This document shows positions 1 through 64,000 of a stretch of 64,000 nucleotides of DNA, in pieces. Both the position numbers and the translations under genes were made by a program. The notes under the pieces were generated by a model. It did not search any database. It had not been told where the DNA came from and saw only the letters and a program-made list of their open reading frames with translations. Source of the stretch: Chrysomallon squamiferum (Eukaryota > Animalia > Mollusca); assembly GCA_012295275.1 (NCBI GenBank), contig CM022665.1, forward strand, positions 48,360,001 to 48,424,000, in the 5' to 3' direction. Positions within the stretch are counted from its first letter, which is position 1. Every line of letters begins with the position of its first letter.

Positions 1-260
1 AGAACACCAGGTAAAACTCTTCTATTCCTTGTTTTACTAACAGAACAAAATTAATATTTTAAAATAAAGATTTCAAAGAACACCAGGTAAAACTCTTCTG
101 TTCCTGGTTTTACTAACAGAACAAAATTAATATTGTAATATAAAGAAATGAAAGAGCACCAGGTAAAACAGTTTTATATTTGTTTTAGTAACAGAACAAG
201 ATTAGTATTTTAATATAAAGATCTCAAAGAACACTAGGTAAAACAGTTTTATACTAGTTT
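1..260 (+). repeat. About 76-bp tandem repeat of an exon end plus donor (aaagaacaccag|gtaaaac), 4 copies
   Basis: Motif recurs near 1, 75, 151 and 226. KEHQ would join [10 protein letters not shown] in frame, so the first copy may be the real end of the preceding exon. Confidence 0.75.
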
Positions 261-554
261 TATAATAGAACATAATATTTTTATATTTACAGAACACATT
301 GTTTTAATAGAGAAATAGAACAAATTGTCTGTATCTTTATTGCACAGAATATAGTGTTTTAATATAGAGAACTAAATATTTTCACCTTTACCTTCACATC
401 ATACATAGGATTTGATTAATTTTTTTAAATGTTTTTTCAGGAGAAGTGGACTCAGACATACATTTTAGACACAATTAATAAATACAATCATTTGAGTTAT
501 TATTTAAAATGTGATATGAAACAGTTGTGTTACTGTGATAAACTTGTTTTTCAG

Positions 555-637
555 GAGAACATTGACAAAGCCATGTCTGACTACGAGTTGATTGAAGAGT
601 TCTACTACAATCTGTCCACTGATGACTTCAATGCAAA
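555..637 (+). CDS. DNAH1: Dynein HC exon w1 ([10 protein letters not shown]...DDFNAK), tail
   Basis: tttcag|GAG...AA|gtaagt, 83 nt, phase 0-2. Confidence 0.9.
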
Positions 638-644
638 GTAAGTA

Positions 645-689
<45 letters not shown>

Positions 690-694
690 TTTAA

Positions 695-749
<55 letters not shown>

Positions 750-3700
750 TTTATTTATTTATTTATTTATTTATTATTATTATTATTGATATTAAAATCA
801 TTATTATTTGGATATGCATATTATGATAGTTTATGTTATTATATAATTTATAGGAACTATTTTTAATCTCATAGGTAATATGTTAGTATTAATTGTATAT
901 ATATATAAAATTCATAATTTATGTTAATATACTAAAGATTAAAACACTTTTTAATCTCACTATCAATCTCTATTAACTGGAGTTAGAGTTATAATACTGT
1001 ATTGACAGTCTGGTTACTTTAAATGGATAAGTACATTTCTGTTTCTGTCTCACTGTAAGCTGGTATTGTGTGTGTGTGAAGTATAAGACATCCTATCAGT
1101 GTTTCTGTCTCACTGTAAGCTGGTATTGTGTGTGTGTGAAGTATATCACATCCTATCAGTGTTTCTGTCTCACTGTAAGCTGGTACTGTGTGTGTGTGTG
1201 TGAAGTATATCACATCCTATCAGTGTTTCTGTCTCACTGTAAGCTGGTACTGTGTGTGTGTGTGTGAAGTATATCACATTCTATCAGTGTTTCTGTCTCA
1301 CTGTAAGCTGGTATTGTGTGTGTGAGAAATCCTATCAGTGTTTCTGTCTCACTGTAAGCTGGTATTGTGTTGTACAGGTGGACAGCGATTGGCTGGCCTC
1401 ACAAAATAGAACGACAGATGGAACAGACGCACGCCCAGCTGGACGAGGACGAGGAGAGGTTCAGGAAGCTGCAGCAGTCTGACCAGACTAACTTTGAAGA
1501 CAGACTCGATACCCTGAGGGTAAACAACCAGAGTTATAACAAAAAAAATAATAATAAAACTGTGTTAATATAAGAATTCATACTTTACAAATATTTTTGG
1601 GAGATTTGTAAGTAAATATGTTCTGTAAATGTATAGGTAAATATTTTCTGTAGATATATAAGTAAATATTTTTTATAGATATATAAGTAAATATGTTTTG
1701 TAGATATATAAGTAGAAACGTTTTGTGTATATATATATATAAGTAAATATTTTTGTAGATATATAAGTAGATATGTATTGTATATATGTTTTGTAGATAT
1801 ATAAGTAAATATTTTTGTAGATATATAAGTAGATATGTTTTGTGGATATATAAGTAGATATGTTTTGTAGATATATAAGTAGATATGTTTGTGGATATAT
1901 AAGTAGATATGTTTTGTGGATATATAAGTAGATATGTTTTTAGATGGTTGTGGCTGGTATGGCTGCCCACGGAGAGAAGTCAAAGGCTCACGAGATCGCC
2001 AATGAAGTGAGGCGAGTGAACAAACAGCTCAAAGAGGCTCAGCAGCTTGCTCAGACTTACAACAACCGTGAGCGACTGTTTGGCATGCCTGTCACCAATG
2101 TAAGTCTCTTTATACACTCAGGTGTGGGTTTCTCAGGAGTCAGGTGTGTCTGTCAGGTGTGTCTGTCAGGTGTGTCTGGTGTGTTTCTCAGGTGTGTTCG
2201 TCAGGTGTGGTCTTGTGTGTGTCAGGTGTGTTTCTCAGGTGTGTCTTGTATGTATTTCAGGTGTGTATTGTGTGTGTCTTGTGTATTTATGTCAGGTATA
2301 TCTTGTGTGTGTTTTGTGTATGTCAAGTGTGTATTGGGTATGTATGTTAGGTATGTATAGTGTGTGACTGTTAGATATGGCGTGTGTGTAGTTTTGTTAG
2401 GTGTTTATTGTATACGTCTGTTGGTGTGTATTGTGTGTGATTTCAATATGTTTTGTGTGTGCTTGTTTAAAGAAATAGCATTCAAAGTTGTCACCCTCAG
2501 TCATGTAAAATGTACTGCAGGATATAGCACGTATCCTACAGTTAGTTATCTGTAGCATACCAACATGTATTACTCAAACAAAAACAGTTCAAAAATATTA
2601 CAAATCAAACAAGAAGGCACAAAATTATTCCACTAATCACTGCTTTGCTGTATTTTCTTAAAATAACTTCTCAAATATGAAATAATAGTTTTAACTGTTG
2701 TTTTATTTTCAAAACCAAAAACTCAGCGAATAGGATCGACTTTTCGTCAAGTGAGGATATCAGTGTTGTACATTCACAACATTCATATCTCTTGTCAACT
2801 GTACTTCTGTTGTTTTCACTGTGTTACAAATAAATGTGTCATTTCTCTAAACATTCCACTTCATCGAGGCATCTGTTTGAAAAGATAGCTATCACAAACT
2901 CACATTTTTTTGCTTATTAAAGAAATGTTTCATTTTAATATACGCAAGTCTTTTTCTGTCATGGTGTAGAAAGATTAAAATTACATGGGTTTTTTTAAAA
3001 TCTTTTATTTATAATTCATGTCACTTGACATACAGAAAAAAGGGACATCATCAATGCAATGAATTTATTTTTAAAATGAAATGGGTTTTGTTATAAAGAA
3101 AACAAATTATGACTGTTTGTGTCTGAGGATGTGTTCTAGTCTTTGTGTAACATGAGACTGACATGAATAAAACATTATATGTCTGTTCCATTCCATTTTT
3201 AACTCAGAAAATTAGTCACAAATGTATATTGACAGTTTAATCACACTTGGATATTAAGATAATTTACATAGGTAAGTTAGATTCTGTTTTTCAAGAAATC
3301 ACCACAATTACTGTATGAAAAATACCATCATATTAAAGCAATATTTTGTTTATAGTACAGAGCCATAACTGCATCAGTAGTGTATACGCAGTATACTGTC
3401 ATATAAAAGAGCTATACTCACAGTATACTGTCTTACTGAAATAGTGTATACACATTATACTGTCATATTGAAGTAGTAGTGTATATACAGTATACTGTCA
3501 TCCTGAGGTAGTGTACAAACAGTATGATGTTATACTGAAGTACTAGTGTATGCCACATTGAAGTAGTAGTATATGCACAGTATACTGTCATATTGAAGTA
3601 GTAGTATGTACAACATTCTATCATAGAAGTAACGTATACACATTATACTGTCATGTATGTTCAGTATACTATCATTCTTATAGCATGACAATATATTCTC

Positions 3701-6700
3701 ACTTTAAAGCAGTAGTTTAAAATCAGTATGCTGTCATATGAAAGCAATAATGTATAAACAATTACTGTAATATCAAAGCAGTTTACATAGTTTACTGTCA
3801 TATTAAATAAAGAGTCTATACACATTATACTGTCATATTGAAGTAGTAGTGTATATACAGTATACTGTCATCCTGAGGTAGTGTACAAACAGTATGATGT
3901 TATACTGAAGTACTAGTGTATGCCACATTGAAGTAGTAGTATATGCACAGTATACTGTCATATTGAAGTAGTAGTATGTACAACATTCTATCATAGAAGT
4001 AACGTATACACATTATACTGTCATATTAAAGTAGTAATATATACACGGTATACTGTCATAAATGAAGTAGCATGTATACAGTATACTGTCATAAGAATGC
4101 TATAATGTATACAATGTATACAATTGTAATGAAGTAGCATATACACAATATACAGTCATGTGAAAGCAATAATGTATACACAGTATACTGTCATTGAAGT
4201 AGTAGTGTATACACAGTCTACTGTAATAATGAAGTAGTAGTGTATACACAGTATACTGTAATAATGAAGTAGTAGTGTATGCAGGGTATACTGTAATAAT
4301 GAAATAGTGTATACACAGTCTACTGTAATAATGAAGTAGTAGTGTATACACAGTATACTGCAATAATGAAGTAGTGTATAGACAGTATACTGTAATAATG
4401 AAGTAGTGTATAGACAGTATACTGCCATATTGAAGCAATAATGTATGTTCAGTATACTATCATTCTTATAGCATGACAATATATTCTCACTTTAAAGCAG
4501 TAGTTTAAAATCAGTATGCTGTCATATGAAAGCAATAATGTATAAACAATTACTGTAATATCAAAGCAGTTTACATAGTTTACTGTCATATTAAATAAAG
4601 AGTCTATACACATTATACTGTCATATTGAAGTAGTAGTGTATATACAGTATACTGTCATCCTGAGGTAGTGTACAAACAGTATGATGTTATACTGAAGTA
4701 CTAGTGTATGCCACATTGAAGTAGTAGTATATGCACAGTATACTGTCATATTGAAGTAGTAGTATGTACAACATTCTATCATAGAAGTAACGTATACACA
4801 TTATACTGTCATATTAAAGTAGTAATATATACACGGTATACTGTCATAAATGAAGTAGCATGTATACAGTATACTGTCATAAGAATGCTATAATGTATAC
4901 AATGTATTTTAATGAAGTAGCATATACACAATATACAGTCATGTGAAAAGCAATAATGTATACACAGTATACTGTCATTGAAGTAGTAGTGTATACACAG
5001 TCTACTGTAATAATGAAGTAGTAGTGTATACACAGTATACTGTAATAATGAAGTAGTAGTGTATGCAGGGTATACTGTAATAATGAAATAGTGTATACAC
5101 AGTCTACTGTAATAATGAAGTAGTAGTGTATACAGGGTATACTGTAATAATGAAATAGTGTATACACAGTCTACTGTAATAATGAAGTAGTAGTGTATAC
5201 ACAGTATACTGCAATAATGAAGTAGTGTATAGACAGTATACTGTAATAATGAAGTAGTGTATAGACAGTATACTGCCATATTGAAGCAATAATGTATGTT
5301 CAGTATACTATCATTCTTATAGCATGACAATATATTCTCACTTTAAAGCAGTAGTTTAAAATCAGTATGCTGTCATATGAAAGCAATAATGTATAAACAA
5401 TTACTGTAATATCAAAGCAGTTTACATAGTTTACTGTCATATTAAATAAAGAGTCTATACACATTATATTGTGGAAAACAGCAATATTTATACTTAATAT
5501 AGTAAAACAGAAGCTTAATATCAATACTAAAACCATATAAAGTATCCTATCATGCACAGACATTGTCAATGAAACTGACTTGTTTTTGATACCATACTAA
5601 AGAGACATAGTGTACTGAGAAACATATGAAACAGTTTTAATTAATCTTTATAAAACATAGTTAATTTTATAATGTAGTATTTCATAATTAAACACACAGT
5701 ATGGCAAGTCTTGAATTCCACGTATGTATCAAATTTACTTTGAATGTTGTAAATTATTTTATAATCCACGTTTTTAATAAAATCAGCATGTCACCTAGAA
5801 ATTACTCATAGATCTTTACAGTTATTTAAAGATGGCAGACAGAATTTCGTTTATTTGGTATAAGATTAACATTTAAAATATTGGCATTTTGTGTGTGTGA
5901 ATACAACAGGTTAAATATTCTATACTAAATATATATAAATATATAATTATCCTTTTTTAATGCGTAATTTTGATGATTTTTTTTTTTTTTTTAATTCTAT
6001 GTGTTTGCAAATTTTATTTGTGGTATTTTCCTAATGCAGATTTTTCTGCAAAATATGATGTATGTACATTTTAATATACATGTTACATTTCACACAGCAA
6101 TAATATTATTAATTAAATTTGCAAATGTTTAATGTGGTAATATTAATTATGTAATTTGTTTTTGTTTTCTTCTGTTCATTAATAAACTGATTTTCATTGC
6201 TTAATCATAAATTTGTACTTTAATTATTTTTTTACTAAAACAAATTTTTGAATTTTACAAATGAAACAATTTTAAATTTCATATGGTATTGTATTCTATT
6301 GTTTTATTAATATGCAAAGATACTTAGTAAACTAGAATATTTTAACAACTTTTTAAAATTCCTGACATTTAGTTAATATGTTAGTATGCATATTTATTTA
6401 ATAATGTGATAATATGAACTGATATTTTATTAATATGTTAATATGAACTGATATTTTATTAATATGTTAATATGAACTGATATTTTATTAATATGTTAAT
6501 ATGCAGTGGTATTATTTGATAAATATGTTAATATGCACTGATATTTAATTAATACGTGTTAATTTGTTGACGTGAACTTTGTTCCAGTACGACAAGCTAA
6601 CAAAACTTGTGAAGGACTTTGAACCGTTCCGCAATCTGTGGATCACAGTTTCTGATTGGCTGAGGTGGAATGAGAGCTGGATGAACGATCCACTCACATC

Positions 6701-9700
6701 AATCAATGCAGAGGATGTTGAAAAGAATGTCAATGAGGCATACAAGACAATGCACAAGTCTGTGAAAATATTCCAGGATATACCCAGTAAGTGTTATGAG
6801 ATGTATTCCAGGATTTTCCTGGTGTTTGTATTCCAGGATGTACATAGTGTTTGTATTAGAGCATGTACAGTAAGTGATTGTATTACAAAATATATCTAAC
6901 GTTTGTATTACAGTATATACCTAGTAAGTGTTTGTATTACAAGATATATCAAGTAGTTGTATTACAAAATATATGTAATGCTTAAGTTATAAGATATATC
7001 AGTAAGTTACAAAATATACCCAATAAGTGTTTGGATTACAAGATGCATCAAGTAAGTTGTTGGAGTACAAAATAATAATTATTAGTATTATAAAATATAC
7101 CAGTAAGTGATTGTATTACAAGATATACCAGACTGTTTGAATTACAACATATATCTAGTGTTTGTATTACAATTTACATTACTGAATGTGTCAATATTAC
7201 AAAATGCTGAAGGCAAGTTATTTTAATAATATTTTTTATTTAACTAATTTCCTTGTGTATTATTAACAAAGATATTAAATATTGAATGCTTTATTACTTA
7301 TCACTTCAGTTTAAAAAAAATTAATTTCAGTAATTGTGTTTAAATTAATAATTTTTCATGTTTTTATTTTATCATCATACAATATACAAAAATTAATATT
7401 AAATGTTTTGTTTTATTCTGTGTTCAGCAGGAAAACTGAACTGTATTTGTTTGAAATGTTTTCAGACGTTGAAACTTTTATGTTTTGTACATGGACTTCG
7501 TGTTTTGTGGTTTGTGTTTTTACATTCTGTACATTGTGTTTTATGTTGATAATTTGAAAGGTTGGAATGTAGACTGGGACAGTAAGAAATTACTTTCATA
7601 TACCACATTGTAGTTTTAAAATTTCACTATGTCTCACTTCACTGTCATTATAGTAAAAAGCAACAGATTAAAAACTTGGCTAGAATCAGTCATGTCTCAT
7701 TATGTAAATTCATGGGATCATCGTAATTCATTTCTAATATATTACTTTGCAGTTATAAACAGATAAAAACAGTAGGAAAATAACAGCAAGAAAATAGAAA
7801 ATTTTAGTAAATTGTAAAATCATGAACAGATTTAGTATTTCATTGTGATAATCTCCACAAGTTCTTCATGTATGTAAGACTATATTAGAGAAGATTCACT
7901 GGTCAGATTGGGAAATTAGGTAATGGTAGAATTTAATTATTGCATAGTTATCACTCGATAGATATAGAAACTAGTACATGTTATTTTTCCATAATGTTAA
8001 TGTGCACACATTACACTATCATAACACTTTTTTATACAGAGGTCACTGGTTAGATCTGGAAATTAGGTACTGGTAGAACATAATTATTGTGCAATTATCA
8101 CAGGATAGACTATTAGAAACCAGAACATGTTATTATTACACAGTGATAATATAAACTAGTTCTACTGATATATACCACTGTTCTAGAGATCTTTCACTGG
8201 TCAGATTGGGAAATTAGGCAGTTGTAGAACATAATTATTTTGTAGTTATCACTGGTTAGGATATAGAAATTAGTAATATGTTATTTCTACACAATGATAA
8301 TATACACAAGTTTTCTTGATATATAACACTCTTCTAGAGACCATTCACTGGTTAGATTGGGAAATTAGGTAATTGTAGAACATAATTATTGTGTAGTTTT
8401 CACTGGGTAGGATATTAAAACTAGTGAATGTAATTTGTACACAATATATGCAATACTGATAAATGCAAGTTACACACAGAAACACACATCAAACATACAT
8501 CACGTATACATATACATTCATACATACATATGAAAATACATATAGATACATACATACATGCATACATATAGACACATTCATACATACATGCGTATCTTAT
8601 ATTATCTTTTATTCTAGAATTCATCTTTAACATGTATCTCATTTAAACTACTCTTAATATTCAGATAATATCATGTTATCAATAGCATATCAGTGAAATA
8701 CAATTCATTTTAGATTTTTTTTTCATTTCAAAGTATAGGTTTTATTCTGTTTTCAAATTTACAGTTTTAGAACATGTTATTAAATAGACCAGTGTAAGTA
8801 TTTTCTCTTCAATGTGTAATGAAGAGTGACAGTGTGACAGATGTGTTTGTTGATGTTTGCAGGTGTGCAGCAGGTTGCCATGGAAATCAAGGGAGAGATT
8901 GAGGAGTTCAGACCAAAGATTCCTCTCATTCAGGGTCTGCGCAACCCTGGCATGCGACATCGTCACTGGGACCAGGTTAGCAGCCACACACACACACACC
9001 CATATATACATAAGTACACACCCATATACACCCATATATACATCCAGACAGACATACCCACACGCATATATACATACACTCAGACAGACAAACATACATA
9101 CACTCACTCAGACACACACACACACACACACCCAGACAGACATACATATACACACATACAGATGTAGACACACACAAACATATACACACATACAAACCTA
9201 TATACATAGAGACATACATACATACAATCAGACACACACACAGACAGACAGACACACAGACACAGATAATAATAATAATGTTTGTGTTAGCAGACAGTTG
9301 AATGTTTACGTCTCATCAAAATAAATCTGCAGTGTTTCAAACACAGTTTTATAAAACATTTTTTGACAGCTGTCCGAGGAGCTTGGCTTCCCACTGCAAC
9401 TGAAAGCAAACCTGACGTTCTCCAAGTGTTTGGAGATGAATCTGCAGGAGCACATAACAACCATCGCCAAGGTGGCAGAGGTGGCAGGCAAAGAGTACTC
9501 CATTGAGCAGGTGTGTAGTGTAAACACATCAGTGTGTTATACAAACATCACACTCAGAAAAAAAAAAATATATATATATATATTTATATATAAATAAAAA
9601 TCAGAAATAAAATGTACACACATTTAAAATAATCTTTGAGTCAAACTAGAAGTTACCTTGTTAAAATTTATTGTATTATTACATATATTCTTTTTTTTTT

Positions 9701-9742
9701 ACTGGTTTTGTTGACTTTGTTATTGTTAGTGTTTTTCATTAC

Positions 9743-9807
<65 letters not shown>

Positions 9808-12725
9808 GTATTATTTTTATTATTATTGTTATTATTAAATAATGTTGTTTTGTTGTTTTTCCTTAGTTAATGTTATTAATATTATTACTTTTCATCATTA
9901 TCAATACTATTATTAGTACTGCTATTGTTATTAATGTCACTGTTTTTCATTATTATTATTATTAATATTACTATTATTATTGTAGTCTGTTGTTGTTGTT
10001 ACTATAACTATTATTATTATTACTATGATGTGACCAGGCTCTAGACAAGATGGAGAAGGAGTGGGAGCCAGTCATGTTTGAGATCATGCCGTACAAAGAG
10101 ACTGGGACTTTCATTCTCAAGAGTTCTGAGGACACGTCGCAGCTGCTTGATGACCACATCGTCATGACGCAGAGCATGTCGTTCTCACCGTACAAGAAAC
10201 CGTTCGAGGACCGCATCAACAGCTGGGAGGACAAACTGAGAACCACTCAGGTACAAAGTTCACACCTTGTGTGAAAACTTCACACTTCAATATTAAAATA
10301 TGCATGTGTAAGAATTTCATACTTAGAGTAAGAACGTCACAATGGCCAAAATATATGTGCAAAAATTGAACACTTTTCTGTAGAAATAAAGGGGGAAAAC
10401 TTCACTTTTCTGTACAAATGTGTGTAAAAACTTCACAGTGGCCAAATATAGCGGTAAAAATTGCATGCTTTTCTGTAAAAATAAAGGGGGAATGTTCACT
10501 TTTCTGTACAAATGTGTGTAAAAAGTTCACATTTTATGCAAACATGTGTATAAACTTCACATATTATGCAAAAATATGTGTAAAAACTTCACATTTTATG
10601 CAAAATATGTGAAAAAACTTCACATTGTAAATATTTCACACCTTGTTTAAACTCACTGAATTCATTCTCTGTTACAAACATGTTAAAACTGCACTGTGTA
10701 ATTAACTAACGGAATGTTTGAATTCTGCTGTCAGGACGTGCTGGATGAGTGGTTGCAGTGTCAGCGCTCGTGGCTCTACCTGGAGCCAATCTTCAGCTCG
10801 GAGGACATCAACAGACAGCTGCCTGTAGAGAGCAAGCGGTACCAGACCATGGAGAGGATGTGGCGCAAGATCATGAAAAACGCCAAGGAAAACCCTCAGG
10901 TATAGGCTTATAATATTTAAAATGTTTAGCAAATGTTTAGACAGACAGACAGACAGACACACACACACACGTATGTATGCTGAGACACACTAAAACATAT
11001 ATACACTCACAAGCATACACACAGACACACACCCAAGCACATGCACACAGACATATGCATGCAACTCAGACACACACATAAACACAGACACATACAAACA
11101 CACAAACTTATATATGCACACACACACACACACACACAGACATGAGCTTACACAAATGCACACAGACACACACTGAATCAGATACAGATACACACAAAAT
11201 TGACATTAATGATTTATTTTTTCTAATTTAATTTATATTTTGCTATAACACATTTTACTGTGACTGTTTCTGTATAGGTGATTTAATTTATATTTTGCTA
11301 TAACAAATATTACTTTGTTTCTGTACAGGTGATTTCTCTGTGTCCAGACAACCGACTGCTGGACAACCTGCGTGAGTCAAACAAACTGCTGGACCAGGTG
11401 CAGAAGGGACTCAGCGAGTACCTGGAAACCAAGAGAACAGCCTTCCCACGATTCTACTTCCTGTCCGATGACGAACTCCTGGAGATTCTCTCTCAGACCA
11501 AAGACCCAACTGCAGTCCAGCCTCATCTTAGGAAATGTTTTGAAAACATTGCCAAGGTAAAGACAGAGCTGTTTTGTCGTTGTTATCACTTTCACTGTAT
11601 CTGTATTAACAGTATTGTTCGTTCATTATTATACCAGTATCAAAGTCATAAAAAAACTGATTTATCATTGACACTGTGTTTGCAGTAATGTGTTTGTCTT
11701 GTGTTGCAGCTCAGATTTGAGGATGACACAAAGACAAAAGTGATTTATCAGTGACACTGTGTTTGCAGTAATGTGTTTGTCTTGTGTTGCAGCTCAGATT
11801 TGAGGATGACACAAAGACAAAAGTGATTTATCAGTGACACTGTGTTTGCAGTAATGTGTTTGTCTTGTGTTGCAGCTAAGATTTGAGGATGACACAAAGA
11901 CAAAAGTGATTTATCAGTGACACTGTGTTTGAAGTAATGTGTTTGTTTTGTGTTGCAGCTGAGATTTGAGGATGACCTGAAGATAACGAGGATGTACTCG
12001 GGGGAGGGGGAGGAGGTTGAGTTCCGTGAGTCGCTGTATCCAAACGGCAACGTGGAGGACTGGATGCTGGAGATTGAGCGCACAATGAAAGAGAGTCTCA
12101 GAATGATCATCAAAGACTCACTCAATGATTACAAAACTGTGAGTAACTCACACTACTTTTATCATCATTGACACAAAACTGTGAGTCATTCACATCATTT
12201 ATTATCATTTAAACAAATCTGTGAGTAACTCACATTACATTAGCATAAAATTGTGAGTCACTCACATCACATTTACACAAAACTGTGAGTCAGTCACACT
12301 ACTGTATTATCATTAACACAAAACTGTAAGATATATTTATCATAACTAACATTTTTATACTACTTATTTCTCACCTATTATTAGCTACTTAATACCTGAA
12401 CTTCAGATTTTACTACAATTTTATTATGTAATGGTTCTTACCTTCAGTTTTCACCTATAACTGACTACAATCATTCTCACTATAAAATACTTGTGTCGTA
12501 ATTAAAATACTTTTTTATTTCACTTGTTTCTCACCTGTTATTATACTTAATTATTACCAGTACTTCAGATTTTAATTTGTAATGGTTCTTAACTCTGGTA
12601 TTCATTCATATATTACTGAATATACTAATTCTCTCTATAAAATACCTGTTTATTCTAATTATTACCTCTAGTTTCCATTTTACTGAATGAAATCACTGCT
12701 AACAAGAAATTATATATATTTATTA

Positions 12726-12756
<31 letters not shown>

Positions 12757-15700
12757 TTTATTTATTTTTTATTTATATTTATTTAACTTTTTATTATTTA
12801 TTTATTTATTTATTTATATATTTATTATTATTTTATGTTTTTGATGACAGCGGCCACGTACAGAGTGGGTCCAGTACTGGCCTGGTCAAGTGGTTATTGC
12901 TGGCTGTCAGACGTACTGGAGCTCGGAGGTGACCGAGGCTCTGGAACAGGACAACATCGACGCGCGCTACAAGATTCTCCTGTCCCAGCTGGACGACCTC
13001 AGGGAGCTGGTCAGAACCGACATCAGCAAGATCGGCAGAATGACGCTGTCTGCCCTCATCGTCATCGAGGTGCACGCTCGCGACGTCGTCGCCAAGATGG
13101 TGGAGGAATCCATCCACAATTCCAACGCTTTTGAGTGGATCAGTCAGCTGAGGTCTGTGTTTTTCTATCTGACTTGCTCAGCTTAGCTGGGTTTACTAAT
13201 AACAAACAAACCCCTCTATATGGGTTTATCTATTATTGTGAGATCCCTAGATACAAGTTTATTAATGACTATGAAATCCCTATAAGTTCTTATCAAAGAC
13301 TATCAAATGGATTCAACAACCCATATTTACAACCATTTTTTTAAATTATTTAAACTTGTATAATAATTCTTGAAATACAATATTTTTTATTAATATACAG
13401 AATGGCTGTAAATATTAACCATTGTTAAAAATGACTGTAAGGTTATGATTTTTTTTAAATTTAAATTTGTATAATAACTCTTCAGTTACAATATTTTTTA
13501 TTAAGATAAGAAAATGGTTGTAAAATGTTATAAACCATTGTTTAAAATTGCTTGCTGTAAGTTTCAGATTTTTTTTATTTAAAATTGTATAATAATTCTT
13601 GAGAATAGATATTTATTTAATGCATCAATGCAGCTGTAAATATTATAAACGACTGTTAAACAGTATTAGTACTAAGTGAAAAGAAGAAGACGTATGTGTG
13701 TGTGTGTGTGTTTGTTAAACACTATTAGTACAAAGTTTAATTCACTGTGTGAAATAAAAAATACATGTGTGTTTGTTAAACACTATTAGTACTAATTCAC
13801 TGTGTGAAATAAAAAATACATGAGTGTGTGTTTGTTAAACACTATTAGTATTAAGTGTATTTCCCTGTGAAATGAAGAAGACACATGTGTATGTGTGTGT
13901 TTGTTAAACACTATTATTACAAAGTGTATTTCCATGTGAAATGAAGAAGACACATGTGTGTGTTTGTGTGTTGCAGGTATTACTGGCTGGAAGACGAAAA
14001 TCTCTACATCAGGGCTGTGAACGCTCAGTTCCCGTACGGCTACGAGTACCTGGGAAACACCGGCAGACTGGTCATCACCCCCCTCACTGACCGGTCAGTC
14101 AGTTTAACATTTATACAAATTTAAAAACATGAAATAATAAACTTTATTAAAAAATAAAAACATGAAATAAACAAACATTTTTTATATAAAAAAAGTTAAT
14201 ATGACTTCAAATAAAAAAACTGATAAAAAGTGAGATATTTGTGATGTTATCATCTGATACATTTTTCAAATAAGTTTTATAAAATAATGTTTGTGATGTT
14301 ATCTTACACTGGTAACATAAGAAGTTTTTTATAAAGTATGAACAAAAAACATTAAATAAATTAAAGTTATTTTTTGATGTTCAATCACACTTACATAAAT
14401 ATTTTTAAAGTGACAGATGTTACCTGACACTTACTGGAGCTCTGCATCTCAAGTTTGGAGGTGCTCCTGCAGGACCAGCTGGAACTGGAAAAACAGAGAC
14501 AACCAAGGTGAGTAAAACTGTTAACATAGTAATGATAGAGTAATGAATGCTTAGCATTCGATTTTTGATTAGAAATAAATACATTACACTTTAATACATA
14601 TATCTATTAAATATTGACAATATTAATATAATTTGTATTTGGCCTCTAAACACACATTTAAATATAGCATAAGTATTATCATTATTTTTATTTTGCCTAA
14701 AAACACACATTTAAATTTAAGTATTGTCATCATTAATATTTACCCTATAAACGAATGTTGATAAAAACTGTTGTTAAAAGAAGTTTGATCAGTGAAAGCA
14801 GACAGTAACAAAGTGTGCTGTGTAATTCAGGACTTGGCCAAGGCGTTTGCTATTCAGTGTGTCGTCTTCAACTGCTCCGATCAGCTCGACTTCATGGCCA
14901 TGGGAAAATTCTTCAAAGGTCTGGCAAGGTAAAGTGGTTCTTTGTTTGTTTAACGTGAAATAAATAACTGAAATAGAAAGTGCATCTAGATAAATAAATG
15001 TTAAATAAATTAAAATATTTAGTTTAATTTTAATTATAATTTGTAGTTAAATGTTGAATGCAGTGCAAATTTAGTGAATTCAAACACATCATAAATATAT
15101 CTGTATGTGTATGTTTGTGTTTGTAATGTATATATATGTGTGTGTGTGTGTAAATACATATGTATGTTTATGTATATATATTTGGATTTATAAATGCTAT
15201 TTGTTTTGTCTAATCAAGTTGTTTTCTAAATGTACAACATGTTTGTCACAGTCATACAATTACAGAACAGAGATTTTGATATTGTACAGTTAAATGTATG
15301 TATCACACACAGACATACACACAGACATACACACAAACATACATACACACAAAACAACCTGTCATTGTGTTTATAATAACAATGTGCTTTTTATTTCACT
15401 GTGTTGTACATACTGACAACACAAAAGTGTCAAGGTGTTTACACACTGACAACACACAAGTCTTAATGTGTTTACACACTGACAACACACAAGTTTTAAT
15501 GTGTTTATAATGACAAGGTGTTTTTAATATATTGTTTCACTGGGTTTAGACACAACAGATTAATGTATTTGCACTGTTGATGTTTTTACACACTGACAAC
15601 ACAAATGTTTTAATGTGTTTACACACTGACAGCACAATAGTTAATGTGTTTACACAACACAACACTGTTGATGTGTTTACACACTGACAAGTTAATGTGT

Positions 15701-16767
15701 TTACACAACACAGTAGTTAATGTGTTTACACAACACTGTTGATGTGTTTACACACTGACAACACAAGAGTTAATGTGTTTACACAACACTGTTGATGTGT
15801 TTCTGTGACATGCACTTCTGTTGCAGTTCGGGTGCGTGGGCGTGTTTTGACGAGTTTAACCGCATCGACGTTGAAGTGTTGTCTGTCGTAGCTCAGCAGA
15901 TCACCACCATTCAGAAAGCGCAGCAGCAGAGGGTGAGAGTCAGAGTTATCTGCTCTTTGCCTACACCAGCTACTCGCCATTAGTTTTCATTTCTCAGCTT
16001 TCCTTTAAACTTGCTTCGTCATCAGCATGATTGTTTTCTATTGTTGTTGTCATTGTCGTTGTAGTTGTTGTTGTTGTTGTTTACTGTTTTGTTTTTCAGA
16101 GCACAGACCTGTGGAAATGTGCAGTTTGAAATTATGAAGTTTAATTTTTCAATTTTTTTTTTTTAAATTTATATAATAATTCTGTAAACAAAAGTTATTT
16201 ATTTATTAATATATTTTTTTTTTTTGCTTCACAAAATGTATTTATTTTTTAAATAATAATAATTGTTTTGTGAAGAAACTTTATTTTCAAATAATAATAT
16301 TTAATTTTAAAAATAATAAATATATATTATTTCAAATAATGGTAATAATAATACGAAGAAGAACTGAAGACTATTGTAAATGAAGTGACAGTATTTTCAG
16401 TGTCACTCACTGTTCCACAGTTCTGTGTTATTCTTTTCAGATGTTTTCTACTTCAGCTGATTTCCCAAACTGTTTCATTTTTTTCATAAATTAGAAAAAA
16501 TTCATCTTTCTGCAATAGAAAAAGTAGTTTTTCTTCATTTTAGCCATTTTTTTATATTTTTAATTTTTTAATACCATTTTTTTAAAAAGATATCTCATAA
16601 ACTTGCTTGATAGATTAAAATGATGCTGTACTGACACTGATGTTGTTGTTGCTGCTGTTGTTATCTGTCTGATGATGCCTTATTTCTGATGACTAACTTT
16701 TTGATCAGTAGTTAGTTGTTTCAGTCTTTATCTTTTCTTTTTAGGCTTTTATTAAAAATTATTTAAT

Positions 16768-16798
<31 letters not shown>

Positions 16799-16832
16799 TT
16801 ATTTTATTATTTATTTATTTATTATAATTTTG

Positions 16833-16872
<40 letters not shown>

Positions 16873-18085
16873 TTTTTAATTCTTTTTTTTTTTTTTTTTT
16901 TAAATGTAAAACCATAATGAGAATTTGAAAATCACTTGGAAATGTAAAATTGTGTTTTATAATCAGTAGAAAGCAAGGTTTGTTAAAATAGAACATACAG
17001 TGAAATATATATATTTACCTGTTGTTTGTTGTCAAGAGTAAGTTTGTTGTTGGAATGTCTGAATATAAGAAAACTGGAATTTGATTTGATTAACTACTGA
17101 GTTAGCATATTTTGACATTTAATATAATTTCTAAGTACAGAAACTTAAATCAGACAGCTTGATTCTGATTTGGTTTTATTTTCCTCTAGATGCACTAGAT
17201 GTTATTATTATATATATTTTTATTTTTTTTTAAATTTGCTTGAAGACTTTACAAAAGTTGCCTCTTACTGCCTGACATTTAAATGTTTTTGATTTGTTTT
17301 GTTACTTGTGACATTGTTGTTGAGTTGTGCTTGTTTCTAATGACGATGTTCACTCTAGTTCCGGAGCCTGGGCCTGCTTTGACGAGTTTAACCGTATTGA
17401 CATAGAGGTGCTGTCTGTCGTTGCCATGCAAATCATGACAATAACCAGAGCCCAGCTGGAGAAGGTACATCTTGTGTTGTGTTTCACTGGGCATGGAAGA
17501 ACAGCAAAGGGCTTGTGTTGTGTTTCACTGGGCATGGAACAACACAGGGCTTGTGTTGTGTTTCACTGGGCATGGAACAACACACATGGCTTGTGTTGTG
17601 TTTCACTGGGCATGGAACAACACACAGGGCTTGTGTTGTGTTTCACTGGGCATGGAACAACACACATGGCTTGTGTTGTGTTTCACTGGGCATGGAACAA
17701 CACACATGGCTTGTGTTGTGTTTCACTGGGCATGGAACAACACACATGGCTTGTGTTGTGTTTCACTGGGCATGGAACAACACAGGGCTTGGAAACACTC
17801 CCTCCTCCTCCCAGTCTAATAATAATAATAATAATAATAATTACATTACCAGTTTTACAGTGGTTTTTGTTTTGTTTTTTAACACATTTTGTTTCCTGCT
17901 TATTTATTTCAGTTTTGCTGCTTTGTTTGCTTTGAATTGCTTTGTTGTGTTTGTTTTTTTTGTTTTTCTTAATTTATTAATTTTTGTTTAATAAATATCC
18001 CTTCCTTAAACCTTTAAAACCTTTTTTAAAAAGCACATGCTTCCTTGTTACTTGAAATATTGTTTAATATCCAAGAAGAAATTAC

Positions 18086-18121
<36 letters not shown>

Positions 18122-19815
18122 TAATAATAATAATAATAATAATAATAAGAAGAAGAACTTGTAGTTTTACATACTTGATAAAAGACAAATCAAACAGGCA
18201 ATTTGTCAATGATATTAAGGTTTTTTTAGCTGATTATATATATATTTTTTTGTCACCTATTTTGATCATTATTCAGTTTTATATTATTTCATTTTGTTAT
18301 AATAATGATTATTATTATTATTTATTTATTTGTTTTATTCAAAAAGAAAAGAAAAAGAGCATAATTTCTAGTCTTTCTTTGTTTTTTTTTTTATCAGATT
18401 TGGGTTGAAGTATATTGTTATATTAGTTTTCAGTTCACATAATTCATTAAGGCATGAGTTAAAGTAACAAATTTTTGTCTGTGAACATTCAAAAACAAAA
18501 ATTAATTTGTTCATATATCCATCCATCATTCTGTTCATATATCCATCCATTTGTTCATGTATCCATTCATCTTCTGTTCATATATCCATCCATTTGTTCA
18601 TATATCCATCCATCTGTATGTACATCTATCCATGCACATAACAGTGTTTGTTGTATTTTACTTTACTAATGCATGAATCACATCAGGTTTCTCTTTCCTT
18701 GCACCTTCTGTTTAGTTTATTAAACACAGTTATATTCATCATTTGTTTTATTATATTTGCTTTTAATATAACAAATTTTACAAATTTAAGTTTCATGATC
18801 ATAATTTCCATATTTTAATTTCACACCTTTTTGTTTTGGTTTTTATTTAAATATTTGTGACCAGTTAAAAATGCTTTTTTTTTTTTTTTTTTTTTTTTAG
18901 AAAGTTTTATTTCAAATATATTTTAACAACAAACAGTATTTGTTTTTATTTACATTGAACTAGAAGTTAGTTGCAATGGTAACTGTTTAAATAGTAAAAG
19001 TTGAAAAAGAAACTGTTGTAGAAGTGGAATTCTTTGTTTGAAATGGTAACAGCTGTGTTAAAACTGTGTTACAACTGTGTTACAACTGTGTTAGAACTGT
19101 GTTAAAACTGTTACAACTGTGTTAAAGCTGTGTTAAAACTGTGTTAAAAATGTGTTAGAACTGTGTTAAAGCTGTGTTACAGCTGTGTTAAAGCTGTGTT
19201 ACAGCTGTGTTAAAGCTGTGTTAAAGCTGTGTTAAAGCTGTGCTGTGTGTGTTACAACTGTGTTAAAGCTGTGTTACAACTGTGTTAAAGCTGTGTTGTG
19301 TGTGTTTTCAGGTTGACAGGTTTATCTTTGAGGGAGTGGAGTTGGTGTTGAAGGCTTCGTGTGCTGTGTTTATCACCATGAACCCCGGCTACGCTGGCCG
19401 CACAGAGCTGCCCGACAATCTCAAAGTAAAACACAAACATCTTTTAATTTAAAACAAATTTTTAATTTTTTTTAAATTTCAATTTATTTTTTTATTTTTT
19501 TTTTTTTATTTATGTTTATTATTTATTTTCCTTTTATTATCTTCTTTTTTTAAAATTTATTTTCTTATTAATTTTGTTTATTTATTATATTTTTTATTTA
19601 TTTGTTTATTTATTATATTTATTTATTTATTTGTTATTATTATTATTTTTTTTTTTTTTGTTAGTGGTGGGGGTTTTTTTAAATGTAATTTACATATTTT
19701 TGTTAGGTTATTTCTTAATTATTTTTATTATAATTTTTAAATATTTGTTATATTTTAATTTTTTATTTGTTTATTTATTTAATTTTTAATTTTATTATTT
19801 ATTTATTATTATTAT

Positions 19816-19866
<51 letters not shown>

Positions 19867-22800
19867 CATCATCATCATTATTCATGTTTTTTTTTTTTTA
19901 AAATACACATCTGATAAAACTGAGGTAAAAGAAAAACTAATTTCTCAAATCCACTTTAAGAAATGTAAGAATATCTAGCACTGTTAATGTAAGTGTGACT
20001 TGTTCTGGTTGCAGGCTCTGTTCAGACCTGTTGCTATGATGGTGCCAGACTATGCCCTGATTGCAGAAATCAGTCTGTTCTCATTTGGTTTCTCTGAGGC
20101 CAGAAATCTGTCCAAGAAAATTGTCACCACATTCAAACTGTCATCAGAACAGCTCAGCTCTCAAGTAAGTTATTTTATTTTATTTTATGGTTTTATAATT
20201 TCTATATAAATTAGATAGTAAGCAAATTGGAATTGTTGTTCATTCTGAAGTATCTTTTTTACTTTTTATTTTTATCATTTTTTTGTACATTTATATGTTA
20301 ATAAATAGCAAGCACATTCAAATTATTGTCAGTTCTCAAGTAACCCTTTTGTAATTTATTTTTAATATAAATTTATATGCTAATAAGTTTTTACATCTTT
20401 ATTTTTTAATATAAATGTATGTGATGATAAGTAAATAGTATTACATTAAAATTGTTGTCAGTGCTGAAGTAACTTTTTTATGTTTTTACTGTTAATATAA
20501 AGTTAAAAAAATTGAAAGAAAACATCAACTGCTACTTAGTTATAGTTATTATTACTATTTTTATCAATTTTATTATTAGTGTTATTATTGTTATAAATAT
20601 TGTTATTTTATTATTATTATTATTATTATTATTGTTATTATTGTTACTATTATTACTGTTAATACTATTACTATGATTATTATTATTATTATAATTATTA
20701 TTATTATTATTTTTTATTATTGTTATTATTGTTATTGTACTGAGTGTTATGTGTTTGACTAGGATCATTATGACTTTGGTATGAGGGCTGTGAAGAGTGT
20801 AATTTCAGCAGCAGGAAATCTCAAACGACAGTACCCAGACATGGACGAGGTTTGTCGTTTTCTAAATACATTTTCTGATAAATATTATCTTAACTGTTGT
20901 TACTTCCAGTTCAGTGTACTGTTTATATCTAAATATATTTTCTGTTGTACATTGTCTTAGTCGTTATTTGCAGTTAAGTCTAGTGTTTATATCTAAGTAC
21001 ATTTTCTATTGTATAGTCTCTTAGTTGTTATCTTCACTTTCTTTTTCAGTTTATATCTAAATATATTTTCTGTTGTATATTGTCTTAGTTATTATTTGTA
21101 CATCAAACATCAACAACTAATTAAGTGTTGAAGTAACAGACAACACAAGACAAGACAGCTTTTAATCCAGGATAAAGACCATAGGACCATAATACAGTCA
21201 CAAACTGTCAAACAGTGTTTGCACATTTTACTGTTGGTATATTTTAAATATTTAAATATTTCTAAGTTTTTAGCAGTTTATAAAAGATAAAGTCATACAT
21301 TAAATAACCCATTCAGATTATCTGATGTTAGAGCACCTCAGTGGGAAGATAATGTTTATGAATATTTTTAGTTCACAAGTGGATTTTTTCATTTCTTGTT
21401 TGTCTAGGAGCTGATTGCACTGAGAGCCATCAGAGATGTGAATGTGCCCAAGTTTCTGGTGGATGATCTCAAACTGTTCAGTGGTATTGTGTCTGATCTC
21501 TTTCCTAACATCAAGTAAGTAGTGTGAATTTACTAATTACATAGTAAATATCTAACAATACAGCTAGTGTCAAAGACATCTTATTGTTCTTGTTAGACTT
21601 GTGTATGTCTCAGTTTAAACTGTTCAGTGGTATTGTGTCTGATCTGTTTCCTAACATCAAGTAAGTAATGTGAATTTACTAATTACATAGTAAATATCTA
21701 ACAATACAGCTATTGTCAAAGACATCTTATTGTAAAGTTCATCTAAACAATACAGCTAGTAAATATCTAACAATACAGCTAGTGTCAAAGACATCTTATT
21801 GTTCTTGTTAGACTTGTGTGTGTCTCAGTTTAAACTATTCAGTGGTATTGTGTCTGATCTGTTTCCTAACATCAAGTAAGTATGAACCACTTTGAAATTA
21901 CTAATTACATAGTAAATACCTAACAATACAGCTACTGTTAAAGCATTTGTCTAAAGCATTTCAATGTTCTTGTTAGACTTGTGAGTCTAGATTGAAACTG
22001 TTTTTTTAAAAAGTAAAAATTAATTCAAGAGTTTGGTTAAGGCAGTGTTGAGATTTGTGGTTCATCTGTTTGTATGATTGTGTATTTTTTTTCGAGTAGC
22101 AGTTTGGAAAAAGCAGAAGAGTAAGTATCAAAGGAAAGATAAAGATTACAAATCACTTTAAAAACTGTCACTCGAGTAGATCACAGTCTCAAATAGTTTG
22201 AAACCGTCATTTTAGATGGTTTTTAAATAGACATGACAGGTGGTTTGAAACTGTCACGTTGAAATTTTTTAAATTGTCACTTTTAATAATTCAAAACTTT
22301 TCACTGAGACTGGTTTAAAATTGTCACTAAAAAATTTGTGAATGTCACTTAGAATAGTTTAAAATTGTCACATTGAATAGTTTAAAGCTGTCACTATGTC
22401 TGGTTTAAAACTTGTCACTTTGTCTTGTTTATAATTGTCATTTTGAATAGTTTAAAAATGTCGGTTTATGACTGGTTTAGTATTGTCACTGAATAGTTTA
22501 TGAACATCACTTTGAATAGTTTAAAATTGACACTTTGAATAGTTCAAAACCTTTGACCTGCCAAAAATGGCTGCTTCAGCATGATGGTGTTTGATAATTT
22601 ATGTATTAAAATTATCTCTCTGAATGGTTAAAAACTGTCACATTGAATGGCTACAAAACACTTATTTTGGACAAAATATTTATGATTTAGTTTGAACACA
22701 ACACAAACTGATTGTTAAACAGAGATAAATTTACTGTAAGAACACCAGCATGAGAAGAAAATATTTTCACATTTCTTTTTATATACAACAATTGCTGCAG

Positions 22801-25136
22801 TGAAATGTAGTTTGTGATATCTCACCTGATGCATCAAATTAAACACTTATATTTCTCCTTTTATTTTTATTATTATTATTATGATTATTATTATTCTTTC
22901 TTGGTCATATCAACACAAGCAGCATTGAATCACAGACAGCAGATTAAAAAAATATGTTATCTCTAAATGTAATTTCAAATTTAAATGAAAACATATAAAG
23001 AGAATTTTCATTGCATTTAATCATATTGCAAAGAAATATTTATTTGTTGAGAAAACAGAACTACTACTGACATAATGTTTTAATGTTAAAAAGAAATATT
23101 TTTAATGTAGAGAACTTCTAATAGTGCAAATATATGTTTTTGTCAAAATGTTATTAAAGAGCCTATTACTGGTAATAATAATGAAAGTAAATGTTTTCAG
23201 AGAGGAGCCTATTGACTATGGAGCTCTTGAAACTTCGCTCAGAAAGAGCTGTCTGAAGTCAGGACTCAAAGATGTTGACGGTAAAAAAAATTATTTGTCA
23301 CTTTACATTTAGTAATAATATAAGATTATCTGTCTTGTTAAAAATAAGTAACTATAAAATAATCTTGTTTTCTTTTTTTTTCTAATACATTGATGTTAAA
23401 TAAGTATTTTATATTAAAAGTGTAATGTTGTAATTTTTATATACTAGTAATATTTTATTTATGATTAATAAATAATTATTGTATATATTAAAGGCATAAT
23501 ATTGTAATTTTGCAAAAATAATGTTATTTTATGCACTGATGTTAAATCATTGTTATTTTATATGTTGATATTTAATAATTAGTATGTATACTAAAAATGT
23601 AACAATATATAGAAACTATAATGTTTATATATGTGTGTCTATATAATAATAATGTTGTAAATAACTATTATATATTCAGATTTTATCAAGATGTGTGTAC
23701 AGCTGTATGATACTACTGTGTTTTTGTTGTGTGTATATAACATGTTACTGCATACAGTGATGTTAAATAATCACTATATAATAAAAATATAATTACTGTA
23801 AATTCAGGTTTTATCAAGAAGTACATACAGCTGTATGATACTACTGTGTTTTTGTTGTGTGTATATAACATGTTACTGCATACAGTGATGTTAAATAATC
23901 ACTATATAATAAAAATATAATTACTGTAAATTCAGGTTTTATCAAGAAGTGCATACATCTGTATGAAACTACTGTGTTTTTGTTGTGTGTATATAACATG
24001 TTATTGCATACACTGATATTAATCACTCTATAATAAAAATAAAACTATTCTTTACTCAGGTTTTATCAAGAAGTGCATACAGCTGTATGAAACGACTGTC
24101 GTCAGACATGGTCTCATGTTGGTAGGACCCACAGCTTCAGGAAAAACAAAGGTTAGTTTAACATTCTGAAATATTAAATACAAACCAGAAAATCCTTCAC
24201 TGGCAGTTTAATTATTGTGTCTTACAGGCGCACACCTCATAGTTTGAGTTTGAAAAGATTCATGTCAGTTTGTAAGTAAAGTGTATTTGAAGAAAAGGTG
24301 ATGATGGGGCTGTGATATATTAATAGATATCTTACAGTGCTAAACAGAAAATCCGGATATTAGAGATTTCAGTAGGAGTATATAGTATTCTATGCTTAAT
24401 ATCACATATATATAATAATTAAAATTCTAAACTATATAGTATTATGATATTAATATCATAAATAATCAACATTCTGTATAGGTATATATTACACTGGTGT
24501 TTAATGTCACATATAAATAATAAACATGATATATAATAATATATTACACTGATATATTTAACATCATATTTGATAATAAGCATTATATATAAGACTGTAT
24601 TACACTGGTGTTTGCTATCAGATACTAATAACTAATTGTTTTCTCACAGTGTTACCAGATTCTTCAGAAAGCGATGTCCTCACTGAAAGGACAACCCTCT
24701 CCGGCTGGGATAGACTTCGAAACAGTTCAAACGTTCATCCTCAACCCCAAGTCTATCACAATGGGGCAGCTGTATGGAGAGTTCGACATTCTCACTCACG
24801 AATGGTAAGTCTTAGTTACAAAAACACAAGTCTATCACAATGGGGCAGCTGTACGGAGAGTTCGACATCCTCACTCACGAATGGTAAGTCTTGTTTACAA
24901 AAACACAAGTCTATCACAATGGGGCAGCTGTATGGAGAGTTCGACATCCTCACTCACGAATGGTAAGTCTTAGTTACAAAAACACAAGTCTATCACAATG
25001 GGGCAGCTGTACGGAGAGTTCGACATCCTCACTCACGAATGGTAAGTCTTAGTTACAAAAACACAAGTGTTTCACAATGAAGAAGAAATCACTGATCAGA
25101 GGAGGAGCATCTGCTACAGACACACACACAGACACA

Positions 25137-25174
<38 letters not shown>

Positions 25175-25733
25175 TACAAACACACACACATACACAGACA
25201 CACACACATACTCACACACACACATGTATATAATAAACATTGTGACAAGTTGGTTTGTTTGTACAGGACTGATGGTATTTTGTCCTCACTGATACGAGGA
25301 GGAGCATCTGCTACAGACACAGACTACAGGTGGTTCATATTCGACGGTCCGGTTGACGCTGTGTGGATAGAAAACATGAACACCGTCCTCGACGACAACA
25401 AGAAACTCTGCCTGAGCAGCGGAGAAATCATCAAACTATCTGATGTGAGTTTTTATCTGGTTTTTTATACATCCACACACCTATACAAACACCCTGTGTA
25501 AGCATTTGATGAAGAAGAAGAACAAAGGAAATTACTAATATATATATATTTATATCAACTTGTTACCTCTTCTTGACACTTTGGTATATTTTCATAATGT
25601 CAGAATTTGTTTTTCTTTTATAAGATTTCACTTGATTCAGAAATGTTTATTGTTTGTAAGATATATAAACAGTGTTAAAATTAAATTTTTACCAAAAACT
25701 AAACCCTTAGTACTTTATGTGTTTTTTATTATT

Positions 25734-25808
<75 letters not shown>

Positions 25809-25923
25809 TTTTTGTTTATTTATTTTTATTTATTTTGTTTTATTTTATTTATTTATTCATTAACTTGTATATTTATTTATTTGGTTATTTATATTTTTAT
25901 TACTTCTTTTTTTATTTATTTTC

Positions 25924-25958
<35 letters not shown>

Positions 25959-26425
25959 CTAACTTACTTGCTTACTTATTTCTAGGGAATGACTATGATG
26001 TTTGAGGTGGCTGATCTGGCGGTGGCATCGCCTGCCACTGTGAGTCGCTGCGGCATGGTTTACCTGGAGCCCAGCTACATCGGACTTGAACCATTTGTTG
26101 AGTGCTGGCTGAAAAAACTTCCTGACAACATCTACCCTTACAGAGAAAAACTTCAGTCTCTGTTTGACCAGTTCTTGCAGGTTTGTTTTAATTTACACTG
26201 TTACCTTTTATACTTTTATCATTGTTTTATATTTCAGGTTGTTGTCAAGTTTTTACATGAGAGATAATCTTTTGTTATTATTTTATATCATTATAAATTA
26301 TTATATATTTTATTTTGTTATTACATTATTTATTTCATTTTATTTTAAATCATTATAAATTATAATATATTTAATTTTATGTTATTACATTATGTATTTT
26401 ATTATTATTTTAAATCATTATAAAT

Positions 26426-26467
<42 letters not shown>

Positions 26468-26528
26468 TTTATTATTATTTTATATTATTGAATCATATGT
26501 ATTTCATTATAATAGTATATTATTACAT

Positions 26529-26614
<86 letters not shown>

Positions 26615-28818
26615 CATTACTGTTTTGTATGATTATATTTTATACTGTACTGTTACTGTGTGTTTCAGCCTGTCAGCCTGTCATCAAGTTTGTGCGGAAT
26701 CACATGAAGGAGATTGTGTCCACAGTGGACGGAAACCTCGTGTTCAGCATCCTCAAACTGCTTGACTGCTTCTTCTCACCTTTCATACCTAAAGAGGTAC
26801 TTTACCTGTTCTCACCTGTAGTCAGCACTGTTAACTAGCACGTGTGTGATCATTAATACCTGTTTGTAGACGTGTATACTAATAAATTTAGGATTACATC
26901 GTTACCTATTTTATTACCCTTTCCAGGTTTTTTTGTCAGTGAATTTAAAAAAAAAAATGTTTAGTTAAAGAACAATATCTAAATTTTATATCAAGGTTTA
27001 TATATATATATATACTGTTTTTTTGGAGGTTCTATTTTTTTTTTTTTTTTTTTAAGGGGTATGATGGTTTTCTTTTTTTAATAATAATATTTGAATATTT
27101 TTAACAATCAATTTTCATATTTTTTCTCAGTATCAGTCACAAGTAATAATATTTTTTATTGAAAGAAAAAATGTCACTAATGATTCATTCAACTAGGATG
27201 GCTAATATAATGAATAAACTTATTCTTATCTTCTTATCTTAACTTTTGCAACTCAGTAAATAATGTGTAAACTAGTAATTTTCTTATCTATTACAATTTA
27301 GTAAATAATGTAATAATTACTAATTCTGTTATCTTTTACTGAGTAAAGAGATTATTAATTTACTTCTGTGTAAAATTTCACTTTATGGAAAACAAAAAAA
27401 ATCACTTTCATTTGCTGCTAATTTCACATAGTCACACAGTAAATGTTCACAGTTTTTAGTTTTCTGATTCAATTACAGCTAATAATTAAATTTTTTATTT
27501 CTTTACTTTTATTTTGTTTTAATTTTTATTTTTTTATTTTTTAAATTATTATTTTAATTTTTTTTTTTTTTTTTTTTTTTTTTTAAGGGATTAGTGCTTT
27601 TGGGGATTTTTTTATATTTTTTGGTTTATTTGGTTTTATTTTTCCCAAAGTTAGATAAGAATGCAAAACACTGGAAATGTGATTAAAATTTACACTAAAT
27701 GTTGTTGCATGATAATTACATGTGTGTTAGCCTCCAACTAATAGAAATTTACACAAAATTTACACTAAAACATTACCATAGTGAATTACGTGTGTCAGCT
27801 TTTGTAGCACCTGTTTTTAGTTAAGTGTGTGTGTGTGCTGTACATGTTTGTTGCTGATGTTTATTAATGATGCTGTTTTTGTGCTTCATTCACCCATGTT
27901 TTTACTGCACTGTGCTGTGTGACTCACTGACTTGCAGGCTCGACAACGCAGAGTGGTAAGACGTGTCACCTTTTTTATCTTCACAGTTCACTTGTTTTAT
28001 TAACCTTTTCTTCTTTTTTCTTCTTTTTTCTCTTATTTTAAAAAAACAACAACAAAAAACAACTATAATAGCACTTGATTTTTATATAATTTTTAGAACA
28101 TGCAATTTGTAAAAAATAAGCTAAAAATTATAATATGCTTAATTCATTTAGATGCAGGTTTTTTTGTTGTTTTTCAATTTCATGATTTGTCTTTCAGTTT
28201 TAAACTTTAAAAAAAAAAAGATTAAATAAAAAATTAAAAAAGATTAAAATCTTAATCCAAGGCTTGCCTTTTCATAAAATCTACTAACATTAATTAATTT
28301 TTTGTTGATAATTCTGGCTTGAAATAAAATTAACATGCTTTTTAAAAAAATATATATATACATATCCTTTCTTTTCCTATTTTTAAATTTGCTTTCATGG
28401 AGATGACAACTTTCTTTTACATTTCTTATGTGTTGTAATCATAAAGATTCTTTTTCACAAGTTCATTTTTGTCATTATAGTACAAACCAAAAAACATTAT
28501 ATACAAACACATATGTAGAAACTGTTCAATAGAACTACACCATTATCACTATCTATGCTGGGGTCTGAAAAAGCACACCACCCAGAAAATATATTTAAAA
28601 ATAATTTAATGTTTTTAAATGTTTGAGCAGGAAGAATTTTATTTTAAACAAAGCTTCATCAGGACACAAGCTTGTCGTAATCATTTCTGTTCACTTAAAT
28701 GTGTTTAAATTCTAGAATTTCATTCATATTTACTCACAAGTTTGTCTTCACTCTTTGATTTTATTTTTATTATTATTATTATTATTATGGGTCAGGTTCA
28801 CTATTATATACATATACA

Positions 28819-28849
<31 letters not shown>

Positions 28850-31318
28850 TCATTTTGTGATCTTGTCTCTGCAAGTTTTCTATCCAGTTAGATTCTGTCT
28901 CTGATAAATGTTTCTGCATTTTAAGGTTTCAGAATTTTTCTTCTTTACTTGAAATGAAAATTGAAATTTCACTTAGAAATTTATTTTAATTGTTTGATAA
29001 ATTTCTCACCCAGAAGAATTTATCTTTTTGTGTAGATCACTCAGAAGAATTTATCTTCATTACTTTGTGTAGATTTTATCTCACTCAGAAGAATTTATCT
29101 TCATTACTTTGTGTAGATTTTATCTCACTCAGAAGAATTTATCTTCATTACTTTGTGTAGATTTTATCTCAGTCAGAAGAATTTATCTTTATTACTTTGT
29201 GTAGATTTTATCTACTCAGAATTTATCTTCATTACTTTATAGATTTTTATCTCACTGTAGATTTTCTTCATTTCATTCATTCAGAAGAATTTATCTGTAT
29301 TACTTTATATGTAGAAATATTTTATTGAGAAAGATTTTCAATGTGGATTTTTCCCTACTTGATGTTTAGATTTATCTCTCAGAATTTATCTTCACTTCAC
29401 TATGTTTAGATTTTATCTCTCAGAATTTATCTTCACTTCACTATGTTTAGATTTTATCTCTTAGAATTTATCTTCTTCACTATGAATTTTATCTTCATCT
29501 TCACTTCACTATGTTTAGATTTTATCTCTTTATCTTCACTTCAATGTTCATTTTATCTCTTATTTATCTTCACTTCACTATGATTAGATTTTATCTCTCA
29601 GAATTTATCTTCACTTCACTATTTTTATCTCTTATTCTCACTATGTTTAAAATCTCTCAAATTTATCTTCACTTCACTATGTTTAGATTTTATCTCTCAG
29701 AATTTATCTTCACTTCACTATGTTCAGATTTTATCTCTCTGAAGAATTCATCTTCACTACTTGATATGGAGATTTTATTTCACTCAAAAGAATTTATCTT
29801 CACTACTTGTGTAGATTACATCTCACTCAGAATAATTTATCATTCCTCACTCAGTTAATTTGTCTACACCAAGTGCAGATTTTCTTCACTCACTGAATTT
29901 TGTCTACACTGCATTAAGTGTAGAAGTTTCTTCACTCAGTGTCTACACTAAGTGAAATTATTTTATCACTCTTGGAATTTGTCTACACTAAGTGAAGATC
30001 TTTCCTTATTCAGTGAATTTGTCTACACTCTTTGAGTGTATATCTCGTGTGCTGTGTTTACTTTTTTATCTCCCTCTCTCCTTTCTCTGCCATCTTTAGA
30101 CAGTCATCTTGGATGATGATGACGAATTTGTGAGTAAAGAAGAATTGTATAGGAAGATTTAATAATCATAACACATACACATACATTTTTAAAATTTATT
30201 TATTTTAATTTTCTTTTTCTTCTTCTTCTTCTTCTTCCTTTTCTTCTTCTTCTTCTTCTTCTTCTTATTATTATTTTTATTTTTATTTTATTTATGTGAT
30301 TTAATAAGCAGACACATACATGTACCTTTTTTTCAAATGAATTTATTTTATTATTTATATATTTATTTATTTATTTATTTATTTATTTATATAATTTAAT
30401 TAATTAATTTATTTTTTGAAATACATCATTGCATTGAGATTTAATAAACACATTTACATACATACATTTATTCATTTATTGCTTTGTATAATACATCATT
30501 GTGTTACTATGCTGTAGTTTCCTGGATGTCCTTGCTATGTTGTTTTGTTATTATATCATAACATTATCATAGTTTATAATAGTGAAGTCTGACTTATTTA
30601 TGTTTTTCTTTAGAAAACACAGAATACAATATGTAGATAAAAAAAAATTGTTGTTTGTTCATATATTTAAAATATGATTTATTAAACATTAACATTTTAA
30701 ATGTTGAAAGCTGTTGTATATAATAATGCTCTTTTCAATTGATATTTATTTATTCTTTTAGTATAATTTATTAAAACTTTATTAACATTTTAAATTTTTG
30801 TTCTTTTTTAAATTTTCATTGTTATTATATAAAATTATGTTCTTTTTTAAATTTTCATAGTTATTATATAAAATTTATGTTCTTTTTAACAGATTTTAAT
30901 TTTATTTTATTTAGTCTTTTACTATAACTTACTAAACTTTATCAACACTTTAAATACTATTTTTTCAAACCTGCTGTTGTATATAACTGTGTTATGTGTT
31001 GTTACCAGGGAGAGAAGCCAATACCGGAGTATCGGTTAAAACGAATTGGAGAACTCATCGAGCCTTGGTTCATCTTTTCTCTTGTGTGGAGTTTTGGAGC
31101 CACCTGTGACAACAACTCCAGATCCAAGTTCTCCAACTGGCTCCGTGAAAAGATGAGAGAACACAATGTAAAAACACTTAGCTTAAAATATCTACAGCTT
31201 TGTATTGTTTTTAGAAATTTCACACAATTTTTATTATTATTATTATTGTTCTATATATATATATATATATTATTTAAAAATCTCATAATCTGTTAATTGT
31301 TGTTAAAATGTCACATAT

Positions 31319-31364
<46 letters not shown>

Positions 31365-34166
31365 TATTATTAGATGGAGCTGACAAATTTAAACTTATAC
31401 TTTGTTCACTGATGTTTATTTATTTATTTATTTAATTTATTTAATTTATTTATATAATTATTTATTTATTTAATTTATTTATATATTTATTTTTTAATTT
31501 ATTTATTAATTTATTAATTTATATATTTATTTATTTATTTAATTTATATATATATTTATTTATTTAATTTATTTATATATTTATTTATTTTATTATTTAT
31601 TTATTTATTTATTTACAATTTGTAGGTTGGGCTGATGTTTCCCGAGGCAGGTCTGATCTACGACTACATGCTAGACGATGCTGGGATCAGCAGCCCAGAA
31701 CAAGACGATGAAGACGAGGACACAGCCAAGAGCAAAGAGGTAAACAGAAAGTTTTAACTTGAAATGTGAAATGTGTGAAAAATGTGAAAAATATGTAAAA
31801 TGTGTGAAATATGTGAAAATGTGTGAAATATGTGGAAAATGTGAATTATGTAAAAATTTGTGGAATATGTTAAATATGTGAAATTTGTGAAATATGTAGA
31901 ATATGTAGAATATGTGAAATATGTGGAATGTGTAAAATATGTGGTTCTTCTTTTTTAAAAGTAAAAATGTGGCTGAAATGTAAAATGTTTATTGACAGAT
32001 AGTTTACAAATATAAAATGATTACTAAAATGATTGTTTTTTGAATGTATGAAATATGTGAAATATTCAAAATGTGAAATACGTGAACTGTAAAATGTTTT
32101 ACTAACAGGTTCAGTGGAGAAGCTGGATGTACAACCAACCTGATTACACCATCAGTCCAGACATCCGCTACTCTGACATCATCGTTCCCACCTTGGACAC
32201 CATCCGCAGTTCACACATCCTTGAGATGCTTATCACCAACAAAAAAACAGTAAGGAGAAATTATTATATTTTGATTTGCCATTTAAGCAAAATTATATGT
32301 TTGTGTGTGTTTGTGTGTCTGTGAATATGTCAATAAAAATTCTGTTCACTTCACTGGTTTTAATCACTGCTGATTTCAGGTACTGAGCATTGGTCCAACC
32401 GGAACGGGAAAAACTCTGACAATCGCAGACAAACTTTCTCGTAATCTGCCAAAGGAGTACATCCCTGACTTCATCGTGTTCTCTGCCAAAACCAGCGCGA
32501 ACCAGACACAGGACCTCATTGATGGCAAGCTCGACAAGAGGTGGGTGTATTTTATAGTGTTCAAGTTTATTTTTATGTTCCTTTATGAGTTAACATAAGT
32601 GTATTGTTAATATGTACATTATAAGTTAAAATGACACAGGACCTCATGGTGATGTGATTTTTAAGCAACTGTGCAGAATGATCTGTTAAAGAATCCATAC
32701 AAGGAACATGTGCTGTCGGTCAGTTAGAGTTCCAGCCATAATAACATTTTGATAACCAATTCAGTGTAGTGTTAACGTTTTGTTAACTACAGTTCAAAGT
32801 ATTATTAACATTTTAAACTACAGTCACAAAAATTGGACACAGTTTATCGTCATATCTTTCATACTTCAAATAATGAGAAATTTTCTGAATATTTTATTTT
32901 CGACCTAAAAGTTTACTAATTAAAACTCTGTCTGTATTTTTTTCTCCACAGACGTAAAGGTGTGTTTGGTCCCCCGCTGGGTAAATACTTTGTGTTTTTC
33001 ATTGACGACCTCAACATGCCAGCCCTGGAGGTGTACGGAGCCCAGCCTCCGATAGAACTCTTGAGACAGTGGATGGACTTCAGTGGCTGGTACGATCGCA
33101 AAGCTATTGGTGAGTTCCGGCATCTCGTCGACGTCAACTTCGTCTGCGCAATGGGACCACCGGGTGGTGGGCGCAACCCCGTCACTGCGCGACTGCTACG
33201 ACACTTCAACTTCCTGGCGTTCACCGAGATGGAGGACTCGAGTAAACAGAAAATCTTTGGAGTCATTCTCAAATCTTGGACAGGTGTGTACATGCTTTTT
33301 CCTTTCTGTTTTTTCACTACAACCCATGTTTTTCTTTTGTCTTTTTTTATTGTTTAATTCCATTTTGTTTGGTGCTTTTAATCCTTTTATTAAAAAAAAA
33401 ATAAAATACAATTTTTGTTACCTTTTCTGTTGTTTTTCCTTTTCATTGTTTTCCCCCTTGTCTTTATCAAACTGATATTTTTGTTTTATATATCAGTCTA
33501 ACAGAGTTATCTGATGAAATGACGTGTTTGTTTGTGTTACAGATCTGTCTAAAAGACTATTTTTATGAAACGATGTGTTTGTGTTTTTTCAGATCAGTCA
33601 CATAGTCTATAATTAAATGATGTGTTTGTGTTACAGATCAGTCTAAAAGACTATTTTTATGAAATGATGTGTTTGTATTGTTACAGATCAGTCTAAAAGA
33701 GTAATGTAATGAAATGGTGTCTTTGTGTTGTTACAGATTAGTCCAAAATAGTAATGTAATGAAATGATGTGTTTGTGTTGTTACAGATCAGTCTAAAAGA
33801 CTATTTTTATGAAATGATGTGTTTGTGTTGTTACAGATCAGTGTAAAAGAGTTATGAAATGGTGTGTTTATTTGTGTTACAGATCAGTCACAGAGTCTAT
33901 AATGAAATGATGTGTTTGTGTTACAGATCAGTCACAGTGTGTGTAATGGTGTGTTTATTTGTGTTTCAGATCAGTCACAGAGTCTGAAGGAGCACTGTGA
34001 TCAGATGGTGGACACGTGTATTTCTATGTACAATCAGATCAAACAGGAGCTGCTGCCCACACCCGCCAAGAGTCACTACACGTTCAACTTGAGAGATCTG
34101 TCCAAAGTCTTCCAGGGAATCCTCATGATGGACCCAACCAAAATCACTGTAAGCAATAAAGTGTGT

Positions 34167-34232
<66 letters not shown>

Positions 34233-37200
34233 TTGTTATTGAAAACATTACAGTGAACATTAAATATTGTCATTGTTGTCAAACATGATTATAGTAAGCA
34301 CAGAACATCTGTTATATCTAATCAATGTAAGTGTATTTTATATAACTTCAGCATCGACTTTGCAACTGAATACTACAGGGAGGTTTGTTAATCTCTAATT
34401 TTATGATAATAGAGCATAAAATCAATTTTAGAATTTCACAGATATGAATAAGATGTATAATGCATTCTGAATAGAAATTGTAATCTGAAAAGCAGATGTA
34501 TTGTCATGTAGCTGATTGACTTTAGTGATCACTGATCTTGAGTTCAAGCCAATTTCAAGCTGTGATATTCCAATGAAATTTATTTCATAATTAATTACGG
34601 GCCAACCCTGGCTGAATGTTTTTGAAAAGGAACAAGATTTTGTTAAGGAAAAGAGACAGAAGAGATTGGAAGATTGATTAAAAACGTTTGTGATTTCAGA
34701 ACCTGACAGACTTTCTCCGACTCTTCTACCACGAGAGCTGCCGAGTCTTCCAGGACCGACTGGTGAACAACCAGGACCGGCAGTGGTTCGAGGACCTGCT
34801 CAAGGAGAAGATGGAGAAGGACTTCAACACACAGTTCTCCGAAGTGGTGCCCAAGAAGCCGGTCCTGTACGGAGACTTCATGCAGGCCGCCGCAGTCGAC
34901 AACAGACCTTACCTGGAAATACCTGATCATGAAAAGGTGAATTTTGAATACCTTCTCTCACACAGGCTGCGAAACATGTCAGATATTCCTGTGACCATCT
35001 TTAGACTTTCATAGTCTAAGAATGAATATTATAAATTTTGTATCATATTTTAGGAATTTATAACCCTTGCACACAAGTAATAGATAAATGTGTTTATTAG
35101 TCTGTGAGAAATGTTGTGTCTTATAAAACGTTTACATATTAAATATAAATATATTATATTTAACATGAACTATATTTAATATAAACCATATGTAATATAA
35201 ACTATAGTTAAAACAAATTATGTTTAATATAACCTGCATTTAATAAAACTATATTCAATATAAACTATATTTTATACAAACTGTAATATATAAACTACCT
35301 ATGATACAAACTATATTAAACTGTATATGACATGTATAATACAAATTGTATGTAACCATTGTGAGTACAAGAACAGTACATTCAGATAAACACAGCTAAG
35401 ACAAACTATATATAATATAAACTATATTAAACTCTATATAATATATATAGCTATATAATACAAACTGTATTTAACAGCTGGTGCGAGTACTAGAAGAGTA
35501 TCTGGAGGACTACAATCAGATAAACACAGCTCAGATGAAGTTGGTGCTGTTCATGGATGCCGTTGAACATGTCTGTCGAATCTCGCGAATCATACGACAG
35601 CCTCTTGGCAATGCTCTGCTGCTGGGTATGGGGGGCAGCGGTCGACAGAGCTTGACCCGCCTGTCTGCACACATGTAAGTGACTGTACAATACAACTCTG
35701 TATTACACATCATGAAGAATTAAATTATATTAAATTTAATTCTCACTTCACTTAGTGAACTTTTAATAGTTAGAATATGACAGAAGTAATTATGTTATTA
35801 TCTGTTCTTTTTATCATCAGTGTTTAAGATATTTTCTTTCTCATTTTTGTAAGTATACTCTTAAAATATTTCTTAATAATTTTAACACATTTACTTATTT
35901 ATATCTGTATATTGTTAAAATGTTTATTGATATACTGAACCCATTTTCTTTCTTATTTCTGTCACTATATTTTAAAATATTTCTCTGTATTATTTGTTAA
36001 AATGTTTATTGATCCTGTGTTTACTGAACCCAAAGTTTTGTAAAGTGTCTTTGTGTTTCAGGGCATTTATGTTTCCAGATTGAGCTGTATATTGTTGAAA
36101 CATTTCGTAAAATGTTCAAAGCAAATTTTTCCTTTTAATGTTTGACATCAGTGCTTAAAATATTTTATTCAAGTTATTTTTGTAACTGTAATTCAAAACT
36201 GTAATTTGTATCTCAATGTTTGACATCAGTCCTTAAAAATGTCAGAACTTAATTTGTATCTCATTTTGTTCTTTACAAATGTTTTATTCAAGTAACTGTA
36301 ATTTGTATCTCCTGACATCAGTTTTACAAATGTCTTTATTCAAGTGTGTTTTGTAAGTGTTTGACTTTAAAATGTCTTTATTCAAGTAACTGTGTTCTCA
36401 GGTTTGCATCAGAAATTTTTATTCAAGAACTGTTTTGTATCTCAGTGTTTGACATCAGTCTTTACAAATCTCTTTATTCAAGTAACTGTAATTTGTATCT
36501 CAGTGTTTGACATCAGTCTTTACAAATGTCTTTATTCAAGTAACTGTAATTTGTATCTCAGTGTTTGACATCAGTCTTTACAAATGTCTTTATTCAAGTA
36601 ACTGTAATTTGTATCTCAGTGTTTGAAATCAGTCTGGTTTATTCAAGGACTAATTTGTATATCCATGGTCTTTACAAATGTCTTTATTCAAGTGACTGTA
36701 ATTTGGTTTTGACATCAAATGTCTTTATTCAAATGTTTACAAATGTCTTTATTCAAGTAACTGTAATTTGTATCTCAGTGTTTGACATCAGTCTTTACAA
36801 ATGTCTTTATTCAAGTAACTGTAATTTGTATCTCAGTGTTTGACATCAGTCTTTACAAATGTCTTTATTCAAGTAACTGTAATTTGTATCTCAGTGTTTG
36901 ACATCAGTCTTTACAAATGTCTTTATTCAAGTAACTGTAATTTGTATCTCAGTGTTTGACATCAGTCTTTACAAATGTCTTTATTCAAGTAACTGTAATT
37001 TTGTGGTAAAATAAAATATTAACTAAATCTTCACACATTCAGGTTTGTAGTGTTTAAACTGATCTGCTTGTATAAATTACTTCAATGATGATGATGATAT
37101 GTTTGTGTGATAATGAAAATAAAAATGATCATCATCATCATGATAAACAAGAGCAAATAATAACAATAATCTTATTATCGTAGTCATAATGAATGGAAAT

Positions 37201-40200
37201 ATCCACACAGAGAATGTGTTAATGAGTGTTTCACAATTTTCTTAAAGATCAAAAACGAGTCTTTCCTTGAAGACATCAACAACATTCTGAATGCCGGTGA
37301 CGTGCCCAACATCTACGGCTTTGACGAGCTGGACCAGATCTACACAGCCATGAAGCCACTCTGCCAGGACATCGGCCTCACACCCACCAAGACTAATCTG
37401 TTCTCCCAGTACACCAAGCGAGTCCGCAGTAACCTGCACACAGTGATTACCATGAGGTGAGTGTCAGTAGTCTACACACAGTGATTACCATGAGATGAGT
37501 GTCAGTAATCTAACACAGTGATTACCATGAGGTGAGTGTCAGTAATCTACACAGTGATTACCATGAGGTGAGTGTCAGTAGTCTACACACAGTGTCAGTA
37601 GTCTGCACACAGTGATTACCATGAGGTGAGTGTCCGTAGTCTACACACAGTGTCAGTAACCTAAACATACCAATTACCATGAGCAGATTATCACTAATTA
37701 CCCACTATCTTTCTGTGCTTATTCTTGGTGTACTGTGAATACATGTTAATAGTAATCTGTATATAAATTATTATTTAACTTTCAGTCAGTACACTGTGTG
37801 TATCTATATAAATTGTTATTTAACTTTCAGTACACTGAGTGTTTTTAACAGTATAACTGGTACTATATAAATTGTTATTTAACAGTCCTCTAGGTGAGGT
37901 GTTCCGAGCTCGACTTCGTCAGTTCCCAGCTCTTGTCAACTGCTGCACCATTGAGTGGTTCAGTGAGTGGCCAGACGATGCTCTCAAGTCAGTTGCTCTC
38001 CGTTTCCTTGGCGACATTCCAGACCTGGACAGCACGGACGAAGTTCTCAATGGACTGGTCAGTCTTTGTTTTAACACAACTCTTCTGTACAGATAACTGT
38101 TAACTTTACATAATAATTTGTTAGGTCTTTTATTATTATTAACCTGTGGCCTATAATAAAAATAAAATAAATAAATAAATACAAATTAAATGTAGTTTTT
38201 GAATATTCCTTAAGGTGTAATTAATTTAAAATACAAGAATATTTTAGTTTCATTATTTAATTTTTATTTTATTTTATTTTATTTTTTTATTTTTATTTTT
38301 TTTAAATGACACTTTACATTTTCATTTTCTTTTTATTATTTATATTAATCTTAAATGTCTATTTTTCTCATTGTTTGATAATGTTTGTTTACCTGTGTGA
38401 AGGTGTCAGTGTGTCATGTTTGATAATGTGTGTTTACCTGTGTACAGGTGTCAGTGTGTCATGTTTGATAATGTGTGTTTACCTGTGTGCATGTGTCAGT
38501 GTGTCATGTTTGATAATGTGTGTTTACCTGTGTGCAGGTGTCAGTGTGTCATGTTTGATAATGTGTGTTTACCTGTGTGCATGTGTCAGTGTGTCATGTT
38601 TGATAATGTGTGTTTTACCTGTGTGCAAGGTGTCAGTGTGTCATGTTTGATAATGTGTGTTTACCTGTGTGCAGGTGTCAGTGTGTCATGTTTGATAATG
38701 TGTGTTTACCTGTCTGCAGGTGTCAGTGTGTCATGTTTGATAATGTGTGTTTACCTGTGTGCAGGTGTCAGTGTGTCATGTTTGATAATGTGTGTTTACC
38801 TGTGTGCAGGTGTCAGTGTGTCATGTTTGATAATGTGTGTTTACCTGTCAGTGTGTCATGTTTGATAATGTGTGTTTACCTGTGTACAGGTGTCAGTGTG
38901 TCATGTTTGATAATGTGTGTTTACCTGTGTGCAGGTGTCAGTGTGTCATGTTTGATAATGTGTGTTTACCTGTGTGCAGGTGTCAGTGTGTCATGTTTGA
39001 TAATGTGTGTTTACCTGTGTGCAGGTGTCAGTGTGTCATGTTTGATAATGTGTGTTTACCTGTCTGCAGGTGTCAGTGTGTCATGTTTGATAATGTGTGT
39101 TTACCTGTGTGCAGGTGTCAGTGTGTCATGTTTGATAATGTGTGTTTACCTGTGTGCAGGTGTCAGTGTGTCATGTTTGATAATGTGTGTTTACCTGTCT
39201 TCAGGTGTCAGTGTGTCATGTTTGATAATGTGTGTTTACCTGTCTACAGGTGTCAGTGTGTCATGTTTGATAATGTGTGTTTACCTGTGTGCAGGTGTCA
39301 GTGTGTCATGTTTGATAATGTGTGTTTACCTGTGCAGGTGTCAGTGTGTCATGTTTGATAATGTGTGTTTACCTGTCTGCAGGTGTCAGCGTGTCATGTT
39401 TGATAATGTGTGTTTACCTGTGTGCAGGTGTCATGTTTGATAATGTGTGTTTACCTGTCTGCAGGTGTCAGTGTGTCATGTTTGATAATGTGTGTTTACC
39501 TGTCTACAGGTGTCATGTTTGATAATGTGTGTTTACCTGTGTGCAGGTGTCAGTGTGTCATGTTTGATAATGTGTGTTTACCTGTCTGCAGGTGTCAGTG
39601 TGTCATGTTTGATAATGTGTGTTTACCTGTCTGCAGGTGTCAGTGTGTCATGTTTGATAATGTGTGTTTACCTATCTACAGGTGTCAGTGTGTCATGTTT
39701 GATAATGTGTGTTTACCTGTCTGCAGGTGTCAGTGTGTCATGTTTGATAATGTGTGTTTACCTGTCTGCAGGTGTCAGTGTGTCATGTTTGATAATGTGT
39801 GTTTACCTGTCTGCAGGTGTCAGTGTGTCATGTTTGATAATGTGTGTTTACCTGTCTGCAGGTGTCAGTGTGTCATGTTTGATAATGTGTGTTTACCTGT
39901 GTGCAGGTGTCAGTGTGTCATGTTTGATAATGTGTGTTTACCTGTCTACAGGTGTCAGTGTGTCATGTTTGATAATGTGTGTTTACCTGTCTACAGGTGT
40001 CAGTGTGTCATGTTTGATAATGTGTGTTTACCTGTGTGCAGGTGTCAGTGTGTCATGTTTGATAATGTGTGTTTACCTGTCTACAGGTGTCAGTGTGTCA
40101 TGTTTGATAATGTGTGTTTACCTGTGTGCAGGTGTCATGTTTGATAATGTGTGTTTACCTGTGTGCAGGTGTCAGCGTGTCATGTTTGATAATGTGTGTT

Positions 40201-43200
40201 TACCTGTGTACAGGTGTCAGTGTGTCATGTTTGATAATGTGTGTTTACCTGTGTGCAGGTGTCAGTGTGTCATGTTTGATAATGTGTGTTTACCTGTCTA
40301 CAGGTGTCAGCGTGTCATGTTTGATAATGTGTGTTTACCTGTCTACAGGTGTCAGTGTGTCATGTTTGATAATGTGTGTTTACCTGTCTACAGGTGTCAG
40401 TGTGTCATGTTTGATAATGTGTGTTTACCTGTGTGCAGGTGTCATGTTTGATAATGTGTGTTTACCTGTGTGCAGGTGTCATGTTTGATAATGTGTGTTT
40501 ACCTGTGTGCAGGTGTCATGTTTGATAATGTGTGTTTACCTGTGTGCAGGTGTCATGTTTGATAATGTGTGTTTACCTGTGTGCAGGTGTCATGTTTGAT
40601 AATGTGTGTTTACCTGTGTGCAGGTGTCAGTGTCATGTTTGATAATGTGTGTTTACCTGTCTACAGGTGTCAGTGTGTCATGTTTGATAATGTGTGTTTA
40701 CCTGTGTGCAGGTGTCAGTGTGTCATGTTTGATAATGTGTGTTTACCTGTCTACAGGTGTCAGTGTGTCATGTTTGATAATGTGTGTTTACCTGTCTACA
40801 GGTGTCAGTGTGTCATGTTTGATAATGTGTGTTTACCTGTCTACAGGTGTCAGTGTGTCATGTTTGATAATGTGTGTTTACCTGTCTGCAGGTGTCATGT
40901 TTGATAATGTGTGTTTACCTGTCTACACGTGTCAGTGTGTCATGTTTGATAATGTGTGTTTACCTGTGTGCAGGTGTCATGTTTGATAATGTGTGTTTAC
41001 CTGTGTGGTGTCAGGTGTCATGTTTGATAATGTGTGTTTACCTGTCTGCAGGTGTCAGTGTCATGTTTGATAATGTGTGTTTACCTGTCTGCAGGTGTCA
41101 GTGTCATGTTTGATAATGTGTGTTTACCTGTCTACAGGTGTCAGTGTGTCATGTTTGATAATGTGTGTTTACCTGTGTGTCAGGTGTCATGTTTGATAAT
41201 GTGTGTTTACCTGTGTGCAGGTGTCAGTGTGTCAGGAGATTCACCAGTCAGTGGCGAAGAACTCAAAACGCTTTCTCGCTGAGCTGTCTCGCTACAACTA
41301 CGTGACGCCAACCAGCTACCTCGAGCTGCTCGGAATCTTCTCAAAACTCCTCGGCATGAAGAAGATGGAGCTGAACACGTCGAGGACCAGACTGAAAACT
41401 GGTCTGGACAAGGTGAAACATTTTTATTTTTAAAACACATGATTGTAGCACACAGGGTTTTCATCTTAACAAGGTTTCACTGAGAGTTTAAACTTCATGA
41501 TATTTTGATCTTATGATTCTCTGAAAGCACCATGTTGAACGACTTTATGTTGATACACATAATTCTTATATAATTCTGTGTAATTCTTATAGTTTGATTT
41601 TATCATATTTTACTGAAAATTCAGTGTTTAATATAATGTTAATTCTTATGTTTTAATTTTATCATATTTCTCTGAAAGATATATTTTAATCTTACAAGAT
41701 TTCATGAAAGTTCCATTGACAATTCTTACTTTAAACTAAAATTATGAAATTTTATCAGACATTAAAATATTTTTAAATAATCAGATATTGTGTATTACTG
41801 AGGAAGTTCTTTTAAAATAATCAGATATTGTGTATTATTCAGGAAGATATTTAAATTAATCAGATATTGTGTATTAGTGAGGAAGATATTTAAAATAATC
41901 AGATACTGTGTATTACTGAGGAAGATATTTAAATTAATCAGATGTTGTGTATTAATGAGGAAGATATTTAAAATAATCAGATATTGTGTATTAATGAGGA
42001 AGATATTTAAAATAATCAGATATTGTGTATTATTCAGGAAGATATTTAAAATAATCAGATATTGTGTATTATTCAGGAAGATATTTTAAATTAATCAGAT
42101 GTTGTGTATTATTCAGGAAGATATTTAAAATAATGAGATATTGTGTATTACTGAGGTTTTGTTTACTTGTTTACTTTCAGCTGCTGACCACTGCTGATGA
42201 AGTTGCTAAGCTGCAGGAAGAGCTGGCAACGATGAGGCCGTTGTTGGAGGAGGCAGTCAAAGAGTCCATACAGACCATGGAGAAGATTTCTGTTGACACT
42301 GTAAGTAAAATAAATAAACAAACAAATAAATAAAAAAATTAATTAAAAAATATGCAGTTTGTATTAGAAGATGTATAATATATAATTATATTTTCAGTCT
42401 AGTAGTAGATAAAACATAATGTATAATGATATTTTCAGTCTAGCAGTAGATAAAACACAATGTATGATGATATTTTCAGTCTGGTAGTAGATATAATGTA
42501 TGATATTTTCAGTCTAGTAGTAGATATAATGGATGATATTTTCAGTAGTAGATATGATGATATTTTCACTCAGTAGTAGATATAATGTATGATATTTTCA
42601 GTCTAGTAGTAGATATGATGTATGATATTTTCAATCTAGTAGAAGATATAATGTGTATGATATTTTCAGTCTGGTAGTAGATATAATGTATGATATTTTC
42701 AGTCTGGTAGTAGATATAATATGTATATTTTCAGTCTAGTAGTAGATATAATGTATGATATTTTCAGGCTGTGGCGGAGGAGACCAAGGCTATAGTACAG
42801 AAGGAGGAGGCCAGAGGAACGGTGAAGGCCTGCCCTGACTCAGGCTATTGCAACAAATACACAGTAATGTGTTTGAACGAACCTGCCTGCCCTGGTCAGT
42901 CACTTTAAACAGTCACTTTAAACAAATACACAATAATATATTTAAAATAAACCTGAATAATAATAACAATAATAATAACAAGAAGACGAAGAAGAAGAAT
43001 ATAAATTGTTTAACTGTGATGATCAAGTTTAAATTGGTTTTGATAAAATAACTGATAAGTACAATTTGATGTTGCATAGATTGAGATCTGATTGATGTAG
43101 ATATATTGTGGATACTAAATCTAGACATTGCATATGGATAGACTGAAATCTGTTTGAAGAAGAGATATTATACTTACTAAAACAGAATTTAATGATGGAT

Positions 43201-43624
43201 GTATTCTGAAAAAAGATGCTAGTGTTGTTATCATTGCTGTTATTTCAAATATTGTTGAGAATTTGTGATAAAAGACCAGACTTTGTCTATCTGTGATTAT
43301 CACTCATATAACTCAAGTTACATATGGTAAAAGCTAGTTTTAATATAAGCAGTAATAAATTGAGAAATGTTTGTTTTGTTCAGGACGCTGCTTTGGCCAG
43401 TTTGAAATCTCTCAACAAGACTGACGTGGTGGAGGTGAGAGCACTGCAGAGACCACCTGACGGCGTGCGCATGGTCATTGAGGCTGTCAGCATCATGAAG
43501 TCTGTTAAACCAAAGAGAATCCCTGGAGACAAGGTTTGATTACTGATAATAATAACAATAATAATAATAATCATAGTAATAGTAGTAATAATAGTAATAG
43601 TAATAGTAATAATAACAATAATAA

Positions 43625-43662
<38 letters not shown>

Positions 43663-43765
43663 TTTCACTCATGTTAATTGTTTTTAACTCTGTGTCTGTG
43701 TTGTGACTGTTCTCGGGAGTGAAAGTGGATGACTACTGGTAGTGGTAGTAGTGGTAGTAGTAGTG

Positions 43766-43811
<46 letters not shown>

Positions 43812-43960
43812 CAGTATTAGCAGTATTTCACTCACATGTTTAATGTTAACTCTGTGTCTGTGTTGTCACTGTAGCCGGGAGTGAAAGTGGATGACTACTG
43901 GTAGTGGTAGTAGTAGTAGTTGTAGTAGTAGTAGTAGTAGTAGTGGTAGTAGTAGTAGTT

Positions 43961-43995
<35 letters not shown>

Positions 43996-45638
43996 TGTAG
44001 TAGTAGTAGTTGTAGTAGTAGTTGTAGTAGTAGTAGTAGTTGTAGTAGTAGTAGTTGTAGTAGTAGTAGTAGTAGCAGTATTTCACTATATTAATTGTTT
44101 TAAACTGTAGCCGGGAGTGAAGGTGGATGACTACTGGGAACCTGGCAAGGCTCTGCTGCAGGACCCGACCAAGTTTCTGGAGAGTCTGTTCAAGTACGAC
44201 AAGGACAACATCCCCGAGGAGGCCATCAAACGAATCCAGCCGTACATAGATGACGAGGCCTTCCAGCCCGCCAACATTGCCAAGGTGTCGAAGGCCTGCA
44301 CATCCATCTGTCAGTGGGTGCGAGCCATGCACAAGTACCACTTTGTGGCCAAAGGCGTAGCGCCGAAGCGAGAGAAGCTGCGCATCGCCCAGGCCGAGCT
44401 CGCAGAGACGCAGAGGATCCTGGACGAGGCGAAGGCAAGGCTGCAGGAGGTGGAGGACGGCATCGCAACGCTGCAGGCCAAGTACGATGACTGCGTGAGG
44501 AAGAAGGAAGAGCTGGAGTTCAAGTGTGCCGAGTGTGAGGCCAGGCTGACTAGAGCTGACAAGGTGAGTTGATGTTTTTTAAATCAGTAATCTATAAGTA
44601 ACGGTCAGACTGTGTACCTGTCTGTGTGTTTATTATGTGTGAGGCCAGGCTGACTAGAGCTGACAAGGTGAGTTGATGTTTTTTTAAAATCAGTAGTGTG
44701 TAAGTTTATTTATTATAAGAAAACACTGTGTACCTGTCTGTGTGTGTGGAAGTGTGAGGCCAGGCTGACTAGAGCTGACAAAGTGAGTTTGTTATCATTA
44801 AAATCAGTAGTGTGTAAGTAACACTCAGACTGTGTACCTGTCTGTGTGTGTTTATTATGTGTGTGTGAAAGTGTGAGGCCAGGCTGACTAGAGCTGAAAA
44901 GTGAGTTGATATCTTTTAAAATCAGTTCAAGTGTACCTGTCTGTGTGTGTTTATTATGTGTGTGTGTGTGTGTGTGAAAGTGTGAGGCCAGACTGACTAG
45001 AGCTGACAAAGTGAGTTGATATCTTTTAAAATCAGTAGTGTATAAACAACACAGACTGTGTACCTGTCTGTGTGTGTTTATTATGTATGTGTGTGTGTAT
45101 GTGTGTGTGTGTGAGGCCAGACTGACTAGAGCTGACAAAGTGAGTTGATATCTTTTAAAATCAGTAGTGTGTACGTAACAGTCAGACTGTGTACCTGTCT
45201 GTGTGTGTTTATTATGTGTGTGTGTGTGTGTGTGTGAAAGTGTGAGGACAGACTGACTAGAGCTGACAAAGTGAGTTGATATCTTTTAAAATCAGTAGTG
45301 TGTACGTAACAGTCAGACTGTGTACCTGTCTGTCTGTGTGTGTGTGTGTGTGCCGAGTGTGAAGCCAGACTGACTAGAGCTGACAAAGTGAGTTTGTTAT
45401 CATTAAAATCAGTAGTGGGTAAGTTTATTTATTATAAGAAAACACTGTGTACCTGTCTGTGTGTGTGTCAAAGTGTGAGGACAGACTGACTAGAGCTGAC
45501 AAGGTGAGTTGGTATCTTTTAAAATATAGTTTTTATATTAATTTATATCATTTATGTTAAATATACAGTGTAGGTAACAGTAGTGTGACATAGACTGTGT
45601 ATGTGTACACGTGTTATGTTCATGTGTGTGAGACTGAG

Positions 45639-45674
<36 letters not shown>

Positions 45675-48600
45675 AATAACAACAATAATAATAATAACAA
45701 CAACAATTTTCAGATACACCTAATTCGAAACATGGCTGATGAGAATGGAAGATAAAAATAACAATAACAATAATAATAATAATAACAAAATAATGTGTTT
45801 TCTTGTACAGCTGATTGGAGGTCTGGCTGATGAAAAGGGGAGATGGAAGGAGTCAGTAGAGCGTCTGGAAAACATCATTGACAACATCGTGGGCGACATC
45901 CTCATATCGTCTGGGTTTATTGCCTACCTGGGACCATTTTCAGTGAGTTTCTATTCACTTTGTTTTGTATCTTTTTGGAGTGAGTTATGTTTTATTTTTA
46001 TTTATTTATTTTTATTTTCATTTTTTTTTTTGATGGGTGTCATAACAGGTTTATAGTCAAAGACTAGTTACTTGAATACTGAGATATGTTTTAAAAGATT
46101 TATGACAATAGAAAATTTACTTCATCCTCATTTTTAATTTATAACATTTTTCTTCTTTGTTTTCTTTTTTTTTTTATTTCCACACAGATTAAAAAAATAA
46201 TCTGTTTATTTTTAAAATATCAAATCATTTATCAATTTTCATCTGTGATTAGAAATAAGTTTATAAATGTTGACTGTTTGTGTTCCAGGGTGAATGTTAG
46301 TTTAGAAAAGTTGACTATCTGTGTTCCAGGGTGAATATTAATTTATAAATGTTGACTGTTAGTGTTCCAGGGTGAATATTAGTTTATAAAGTTGACTATC
46401 TATGTTCCAGGGTGAATATTAGTTTATAAATGTTGACTGTTAGTGTTCCAGGGTGAATATTAATTTATAAAGTTGACTGTTTGTGTTGCAGGGTGAGTAC
46501 AGGGCAGACATGCAGGCTGAGTGGATTGTCCAGCTGGACAGGTACAAAGTGCCCCGGACAGAGGACCCCAGCCTGGTGTCCACTATGAGTGACCCGGTCA
46601 AAGTGCGCAGCTGGCAGATTGCAGGTCTGCCTAAAGACAGCTTGTCTGTGGAGAACGGGGTCATCGTCCAGTTCTCCAGCCGCTGGCCACTCTTTATTGA
46701 CCCACAGGGCCAGGCCAACAAGTGGGTGAAAAACATGGTGAGTCAGCACATACCACGCTTTTATGTAAATCTACAACAGAGCGAAATAAACTGTTACATA
46801 TGAAAATATAAACTCTACTCCCATTTTATTTTGGCGAGTTCTGCCCCTGACAGTTACCAGCAGTAAATAGTCTAAATACATTCTCTTACCTCAACATACA
46901 AACTTTCCTAATTATAAAGTATAATGATATAAAAAAATTATTTCAAGAAATTAATTGTCTTTTTCTTTATGTTTAATCATGAATAACTTGATTTTTTTTT
47001 TTTAATTGTTTTTACTAAAAGCCAAACTTTACTGCTAATAAAGTATAACAATATGAAGTTTCTAGACATTTTTTTTCTTTTGTGTCTAATTATAATAAAT
47101 TATGGAATTTTTATTTATTTATTATTATTATGTTGTTGTTTTTTGTGCTAAAAGCCAAACTGTACTTTTAATAAAGTATAGAAATAATAAGTTCATACAG
47201 ATTTCTTTTCATGTCCAATCATGAAAGATGGAATTTGTTTTTTTATTTTTTAAATTAAAATCCAAAGTATAAAAATAAAAGTTTCTAGAGATTTATAATC
47301 CTTTCTGTCCAATGAAGAATAATGGAAGATAATATTTAACATTTGTTCACTGTAGAAAGAGACATCACAATAAAACTCATCAGTTATATGTAGATATATT
47401 TTTAATAAAATTGATATAACAGTGTTATAAGTTTGTGACTGTGTTGTTGTAACTCACAGGAACGTGACAACTCGCTGGATGTAATAAAACTTTCTGACAG
47501 GGATTTTCTCAGAAGTTTGGAGAATGCTGTTAGATTTGGAAAACCTTGTCTTCTGGAGAACATTGACACAGAACTTGATCCAGCCCTGGAACCCATTCTC
47601 CTCAGACAAGTATGCATTTAAAATATTAGTATTGTCTATACTTAGACAATTAAATATTAGTATTGTGTCTAATACTTAGACAATTAAATATAATTTAGGT
47701 TAATTTAGGCTTTAAATATAGTTTATAGTTAATTTAATATTAATACAGTTTATACTAGAGCAAATAAACATTTATATAGATTATATTTAAATAGGTTAAT
47801 ATTAATATAGTTTTTATTTAGGTTGGTATTAATATAGTTTATAGTTTGGTTAATATTAATACAGTTTATATTCTTAATATAGGGTTTTTTCTTGGACAAG
47901 TAAATATTAAAGTATTTTAGAAAATTAAAATGAATATGGTTTAAGCTCAGCAGGTAAATATTAATATATATATATAGTTTATACTTAGACAAGTTAATAT
48001 TAATATTATTAATACTTTGCAAAAAATATTAATATAGTTTGTAATTAGATAAATTAACATTAATATTGTTTTACTTAAACAAACTAATACAAGTTTTGTT
48101 AATTAGACAAGTTTAAAAATAGTAATATAATTTATACATAAAAAGGTTAACATTAATATAGTTTATATTCAAAACAAATTAATAGTAATATAAAAAAAAG
48201 TAAATATTAATATAATTTATACTTAAAAGGTTATTTTTATTACAGTTTATATTTGGTAACAGGTTAATAGTAATATAATTATACACCAAAGACAAAATAT
48301 ATATTGATAGTATAAATTTTACTTTATTATTTTTTACTATGTAGGTATCTTTTAATAAATGAATGTTTATAGTTTTTACTAAAACATTTTAATTATAATT
48401 ATCTTACAACAAATGAATGTTAAAAATATTAGTAGTAAATTTTATGAGAACATTTAAATTTTCTTATTAACAAATGAATGATAAAACTTTTACTAGTAGA
48501 ACATTTTACTGTTTCACTATATAAGTATCTTATTAACAAATGAATGATAAAACTGTTAGTAGTAAATTTTACTGAGAACATTTCACTATATAAGTATCTT

Positions 48601-51600
48601 ATTAACAAATGAATGTTAAAACTGTTTGTAGTAAATTTTACTGAGAACATTTCACTATATATGTATCTTATTAACAAATGAATGTTAAAACTCTACTTAA
48701 CACTTCCAAGGTGGGCTATGTAAGTATATTACTGAAAAAAACTTTCACAACTGAGTAATGACAGATTTTCACAGATAACTCATTTGTCTTATCGCATGTT
48801 ATTATTTTAAATAATTAAATATTAGAATCACAGAGAAATAAGTCACCAGTATGTATGATAGTTATGTTTTATGACAAAAATCATTGTTTTTTTAATCACT
48901 TTTCACCTTGTTTTTGAGAATGTACCATTTATGTTGATGTTATTACATTCAGACATTTTTGAGTAATAGAAAGCAGTTGTTTTTGGTGATTTCATGAAAT
49001 GACTGAACATTTTAGGCATGACATGAAATGACTGGTTTCACAGATGACTGAATATTTCAGGCATTTCAAATAATGATTAGTTTCACAGATAGACTATAAT
49101 ATGTATCTATATCTATATATATATATATATATATACAATTTTTGCAATAATACTGCATAATGGATTACAAAGAGAACAAAATTTTCTAATTTTGTGATGG
49201 TAAAAGACAAAAGTGTAATGAGATTCATGTCACATTTCACAATTTTAAAATTCACATTGATGTACAGTTTGTGGTAACTAGGATTTTAATTTTAAAAAAT
49301 TTTTTTTTTTTTTTTTTTTTTTTCTTTTGTGGTCTTTCTTTTAATTTTCCAAATATTTATTTGTTTTATTTTATTTTATTTTATTTTATTTTATTATTTT
49401 TTTTTTTTTTTATTTGTTTATTAATTTATTTATTACTTCTAATAACTAAGAAAATAATTAAAAAACTGATTTATAATAAAAAAAAATTCAAGATTTTAAT
49501 ATGTTCAGAGTTCGTAGTAAATATTTAGTTTGTTCAGTGAATCAGCTAAAATTTTTATTGTCTTCAGTAAAAACAAACCCCAAAAACCAAGAAAATCAGC
49601 TTTAACAATTATATGTATTTTAATTCCATCTATGAAGTTGTGTATTTTATTACTTACAATGACTGTGATGATTTTTCTCAGACGTTCAAACAACAAGGCA
49701 GCACAGTGATCAAGCTGGGTGACGCTGTCATCCCCTACCACGACGACTTCAAGTTCTACATCACAACGAAGCTGCCGAACCCACACTACACCCCGGAGGT
49801 GTCAACCAAAGTGACCCTGGTCAACTTCACTCTGTCTCCAAGGTGAGTCTCACCTCAGTTTCAAAACCTTGTTACAATAAAACAAGAACTTTTTCAATAG
49901 GCAGAACTTGAACACATCATGTGTGACTGAAATATTTGTCTAGTTTATACAGTAATATTTATTTTCAGTGGTTTAGAAGGTAATATTGTATTATATATTA
50001 CTGTGGTATATAATGTAATATATTATTGTATTTTACAATGGTTTAGAAGGTAATATTGTATTGCATGTTACAGTGGTTTAGAAGGTAGTATTGTATTGCA
50101 TGTTACAGTGGTTTATAAGGTAATATTGTATTGTATATTACTGTAGTATATAAGCTAATACTGTATTGTATATTACAGTGGTTTAGAAGGTAATATTTTA
50201 TTGTATGTTACAGTTATATACAAGGTAATATTGTATTGTATATTACTGTGGTTTATGAAGGTATGTTAAGTATATAAGGTTATTTGTATTGTATGTTACA
50301 GTGGTTTGGAAGATCAGCTGCTGGGAATTGTGGTGGCTGAGGAGAGGCCTGACCTGGAGGAGGCAAAGAACCAGCTGATTGTCAGCAATGCCAAAATGAA
50401 ACAGGAACTGAAGGAGATAGAAGACAAAATTCTGTACAGACTGAGCTCGTCTGAAGGCAGTCCAGTTGATGACATTGATCTGATCCACACTTTAGAAGCA
50501 TCTAAAATAAAATCTATGGAGATCAAGGTTTGTCTGGTTAATTTGTCACTTCACACACTGAGAATGTTTCAGAATCTAAAACATTTTAAACAGACGAGAC
50601 TGCAAAACACACAACATGCAGTCATGTCTCTTTACCCATTTTTGTCAGCAATAAATAAAAAGTTTTAAACAGATAACAGCATAATACACACAAGTTAAAA
50701 AAAAAAAAAAATGTCTTAAATGATTTATAGAGACAAAGTTTTTTTATTTGATTGGACAAAGATATAATAACTATATAAAGTTTATTATTTGACTAGTTAT
50801 TACTATAGAAAATCACTGCATAAACTCTATGCAGAAAAATGACTGTACAAAGTTGTTACTAGGACAAAGATATAATCACTAGTTCTTACTATAGAAAATC
50901 ATACACTCTCTGACTAATTTGTGCAGGAAATGACTGTACAAAGTTGTTACTAGGACAAAGATATAATCACTAGTTATTACTATAGAAAAATGACTGTACA
51001 AAGTTGTTGTGTTTCAGGCGAAGGTTGCTGTGGCTGAGCAGACGGAGAAGGACATTGACCAGACCCGCAGTCAGTACATCCCAGTCGCAGTGAACACACA
51101 GATCCTCTTCTTCTGTGTGGCTGACATGGCCAACATTGACCCCATGTACCAGTACTCACTAGAGTGGTTCATCAACATCTTCCTCGGGGGCATCTCTAAT
51201 GCAGAGAGAGCAGGTTAGTTCATTTTAAACAGTGATAGAGCAAGTTAATTAGTTCTAAATAGAGGTTAGTTCATTTTAAATAGAGAACAAGTTAGTTCAT
51301 TTTAAATAGAGAACAAGTTAGTTCATTTTAAATAGAAAGAAAGTTAGTTAGAGACAAGTTAGTTAGTTTTAAATAGAGAAGAAGTTAGTTTGGACAAGTT
51401 TTAAAATAGAGAACAGGTTAGTTTGGTTTTTAATAACAGATCAGTTAATTTTAATATGAGATACAGTTAATTTTTAAATGAGAACAAGTTAGTTAATTTA
51501 AATAGAGAACAAGTTAGTTAATTTAAATACAGGTTAGTTAATTTTAAATAGAGCAAGTTAGTTTAAATAGAGAACAAGTTAGCTGGTTAATGTTAAATGC

Positions 51601-54600
51601 AGTTAAAATAAGCCTGGGCAAAACAAAATTTTATAAAACCTTAAAGTAGAACATGCTATATTAAAATGTCATTGTGTATTAGAATTATTTTCATTTGTTT
51701 TTTAGTTATCGACAAACAAAGTTGATAAATAATAACTTTATTACAATCGTTAGAGTACAACATATGTTATTATTTTAACAATGCATACAAGAAATATTTT
51801 GATGGTAGGATTTCAGAAGAAATGGAGTCCTATCATTACAAAATAAAACCAAAGCAAAAAATGAAAAAAATATTAAAGAAACAATGAAATGACCAAAAAA
51901 TACTTTGTTGAAAGAAGTTGAACAAAGAATGTTTACTTCTTCTCTCTGTATAGTTGAAGTAAATTTAAATATTTGTTTCATTATTTTCAAACACAGTGTT
52001 ATAAAGTTGACAGTACAAGATGCATTATTAATACTTCTTCTGTTTCTGAGGTTGAAGTAAATTTAAATATTTTTCATCATTATTTTCAGACACGATACCG
52101 AAACGTATTGAAAACATCAACAAGTTCTTCACATTCAGCTTGTACAGCAACGTCTGTCGCAGCTTGTTTTAAGAAACACAAGCTGCTGTTTGAGAAACAT
52201 CAAGATGCACTGGACTCTTCGACATGGTAAACACCATCTCTTTGTTTACTTAGTAAACATCATTTAGAATCAAGATGCATCATTTAATTGTTTACAATGG
52301 ACTCATCGACATGGTAAAAACATCATTTAAACATTTAATTGTTTACATAGAAAACATCATTTAATTGTTTATATAGTAAACTCATTGACATGATAAACAT
52401 CATTTAATTGTTTGCATAGTAAACTCACCAAAATGATAAACATTATTCAGTTGTTTCCATTGACTCTTTGACATGGCATACATTATGTAATTGTTTATAT
52501 ACGTGCTCATCAACATGGCAAACACTGAAGAAGATAAAATATTATATTCCAACATTTACTGTTATGCATATGTATGTTAGTGGTTTTTTTGTACATTGTT
52601 AACCTTGTTGTTAAATGTGTGTGTTAGGATGAGTGGAGGTTTCTGATAGCTGGAGGAACAGTAAAGCCAGAAGAACTAGAAAACCCTGCACATGAGTGGT
52701 TGTCTGAGAGATCCTGGAATGACATACTCACCCTTCCAGCGCTTCCAAAGTTTGCTGAGTTTGCTAAAGACTTTCAGAACAACCTCGACGGATTCAAAGT
52801 AATCTTTGACAGTCCAGAACCTCACAGGTTTGTTCTCAGATTTCAGTTTATAACTTTTTAGTTGATTATCTGCTTTCTGTTTAGTGTTAGTTTCAAAAAA
52901 ACATTTATTTAATAACGCCAGGGAAGACTTAATTCATTTTCTGAACCTACTGAATCACATTTATTATTTTTCTGTCTACAGCTATAAGATATCTGTACCA
53001 TTTATTTAATAGCACCATTGAAGACTTGATTCATTTTCTGTTTTATATATATTGGCATATTTTCAGACATAATCTTTTTTACATATGTGTTTTCTCATTG
53101 TCTGAATTACCATTGTTAAGCATCCTCAGGTCACTTTGATGACTAATCCAAGTTTAACCAAGATGTACATACATCTCACTAAAACTCATACATCTTATAA
53201 TTAATTGTTAGTGAACTGAGCAAAATTCTCAATTTTTATTAAAATAAAATAGTTGAAAGTTGTTAAATTGTATTAGTGAACTAAGTAAAATCTGTTTTAT
53301 TAAAATAAAATATTTGTTAAGTTATCTGACACAGTAAAACTGTTTTAACGTCACAGAGAGCAGCTGCCTGGTTCGTGGGCAGAAAGTCTGGACAAGTTCC
53401 AGGCAATGATTGTCCTCAAGTGTCTCAGACCAGACAAAGTGTCAGATGCAAACTGTCTCATTGCATGAGCCACAGGACTTAGTGTGTTTGTTTTGTAAAA
53501 AAGAGTTTACTGTTGTGTTGTGTGTACAAAGATTCATAGAGCCACAGGTACTTAGTGTGTTTGTTTTGTAGAGAGAGAGAGAGTTACTGTTGTGTTGTGT
53601 ATAGACAAATAATTATGTTTTGAATGTAAAGGTGTACATAATATAGAGAGAGACATTTAATTGTAATATTTATAGAAGTACTTGATTATTTCATTCAGTG
53701 TTACACATTTAAATATTACATTAATAGAGATGTAGTAATTATTGTGTTGTTTATAGACACTTGTAATTATTGTGTTGTTTCTGTTGAGAGAGTTTATTAT
53801 TGTGTTGTTCATAGACACAGTTTCTTATTAATGTTTTTGATTAATGCATCATTTATAGAAACACAGGTAATTATTCTGTTGTCTAAATGTTTCAGACATC
53901 TGACCTTCACCTGGTATACAAGGACTCCTCACCCACCACACCCCTTGTGTTCGTCCTGTCCCAGGGAACTGACCCTGCAGCTGACCTCTACAAGTTTGCT
54001 GAAGAGATGAGATTTTCAAAGAAGCTGTCAGCCATCTCACTGGGACAAGGACAGGTTAATTTATTTTTAATATTTTAAATCTTCTATCATGAGACACTAG
54101 TTCAAAACTAAAACTCACTATACAGCTGAAATTTCAAAGCATTCTGACTGAAATTTTCATCATTATTGTTTTATCATGTTAAATATTTTTTTTTAACACA
54201 GATGTTAATTCTTGTAAATTACTTTGAGTTTTTTTTATTGTTATATATTTTTATGTTTGTCTTGTTATTACAAATTATTTCAGATGTTAATAAAGAGTTT
54301 TTCTTTAGTTTAATTTTACATGTTTATGATTTTTATGTAAAGATTTGTCTTGTTGCACATATTTACACTGTTAAACAGCATCTGAAAACCAAGGCAAACT
54401 GTGAAATGAGTTTTTGCCATGTTTTTATATTTTAATTAGTATTTGTCTTGTTATAAACAAAGATAATAAAGACTGAGTTTTGAGTTTTATATGTTTTATA
54501 TATTTACATTGTCTTATTACACACATGTTAATAAAGACTGTACTGAGTTTTACATGTATTTATATATTTTTATATTTGTCTTGTTACACAGGGCCCGCGA

Positions 54601-55120
54601 GCCGAGGCAATGATGCGGAGTGCGATGGAGCGTGGCAAGTGGGTGTTTTTTCAGAACTGTCACTTAGCTCCCAGCTTCATGCCTGCCCTCGAACGCCTCA
54701 TTGAACAGATTGACCCAGACAAGGTCAGATGTACTTTTAACTTATCTTTTACAACAGTGTGCACTAATTATATCCTGTTACAGTCAGAGCTCTAACACTT
54801 AAATATCTAAGATTTTTGCCCGTTTATGGAAAGGTACATATAATGTGTTTTTTTACTGCTAATTGGAGTAACTGACAAATAATAGCAATATGTGGAAAAC
54901 AAATAAATAAATAAAAATAAAATAAATAAATAAATAAACATTTATTTGTTTGTTTTATTTTATTTCATTCATTCATTCATTCATTCATTCATTTATTTAT
55001 TTATTTATTTAATTTTTTTTTATTTATTTATTTTATTTTATTTTATTTTATTTTATATTATTGAATATTATTTCATTTACTTATTTGTTTATTTATTTAT
55101 TTATTTATGTATTTATTTAC

Positions 55121-55155
<35 letters not shown>

Positions 55156-55654
55156 TTTGTTTATTTATTTATTAATTTCTTTATGTTTATTTATTTGTTT
55201 ATTTATTTATCTATTTATTTACATATTTATTTATTTATTTATCTATTTATTTACTTATTTGTTTATTTATTTATCTGTGTGTGTGTTAGGTTCACCGAGA
55301 TTTCCGGATCTGGCTGACGAGCATGCCCAGTGTTCACTTTCCTGTGTACATCCTGCAGAACGGCTCCAAGATGACAGTGGAGCCTCCGCGCGGCATCAAA
55401 GCCAACCTCCTCAAGTCTTACTCCGGCTTCACCGACGACTTCCTCAACGCCTGCGGAGACAAGGTGAGGCTGGTCACAGCTGTAGAAACAGTGTGTGATA
55501 CTTTATTATTAACAAAGTAACTGTGGTGTACAACACTTACAAGATTGTCATTTATGTTTTAAAACAGTGTGTGTGTGTGTGTGTGTCATGCTTTATTATT
55601 AACAAAGTAACTGTGGTGTACAACACTTACAAGATTGTCATTTATGTTTGAAAA

Positions 55655-55694
<40 letters not shown>

Positions 55695-56612
55695 TACTTT
55701 ATTATTAATAAAGTAACTGTTGTGTATATCACTTAAAAGAATTTTGCATTTGAAAACTGTGTGTGTGTGTACTGTGTGTAAAACTTTATTATTAACAAAG
55801 TAATTGTTTTATTAAACACTTTTAGAATATGATTTTAATTTGTTTTTGAAAACAGTGTGTCATACTTTATTATATAATTACCAAAGAAAATTTTTTAAAA
55901 TAACATTTTTAATTTTGAAACTAACAAAATAAAAAATATCTGTCATTTTAAACAATATATAAACTTTTCGGTGTATTTTTTGTTGGAAAAAGGTATGCTG
56001 GATATCACTGAATATGTTAACAATACTGTTGTGTATGTAAAACTGTTGGCTTATTATATTGATGCAGTTAATTGTGTTCTTTTCATTTTAATCATTTTTT
56101 ATTGATGATTTAGATAATTTTTATCTGATTTAATTATAAATATTGGTTGTAACTTTTCAGTGGTATATTAGCAGATAACTTAATTATTTTATTTAATATC
56201 AGTATATTCAGTCTGACAGTAGATTTAAAAATAAGAAAAGTAAAAAATAAATAATAATAAAAATAATAATAATAATAATTTACAGAATTTTTTGCAGCAT
56301 GATTTCCAGGTAGATAAATTCAGTAACTTTTAAAAAATCAGTAAAAGAGATGTTTGTGGTCACAGTGTTTTCACTCACCTGTTTCACCTGTGTAACTTAA
56401 ATTATGTTTTATTGTGTGTTTCAGAAAGACAAGGTAAAATTTCATTAGTTATTTAGTTACTACTTCTTCTTTTTTTAAATTTTTGTCTTTAAATATTAAG
56501 TGACTTCTCTTCCATAAAACTAGTCGTACCTCATAAAACATTACACAGGATGTAGATGCTGGGGTTAGTGGTAGAGTTTCCATGGATCCTAAATAGTTTC
56601 AGCATTGTTATT

Positions 56613-56679
<67 letters not shown>

Positions 56680-57396
56680 ATAATAGTAGATGTGGTGGTA
56701 GAGTTTAACCTGTAGTCATAATAGATGATGACTTACCATTTCAATAGATAAACGAAATCGAAACAAGGAAAATTGTGGGTGGGTGTAAATGATCTAAGCT
56801 AGTAACTGACAAGGTTAACCCATTAATTGGCTTTGTAAGTTACGATCATCATTTCATTATGATAATCAACAAAATTTTAAAAAATTATAAAATTATAAAA
56901 ATAAAAAGATCATTTTCTTTTTCACATCCTGAAATCCAGTTTTATGTAGTTAAAGGGAAATAACTCTGATTACATTTTCTTATTTGCTTTCTGGTTATTA
57001 CTTTATCTTGCATTTTCAGCTTACAGTGCATGAACTGTTATAGTTAGACTTTCTAATGCATGAGGTTCTTATTATTCAGTATTTTATTACTTTTTATTTT
57101 CATTTTTTAAGTTATAAATCTCTTATTTCTTAAATTTTAGTTAGTTTATTTTTATAGATTGTTATTTTAGACAAAACGTTTATTTTAATAAATGACATTT
57201 TTTATGACATCAAAATGCTGAATTTTCATTATCTGCCTGTTACATCTGTCCAGTGAATTAAAACTGAGCATTAAAATATTTAAACCAGAAATAACTGATC
57301 TAAAATATACACTGATAATAATTTAAAAATAAAATCAACAACAATAATATTCATAATAATAATGATAACAAAACAAAAAAAAAAAAAAAAAAAAAA

Positions 57397-57428
<32 letters not shown>

Positions 57429-60400
57429 TAATAATGATAATGTTATTTACAGCCTATTTTCTACCTATTGTCATTCATTAATTATTTTATGCATATACAT
57501 ACATACTTACACACATACTTACACACTTCTATATTATATTATTATTCTGAAAAAATTGTCCAGTTTCTTAAATGAATGACACTTTTTCTGTAAGTGTTTA
57601 AAAACATTATTGAAATTATCAAGCAGTCTATATTAACATAATTTTCTATTTGTTCATATAGAAAATAAAATTATTGTAGATGGTTAGTCTGTATTCATGT
57701 TTCATACTTTTACATATTATTTTACTACATTTTACATCTTTAGTTTATATGTATATAATTTTTTATTGCCTTTTTTCTTTTTTCTTTTTTTTTTAAATTT
57801 ATGTTTCATATTTTTATTGTATATTTCCTTTATAATTCTTTGTATTTTTATATATTTCATCTTTACTACAGTTATTTTTAATGTTTCATATTTTTATAAT
57901 ATATTTTATTTATATGAATATATTTTTTATATAGCATAGCAACTATTTCAGATTTAATATACTATATCAGATATATTTTATATATAACATAACAGCTATT
58001 TATAATACTATATAAGATATATCTTACATATAACATAATTATTTCATATTTACAATGCTATAACAGCTATTTCAGATTTATGATATTATATCAGATATAT
58101 TTCATAAATAACATAGCAGTTATTTCAGATTTTAAATACAATATTAGATATATTTTGTATTTAATATAAAAACTATTTCAAATTTATAATGCTATATATT
58201 TTAAATATAACAACTATTTCAGATTTACAATATTTTAAATATTTCAGAATGCTGCATATTTTAACTATCTCAGAATTCTGTGTATTTTAAATATTTCAGA
58301 TTTACTACACTGTACATTTTAACTTTTCAAATATTTCTATTTCAGATTTGTATTTGAACTATTTCAGAACACTTTTAAATATTTCAGAACACATTGTGTA
58401 TTTTTAACTATTTCAGAACACTGTGTATTTTTAACTATTTCAGAAAACTGTGTATTTTAAATATTTCAGAACACTGTGTATTTTAACTACACTGTATTTC
58501 ATTTTAAAATATTTCAGAACACATTGTATTTGAACACTGTGTATTTCAAATATTTCAGAACACATTGTATTTTTAACTATTTCAGAAAACTGTGTATTTT
58601 TAAATATTTCAGATTTAACTACAGAATGCTGTGTGTTTTTAAATATTTCAGAACGCTGTGTATTTTTAACTATTTCAGAACTCATTGAGTATTTTTAACT
58701 ATTTCAGAAAACTGTGTATTTTTAAATATTTCAGAACGCAGTGTTTATTTAACTATTTCAGAACGCTGTGTACATTTTAAATATTTAACTATTTCAGAAC
58801 GCTGTGTATTTTTAACTATTTCAGAACTCAGTGTATTTTTAACTATTTCAGAACGCTGTGTATTTTTAACTATTTCAGAACACATTATTTAACTATTTAA
58901 CTATTTTTAACTATTTCAGAACACTGTGTATTTCAAATATTTCAGAACACATTGAGTATTATTTAACTATTTCAGAACACTGTGTTATTTAACTATTTCA
59001 GAACACTGTGTATTTTAACTATTTCAGAACACTGTGTATTTAGTATTATTTAACTATTTCAGAACACTGTGTATTATTTAACTATTTCAGAACACTGTGT
59101 ATTATTTAACTATTTCAGAACGCTGTGTATTTTAACTATTTCAGAACGCTGTATATTTGAACTATTTCAGAACGCTGTGTTCAAACACCTGCTGCTGTCG
59201 CTGTGTTTCTTCCACGGAGTGAGCATTGAGAGGAGGAAGTTTGGCCCGCTGGGTTTTAACATCCCCTACGAGTTCACTGACGGAGACCTGAGAATCTGCG
59301 TCAGTCAGCTGAAGATGTTCCTCAACGAGTACAGCGACATCCCCTTCAAAGTAACAGCTTCCTTCTTCTTTGCTGCTGTCACAGACAGCTCTTCTTTTAG
59401 TTGTTCGAGTGATACATTTTAACTTGAATGTTATTTGTTATTCATGTGCTGAAATTTAGCTTCAGTATTATTTGTTATTCATGTGTTAGAATTTAGCTTC
59501 AGTATTATTTGTTATTCATGTGTTAGAATTTTGTTTCAATATTATTTGTTATTCATGTGTTAGAATTTAGTTTAACTATTATTTGATATTCAGCTGTTAA
59601 GTAAATATTGTTTAATTATTCAGCTTAAATAAATGTTATTTGTTATTCAGGTGTTAAGTAAAGATTGTTTAATTATTCAGCTTAAATAAATACTGTTTAT
59701 TATTCAGGTATTAAAATTCGACTTAAAATATGTTGTTAATTACTCAGGTGTTAAGTAAATGTTGTTAATTACTCAGGTGTTGAAGTACACTGCTGGACAC
59801 ATCAACTACGGCGGCCGCGTCACGGACGACTGGGATCGTCGCACGCTGATGAACATCCTCAACGACTTCTACTCGCCGGACGTCCTCAGTGACGAGCACG
59901 TTTACTCAGAGACTGGAATCTACCGCCAGATCAGCGCCTCACAAGACCATAATGTAAATATGTGATGCACCCCACCTGTGTTGTCATAGAGACGAAAACC
60001 TCCACCTTACTGACAGCACTAGTAACACTCTAGTCACTTTACTGTATAAATACTAACATACTAGTGTCTTTACTATATAAATAATTCTACTAGTCACTTT
60101 ACTATATAAATAATACTACTAACACTCTAGTCACTTTACTGTATAAATACTAACATACTAGTGTCTTTACTATATAAATAATTCTACTAGTCACTTTACT
60201 ATATAAATAATTCTAACTAGTCATTTTACTATATAAATAATTCTACTAGTCACTTTACTATATAAATAATACTACTAACACTAGTCACTTTACTATATAA
60301 ATAATACTACTAACACACTAGTGACTTTACTATATAAATACTACTACTAACACACTAGTCACTTTACTATATAAATAATTCTACTAGTCACTTTACTATA

Positions 60401-62387
60401 TAAATATCTACTAACACTCTAGTCACTTTACTATATAAATACTAACATACTAGTGTCTTTACTATATAAATAATTCTACTAGTCACTTTACTATATAAAT
60501 ACTACTACTAACACACTAGTCACTTTACTATATAAATACTACTACTAACACACTAGTCATTTAATATAAATAATACTACTAACACACTAGTCACTTTACT
60601 ATATAAATAATAATACTAACACAGTAGTCTCTTTACTATATAAATACTAACATACTAGTGTCTTTACTATATGAATATTACTATTAACAAACTAGTGAGT
60701 TTACTTGCTAAGTACAGTTAATATAAAATACAAAGTTGAAGGAGGACATTTTGAGCACCTGAGAGATTAAACCGTTTCTGTTTAATGCTTGAAACATGCT
60801 TATATTTTAAAACAAATTGTAATAACTGTAAACCTACTTTTGGGCCACCCTGTATAAATAAGACTACTAACAGACTAGTAACTTTACTATATAAATATTA
60901 CTACTAACAAACTAGTAACTTTACTATATAAATATTACTACTAATAAACTAGTAATTTATTATAAAATATTACTATTAACAAACTAGTAACTTTACTATG
61001 TTAGAAGTATAAAGTTTATATACCTTCCACATAAATATAACTAAATCTACTAGCAATGTAATAACTTTATTGTATAGTAAGTGTAAGATACTTAAATATG
61101 ACTAAAACAAGCAACACACTAGCAACTTTATTATATAACAGATATGAAGTTTATGTACTCATTAAATTCAGTATCAGAACATGATAAATTAAATTTTAAA
61201 TTGAATCTTGCACACTGGTTTTGCTTAGAAATAATTATTAGTTTTAAGAAAAGGTTAGATATTTTGTGTATCCTACAGCAGTGTAATATTAAATTTATAT
61301 TCACTGTGATGTGACACTGAGTAAAGACTGGAGTCTTCATGTTTCGTCTCTGGTGTATCACCTTTATTTCATGGTCTCTTTACTTCATTGTACTACTGTT
61401 GTTGTTGTTGTGTGTATTTGTGTGTGTACATGTGTGTGTGTGTGTGTGTGTGTATATAAGTGTGTGTGTGTATGTGTGTGTTTTGTGTTTTTTGATTTTT
61501 TGTATGTGTATCTGACTGTGAAGATATGTTTTTTTGTATGTATGTGTGTATAGAAGTCTGAGTGAACTGTTTTGTGTTTTCATTATCATATCAATGAATC
61601 CAGAAACAGATGTGCACACAGCATCAACAACAACAACATCCACTTGTTAAATGAAGTTTACAAACACTGTTTTTTTTACGTGTGACAGCAGTATGTTGTT
61701 TTTTTAAATAACAAACTGATGTTTTCAGTCTGTGTGTCATAACTTACATGTCAGTACTGAAAGTCAAACACAGACACACACACAGACTAACATGAACTGT
61801 GACACTTCATTTTATCTTTTTATTAATTATTATTTTAATAAAAACATATAATGAACTGTCACAGTAATATATATATATATATATATTATTATTATTACCT
61901 ATGAGGTTATTACTGAAATCTGTACTTTGAAGATACACCACTTACATCAGCAATATTTAAAAAAAAAAAAATAAAAAATAAAAATAAATTTTAATTTTTC
62001 AGTTAATGGATTCCACTGTTTGTTTGCAAACTGTTACATGACTGTAAATGAAAATAATTTATTATTAATCTGATTTACAATCGGTTAAAAAAAACACCAT
62101 ATGTAACAGCTGAAAAAGTATAAATGTGATTTATTAAATAAATATTATAATTGATTAGTGTAAATGTGTGTTGATTAATTTCAAGTCTCTGTGTGTGGTG
62201 GTGTATACAAAATGTTTTATTCTGGTCGTGGTTTTGTTGGTTAATGTTAGACTGTTGTCTGTCTGTGTGTGTAATTGTGTTTAATGTGCTCAGTGAATTT
62301 ACTGTTATTTTATTTATATTTTATTTTTATTTTTTTGTTGTTTAAATGTTTTCTGTTACTGTTATTATTATTAAATTTTTATTACTA

Positions 62388-62443
<56 letters not shown>

Positions 62444-62574
62444 TTTTATGCTTAATTTTATTTATATTTTATTTTATTTTTTTTACAATTTTAATTTCAA
62501 TCTTTTTCAATTTAATTTTAACTTTTTTATTTTTTTTTTATTATTGTTACTATTATTTTATTTTATCTGTTTAC

Positions 62575-62611
<37 letters not shown>

Positions 62612-62746
62612 ATTATTGTTATCATTATTATTACTATTATTATTACTATTATTATTATTATTATTATTATTAATGTTATTTTTGTTATTGTTATTGTTAT
62701 TGTTATTGTTATTATTATTATTATTATTAAATATTATTATTATTAC

Positions 62747-62779
<33 letters not shown>

Positions 62780-64000
62780 ATATTATTATTATTATTATTA
62801 TCTCTTTGTTAAATAAACGTTATTTTTCTCAGGGCTTATTGTCATACATATTATTATTATTATTATTATTATCTCTGTTGTTACTGGTGTTAACTAAATG
62901 TGATATTTCTCAGGGCTACATGTCCTACATCAAAATTATTATTATTATTATTATTAATATTATTATTATTAAGTATTATCTCTGTTGTTAACTAAACGTG
63001 ATATTTCTCAGGGCTACGTGTCCTACATCAAAAGTCTTCCCATCAATGACACTCCAGAGATATTTGGTCTTCACGAAAACGCTAACATCACATTTGCCCA
63101 GAATGAGACAGCAATGCTGCTGTCAGGTCTGCTGGAACTTCAGCCCAAAACAGCAACGGGCGGCGGCCACTCCAGGGAGGAGGTAAGACACACCCTTGTT
63201 GTAAATTTTAATACTTGTACTTGATTTGAGTCTTATGGATGAGAAAATAGCAAACGTAATTATTGTGACATGTTGGACAGTGGGATTTTGCCAAAATTTT
63301 AATATTTTCAATTTGATATTAGTTCCATTGGATAAAAATGACATAGTTAATTACTGTGTCATGTTGAATGTTGGGTTTTTGCAGAAATTCTAATATTTGT
63401 ACTTGAATTGAGTTTCATGGATAAAAAAAATAACAAACATAATTATTATGTCATATTGGATGGAAAAACATTTTGGCAAAAAATTAATATTTATATTTGA
63501 TTTTTGTTTCATGGATATAAAAATGACATAGTTAATTACTGTGTCATGTTGGATGGTGGGTTTTTGCAGAAGTTTTATTATTTGTACTTGAATTGAGTTT
63601 CATTGATAAAAATAGCGTAGGTAATTATTGTGTCATGTTGGAGGATGGAACTTTGCAGAAATGTTGATTATGAGTTTCATGGATAAAACTAACACAGATA
63701 ATTGTTGTTTGTTGTTGGAGGGAGGCTATTTGCAGAAATTTTAATATTTCTACTCAATTTGAATCATAGATAAAAAAAAAAATAACATATAAATATTGTA
63801 ACTTTTGTGTGTTTAAAAAATAAATGATGTGCAGTTTAAAGACTTAATATTGTAGCTCTCTCTGTTATTTGGTTTGGGTTTTTTTGACATGTGTGTTTGC
63901 TGTAATTAATTTTGTGTTTAAAAAGGTTGTAAAGAAACACCAGGTATCTAACTGTGGTCTTCTTGTTTTGTTATCAGATCACAGAGGAAATGGCTAGACA
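555..64000 (+). CDS. DNAH1: Axonemal dynein heavy chain 1-like gene, spliced and partial (about 57 exons; 5' and 3' ends outside the window)
   Basis: The spliced translation has the P-loops GPAGTGKT (AAA1), GPTASGKT (AAA2), GPTGTGKT (AAA3) and GMGGSGRQ (AAA4), plus CFDEFNRI, the stalk/MTBD and AAA6 motifs. Segments such as [20 protein letters not shown] and [15 protein letters not shown] match my recollection of vertebrate DNAH1. Confidence 0.93.
1036..1370 (+). repeat. About 60-bp minisatellite with variable (TG)n, ending at the w2 acceptor
   Basis: gtttctgtctcactgtaagctggtattgtgtg occurs 6 times. Confidence 0.9.
1378..1519 (+). CDS. DNAH1: Exon w2 ([13 protein letters not shown]...RLDTLR)
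   Basis: tacag|G...AGG|gtaaac, phase 2-0. Confidence 0.9.
1590..1946 (+). repeat. About 28-bp minisatellite ending in the w3 acceptor
   Basis: gatatataagtagatatgttttgta(g) about 12 times. Confidence 0.9.
1944..2099 (+). CDS. DNAH1: Exon w3 (MVVAGMAAH...FGMPVTN)
   Basis: ttttag|ATG...AAT|gtaagt, 156 nt. Confidence 0.9.
3375..5470. repeat. Intronic satellite of about 34-bp palindrome-rich monomers arranged in about 0.8-kb higher-order repeats
   Basis: Monomer gaagtagtagtgtatacacagtatactgtaataat; marker ttcagtatactatcattcttatagcatgac at about 3661, 4448 and 5299. Confidence 0.9.
6588..6786 (+). CDS. DNAH1: Exon w4 ([14 protein letters not shown]...FQDIP)
   Basis: ttccag|TAC...A|gtaagt, phase 0-1. 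Confidence 0.92.
6787..7175 (+). repeat. Degenerate about 30-bp repeat derived from the w4 donor
   Basis: Recurring atatacc(c)agtaagtg...tgtattaca. Confidence 0.7.
7850..8430. repeat. About 150-bp tandem repeat, 4 diverged copies
   Basis: tcactggt(c/t)agattgggaaattagg at about 7895, 8043, 8193 and 8345. Confidence 0.85.
8863..8975 (+). CDS. DNAH1: Exon w5 (VQQVAMEIK...GMRHRHWDQ)
   Basis: ttgcag|GT...CAG|gttagc, phase 1-0. Confidence 0.92.
9370..9510 (+). CDS. DNAH1: Exon w6 (LSEELGFPL...AGKEYSIEQ)
   Basis: gacag|CTG...CAG|gtgtgt, 141 nt. Confidence 0.92.
10038..10250 (+). CDS. DNAH1: Exon w7 (ALDKMEKEW...KLRTTQ)
   Basis: accag|GCT...CAG|gtacaa, 213 nt. Confidence 0.92.
10735..10899 (+). 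CDS. DNAH1: Exon w8 ([20 protein letters not shown]...ENPQ), linker
   Basis: gtcag|GAC...CAG|gtatag; WLYLEPIF dynein motif. Confidence 0.95.
11329..11556 (+). CDS. DNAH1: Exon w9 (VISLCPDN...[17 protein letters not shown]...ENIAK)
   Basis: tacag|GTG...AAG|gtaaag; FPRFYFLS motif. Confidence 0.95.
11655..11976 (+). repeat. 83-bp tandem repeat carrying the w10 acceptor and the first 18 exon nt
   Basis: tgttgcag|ct(c)agatttgaggatgac with AG ending at 11709, 11792, 11875 and 11958. Confidence 0.95.
11959..12138 (+). CDS. DNAH1: Exon w10 (LRFEDDLKI...[11 protein letters not shown]...DYKT)
   Basis: ttgcag|CTG...ACT|gtgagt, 180 nt; acaaaact|gtgagt is copied about 5 times downstream to about 12330. 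Confidence 0.93.
12851..13152 (+). CDS. DNAH1: Exon w11 ([15 protein letters not shown]...IEVHARDVV...WISQLR)
   Basis: gacag|CGG...AG|gtctgt, phase 0-2. Confidence 0.93.
13655..13970 (+). repeat. About 60-bp repeat ending at the w12 acceptor
   Basis: gtgtttgttaaacactattagtac about 5 times. Confidence 0.8.
13977..14093 (+). CDS. DNAH1: Exon w12 (YYWLEDEN...[20 protein letters not shown])
   Basis: ttgcag|G...CG|gtcagt; start of AAA1. Confidence 0.95.
14417..14507 (+). CDS. DNAH1: Exon w13, AAA1 Walker A ([12 protein letters not shown])
   Basis: gacag|A...AAG|gtgagt. Confidence 0.96.
14831..14928 (+). CDS. DNAH1: Exon w14 ([21 protein letters not shown]...KGLAS)
   Basis: ttcag|GAC...AG|gtaaag, phase 0-2. 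Confidence 0.95.
15400..15800. repeat. About 32-bp degenerate repeat upstream of exon w15a
   Basis: aatgtgtttacacactgacaacaca repeated. Confidence 0.8.
15827..15932 (+). CDS. DNAH1: Exon w15a, AAA1 Walker B ([35 protein letters not shown])
   Basis: ttgcag|T...AGG|gtgaga, 106 nt, phase 2-0. Confidence 0.93.
17359..17464 (+). CDS. DNAH1: Exon w15b, paralogous alternative AAA1 Walker B exon ([35 protein letters not shown])
   Basis: ctctag|T...AAG|gtacat, 106 nt, phase 2-0, open frame. Confidence 0.85.
17470..17790. repeat. 39-41-bp minisatellite with an internal inverted repeat, about 8 copies
   Basis: cttgtgttgtgtttcactgggcatggaacaacacacatgg; tgtgttgt is the reverse complement of acaacaca. 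Confidence 0.92.
19048..19297. repeat. 11-bp tandem repeat before the w16 acceptor
   Basis: a(a/g)ctgtgtta(a/c) about 20 times. Confidence 0.9.
19312..19425 (+). CDS. DNAH1: Exon w16 (VDRFIFEG...[19 protein letters not shown]), AAA1 sensor I
   Basis: tttcag|GTT...AAA|gtaaaa. Confidence 0.95.
20015..20164 (+). CDS. DNAH1: Exon w17 ([13 protein letters not shown]...SEQLSSQ)
   Basis: ttgcag|GCT...CAA|gtaagt. Confidence 0.95.
20763..20849 (+). CDS. DNAH1: Exon w18 ([14 protein letters not shown]...PDMDE)
   Basis: actag|GAT...GAG|gtttgt. Confidence 0.94.
21408..21514 (+). CDS. DNAH1: Exon w19 ([16 protein letters not shown]...SDLFPNIK)
   Basis: tctag|GAG...AA|gtaagt. Confidence 0.94.
21515..22000 (+). 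repeat. Tandem duplications (146 and 215 bp spacing) containing the last 44 nt of w19 and its donor
   Basis: aaactgttcagtggtattgtgtctgatctgtttcctaacatcaa|gtaagt ending at 21660 and 21875. Confidence 0.92.
22150..22655. repeat. Degenerate short-unit tandem repeat
   Basis: aaaa(c/t)tgtcactttgaatagttt motif recurring. Confidence 0.7.
23201..23280 (+). CDS. DNAH1: Exon w20 ([10 protein letters not shown]...LKDVD)
   Basis: tttcag|A...G|gtaaaa, phase 2-1. Confidence 0.9.
23640..24100 (+). repeat. 128-bp tandem repeat carrying the w21 acceptor and about 40 exon nt
   Basis: ttcag|gttttatcaagaagt...actg with AG ending at 23679, 23807, 23935 and 24059. Confidence 0.93.
24060..24151 (+). CDS. DNAH1: Exon w21, AAA2 P-loop ([17 protein letters not shown])
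   Basis: ctcag|GT...AAG|gttagt. Confidence 0.95.
24650..24804 (+). CDS. DNAH1: Exon w22 (CYQILQKAM...[21 protein letters not shown])
   Basis: cacag|TGT...TG|gtaagt. Confidence 0.94.
24747..25070 (+). repeat. 79-bp tandem repeat made of the last about 57 nt of w22 plus its donor, 4 copies
   Basis: ...ctcactcacgaatg|gtaagt ending at 24804, 24883, 24962 and 25041. Confidence 0.95.
25267..25444 (+). CDS. DNAH1: Exon w23 ([10 protein letters not shown]...[25 protein letters not shown]...)
   Basis: tacag|G...GAT|gtgagt. Confidence 0.95.
25986..26180 (+). CDS. DNAH1: Exon w24 ([26 protein letters not shown]...DQFLQ)
   Basis: tctag|GGA...CAG|gtttgt. Confidence 0.95.
26677..26796 (+). CDS. DNAH1: Exon w25 (PVIKFVRNH...FSPFIPKE)
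   Basis: gtcag|CCT...GAG|gtactt; the acceptor lies in an 8-bp duplication. Confidence 0.88.
27938..27955 (+). CDS. Candidate 18-nt microexon (ARQRRV)
   Basis: ctgacttgcag|GCTCGACAACGCAGAGTG|gtaaga; phase 0-0 matches the host intron; GC-rich island in AT-rich intron. Confidence 0.65.
29005..30035. repeat. About 40-42-bp minisatellite with drifting variants
   Basis: tgtagattttatctcactcagaagaatttatcttcattactttg and derivatives. Confidence 0.85.
30100..30129 (+). CDS. Candidate 30-nt microexon ([10 protein letters not shown])
   Basis: About 40-nt pyrimidine tract, then tttag|ACA...TTT|gtgagt; phase 0-0. Confidence 0.65.
31009..31167 (+). CDS. DNAH1: Exon w26 (GEKPIPEY...[17 protein letters not shown]...REHN)
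   Basis: accag|GGA...AAT|gtaaaa. Confidence 0.92.
31626..31739 (+). CDS. DNAH1: Exon w27 ([14 protein letters not shown]...AKSKE)
   Basis: tgtag|GTT...GAG|gtaaac. Confidence 0.92.
32109..32249 (+). CDS. DNAH1: Exon w28 (VQWRSWM...[11 protein letters not shown]...NKKT)
   Basis: aacag|GTT...ACA|gtaagg. Confidence 0.93.
32380..32540 (+). CDS. DNAH1: Exon w29, AAA3 P-loop ([12 protein letters not shown]...KLDKR)
   Basis: ttcag|GTA...AG|gtgggt. Confidence 0.95.
32952..33283 (+). CDS. DNAH1: Exon w30 ([10 protein letters not shown]...FIDDLNMP...[12 protein letters not shown]...GPPGGGRN...)
   Basis: cacag|A...G|gtgtgt, 332 nt. Confidence 0.96.
33488..33985 (+). repeat. About 45-51-bp repeat carrying the w31 acceptor
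   Basis: gtgtttgtgttgttacag|atcagtc about 10 times. Confidence 0.9.
33970..34148 (+). CDS. DNAH1: Exon w31 (QSQSLKEHC...[23 protein letters not shown]...KIT)
   Basis: ttcag|AT...ACT|gtaagc. Confidence 0.93.
34700..34936 (+). CDS. DNAH1: Exon w32 ([23 protein letters not shown]...PDHEK)
   Basis: ttcag|AAC...AAG|gtgaat. Confidence 0.93.
35478..35674 (+). CDS. DNAH1: Exon w33, AAA4 P-loop (LVRVLEEY...[23 protein letters not shown])
   Basis: aacag|CTG...AT|gtaagt, phase 0-2. Confidence 0.95.
36062..36200 (+). other. Remnant of expected exon w34 (…CFQIEL…), mostly unreadable
   Basis: tttcag|ggca...tgtttccagattgagctg encodes CFQIEL; the remainder is absent; flanking phases (2 and 0) require an exon here. 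Confidence 0.7.
36130..37000 (+). repeat. 58-bp minisatellite
   Basis: tgtttgacatcagtctttacaaatgtctttattcaagtaactgtaatttgtatctcag about 14 times; the 5' copies are degraded. Confidence 0.9.
37248..37456 (+). CDS. DNAH1: Exon w35 ([23 protein letters not shown]...NLHTVITMS)
   Basis: ttaaag|ATC...AG|gtgagt; about 38-bp donor copies follow to about 37680. Confidence 0.93.
37886..38057 (+). CDS. DNAH1: Exon w36 ([25 protein letters not shown]...NGL)
   Basis: aacag|T...CTG|gtcagt. Confidence 0.94.
38372..41234 (+). repeat. 45-bp minisatellite (about 65 copies, with 37- and 43-bp variants) made of the w37 acceptor plus the first 14 exon nt
   Basis: tgtttgataatgtgtgtttacctgtgtgcag|gtgtcagtgtgtca; the last copy runs into the exon. 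Confidence 0.97.
41221..41412 (+). CDS. DNAH1: Exon w37 ([11 protein letters not shown]...[11 protein letters not shown]...KTGLDK)
   Basis: tgcag|GTG...AAG|gtgaaa. Confidence 0.94.
41762..42155. repeat. 39-bp minisatellite, about 10 copies
   Basis: aggaagatatttaaaataatcagatattgtgtatta. Confidence 0.9.
42181..42300 (+). CDS. DNAH1: Exon w38, stalk CC1 ([15 protein letters not shown]...ISVDT)
   Basis: ttcag|CTG...ACT|gtaagt. Confidence 0.93.
42375..42767 (+). repeat. About 33-bp repeat carrying the w39 acceptor sequence
   Basis: tgatattttcag|tctagtagtagatataatgta about 11 times. Confidence 0.88.
42768..42894 (+). CDS. DNAH1: Exon w39 ([14 protein letters not shown]...TQAIA...LNE.LPAL), 3' half frameshifted or garbled
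   Basis: ttcag|GCT...CTG|gtcagt spans 127 nt, not a multiple of 3; conserved words fall in different frames. Confidence 0.7.
43384..43533 (+). CDS. DNAH1: Exon w40 ([18 protein letters not shown]...IPGDK), MTBD
   Basis: ttcag|GAC...AAG|gtttga. Confidence 0.94.
43625..44137 (+). repeat. Copies of the w41 start interleaved with (GTA)n microsatellites
   Basis: cgggagtgaaagtggatgactactgg at about 43714 and 43876, each followed by (tag)n. Confidence 0.9.
44111..44563 (+). CDS. DNAH1: Exon w41 ([13 protein letters not shown]...[14 protein letters not shown]...RLTRADK), MTBD and CC2
   Basis: tgtag|CCG...AAG|gtgagt, 453 nt. Confidence 0.95.
44533..45525 (+). repeat. About 105-130-bp repeat made of the last about 30 nt of w41 plus its donor, 9 copies
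   Basis: gtgtgaggccag(g/a)ctgactagagctgacaa(g/a)|gtgagtt. Confidence 0.93.
45811..45942 (+). CDS. DNAH1: Exon w42 ([12 protein letters not shown]...IAYLGPFS)
   Basis: tacag|CTG...TCA|gtgagt. Confidence 0.94.
46258..46497 (+). repeat. 40-41-bp repeat carrying the w43 acceptor, 6 copies
   Basis: gttgactgtttgtgttccag|ggtgaat. Confidence 0.92.
46492..46737 (+). CDS. DNAH1: Exon w43 (GEYRADM...[12 protein letters not shown]...[19 protein letters not shown]), AAA5
   Basis: ttgcag|GGT...ATG|gtgagt. Confidence 0.95.
47460..47609 (+). CDS. DNAH1: Exon w44 ([11 protein letters not shown]...[13 protein letters not shown])
   Basis: cacag|GAA...CAA|gtatgc; degenerate cttagacaagt repeats follow to about 48280. 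Confidence 0.94.
48320..48695. repeat. About 66-bp tandem repeat
   Basis: gtatcttattaacaaatgaatg...aacatttcactata about 5 times. Confidence 0.8.
49682..49842 (+). CDS. DNAH1: Exon w45 ([14 protein letters not shown]...[12 protein letters not shown]...NFTLSPS)
   Basis: ctcag|ACG...AG|gtgagt. Confidence 0.95.
49950..50312 (+). repeat. About 35-bp repeat carrying the w46 acceptor plus 11 exon nt
   Basis: gtattgcatgttacag|tggtttagaag|gtaatatt about 10 times. Confidence 0.88.
50302..50527 (+). CDS. DNAH1: Exon w46 ([20 protein letters not shown]...SMEIK)
   Basis: tacag|T...AAG|gtttgt. Confidence 0.95.
51018..51213 (+). CDS. DNAH1: Exon w47 ([14 protein letters not shown]...[12 protein letters not shown]...AERA)
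   Basis: ttcag|GCG...G|gttagt; about 26-bp donor-derived repeats follow to about 51590. Confidence 0.95.
52090..52226 (+). CDS. DNAH1: Exon w48 ([26 protein letters not shown]...KHKLLF...DM), 3' third garbled
   Basis: ttcag|AC; in-frame TAA after RSLF; KHKLLF in another frame; gacatg|gtaaac donor copied downstream. Confidence 0.75.
52628..52827 (+). CDS. DNAH1: Exon w49 ([10 protein letters not shown]...[12 protein letters not shown]...FDSPEPHR)
   Basis: gttag|GAT...AG|gtttgt. Confidence 0.94.
53357..53547 (+). CDS. DNAH1: Exon w50 (EQLPGSW...[11 protein letters not shown]...RFIEPQ), 3' part garbled and end uncertain
   Basis: cacag|A; the frame reaches TGA near 53466; agattcatagagccacag|gtactt (RFIEPQ) at 53530-53547. 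Confidence 0.7.
53896..54054 (+). CDS. DNAH1: Exon w51 ([27 protein letters not shown]...ISLGQGQ), AAA6
   Basis: ttcag|ACA...CAG|gttaat. Confidence 0.95.
54592..54723 (+). CDS. DNAH1: Exon w52 (GPRAEAMM...[10 protein letters not shown]...DPDK)
   Basis: cacag|GGC...AAG|gtcaga. Confidence 0.95.
55290..55463 (+). CDS. DNAH1: Exon w53 ([11 protein letters not shown]...[10 protein letters not shown]...ACGDK)
   Basis: gttag|GTT...AAG|gtgagg. Confidence 0.95.
56425..56433 (+). CDS. Candidate 9-nt microexon (KDK)
   Basis: tgtgtgtttcag|AAAGACAAG|gtaaaa, phase 0-0. Confidence 0.45.
57935..59180 (+). repeat. About 30-bp minisatellite made of the w54 acceptor plus 10 exon nt, decaying upstream
   Basis: tttaactatttcag|aac(g/a)ctgtgtatt at least 25 times. 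Confidence 0.92.
59171..59350 (+). CDS. DNAH1: Exon w54 ([16 protein letters not shown]...[16 protein letters not shown]...DIPFK)
   Basis: ttcag|AAC...AAA|gtaaca. Confidence 0.95.
59428..59786 (+). repeat. About 30-35-bp repeats carrying the w55 acceptor
   Basis: ttgttattca(g/t)gtgtta and ttactcag|gtgtt. Confidence 0.8.
59777..59953 (+). CDS. DNAH1: Exon w55 ([22 protein letters not shown]...SQDHN)
   Basis: ctcag|GTG...AAT|gtaaat. Confidence 0.95.
60015..61000. repeat. About 30-37-bp AT-rich minisatellite, interrupted at about 60710-60855
   Basis: ctagtcactttactatataaata(atactactaacaca) repeated. Confidence 0.9.
60732..60854 (+). mobile_element. 3' fragment of a Tc1/mariner-superfamily DNA transposon
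   Basis: [12 protein letters not shown] (60732-60770) resembles mariner-type transposase C-termini; it is followed by ...aacctacttttgggccaccctg|TA, a CAGGGTG-type TIR end with a TA target. Confidence 0.7.
62800..63032 (+). repeat. Copies of the w56 acceptor plus about 20 exon nt, separated by (ATT)n
   Basis: tttctcag|ggctac(a/g)tgtcctacatcaaa with AG ending at 62832, 62913 and 63011. Confidence 0.88.
63012..63182 (+). CDS. DNAH1: Exon w56 ([27 protein letters not shown]...SREE)
   Basis: ctcag|GGC...GAG|gtaaga. Confidence 0.95.
63200..63800. repeat. About 88-bp diverged tandem repeat
   Basis: ttgagtttcatggataaaaa...aattattgtgtcatgttgga about 6 times. Confidence 0.75.
63978..64000 (+). CDS. 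DNAH1: Exon w57, partial (ITEEMAR...)
   Basis: ttatcag|ATC; continues SREE in frame. Confidence 0.75.

What the first reader, a model, noticed from the sequence alone, without database searches (positions are those of the whole stretch)
1..63032. Splice junctions as terminal units of polarised tandem repeats (decoy splice-site arrays)
Seen: about 25 junctions are the end unit of a private tandem repeat (unit 8 to about 200 bp, 2 to about 65 copies). Acceptor arrays lie upstream and the exon uses the last copy (w3, w9, w10, w21, w25, w31, w37, w39, w41, w43, w46, w54, w55, w56). Donor arrays lie downstream and the exon uses the first copy (window start, w4, w10, w19, w22, w35, w41, w44, w47, w48, w50). 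Copies often keep AG/GT plus 10-57 nt of coding sequence and decay with distance from the exon. Inference: a junction-associated duplication process drives intron growth, and splicing must choose the exon-proximal site among identical competitors, implying strong exon definition. The polarity alone is expected from survivorship of an intact exon; the apparent enrichment at junctions is the part that needs testing. I do not know whether this has been described in this lineage.
Basis: partly seen in the sequence, partly recalled or inferred. Interest (0 to 1): 0.85.

Follow-up and report, generated by a model that had tools for sequence, protein, structure and literature searches.

The report
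Splice-border "mirage" repeats in dynein gene
About a fifth of the exon borders of an animal's ciliary dynein gene have been copied head to tail into the neighbouring intron, a known kind of repeat ("mirage") that here is likely a by-product of very repeat-rich introns, and the three borders that RNA could check are spliced at the normal site.

Summary
The window is a DNAH1-type axonemal dynein gene (61 exons). At 23 of 120 borders I scored tandem copies that keep AG or GT, 153 decoys in all. Polarity is complete. This is the "mirage" minisatellite of amphioxus and the human F7 intron-7 VNTR; the scan has found it before on other DNA (annelids, clam, urchin, sharks, camelid).

Enrichment is weak. 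Introns are 40% minisatellite. Borders are duplicated less often than raw intron sequence (14 of 118 against 38.5%) and 0.6-1.5 times as often as a copy-collapsed null, mostly not significant. Two signals remain: arrays end 2-3 times too often in the last 40 nt before acceptors, and border arrays are more homogeneous (88% against 80%).

RNA contigs use the exon-proximal site at 3 of 3 array borders covered; contigs cannot show rare decoy use. 152 of 153 decoys would give a stop or frameshift. Verdict: a dense new member of a known kind, with a testable hint of acceptor-side bias.

The parts
1..64000 (+). DNAH1-type axonemal dynein heavy chain gene, internal part: 61 exons or exon pieces, median intron 555 nt, median exon 156 nt
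1..276 (+). Donor array at 10/11, unit 76 nt, 3 decoys, GT kept in 3 of 3
1589..1945 (+). 25-nt array ending at acceptor 1944; only about 2 nt of exon match (weak case)
6769..7172 (+). Degenerate donor array at 6786, GT kept in 2 of 3
11226..11335 (+). Acceptor duplication at 11329, one decoy 51 nt upstream; RNA contigs of X8 and X9 splice at 11329
11653..11976 (+). Acceptor array at 11959, unit 83 nt x 3.9, 18 nt of exon, AG kept in 3 of 3; an X8 RNA contig splices at 11959
12131..12302 (+). Donor array at 12138, unit about 40 nt, GT kept in 3 of 3; spanned by one X1 DNA contig; an X8 RNA contig splices at 12138
20154..20365 (+).
21471..21905 (+). Donor array at 21514, 2 decoys with 44 nt of exon each
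23640..24099 (+). Acceptor array at 24060, unit 124-128 nt, 40 nt of exon, AG kept in 3 of 3
24748..25079 (+). Donor array at 24804, unit 79 nt x 4.2, 57 nt of exon, GT kept in 3 of 3, in-frame stop right behind the real donor
26661..26682 (+). 8-nt duplication at acceptor 26677; the upstream AG would shift the frame
   Evidence: sequence
33473..33985 (+). Acceptor array at 33970, unit 43-50 nt, AG kept in 9 of 10
35340..35535 (+). Decayed single copy of acceptor 35478 with about 58 nt of exon; AG lost
37427..37690 (+). Donor array at 37456, unit about 38 nt, 30 nt of exon, GT kept in 3 of 5
38372..41234 (+). Largest acceptor array, at 41221: 45/37-nt unit x 66, AG kept in 61 of 65 decoys, no gradient
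42375..42770 (+). Acceptor array at 42768, unit 33 nt, 0-4 nt of exon
43680..44140 (+). Acceptor copies at 44111 (spacing 236 nt, about 30 nt of exon) separated by GTA microsatellite
44524..45525 (+). Donor array at 44563, unit about 115 nt, 31-40 nt of exon, GT kept in 8 of 8
45690..45845 (+). Decayed single copy of acceptor 45811; AG lost
46258..46499 (+). Acceptor array at 46492, unit 41 nt, AG kept in 5 of 5
47600..47691 (+). Donor-derived array at 47609; copies have lost GT
49966..50312 (+). Acceptor array at 50302, unit 35 nt, AG kept in 3 of 7
51205..51582 (+). Donor array at 51213, unit about 26 nt, degenerate
52208..52501 (+). Donor array at 52226, GT kept in 1 of 4
53532..53880 (+). 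Donor copies at 53547, in a garbled exon; uncertain
58240..59180 (+). Acceptor array at 59171, unit about 26 nt, about 26 decoys, identity falling with distance (rho -0.55)
59625..59787 (+). Acceptor array at 59777, 2 or more decoys
62805..63033 (+). Acceptor array at 63012, 2 decoys with 17-22 nt of exon, padded by TTA microsatellite

Best explanation
These are 'mirage' minisatellites, tandem copies of exon-intron borders that likely arise as a by-product of a high, roughly position-blind rate of short tandem duplication in this animal's introns. When a duplicated unit crosses a border, the exon is left owning the end copy (last for acceptors, first for donors), which gives the polarity (shown); unequal exchange or slippage then likely changes copy number (inferred). 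The spliceosome takes the exon-proximal site (shown at 3 borders), likely by exon definition and first-donor scanning as tested in human F7 (inferred). Stray decoy use would almost always give a stop or frameshift and would likely be cleared by nonsense-mediated decay (predicted), so the arrays are tolerated. The excess of array ends just before acceptors likely reflects the longer constrained zone there (branch point and pyrimidine tract), which keeps the end copy from being deleted or eroded (inferred).
For: 40% of intron bases lie in minisatellites of period 8 or more, and 62 of 78 merged arrays do not touch a border. The share of duplicated 20-mers falls steadily from about 0.37 inside introns to 0.10-0.13 at borders and about 0 inside exons, with no peak. 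Border-crossing copies match a copy-collapsed null: 14 of 118 against 0.11, p=0.88; gapped test against intronic AG and GT sites 14 of 57 against 0.23 and 11 of 60 against 0.32; with border arrays masked 14 of 118 against 0.078, p=0.12, and gapped p 0.21-1.0. Copy numbers at borders and inside introns do not differ (5.6 against 4.1-5.0, p 0.37-0.51). RNA contigs join 10899-11329 (X8, X9), 11556-11959 and 12138-12851 (X8); no joint to a decoy is among the 14 listed. 120 of 121 acceptor and 32 of 32 donor decoys give a stop or frameshift. The gene is under purifying selection: 14 of 14 exonic variants shown are synonymous (48 further rows were not shown). The same anatomy is described in PMC3087553, PMC3902484 and PMC1557585.
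Against: Array ends are 2-3 times over the null 10-40 nt upstream of acceptors (12 of 46 against 0.11, p=0.003; it holds with an intron-weighted null, p 0.01-0.02; 3-fold with border arrays masked). The repeat-finder permutation gives 9 acceptor-crossing arrays against 5.1 (within intron, p about 0.06) or 3.6 (gene-wide, p=0.007). Border arrays are more homogeneous than deep-intron arrays (88% against 80-81.5%, p 0.006 or lower under four filters, not explained by GC), which position-blind birth with equal lifetimes does not predict. One gene only; several overlapping tests; RNA evidence is contigs at depth 3-9 for 3 of 23 arrays.
Confidence: 0.68

Rival explanations
1. Junction-biased birth ('conveyor belt'): the 3' end of introns is a hot spot where new tandem duplications keep arising from the preserved border unit, and older copies are pushed into the intron and decay, so splice-site regions drive intron growth.
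For: 2-3-fold excess of array ends before acceptors; homogeneity ordered border 88 > near-border 82.5 > deep 80; identity to the real copy falls with distance in 10 of 15 arrays; by eye, arrays at 57889-58300, 59431-59714 and 47621-48300 look like older versions of the neighbouring border unit; border arrays make 19% of intron DNA.
Against: Border-crossing copies themselves are not significantly enriched; no donor-side excess (5 against 5.1 and 3.6); decay with distance is generic to tandem arrays and the distal copy is the limit of recognition by construction; the 66-copy array has no gradient; at 19/20 or more matches the acceptor excess is seen at only one of three offsets.
Confidence: 0.22
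2. The arrays, or many of them, are assembly artefacts of low-coverage long-read consensus.
For: Four coding stretches are garbled or missing, each beside an array (about 36060, 42800-42894, 52150-52226, 53440-53547). Only 10000-16290 was laid, and on contigs, not raw reads.
Against: One X1 contig spans the donor array 12131-12302 with 5 differences in 731 nt; contigs of X1 and of X2 (another study) break at the same places inside the 11226 and 11653 arrays, as repeats would make them. Copies carry shared diagnostic variants and 75-97% identity.
Confidence: 0.05
3. The decoys are a functional control: regulated use of upstream or downstream copies tunes dynein mRNA through nonsense-mediated decay, and copy number acts as a dial.
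For: AG and GT are mostly kept (61 of 65 in the largest array) and 152 of 153 decoys would end the frame.
Against: AG columns are no better kept than their neighbours (62 and 59 of 66 against 61-66 for the near-invariant columns); AT-rich introns give stops by default; each array is private and of different unit and age; no decoy joint is listed in two RNA runs (weak).
Confidence: 0.05

Closest known systems
Amphioxus 'mirage' minisatellites (Adh3; globins BflGb6 and BflGb9, PMC3087553; troponin C and PGBD5, PMC3902484)
   Same: Tandem units that span an exon-intron border on either side, many keeping AG/GT, with normal splicing. Units of 10-72 nt (Adh3) and 150-160 nt (globins) and 81-100% identity are reported; here 8-236 nt and 75-100%.
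   Different: Here 23 of 120 borders of one gene in a probably molluscan genome, up to 66 copies against 3-6 in the globin case, and tested against a null. Somatic instability was not tested here. The original paper (Canestro 2002) was not held; it is known to me through these two papers and recall.
Human F7 intron 7 37-bp VNTR (PMC1557585)
   Same: First unit holds the real donor, five to nine identical pseudo-donors follow, only the most upstream is used.
   Different: A single donor-side case with mutational proof; here more arrays are acceptor-side, where 5'-to-3' scanning alone would favour a decoy, and the mechanism is untested.
Ordinary intronic minisatellites (VNTRs) of the same gene
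   Same: Same unit sizes and copy numbers; unit-length differences between individuals appear in such arrays (31-nt skip in X8, 36-nt step back in X1).
   Different: Border arrays hold splice signals and are more homogeneous.

Membership tests
Mirage minisatellite | Tandem repeat whose unit spans an exon-intron boundary | tested here: met
   16 acceptors and 12 donors of 120 borders by gapped search, plus 26677 and 44111 seen otherwise
Mirage minisatellite | Copies duplicate the splice signal (many, not all, keep AG/GT) | tested here: met
   153 decoys with AG or GT at 23 borders; others have lost it
Mirage minisatellite | Normal splicing is kept; the authentic copy is used | tested here: met
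Mirage minisatellite | No aberrant mRNA from decoys | tested here: inconclusive
   no decoy joint listed, but contigs drop rare forms
Mirage minisatellite | Length instability between alleles or cells | tested here: inconclusive
   unit-length differences seen only in arrays that do not cross a border; the 83-nt array is not spanned by any listed contig
F7-type donor VNTR | Pseudo-donors are functional but silenced by position (shown by mutation) | not testable with these tools
   needs minigenes; PMC1557585 Discussion
   not met for border-crossing 20-mers and gapped copies; met at about 2-fold for acceptors in the repeat-finder permutation and for the last 40 intron bases
Axonemal dynein heavy chain, DNAH1 type (host gene) | Stalk and AAA domains; best named hits are dynein heavy chain 1, axonemal | tested here: met
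   no tree was built

The most novel reading that the evidence does not exclude
In this lineage the 3' end of the intron is a recurrent birthplace of tandem duplications: the preserved acceptor unit keeps seeding new arrays while older copies slide into the intron and decay, so introns grow outward from their own splice sites, and splicing ignores up to 65 near-identical upstream acceptors at almost no cost.
Probability: 0.22. Interest if true: 0.7.

Novelty: new member of a known kind. Interest (0 to 1): 0.38.

Why it matters
As an ordinary case it shows that mirages can reach about a fifth of the borders of one conserved gene, and that they occur at about the rate that blind duplication predicts, so decoy sites seem to cost little. 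That makes the gene a natural test bed for how an acceptor is chosen among identical upstream competitors, the mirror of the F7 donor case. If the acceptor-side excess and the greater homogeneity hold genome-wide, they would point to a mutational or survival bias that ties intron growth to splice-site anatomy. Such arrays also matter in practice: they can mislead gene models and assemblers.

Tried and rejected
Genome-wide test: no whole genome is held for this window, so all statistics rest on one gene. Raw intron background as the null: rejected as unfair, because a border can hold only an end copy; it is reported (depletion) but the collapsed null is used. The masked null uses spans I drew after seeing the arrays and leans towards enrichment; the unmasked one leans against it. 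GC content as the cause of the higher homogeneity: rejected (rho 0.08). Pseudogene with relaxed selection: rejected by 14 of 14 synonymous variants and spliced RNA contigs of 3.6 and 3.9 kb. Selective erosion of decoy AG: not seen. Contig depth over the 83-nt array (X1 about 140 against about 60-70, X2 not raised) is not used as copy number. Uncovered bins in RNA runs (X8 covers 18 of 30 bins, X9 11 of 30) say nothing. Only 10000-16290 was laid, which leaves 20 of the 23 scored arrays, the second copy of the duplicated exon, the microexons and the garbled exons without read evidence. Rows left out of the 153-decoy count: one weak 8+5-nt copy at 441 (in frame, no stop), the garbled donor 53547, and copies without AG/GT. 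Canestro 2002 was not held. PMC2812944 (outline only) and PMC10078293 (four passages) added nothing. Paper searches listed no mollusc case and no count against a null; the library lacks most subscription papers. Scripts stopped with errors after printing the results cited; the rest was rerun.

Full report
What the window is. The whole window is the inside of one + strand gene for an axonemal dynein heavy chain. A 151-residue exon finds 105 proteins at E 1e-30 or better; the best is from the bivalve Solemya velum (82%), and the named hits are mostly dynein heavy chain 1, axonemal. Pfam gives the stalk and an AAA domain in 2 of 3 exons scanned. I read 61 exons by coordinate: every acceptor ends in AG and every donor starts with GT; 33 exons join into 1710 codons without a stop, and three further segments are also open. 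A mollusc is likely from that best hit; no tree was built. No whole genome is held.

The observation. Tandem Repeats Finder gives 276 rows; minisatellites of period 8 or more cover 40% of the 54,617 intron bases and 3.4% of exon bases, in 78 merged arrays. A gapped search finds copies of the border in the adjacent intron at 16 of 60 acceptors and 12 of 60 donors; two more (26677, 44111) are plain in the sequence. At 13 acceptors and 10 donors I scored 121 and 32 copies that keep AG or GT. Polarity is complete, 11 of 11 and 9 of 9, and shuffled introns give no hit in 5 of 5. Decay with distance holds in 10 of 15 arrays and not in the 66-copy array.

Are they real? Eleven runs were listed, nine holding part of the query, from three studies. 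Four were laid on 10000-16290, all as assembled contigs. One X1 DNA contig spans the donor array at 12131-12302. X1 and X2, from different studies, both break at 11276 and 11697-11698, inside the two acceptor arrays, as repeats would make them. X1 may be the window's own source. Arrays outside 10000-16290 have no read support here. Four coding stretches are garbled or missing beside arrays, so local assembly error is likely in this window.

Are they enriched? The share of 20-mers with a near copy falls from about 0.37 in introns to 0.10 at acceptors and 0.13 at donors and to about zero in exons, with no peak. Against raw background borders are depleted (14 of 118 against 0.385, p=2e-10). That null is unfair, since a border can hold only an end copy. 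Counting each array as one unit, the null is 0.11 and borders match it (p=0.88; 0.16-1.0 over six settings). A gapped test against 450 intronic AG and 450 GT sites gives 14 of 57 against 0.23 and 11 of 60 against 0.32 (p 0.86 and 0.06). With border arrays masked out of the null, the ratio is about 1.5 for 20-mers (p 0.05-0.24) and about 1.0-1.4 for gapped copies (p 0.21-1.0). A permutation of repeat-finder arrays gives 9 acceptor-crossing arrays against 5.1 within introns (p about 0.06) or 3.6 gene-wide (p=0.007), and 5 donor-crossing against 5.1 or 3.6. So border-crossing copies are at most mildly enriched, and only at acceptors.

What does not fit plain chance. End copies are 2-3 times over the null 10-40 nt upstream of acceptors (12 of 46 and 12 of 45 against 0.11-0.13, p 0.003-0.015), and mostly not downstream of donors. 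Border arrays are more homogeneous than deep-intron arrays: 88% (n=16) against 82.5% near borders (n=12) and 80% deep (n=38), p 0.006 or lower under four filters, and GC does not explain it. Copy numbers do not differ. I read this as survival of the constrained branch-point and pyrimidine zone plus faster turnover, but a real birth bias is not excluded. These are several overlapping tests on one gene.

How splicing copes. RNA contigs join 10899 to 11329 (X8, X9), 11556 to 11959 and 12138 to 12851 (X8): the exon-proximal copy in 3 of 3 array borders covered, and no joint to a decoy among the 14 listed. Contigs show presence, not absence. Of 153 decoys, 152 would give a stop or a frameshift; clearance by nonsense-mediated decay is my inference from general knowledge. 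In the largest array the AG columns are kept in 62 and 59 of 66 units, no better and not clearly worse than their neighbours. All 14 exonic variants shown are synonymous, so the gene is working and relaxed selection is not the cause.

What is known. [quoted passage not shown] PMC3902484 (one passage) adds troponin C and PGBD5. PMC1557585 (abstract and Discussion) shows by mutation that the F7 pseudo-donors are functional but only the most upstream is used. The original mirage paper was not held. No supplements were read; those of PMC3087553 hold the copy alignments and could bear on the comparison of gradients. Seven searches listed no mollusc case and no test against a null. The scan's own notes list eight similar findings in other genomes, none in this genome and none with an enrichment test under the words I used; these are unchecked notes, and I had the mirage reading before seeing them.

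Verdict. Observation confirmed; interpretation partly supported. It works like a mirage and meets the three features that could be tested; two more are inconclusive. What is added is density (23 of 120 borders, about 19% of intron DNA by hand-drawn spans), evidence that decoys are close to cost-free, and a testable hint of acceptor-side bias. New member of a known kind; interest 0.38.

Noticed in passing
window 15827-15932 and 17359-17464: Tandem pair of 106-nt exons, same phase, 78 of 106 nt identical, both AG/GT, both encoding the [11 protein letters not shown] stretch (recalled as the Walker B motif of the first AAA domain). Using both would shift the frame, so they are likely mutually exclusive exons. 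One paper search listed nothing on this; no RNA check.
   Followed up: partly
window 27938-27955, 30100-30129, 56425-56433: Three candidate in-frame microexons of 18, 30 and 9 nt with AG/GT borders; the first two add 16 residues that the gar protein P0061 lacks, so they are likely optional. No RNA check.
   Followed up: partly
window about 36060, 42800-42894, 52150-52226, 53440-53547: One exon of about 45 codons is missing (a short remnant at about 36060) and three exons are garbled by clustered indels, each beside an array; likely assembly error.
   Followed up: partly
window 44564-45525: Six of 8 donor decoys share a G-to-A change at the last exon base, which would weaken them; probably one event spread by later duplication.
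   Followed up: no
window 25075-25125: Right behind the donor array at 24804 lies a fragment of about 30 nt copied from inside the next exon (25267), so this intron holds remains of duplications from both of its ends.
   Followed up: no
window 57889-58300, 59431-59714, 47621-48300, 54270-54590: Deeper arrays look by eye like older versions of the neighbouring border unit; whole short introns seem built from them.
   Followed up: partly
window 10371-10626 and 13697-13969: Arrays that do not cross a border differ in length between individuals: a 31-nt unit missing in X8, 55 nt missing in X1, a 36-nt step back in X1.
   Followed up: no
window 43560-44090 and 62850-62990: Microsatellites (GTA, TTA) have expanded inside the border unit between copies, giving unequal spacing.
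   Followed up: no

Follow-up and report, generated by a model that had tools for sequence, protein, structure and literature searches.

The diversity of ciliary dyneins is usually credited to gene duplication. A mutually exclusive exon in a dynein heavy chain gene has been described for SmDHC1 of Schistosoma mansoni (Pillmann et al. 2011, PMC3228551), and some dynein heavy chain genes are stated to have alternative splice forms of the motor domain, with DHC1 as the sole example named in the accessible part of that text (Kollmar 2016, PMC5100056). Its manual curation may have included the pair reported here. Substitutions of tandem duplicated exons are generally ancient, retain core residues and show conservative changes, and about 70% of them are tissue-specific in human proteomics; the words dynein, DNAH and DYNC are absent from the main text of this source (PMC9741552). 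For molluscs, a splicing table from the gonad of Pinctada maxima lists a mutually exclusive event for DYNC1H1 and has no row for the DNAH1 gene among the rows listed, and the same paper cites sea-cucumber work on sex-specific DNAH1 isoforms (PMC12000136). Our search of the literature, with subscription journals mostly outside its range, yielded no description of a DNAH1 exon pair in AAA1. Thus, the class of event is known and this particular event is latent in RefSeq; descriptions of how old it is, of the selection on it and of its structural meaning seem to be lacking.

The window analysed here, a stretch of 64,000 nucleotides from the mollusc Chrysomallon squamiferum, contains a partial gene of about 55 exons, which corresponds to residues ~829–3956 of the abalone DNAH1, as located by tblastn and a junction search (Table 1). 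Compared to the full-length protein of Haliotis rufescens, the best of 27 proteins tried, the identity was 81% over 3221 aligned residues. The top PDB matches of the exon b peptide were three DNAH1 chains, whose helix resembles that of exon a. The gene is DNAH1, as the original prediction had proposed, the best sequence and structure matches being in agreement. In a tree of constitutive-exon peptides without the cassette, the window grouped with Haliotis (UFboot 70) inside the gastropods (UFboot 67), so that a gastropod origin is probable with modest support; this tree took in named DNAH1 only and is informative on the lineage but not on the subfamily. The exons on either side of the cassette gave single matches with the abalone query and are single-copy, so the a/b pair is not a gene duplicate.

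Table 1. Features of the partial DNAH1 gene around the exon pair (positions within the window)
Feature	Position	Strand	Basis
DNAH1 (inner-arm single-headed dynein; DHC8/IAD4), partial	552..63206	+	tblastn and junction search, Haliotis rufescens DNAH1
AAA1 Walker A exon (GPAGTGKT), constitutive	14417..14507	+	
Constitutive exon 5' of the cassette; AAA1 strand S2 and helix H2; phase 2 end	14831..14928	+	structure from model
Exon a, ancestral form; Walker B and helix H3; weak acceptor	15827..15932	+	
Intron between a and b, 1426 nt	15933..17358	+	
Exon b, derived form; Walker B and helix H3; weak acceptor, below-median donor	17359..17464	+	
Tandem repeat, ~40-nt units, starting 7 nt past the b donor	17471..17791	+	
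Constitutive exon 3' of the cassette; AAA1 PS-I hairpin and sensor-I strand; phase 0 start	19312..19425	+	motif per PMC4047620

The exon structure of the gene varies at other places as well. Two exons of the window (13977–14093 and 14417–14507) are represented by one exon in another locus described below (L001, 315–521), indicating the gain or loss of an intron. In abalone and scallop, short optional segments distinguish further isoforms at abalone residues ~2034–2045 and ~3763–3772. The corresponding introns of the window (26797–31008 and 55473–59158) are long, gave a poor fit in the junction search and may hold small cassette exons.

The original prediction had described two open exons of 106 nt in phase 2 to 0 with canonical splice sites about 1.4 kb apart, and their coordinates were confirmed, including AG before and GT after each exon. 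The two exons share 78 of 106 nucleotides (blastn E 3e-13 within the window) and differ by 15 silent codon changes and 8 residue changes out of 35 (V15I, Q23M, T26M, Q29T, K30R, Q33L, Q34E and R35K), leaving 27 of 35 residues identical. Our recount thus gave the same number of changed codons as predicted, with the Walker-B segment kept and most changes in the following helix. The silent sites are saturated (pS 0.75), whereas replacement sites are much less changed (pN 0.13). In the six frames of the window, the AAA1 Walker-B peptide occurs just twice, and the likeness of a and b is far beyond chance. No similarity was found between the intron sequences flanking a and those flanking b. Tandem repeats of the gene also contain nearly identical part-copies of exons, each comprising an exon start or end together with its splice site (21587–21661, 21820–21876, 23936–23976 and 24828–25042), among them one half-exon in three copies with its GT donor. 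These copies are recent repeat expansions and not full exons; the a/b pair, with its unrelated flanks and saturated silent sites, differs from them as had been anticipated.

Joining the exons in silico to their constitutive neighbours left the frame open with either a alone or b alone. Inclusion of both led to a stop 22 nt into b, and omission of both to a stop inside the next exon, which bears out the claim that either event breaks the frame. These premature stops are located dozens of introns before the end of the gene, and transcripts with such early stops are expected to undergo nonsense-mediated decay; therefore, both kinds of product would be expected to be degraded. The pair further shows equal length, compatible frame and splice sites, homology and adjacency between constitutive exons, the membership criteria used in PMC3228551.

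To find the pair in other genomes, we searched metagenome contigs with a degenerate motif pattern of the b type and obtained five loci (L001–L005). Three of them (L001, L002 and L004) contain a and b in tandem, each with 106 nt, AG/GT borders and the same phase, and the order a-b is identical in all four cases seen, including the window. The contigs of L003 and L005 begin too late to include a and show b directly before the next exon. The near-identical loci L001 and L002 group with heterodont bivalves, and L004, with 146 residues and weak support at the base of the molluscs, could not be placed; L003 and L005 were too short for the constitutive-exon tree and were left out. The ~40-nt tandem repeat downstream of b in the window is absent after b in the other loci compared. 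In a DNA tree of ten exon copies (106 nt), all six b copies were separated from all four a copies (UFboot 93). Together with the occurrence of both forms in mollusc proteins, the tandem arrangement in three further loci agrees with the predicted old age of the duplication.

For the proposed selection on b, the original prediction had suggested a dN/dS-type comparison, and between b copies we obtained pS 0.92 and pN 0.042 (window vs. L004), 0.90 and 0.043 (window vs. L003) and 0.79 and 0.116 (window vs. L001). Fisher tests of silent against replacement changes on rounded counts gave p ~1e-15 for L004 and ~1e-14 for L003, ranging to 3e-9. Moreover, the protein P0002 contains a b identical in 35 of 35 residues between different flanks. 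Judged from these substitution patterns, exon b is under purifying selection and no relic. Across seven species, b drifts faster than a (on average 6.4 vs. 1.4 residue differences, about four times), which also fits relaxed constraint. Exon a is identical to alligator DNAH1 in 34 of 35 residues, in line with the earlier view of a as the vertebrate-like and b as the derived form, and the sequences indicate that a is the ancestral form.

The use of both exons is reflected in annotated proteins of relatives. Exon b of the window is identical in 34 of 35 residues to the abalone isoform X3 and in 33 of 35 to isoform X2 of Ruditapes, and b forms of gastropods and clams share 32–34 of 35 residues. 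Both forms are annotated in Mytilus trossulus, M. galloprovincialis, M. edulis, Mizuhopecten, Argopecten, Haliotis rufescens, Ruditapes and Mercenaria; by hand count, this amounts to at least 8 of the 16 mollusc species for which two or more of the listed proteins cover the exon. The other eight (Mya, Littorina, Babylonia, Biomphalaria glabrata, Patella caerulea, Haliotis cracherodii and two octopuses) have one form among the listed proteins, with at most 15 members listed per cluster, e.g., 15 of the 58 in Mytilus and 15 of the 30 in venerids. None of the 45 proteins tallied contains two copies of the exon. Five isoform pairs of the same length differ only within the exon, by 6–8 residues (Argopecten X1/X2 and X3/X4, Mizuhopecten X6/X7, Haliotis rufescens X3/X4 and Mercenaria X10/X11), and a sixth same-length pair from Patella caerulea differs elsewhere. 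The isoforms are automatic RefSeq models, and such models rest on RNA alignments. The predicted mutual exclusion thus has its counterpart in the annotated mollusc proteins tallied, which hold one form or the other and never both.

Among cephalopods, the annotation of Octopus bimaculoides shows a diverged a-like form, and those of O. sinensis, O. vulgaris and Argonauta show a b-like form. The b-like form is also spliced into three Logan proteins that cluster with DNAH1 of cuttlefish; for one of them with 4202 amino acids, the longest contig of the cluster row is 12,917 nt, from which we infer an mRNA origin. Isoform sets of Lineus, Ptychodera, Nematostella, Branchiostoma, sea stars, sea cucumbers and Schistosoma revealed one form per species at the level of annotation, with a one-residue difference between contigs in Branchiostoma. 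A candidate two-copy cassette in Exaiptasia (P0121) was rejected as a multi-exon repeat of identical sequence. Some snails without b among their listed isoforms possess a diverged DNAH1 paralogue, whose H3 has also diverged: P0260 in Babylonia and P0288/P0600 in Biomphalaria represent a second gene, and in Aplysia (P0272) the diverged copy was the only one retrieved. In those snails, a duplicated gene may have taken the place of the exon pair.

RNA of C. squamiferum was available as assembled contigs without tissue label from four runs of one study, which were placed on b and its flanks. Unspliced contigs covered b at a depth of 3–4 in two runs, and there was no cover in the other two. No junction reads, joints or loose ends over b were present in these four low-depth runs, and one contig spans b and both flanks as assembled. 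The four runs neither show nor exclude the use of b.

Splice sites were scored with a matrix from the cleanly called sites of the gene itself (43 acceptors and 46 donors), dropping doubtful junctions. The acceptor of a scored below all 43 constitutive acceptors and that of b below 41 of the 43, while the donor of b was below 37 of 46 donors. The intron between a and b has a length of 461–1635 nt in the four cases seen, and introns of that length exceed what simple steric exclusion would allow. The AG-free zone preceding b is short in the window; it extends over 34–55 nt in five loci and over 139 nt in L004. Known mechanisms of exclusion also include Dscam-like docking sites with a selector and OGDH-like distant branch points; a search for conserved intronic elements among the five distant loci revealed nothing beyond AT-rich chance matches. 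Weak competing acceptors combined with decay of frameshifted products would be the default explanation of exclusion.

With either exon, Walker A, Walker B and sensor I (including MNPGY) remain intact. We built an AAA1 model from the abalone b isoform, which was of middling quality (pLDDT 73, pTM 0.51, without contacts) and had two DNAH1 chains with 82–83% identity as its best structural matches. The exon corresponds to strand S3 with Walker B (residues 86–90) and helix H3 (97–115) of the model, followed by the hairpin (120–129). Five of the eight changes (23, 26, 30, 33 and 34) lie at 60–160 degrees on a helical wheel and position 29 at the boundary, and the changed face points away from that formed by L18, V21, I25 and I28. 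In all seven species compared, b exceeds a in the joint hydrophobicity of positions 23, 26, 29, 30 and 33. The original prediction, which placed the duplicate exons at the Walker-B catalytic segment, is to be narrowed in that Walker B itself is identical in a and b and helix H3 varies.

Among 101 non-mollusc DNAH1, Q23 is conserved in 100, and so is Q29; M23 is not diagnostic of b, as it also occurs in a of abalone, in a of L001 and L002 and in the nemertean Tubulanus, and b of L001 and L002 has T23. M26 is present in 15 of 114 other dynein matches and is thus tolerated elsewhere. According to the structural literature, the PS-I hairpin covers the H2–H3 cleft, its glutamate lies near AAA6 in inner-arm dyneins and the AAA6–AAA1 interface is flexible (PMC4047620), the C-terminus of the linker sits tightly on AAA1L (PMC4879348), and small movements of AAA1L drive AAA6 rotation and stalk registry (bioRxiv 2024.05.01.592044). 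With the changes on one face of H3 and Walker B unchanged, b is predicted to alter packing and coupling rather than chemistry. Exon b likely tunes the coupling of AAA1 to the ring and not catalysis, as far as the model indicates; any tuning of the ATPase by the pair would concern coupling.

Further variation was observed in this region of dyneins. In the b forms of mussels and scallops (P0357, P0371 and relatives), an asparagine replaces the aspartate located five positions C-terminal of the Walker-B glutamate; this aspartate is invariant in 101 of 101 non-mollusc DNAH1. Three DNAH6-like open reading frames from ENA (P0009, P0010 and P0011) carry a diverged repeat of the second half of the exon, i.e., H3 only, about 20 codons downstream. 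This repeat might represent an alternative H3 that another inner-arm dynein acquired independently. Two other ENA sequences (P0005 and P0006) have a Walker-B exon with an unusual helix and a diverged second Walker-B-like start about 30 codons later.

An assembly artefact, an uncollapsed haplotype or the remnant of a whole-gene duplicate might be suspected in a gene whose tandem repeats contain several partial exon copies of nearly the same sequence, but the pS of 0.75 between a and b, the unrelated flanks, the single neighbouring exons, the same layout in independent loci and the RNA-run contig across b and its flanks render this practically negligible. That b is a dead pseudo-exon in this species would be consistent with its weak splice sites and with the lack of a spliced read over b in the four low-depth RNA runs. 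It is nonetheless very improbable, given the open frame, the intact AG/GT borders, a pN/pS near 0.05 against other species and the agreement with the annotated abalone isoform (34/35) and P0002 (35/35); the acceptor of a is weaker still.

Several independent duplications in bivalves, gastropods and cephalopods with convergent b-like residues would explain that the second forms of scallops, mussels and cephalopods differ from b of the window in 8–9 of 35 residues. The genomic order is known only from the window, L001, L002 and L004, and the DNAH6-like gene seems to have duplicated part of the same helix. Nevertheless, the grouping of the b copies in a DNA tree based on just 106 nt (UFboot 93), the constant a-b order in all four cases and the 32–34 of 35 residues shared by gastropod and clam b argue for a common origin, and we regard separate origins as quite unlikely. 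The exons might also be spliced exclusively and still yield equivalent proteins, with b as a tolerated, unregulated alternative or as a means of dosing DNAH1 by unproductive splicing. This would fit the identical catalytic motif, the roughly fourfold faster evolution of b and the occurrence of several b residues in other dyneins. We consider it unlikely, as the b signature of M23, M26, T29 and R30 is kept from a gastropod to venerid clams although silent sites are saturated, a span over which a redundant exon would be expected to decay.

We are highly confident that a and b form a functional mutually exclusive pair. As a whole, the locus is very likely explained by an old tandem duplicate of the Walker-B/H3 exon of DNAH1, probably spliced one-or-other into two motors of equal length which are predicted to differ in coupling. 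On the simplest reading, one duplication would have occurred before the split of bivalves and gastropods, perhaps before that of cephalopods. Exclusion would then operate via the two weak competing acceptors, the both and neither products being removed by nonsense-mediated decay. The more hydrophobic H3 face of b (23, 26, 30, 33 and 34) may repack on the PS-I hairpin, AAA6 or the base of the linker, and the repacked helix may shift ring opening, ADP release or the switching of microtubule affinity. We slightly favour the prediction that the two motors differ measurably in their kinetics.

The choice of a or b may finally be regulated by cell type. The share of about 70% tissue-specific cases among human substitutions provides a prior for such regulation, and control of the putative choice by tissue or stage is rather likely; a division specifically between sperm and somatic cilia is a possible, though not a probable, candidate. 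The most far-reaching and rather doubtful version would be that the gearing of inner-arm dynein d in molluscs is switched from one cell type to another, e.g., between the sperm tail and gill or larval cilia, via one face of H3 in AAA1, which is nearly invariant in the DNAH1 of other animals. H3 would then serve ciliary dyneins repeatedly as a tuning element, with the DNAH6-like partial duplicate and the whole-gene duplicates of snails lacking an annotated b as further instances.

One gene appears to supply two variants of the motor core, kept across at least two mollusc classes which separated roughly 500 million years ago. The pair thereby represents a natural experiment in which 6–12 residues differ in a motor of 4200 residues, beside but outside the main ATP site, which makes the role of AAA1 H3 in coupling directly testable. 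In practical terms, mollusc DNAH1 annotations with a single isoform mix non-equivalent exons, as in the Octopus species, and can distort trees and selection scans.

Compared to known systems, the RefSeq models of DNAH1-like isoforms from Mytilus, Mizuhopecten, Argopecten, Haliotis, Ruditapes and Mercenaria contain the same exon in the same two forms and thus represent the orthologous event, but they are automatic and come without a description, age or function. In the accessible part of PMC5100056, neither DHC8/DNAH1 nor AAA1 or molluscs are named for such splicing. SmDHC1 resembles the DNAH1 pair in being a dynein heavy chain with two homologous tandem exons of equal length that are used one-or-other; it differs as a cytoplasmic dynein-1 with split codons at both exon ends, whereas the DNAH1 pair is axonemal, in phase 2 to 0 and located in AAA1 (PMC3228551). 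The muscle myosin heavy chain genes of arthropods likewise substitute tandem exons inside a motor domain; according to the same source, their clusters are many and tune mechanochemistry (PMC3228551), whereas DNAH1 has one two-exon cassette in a ciliary AAA+ motor.
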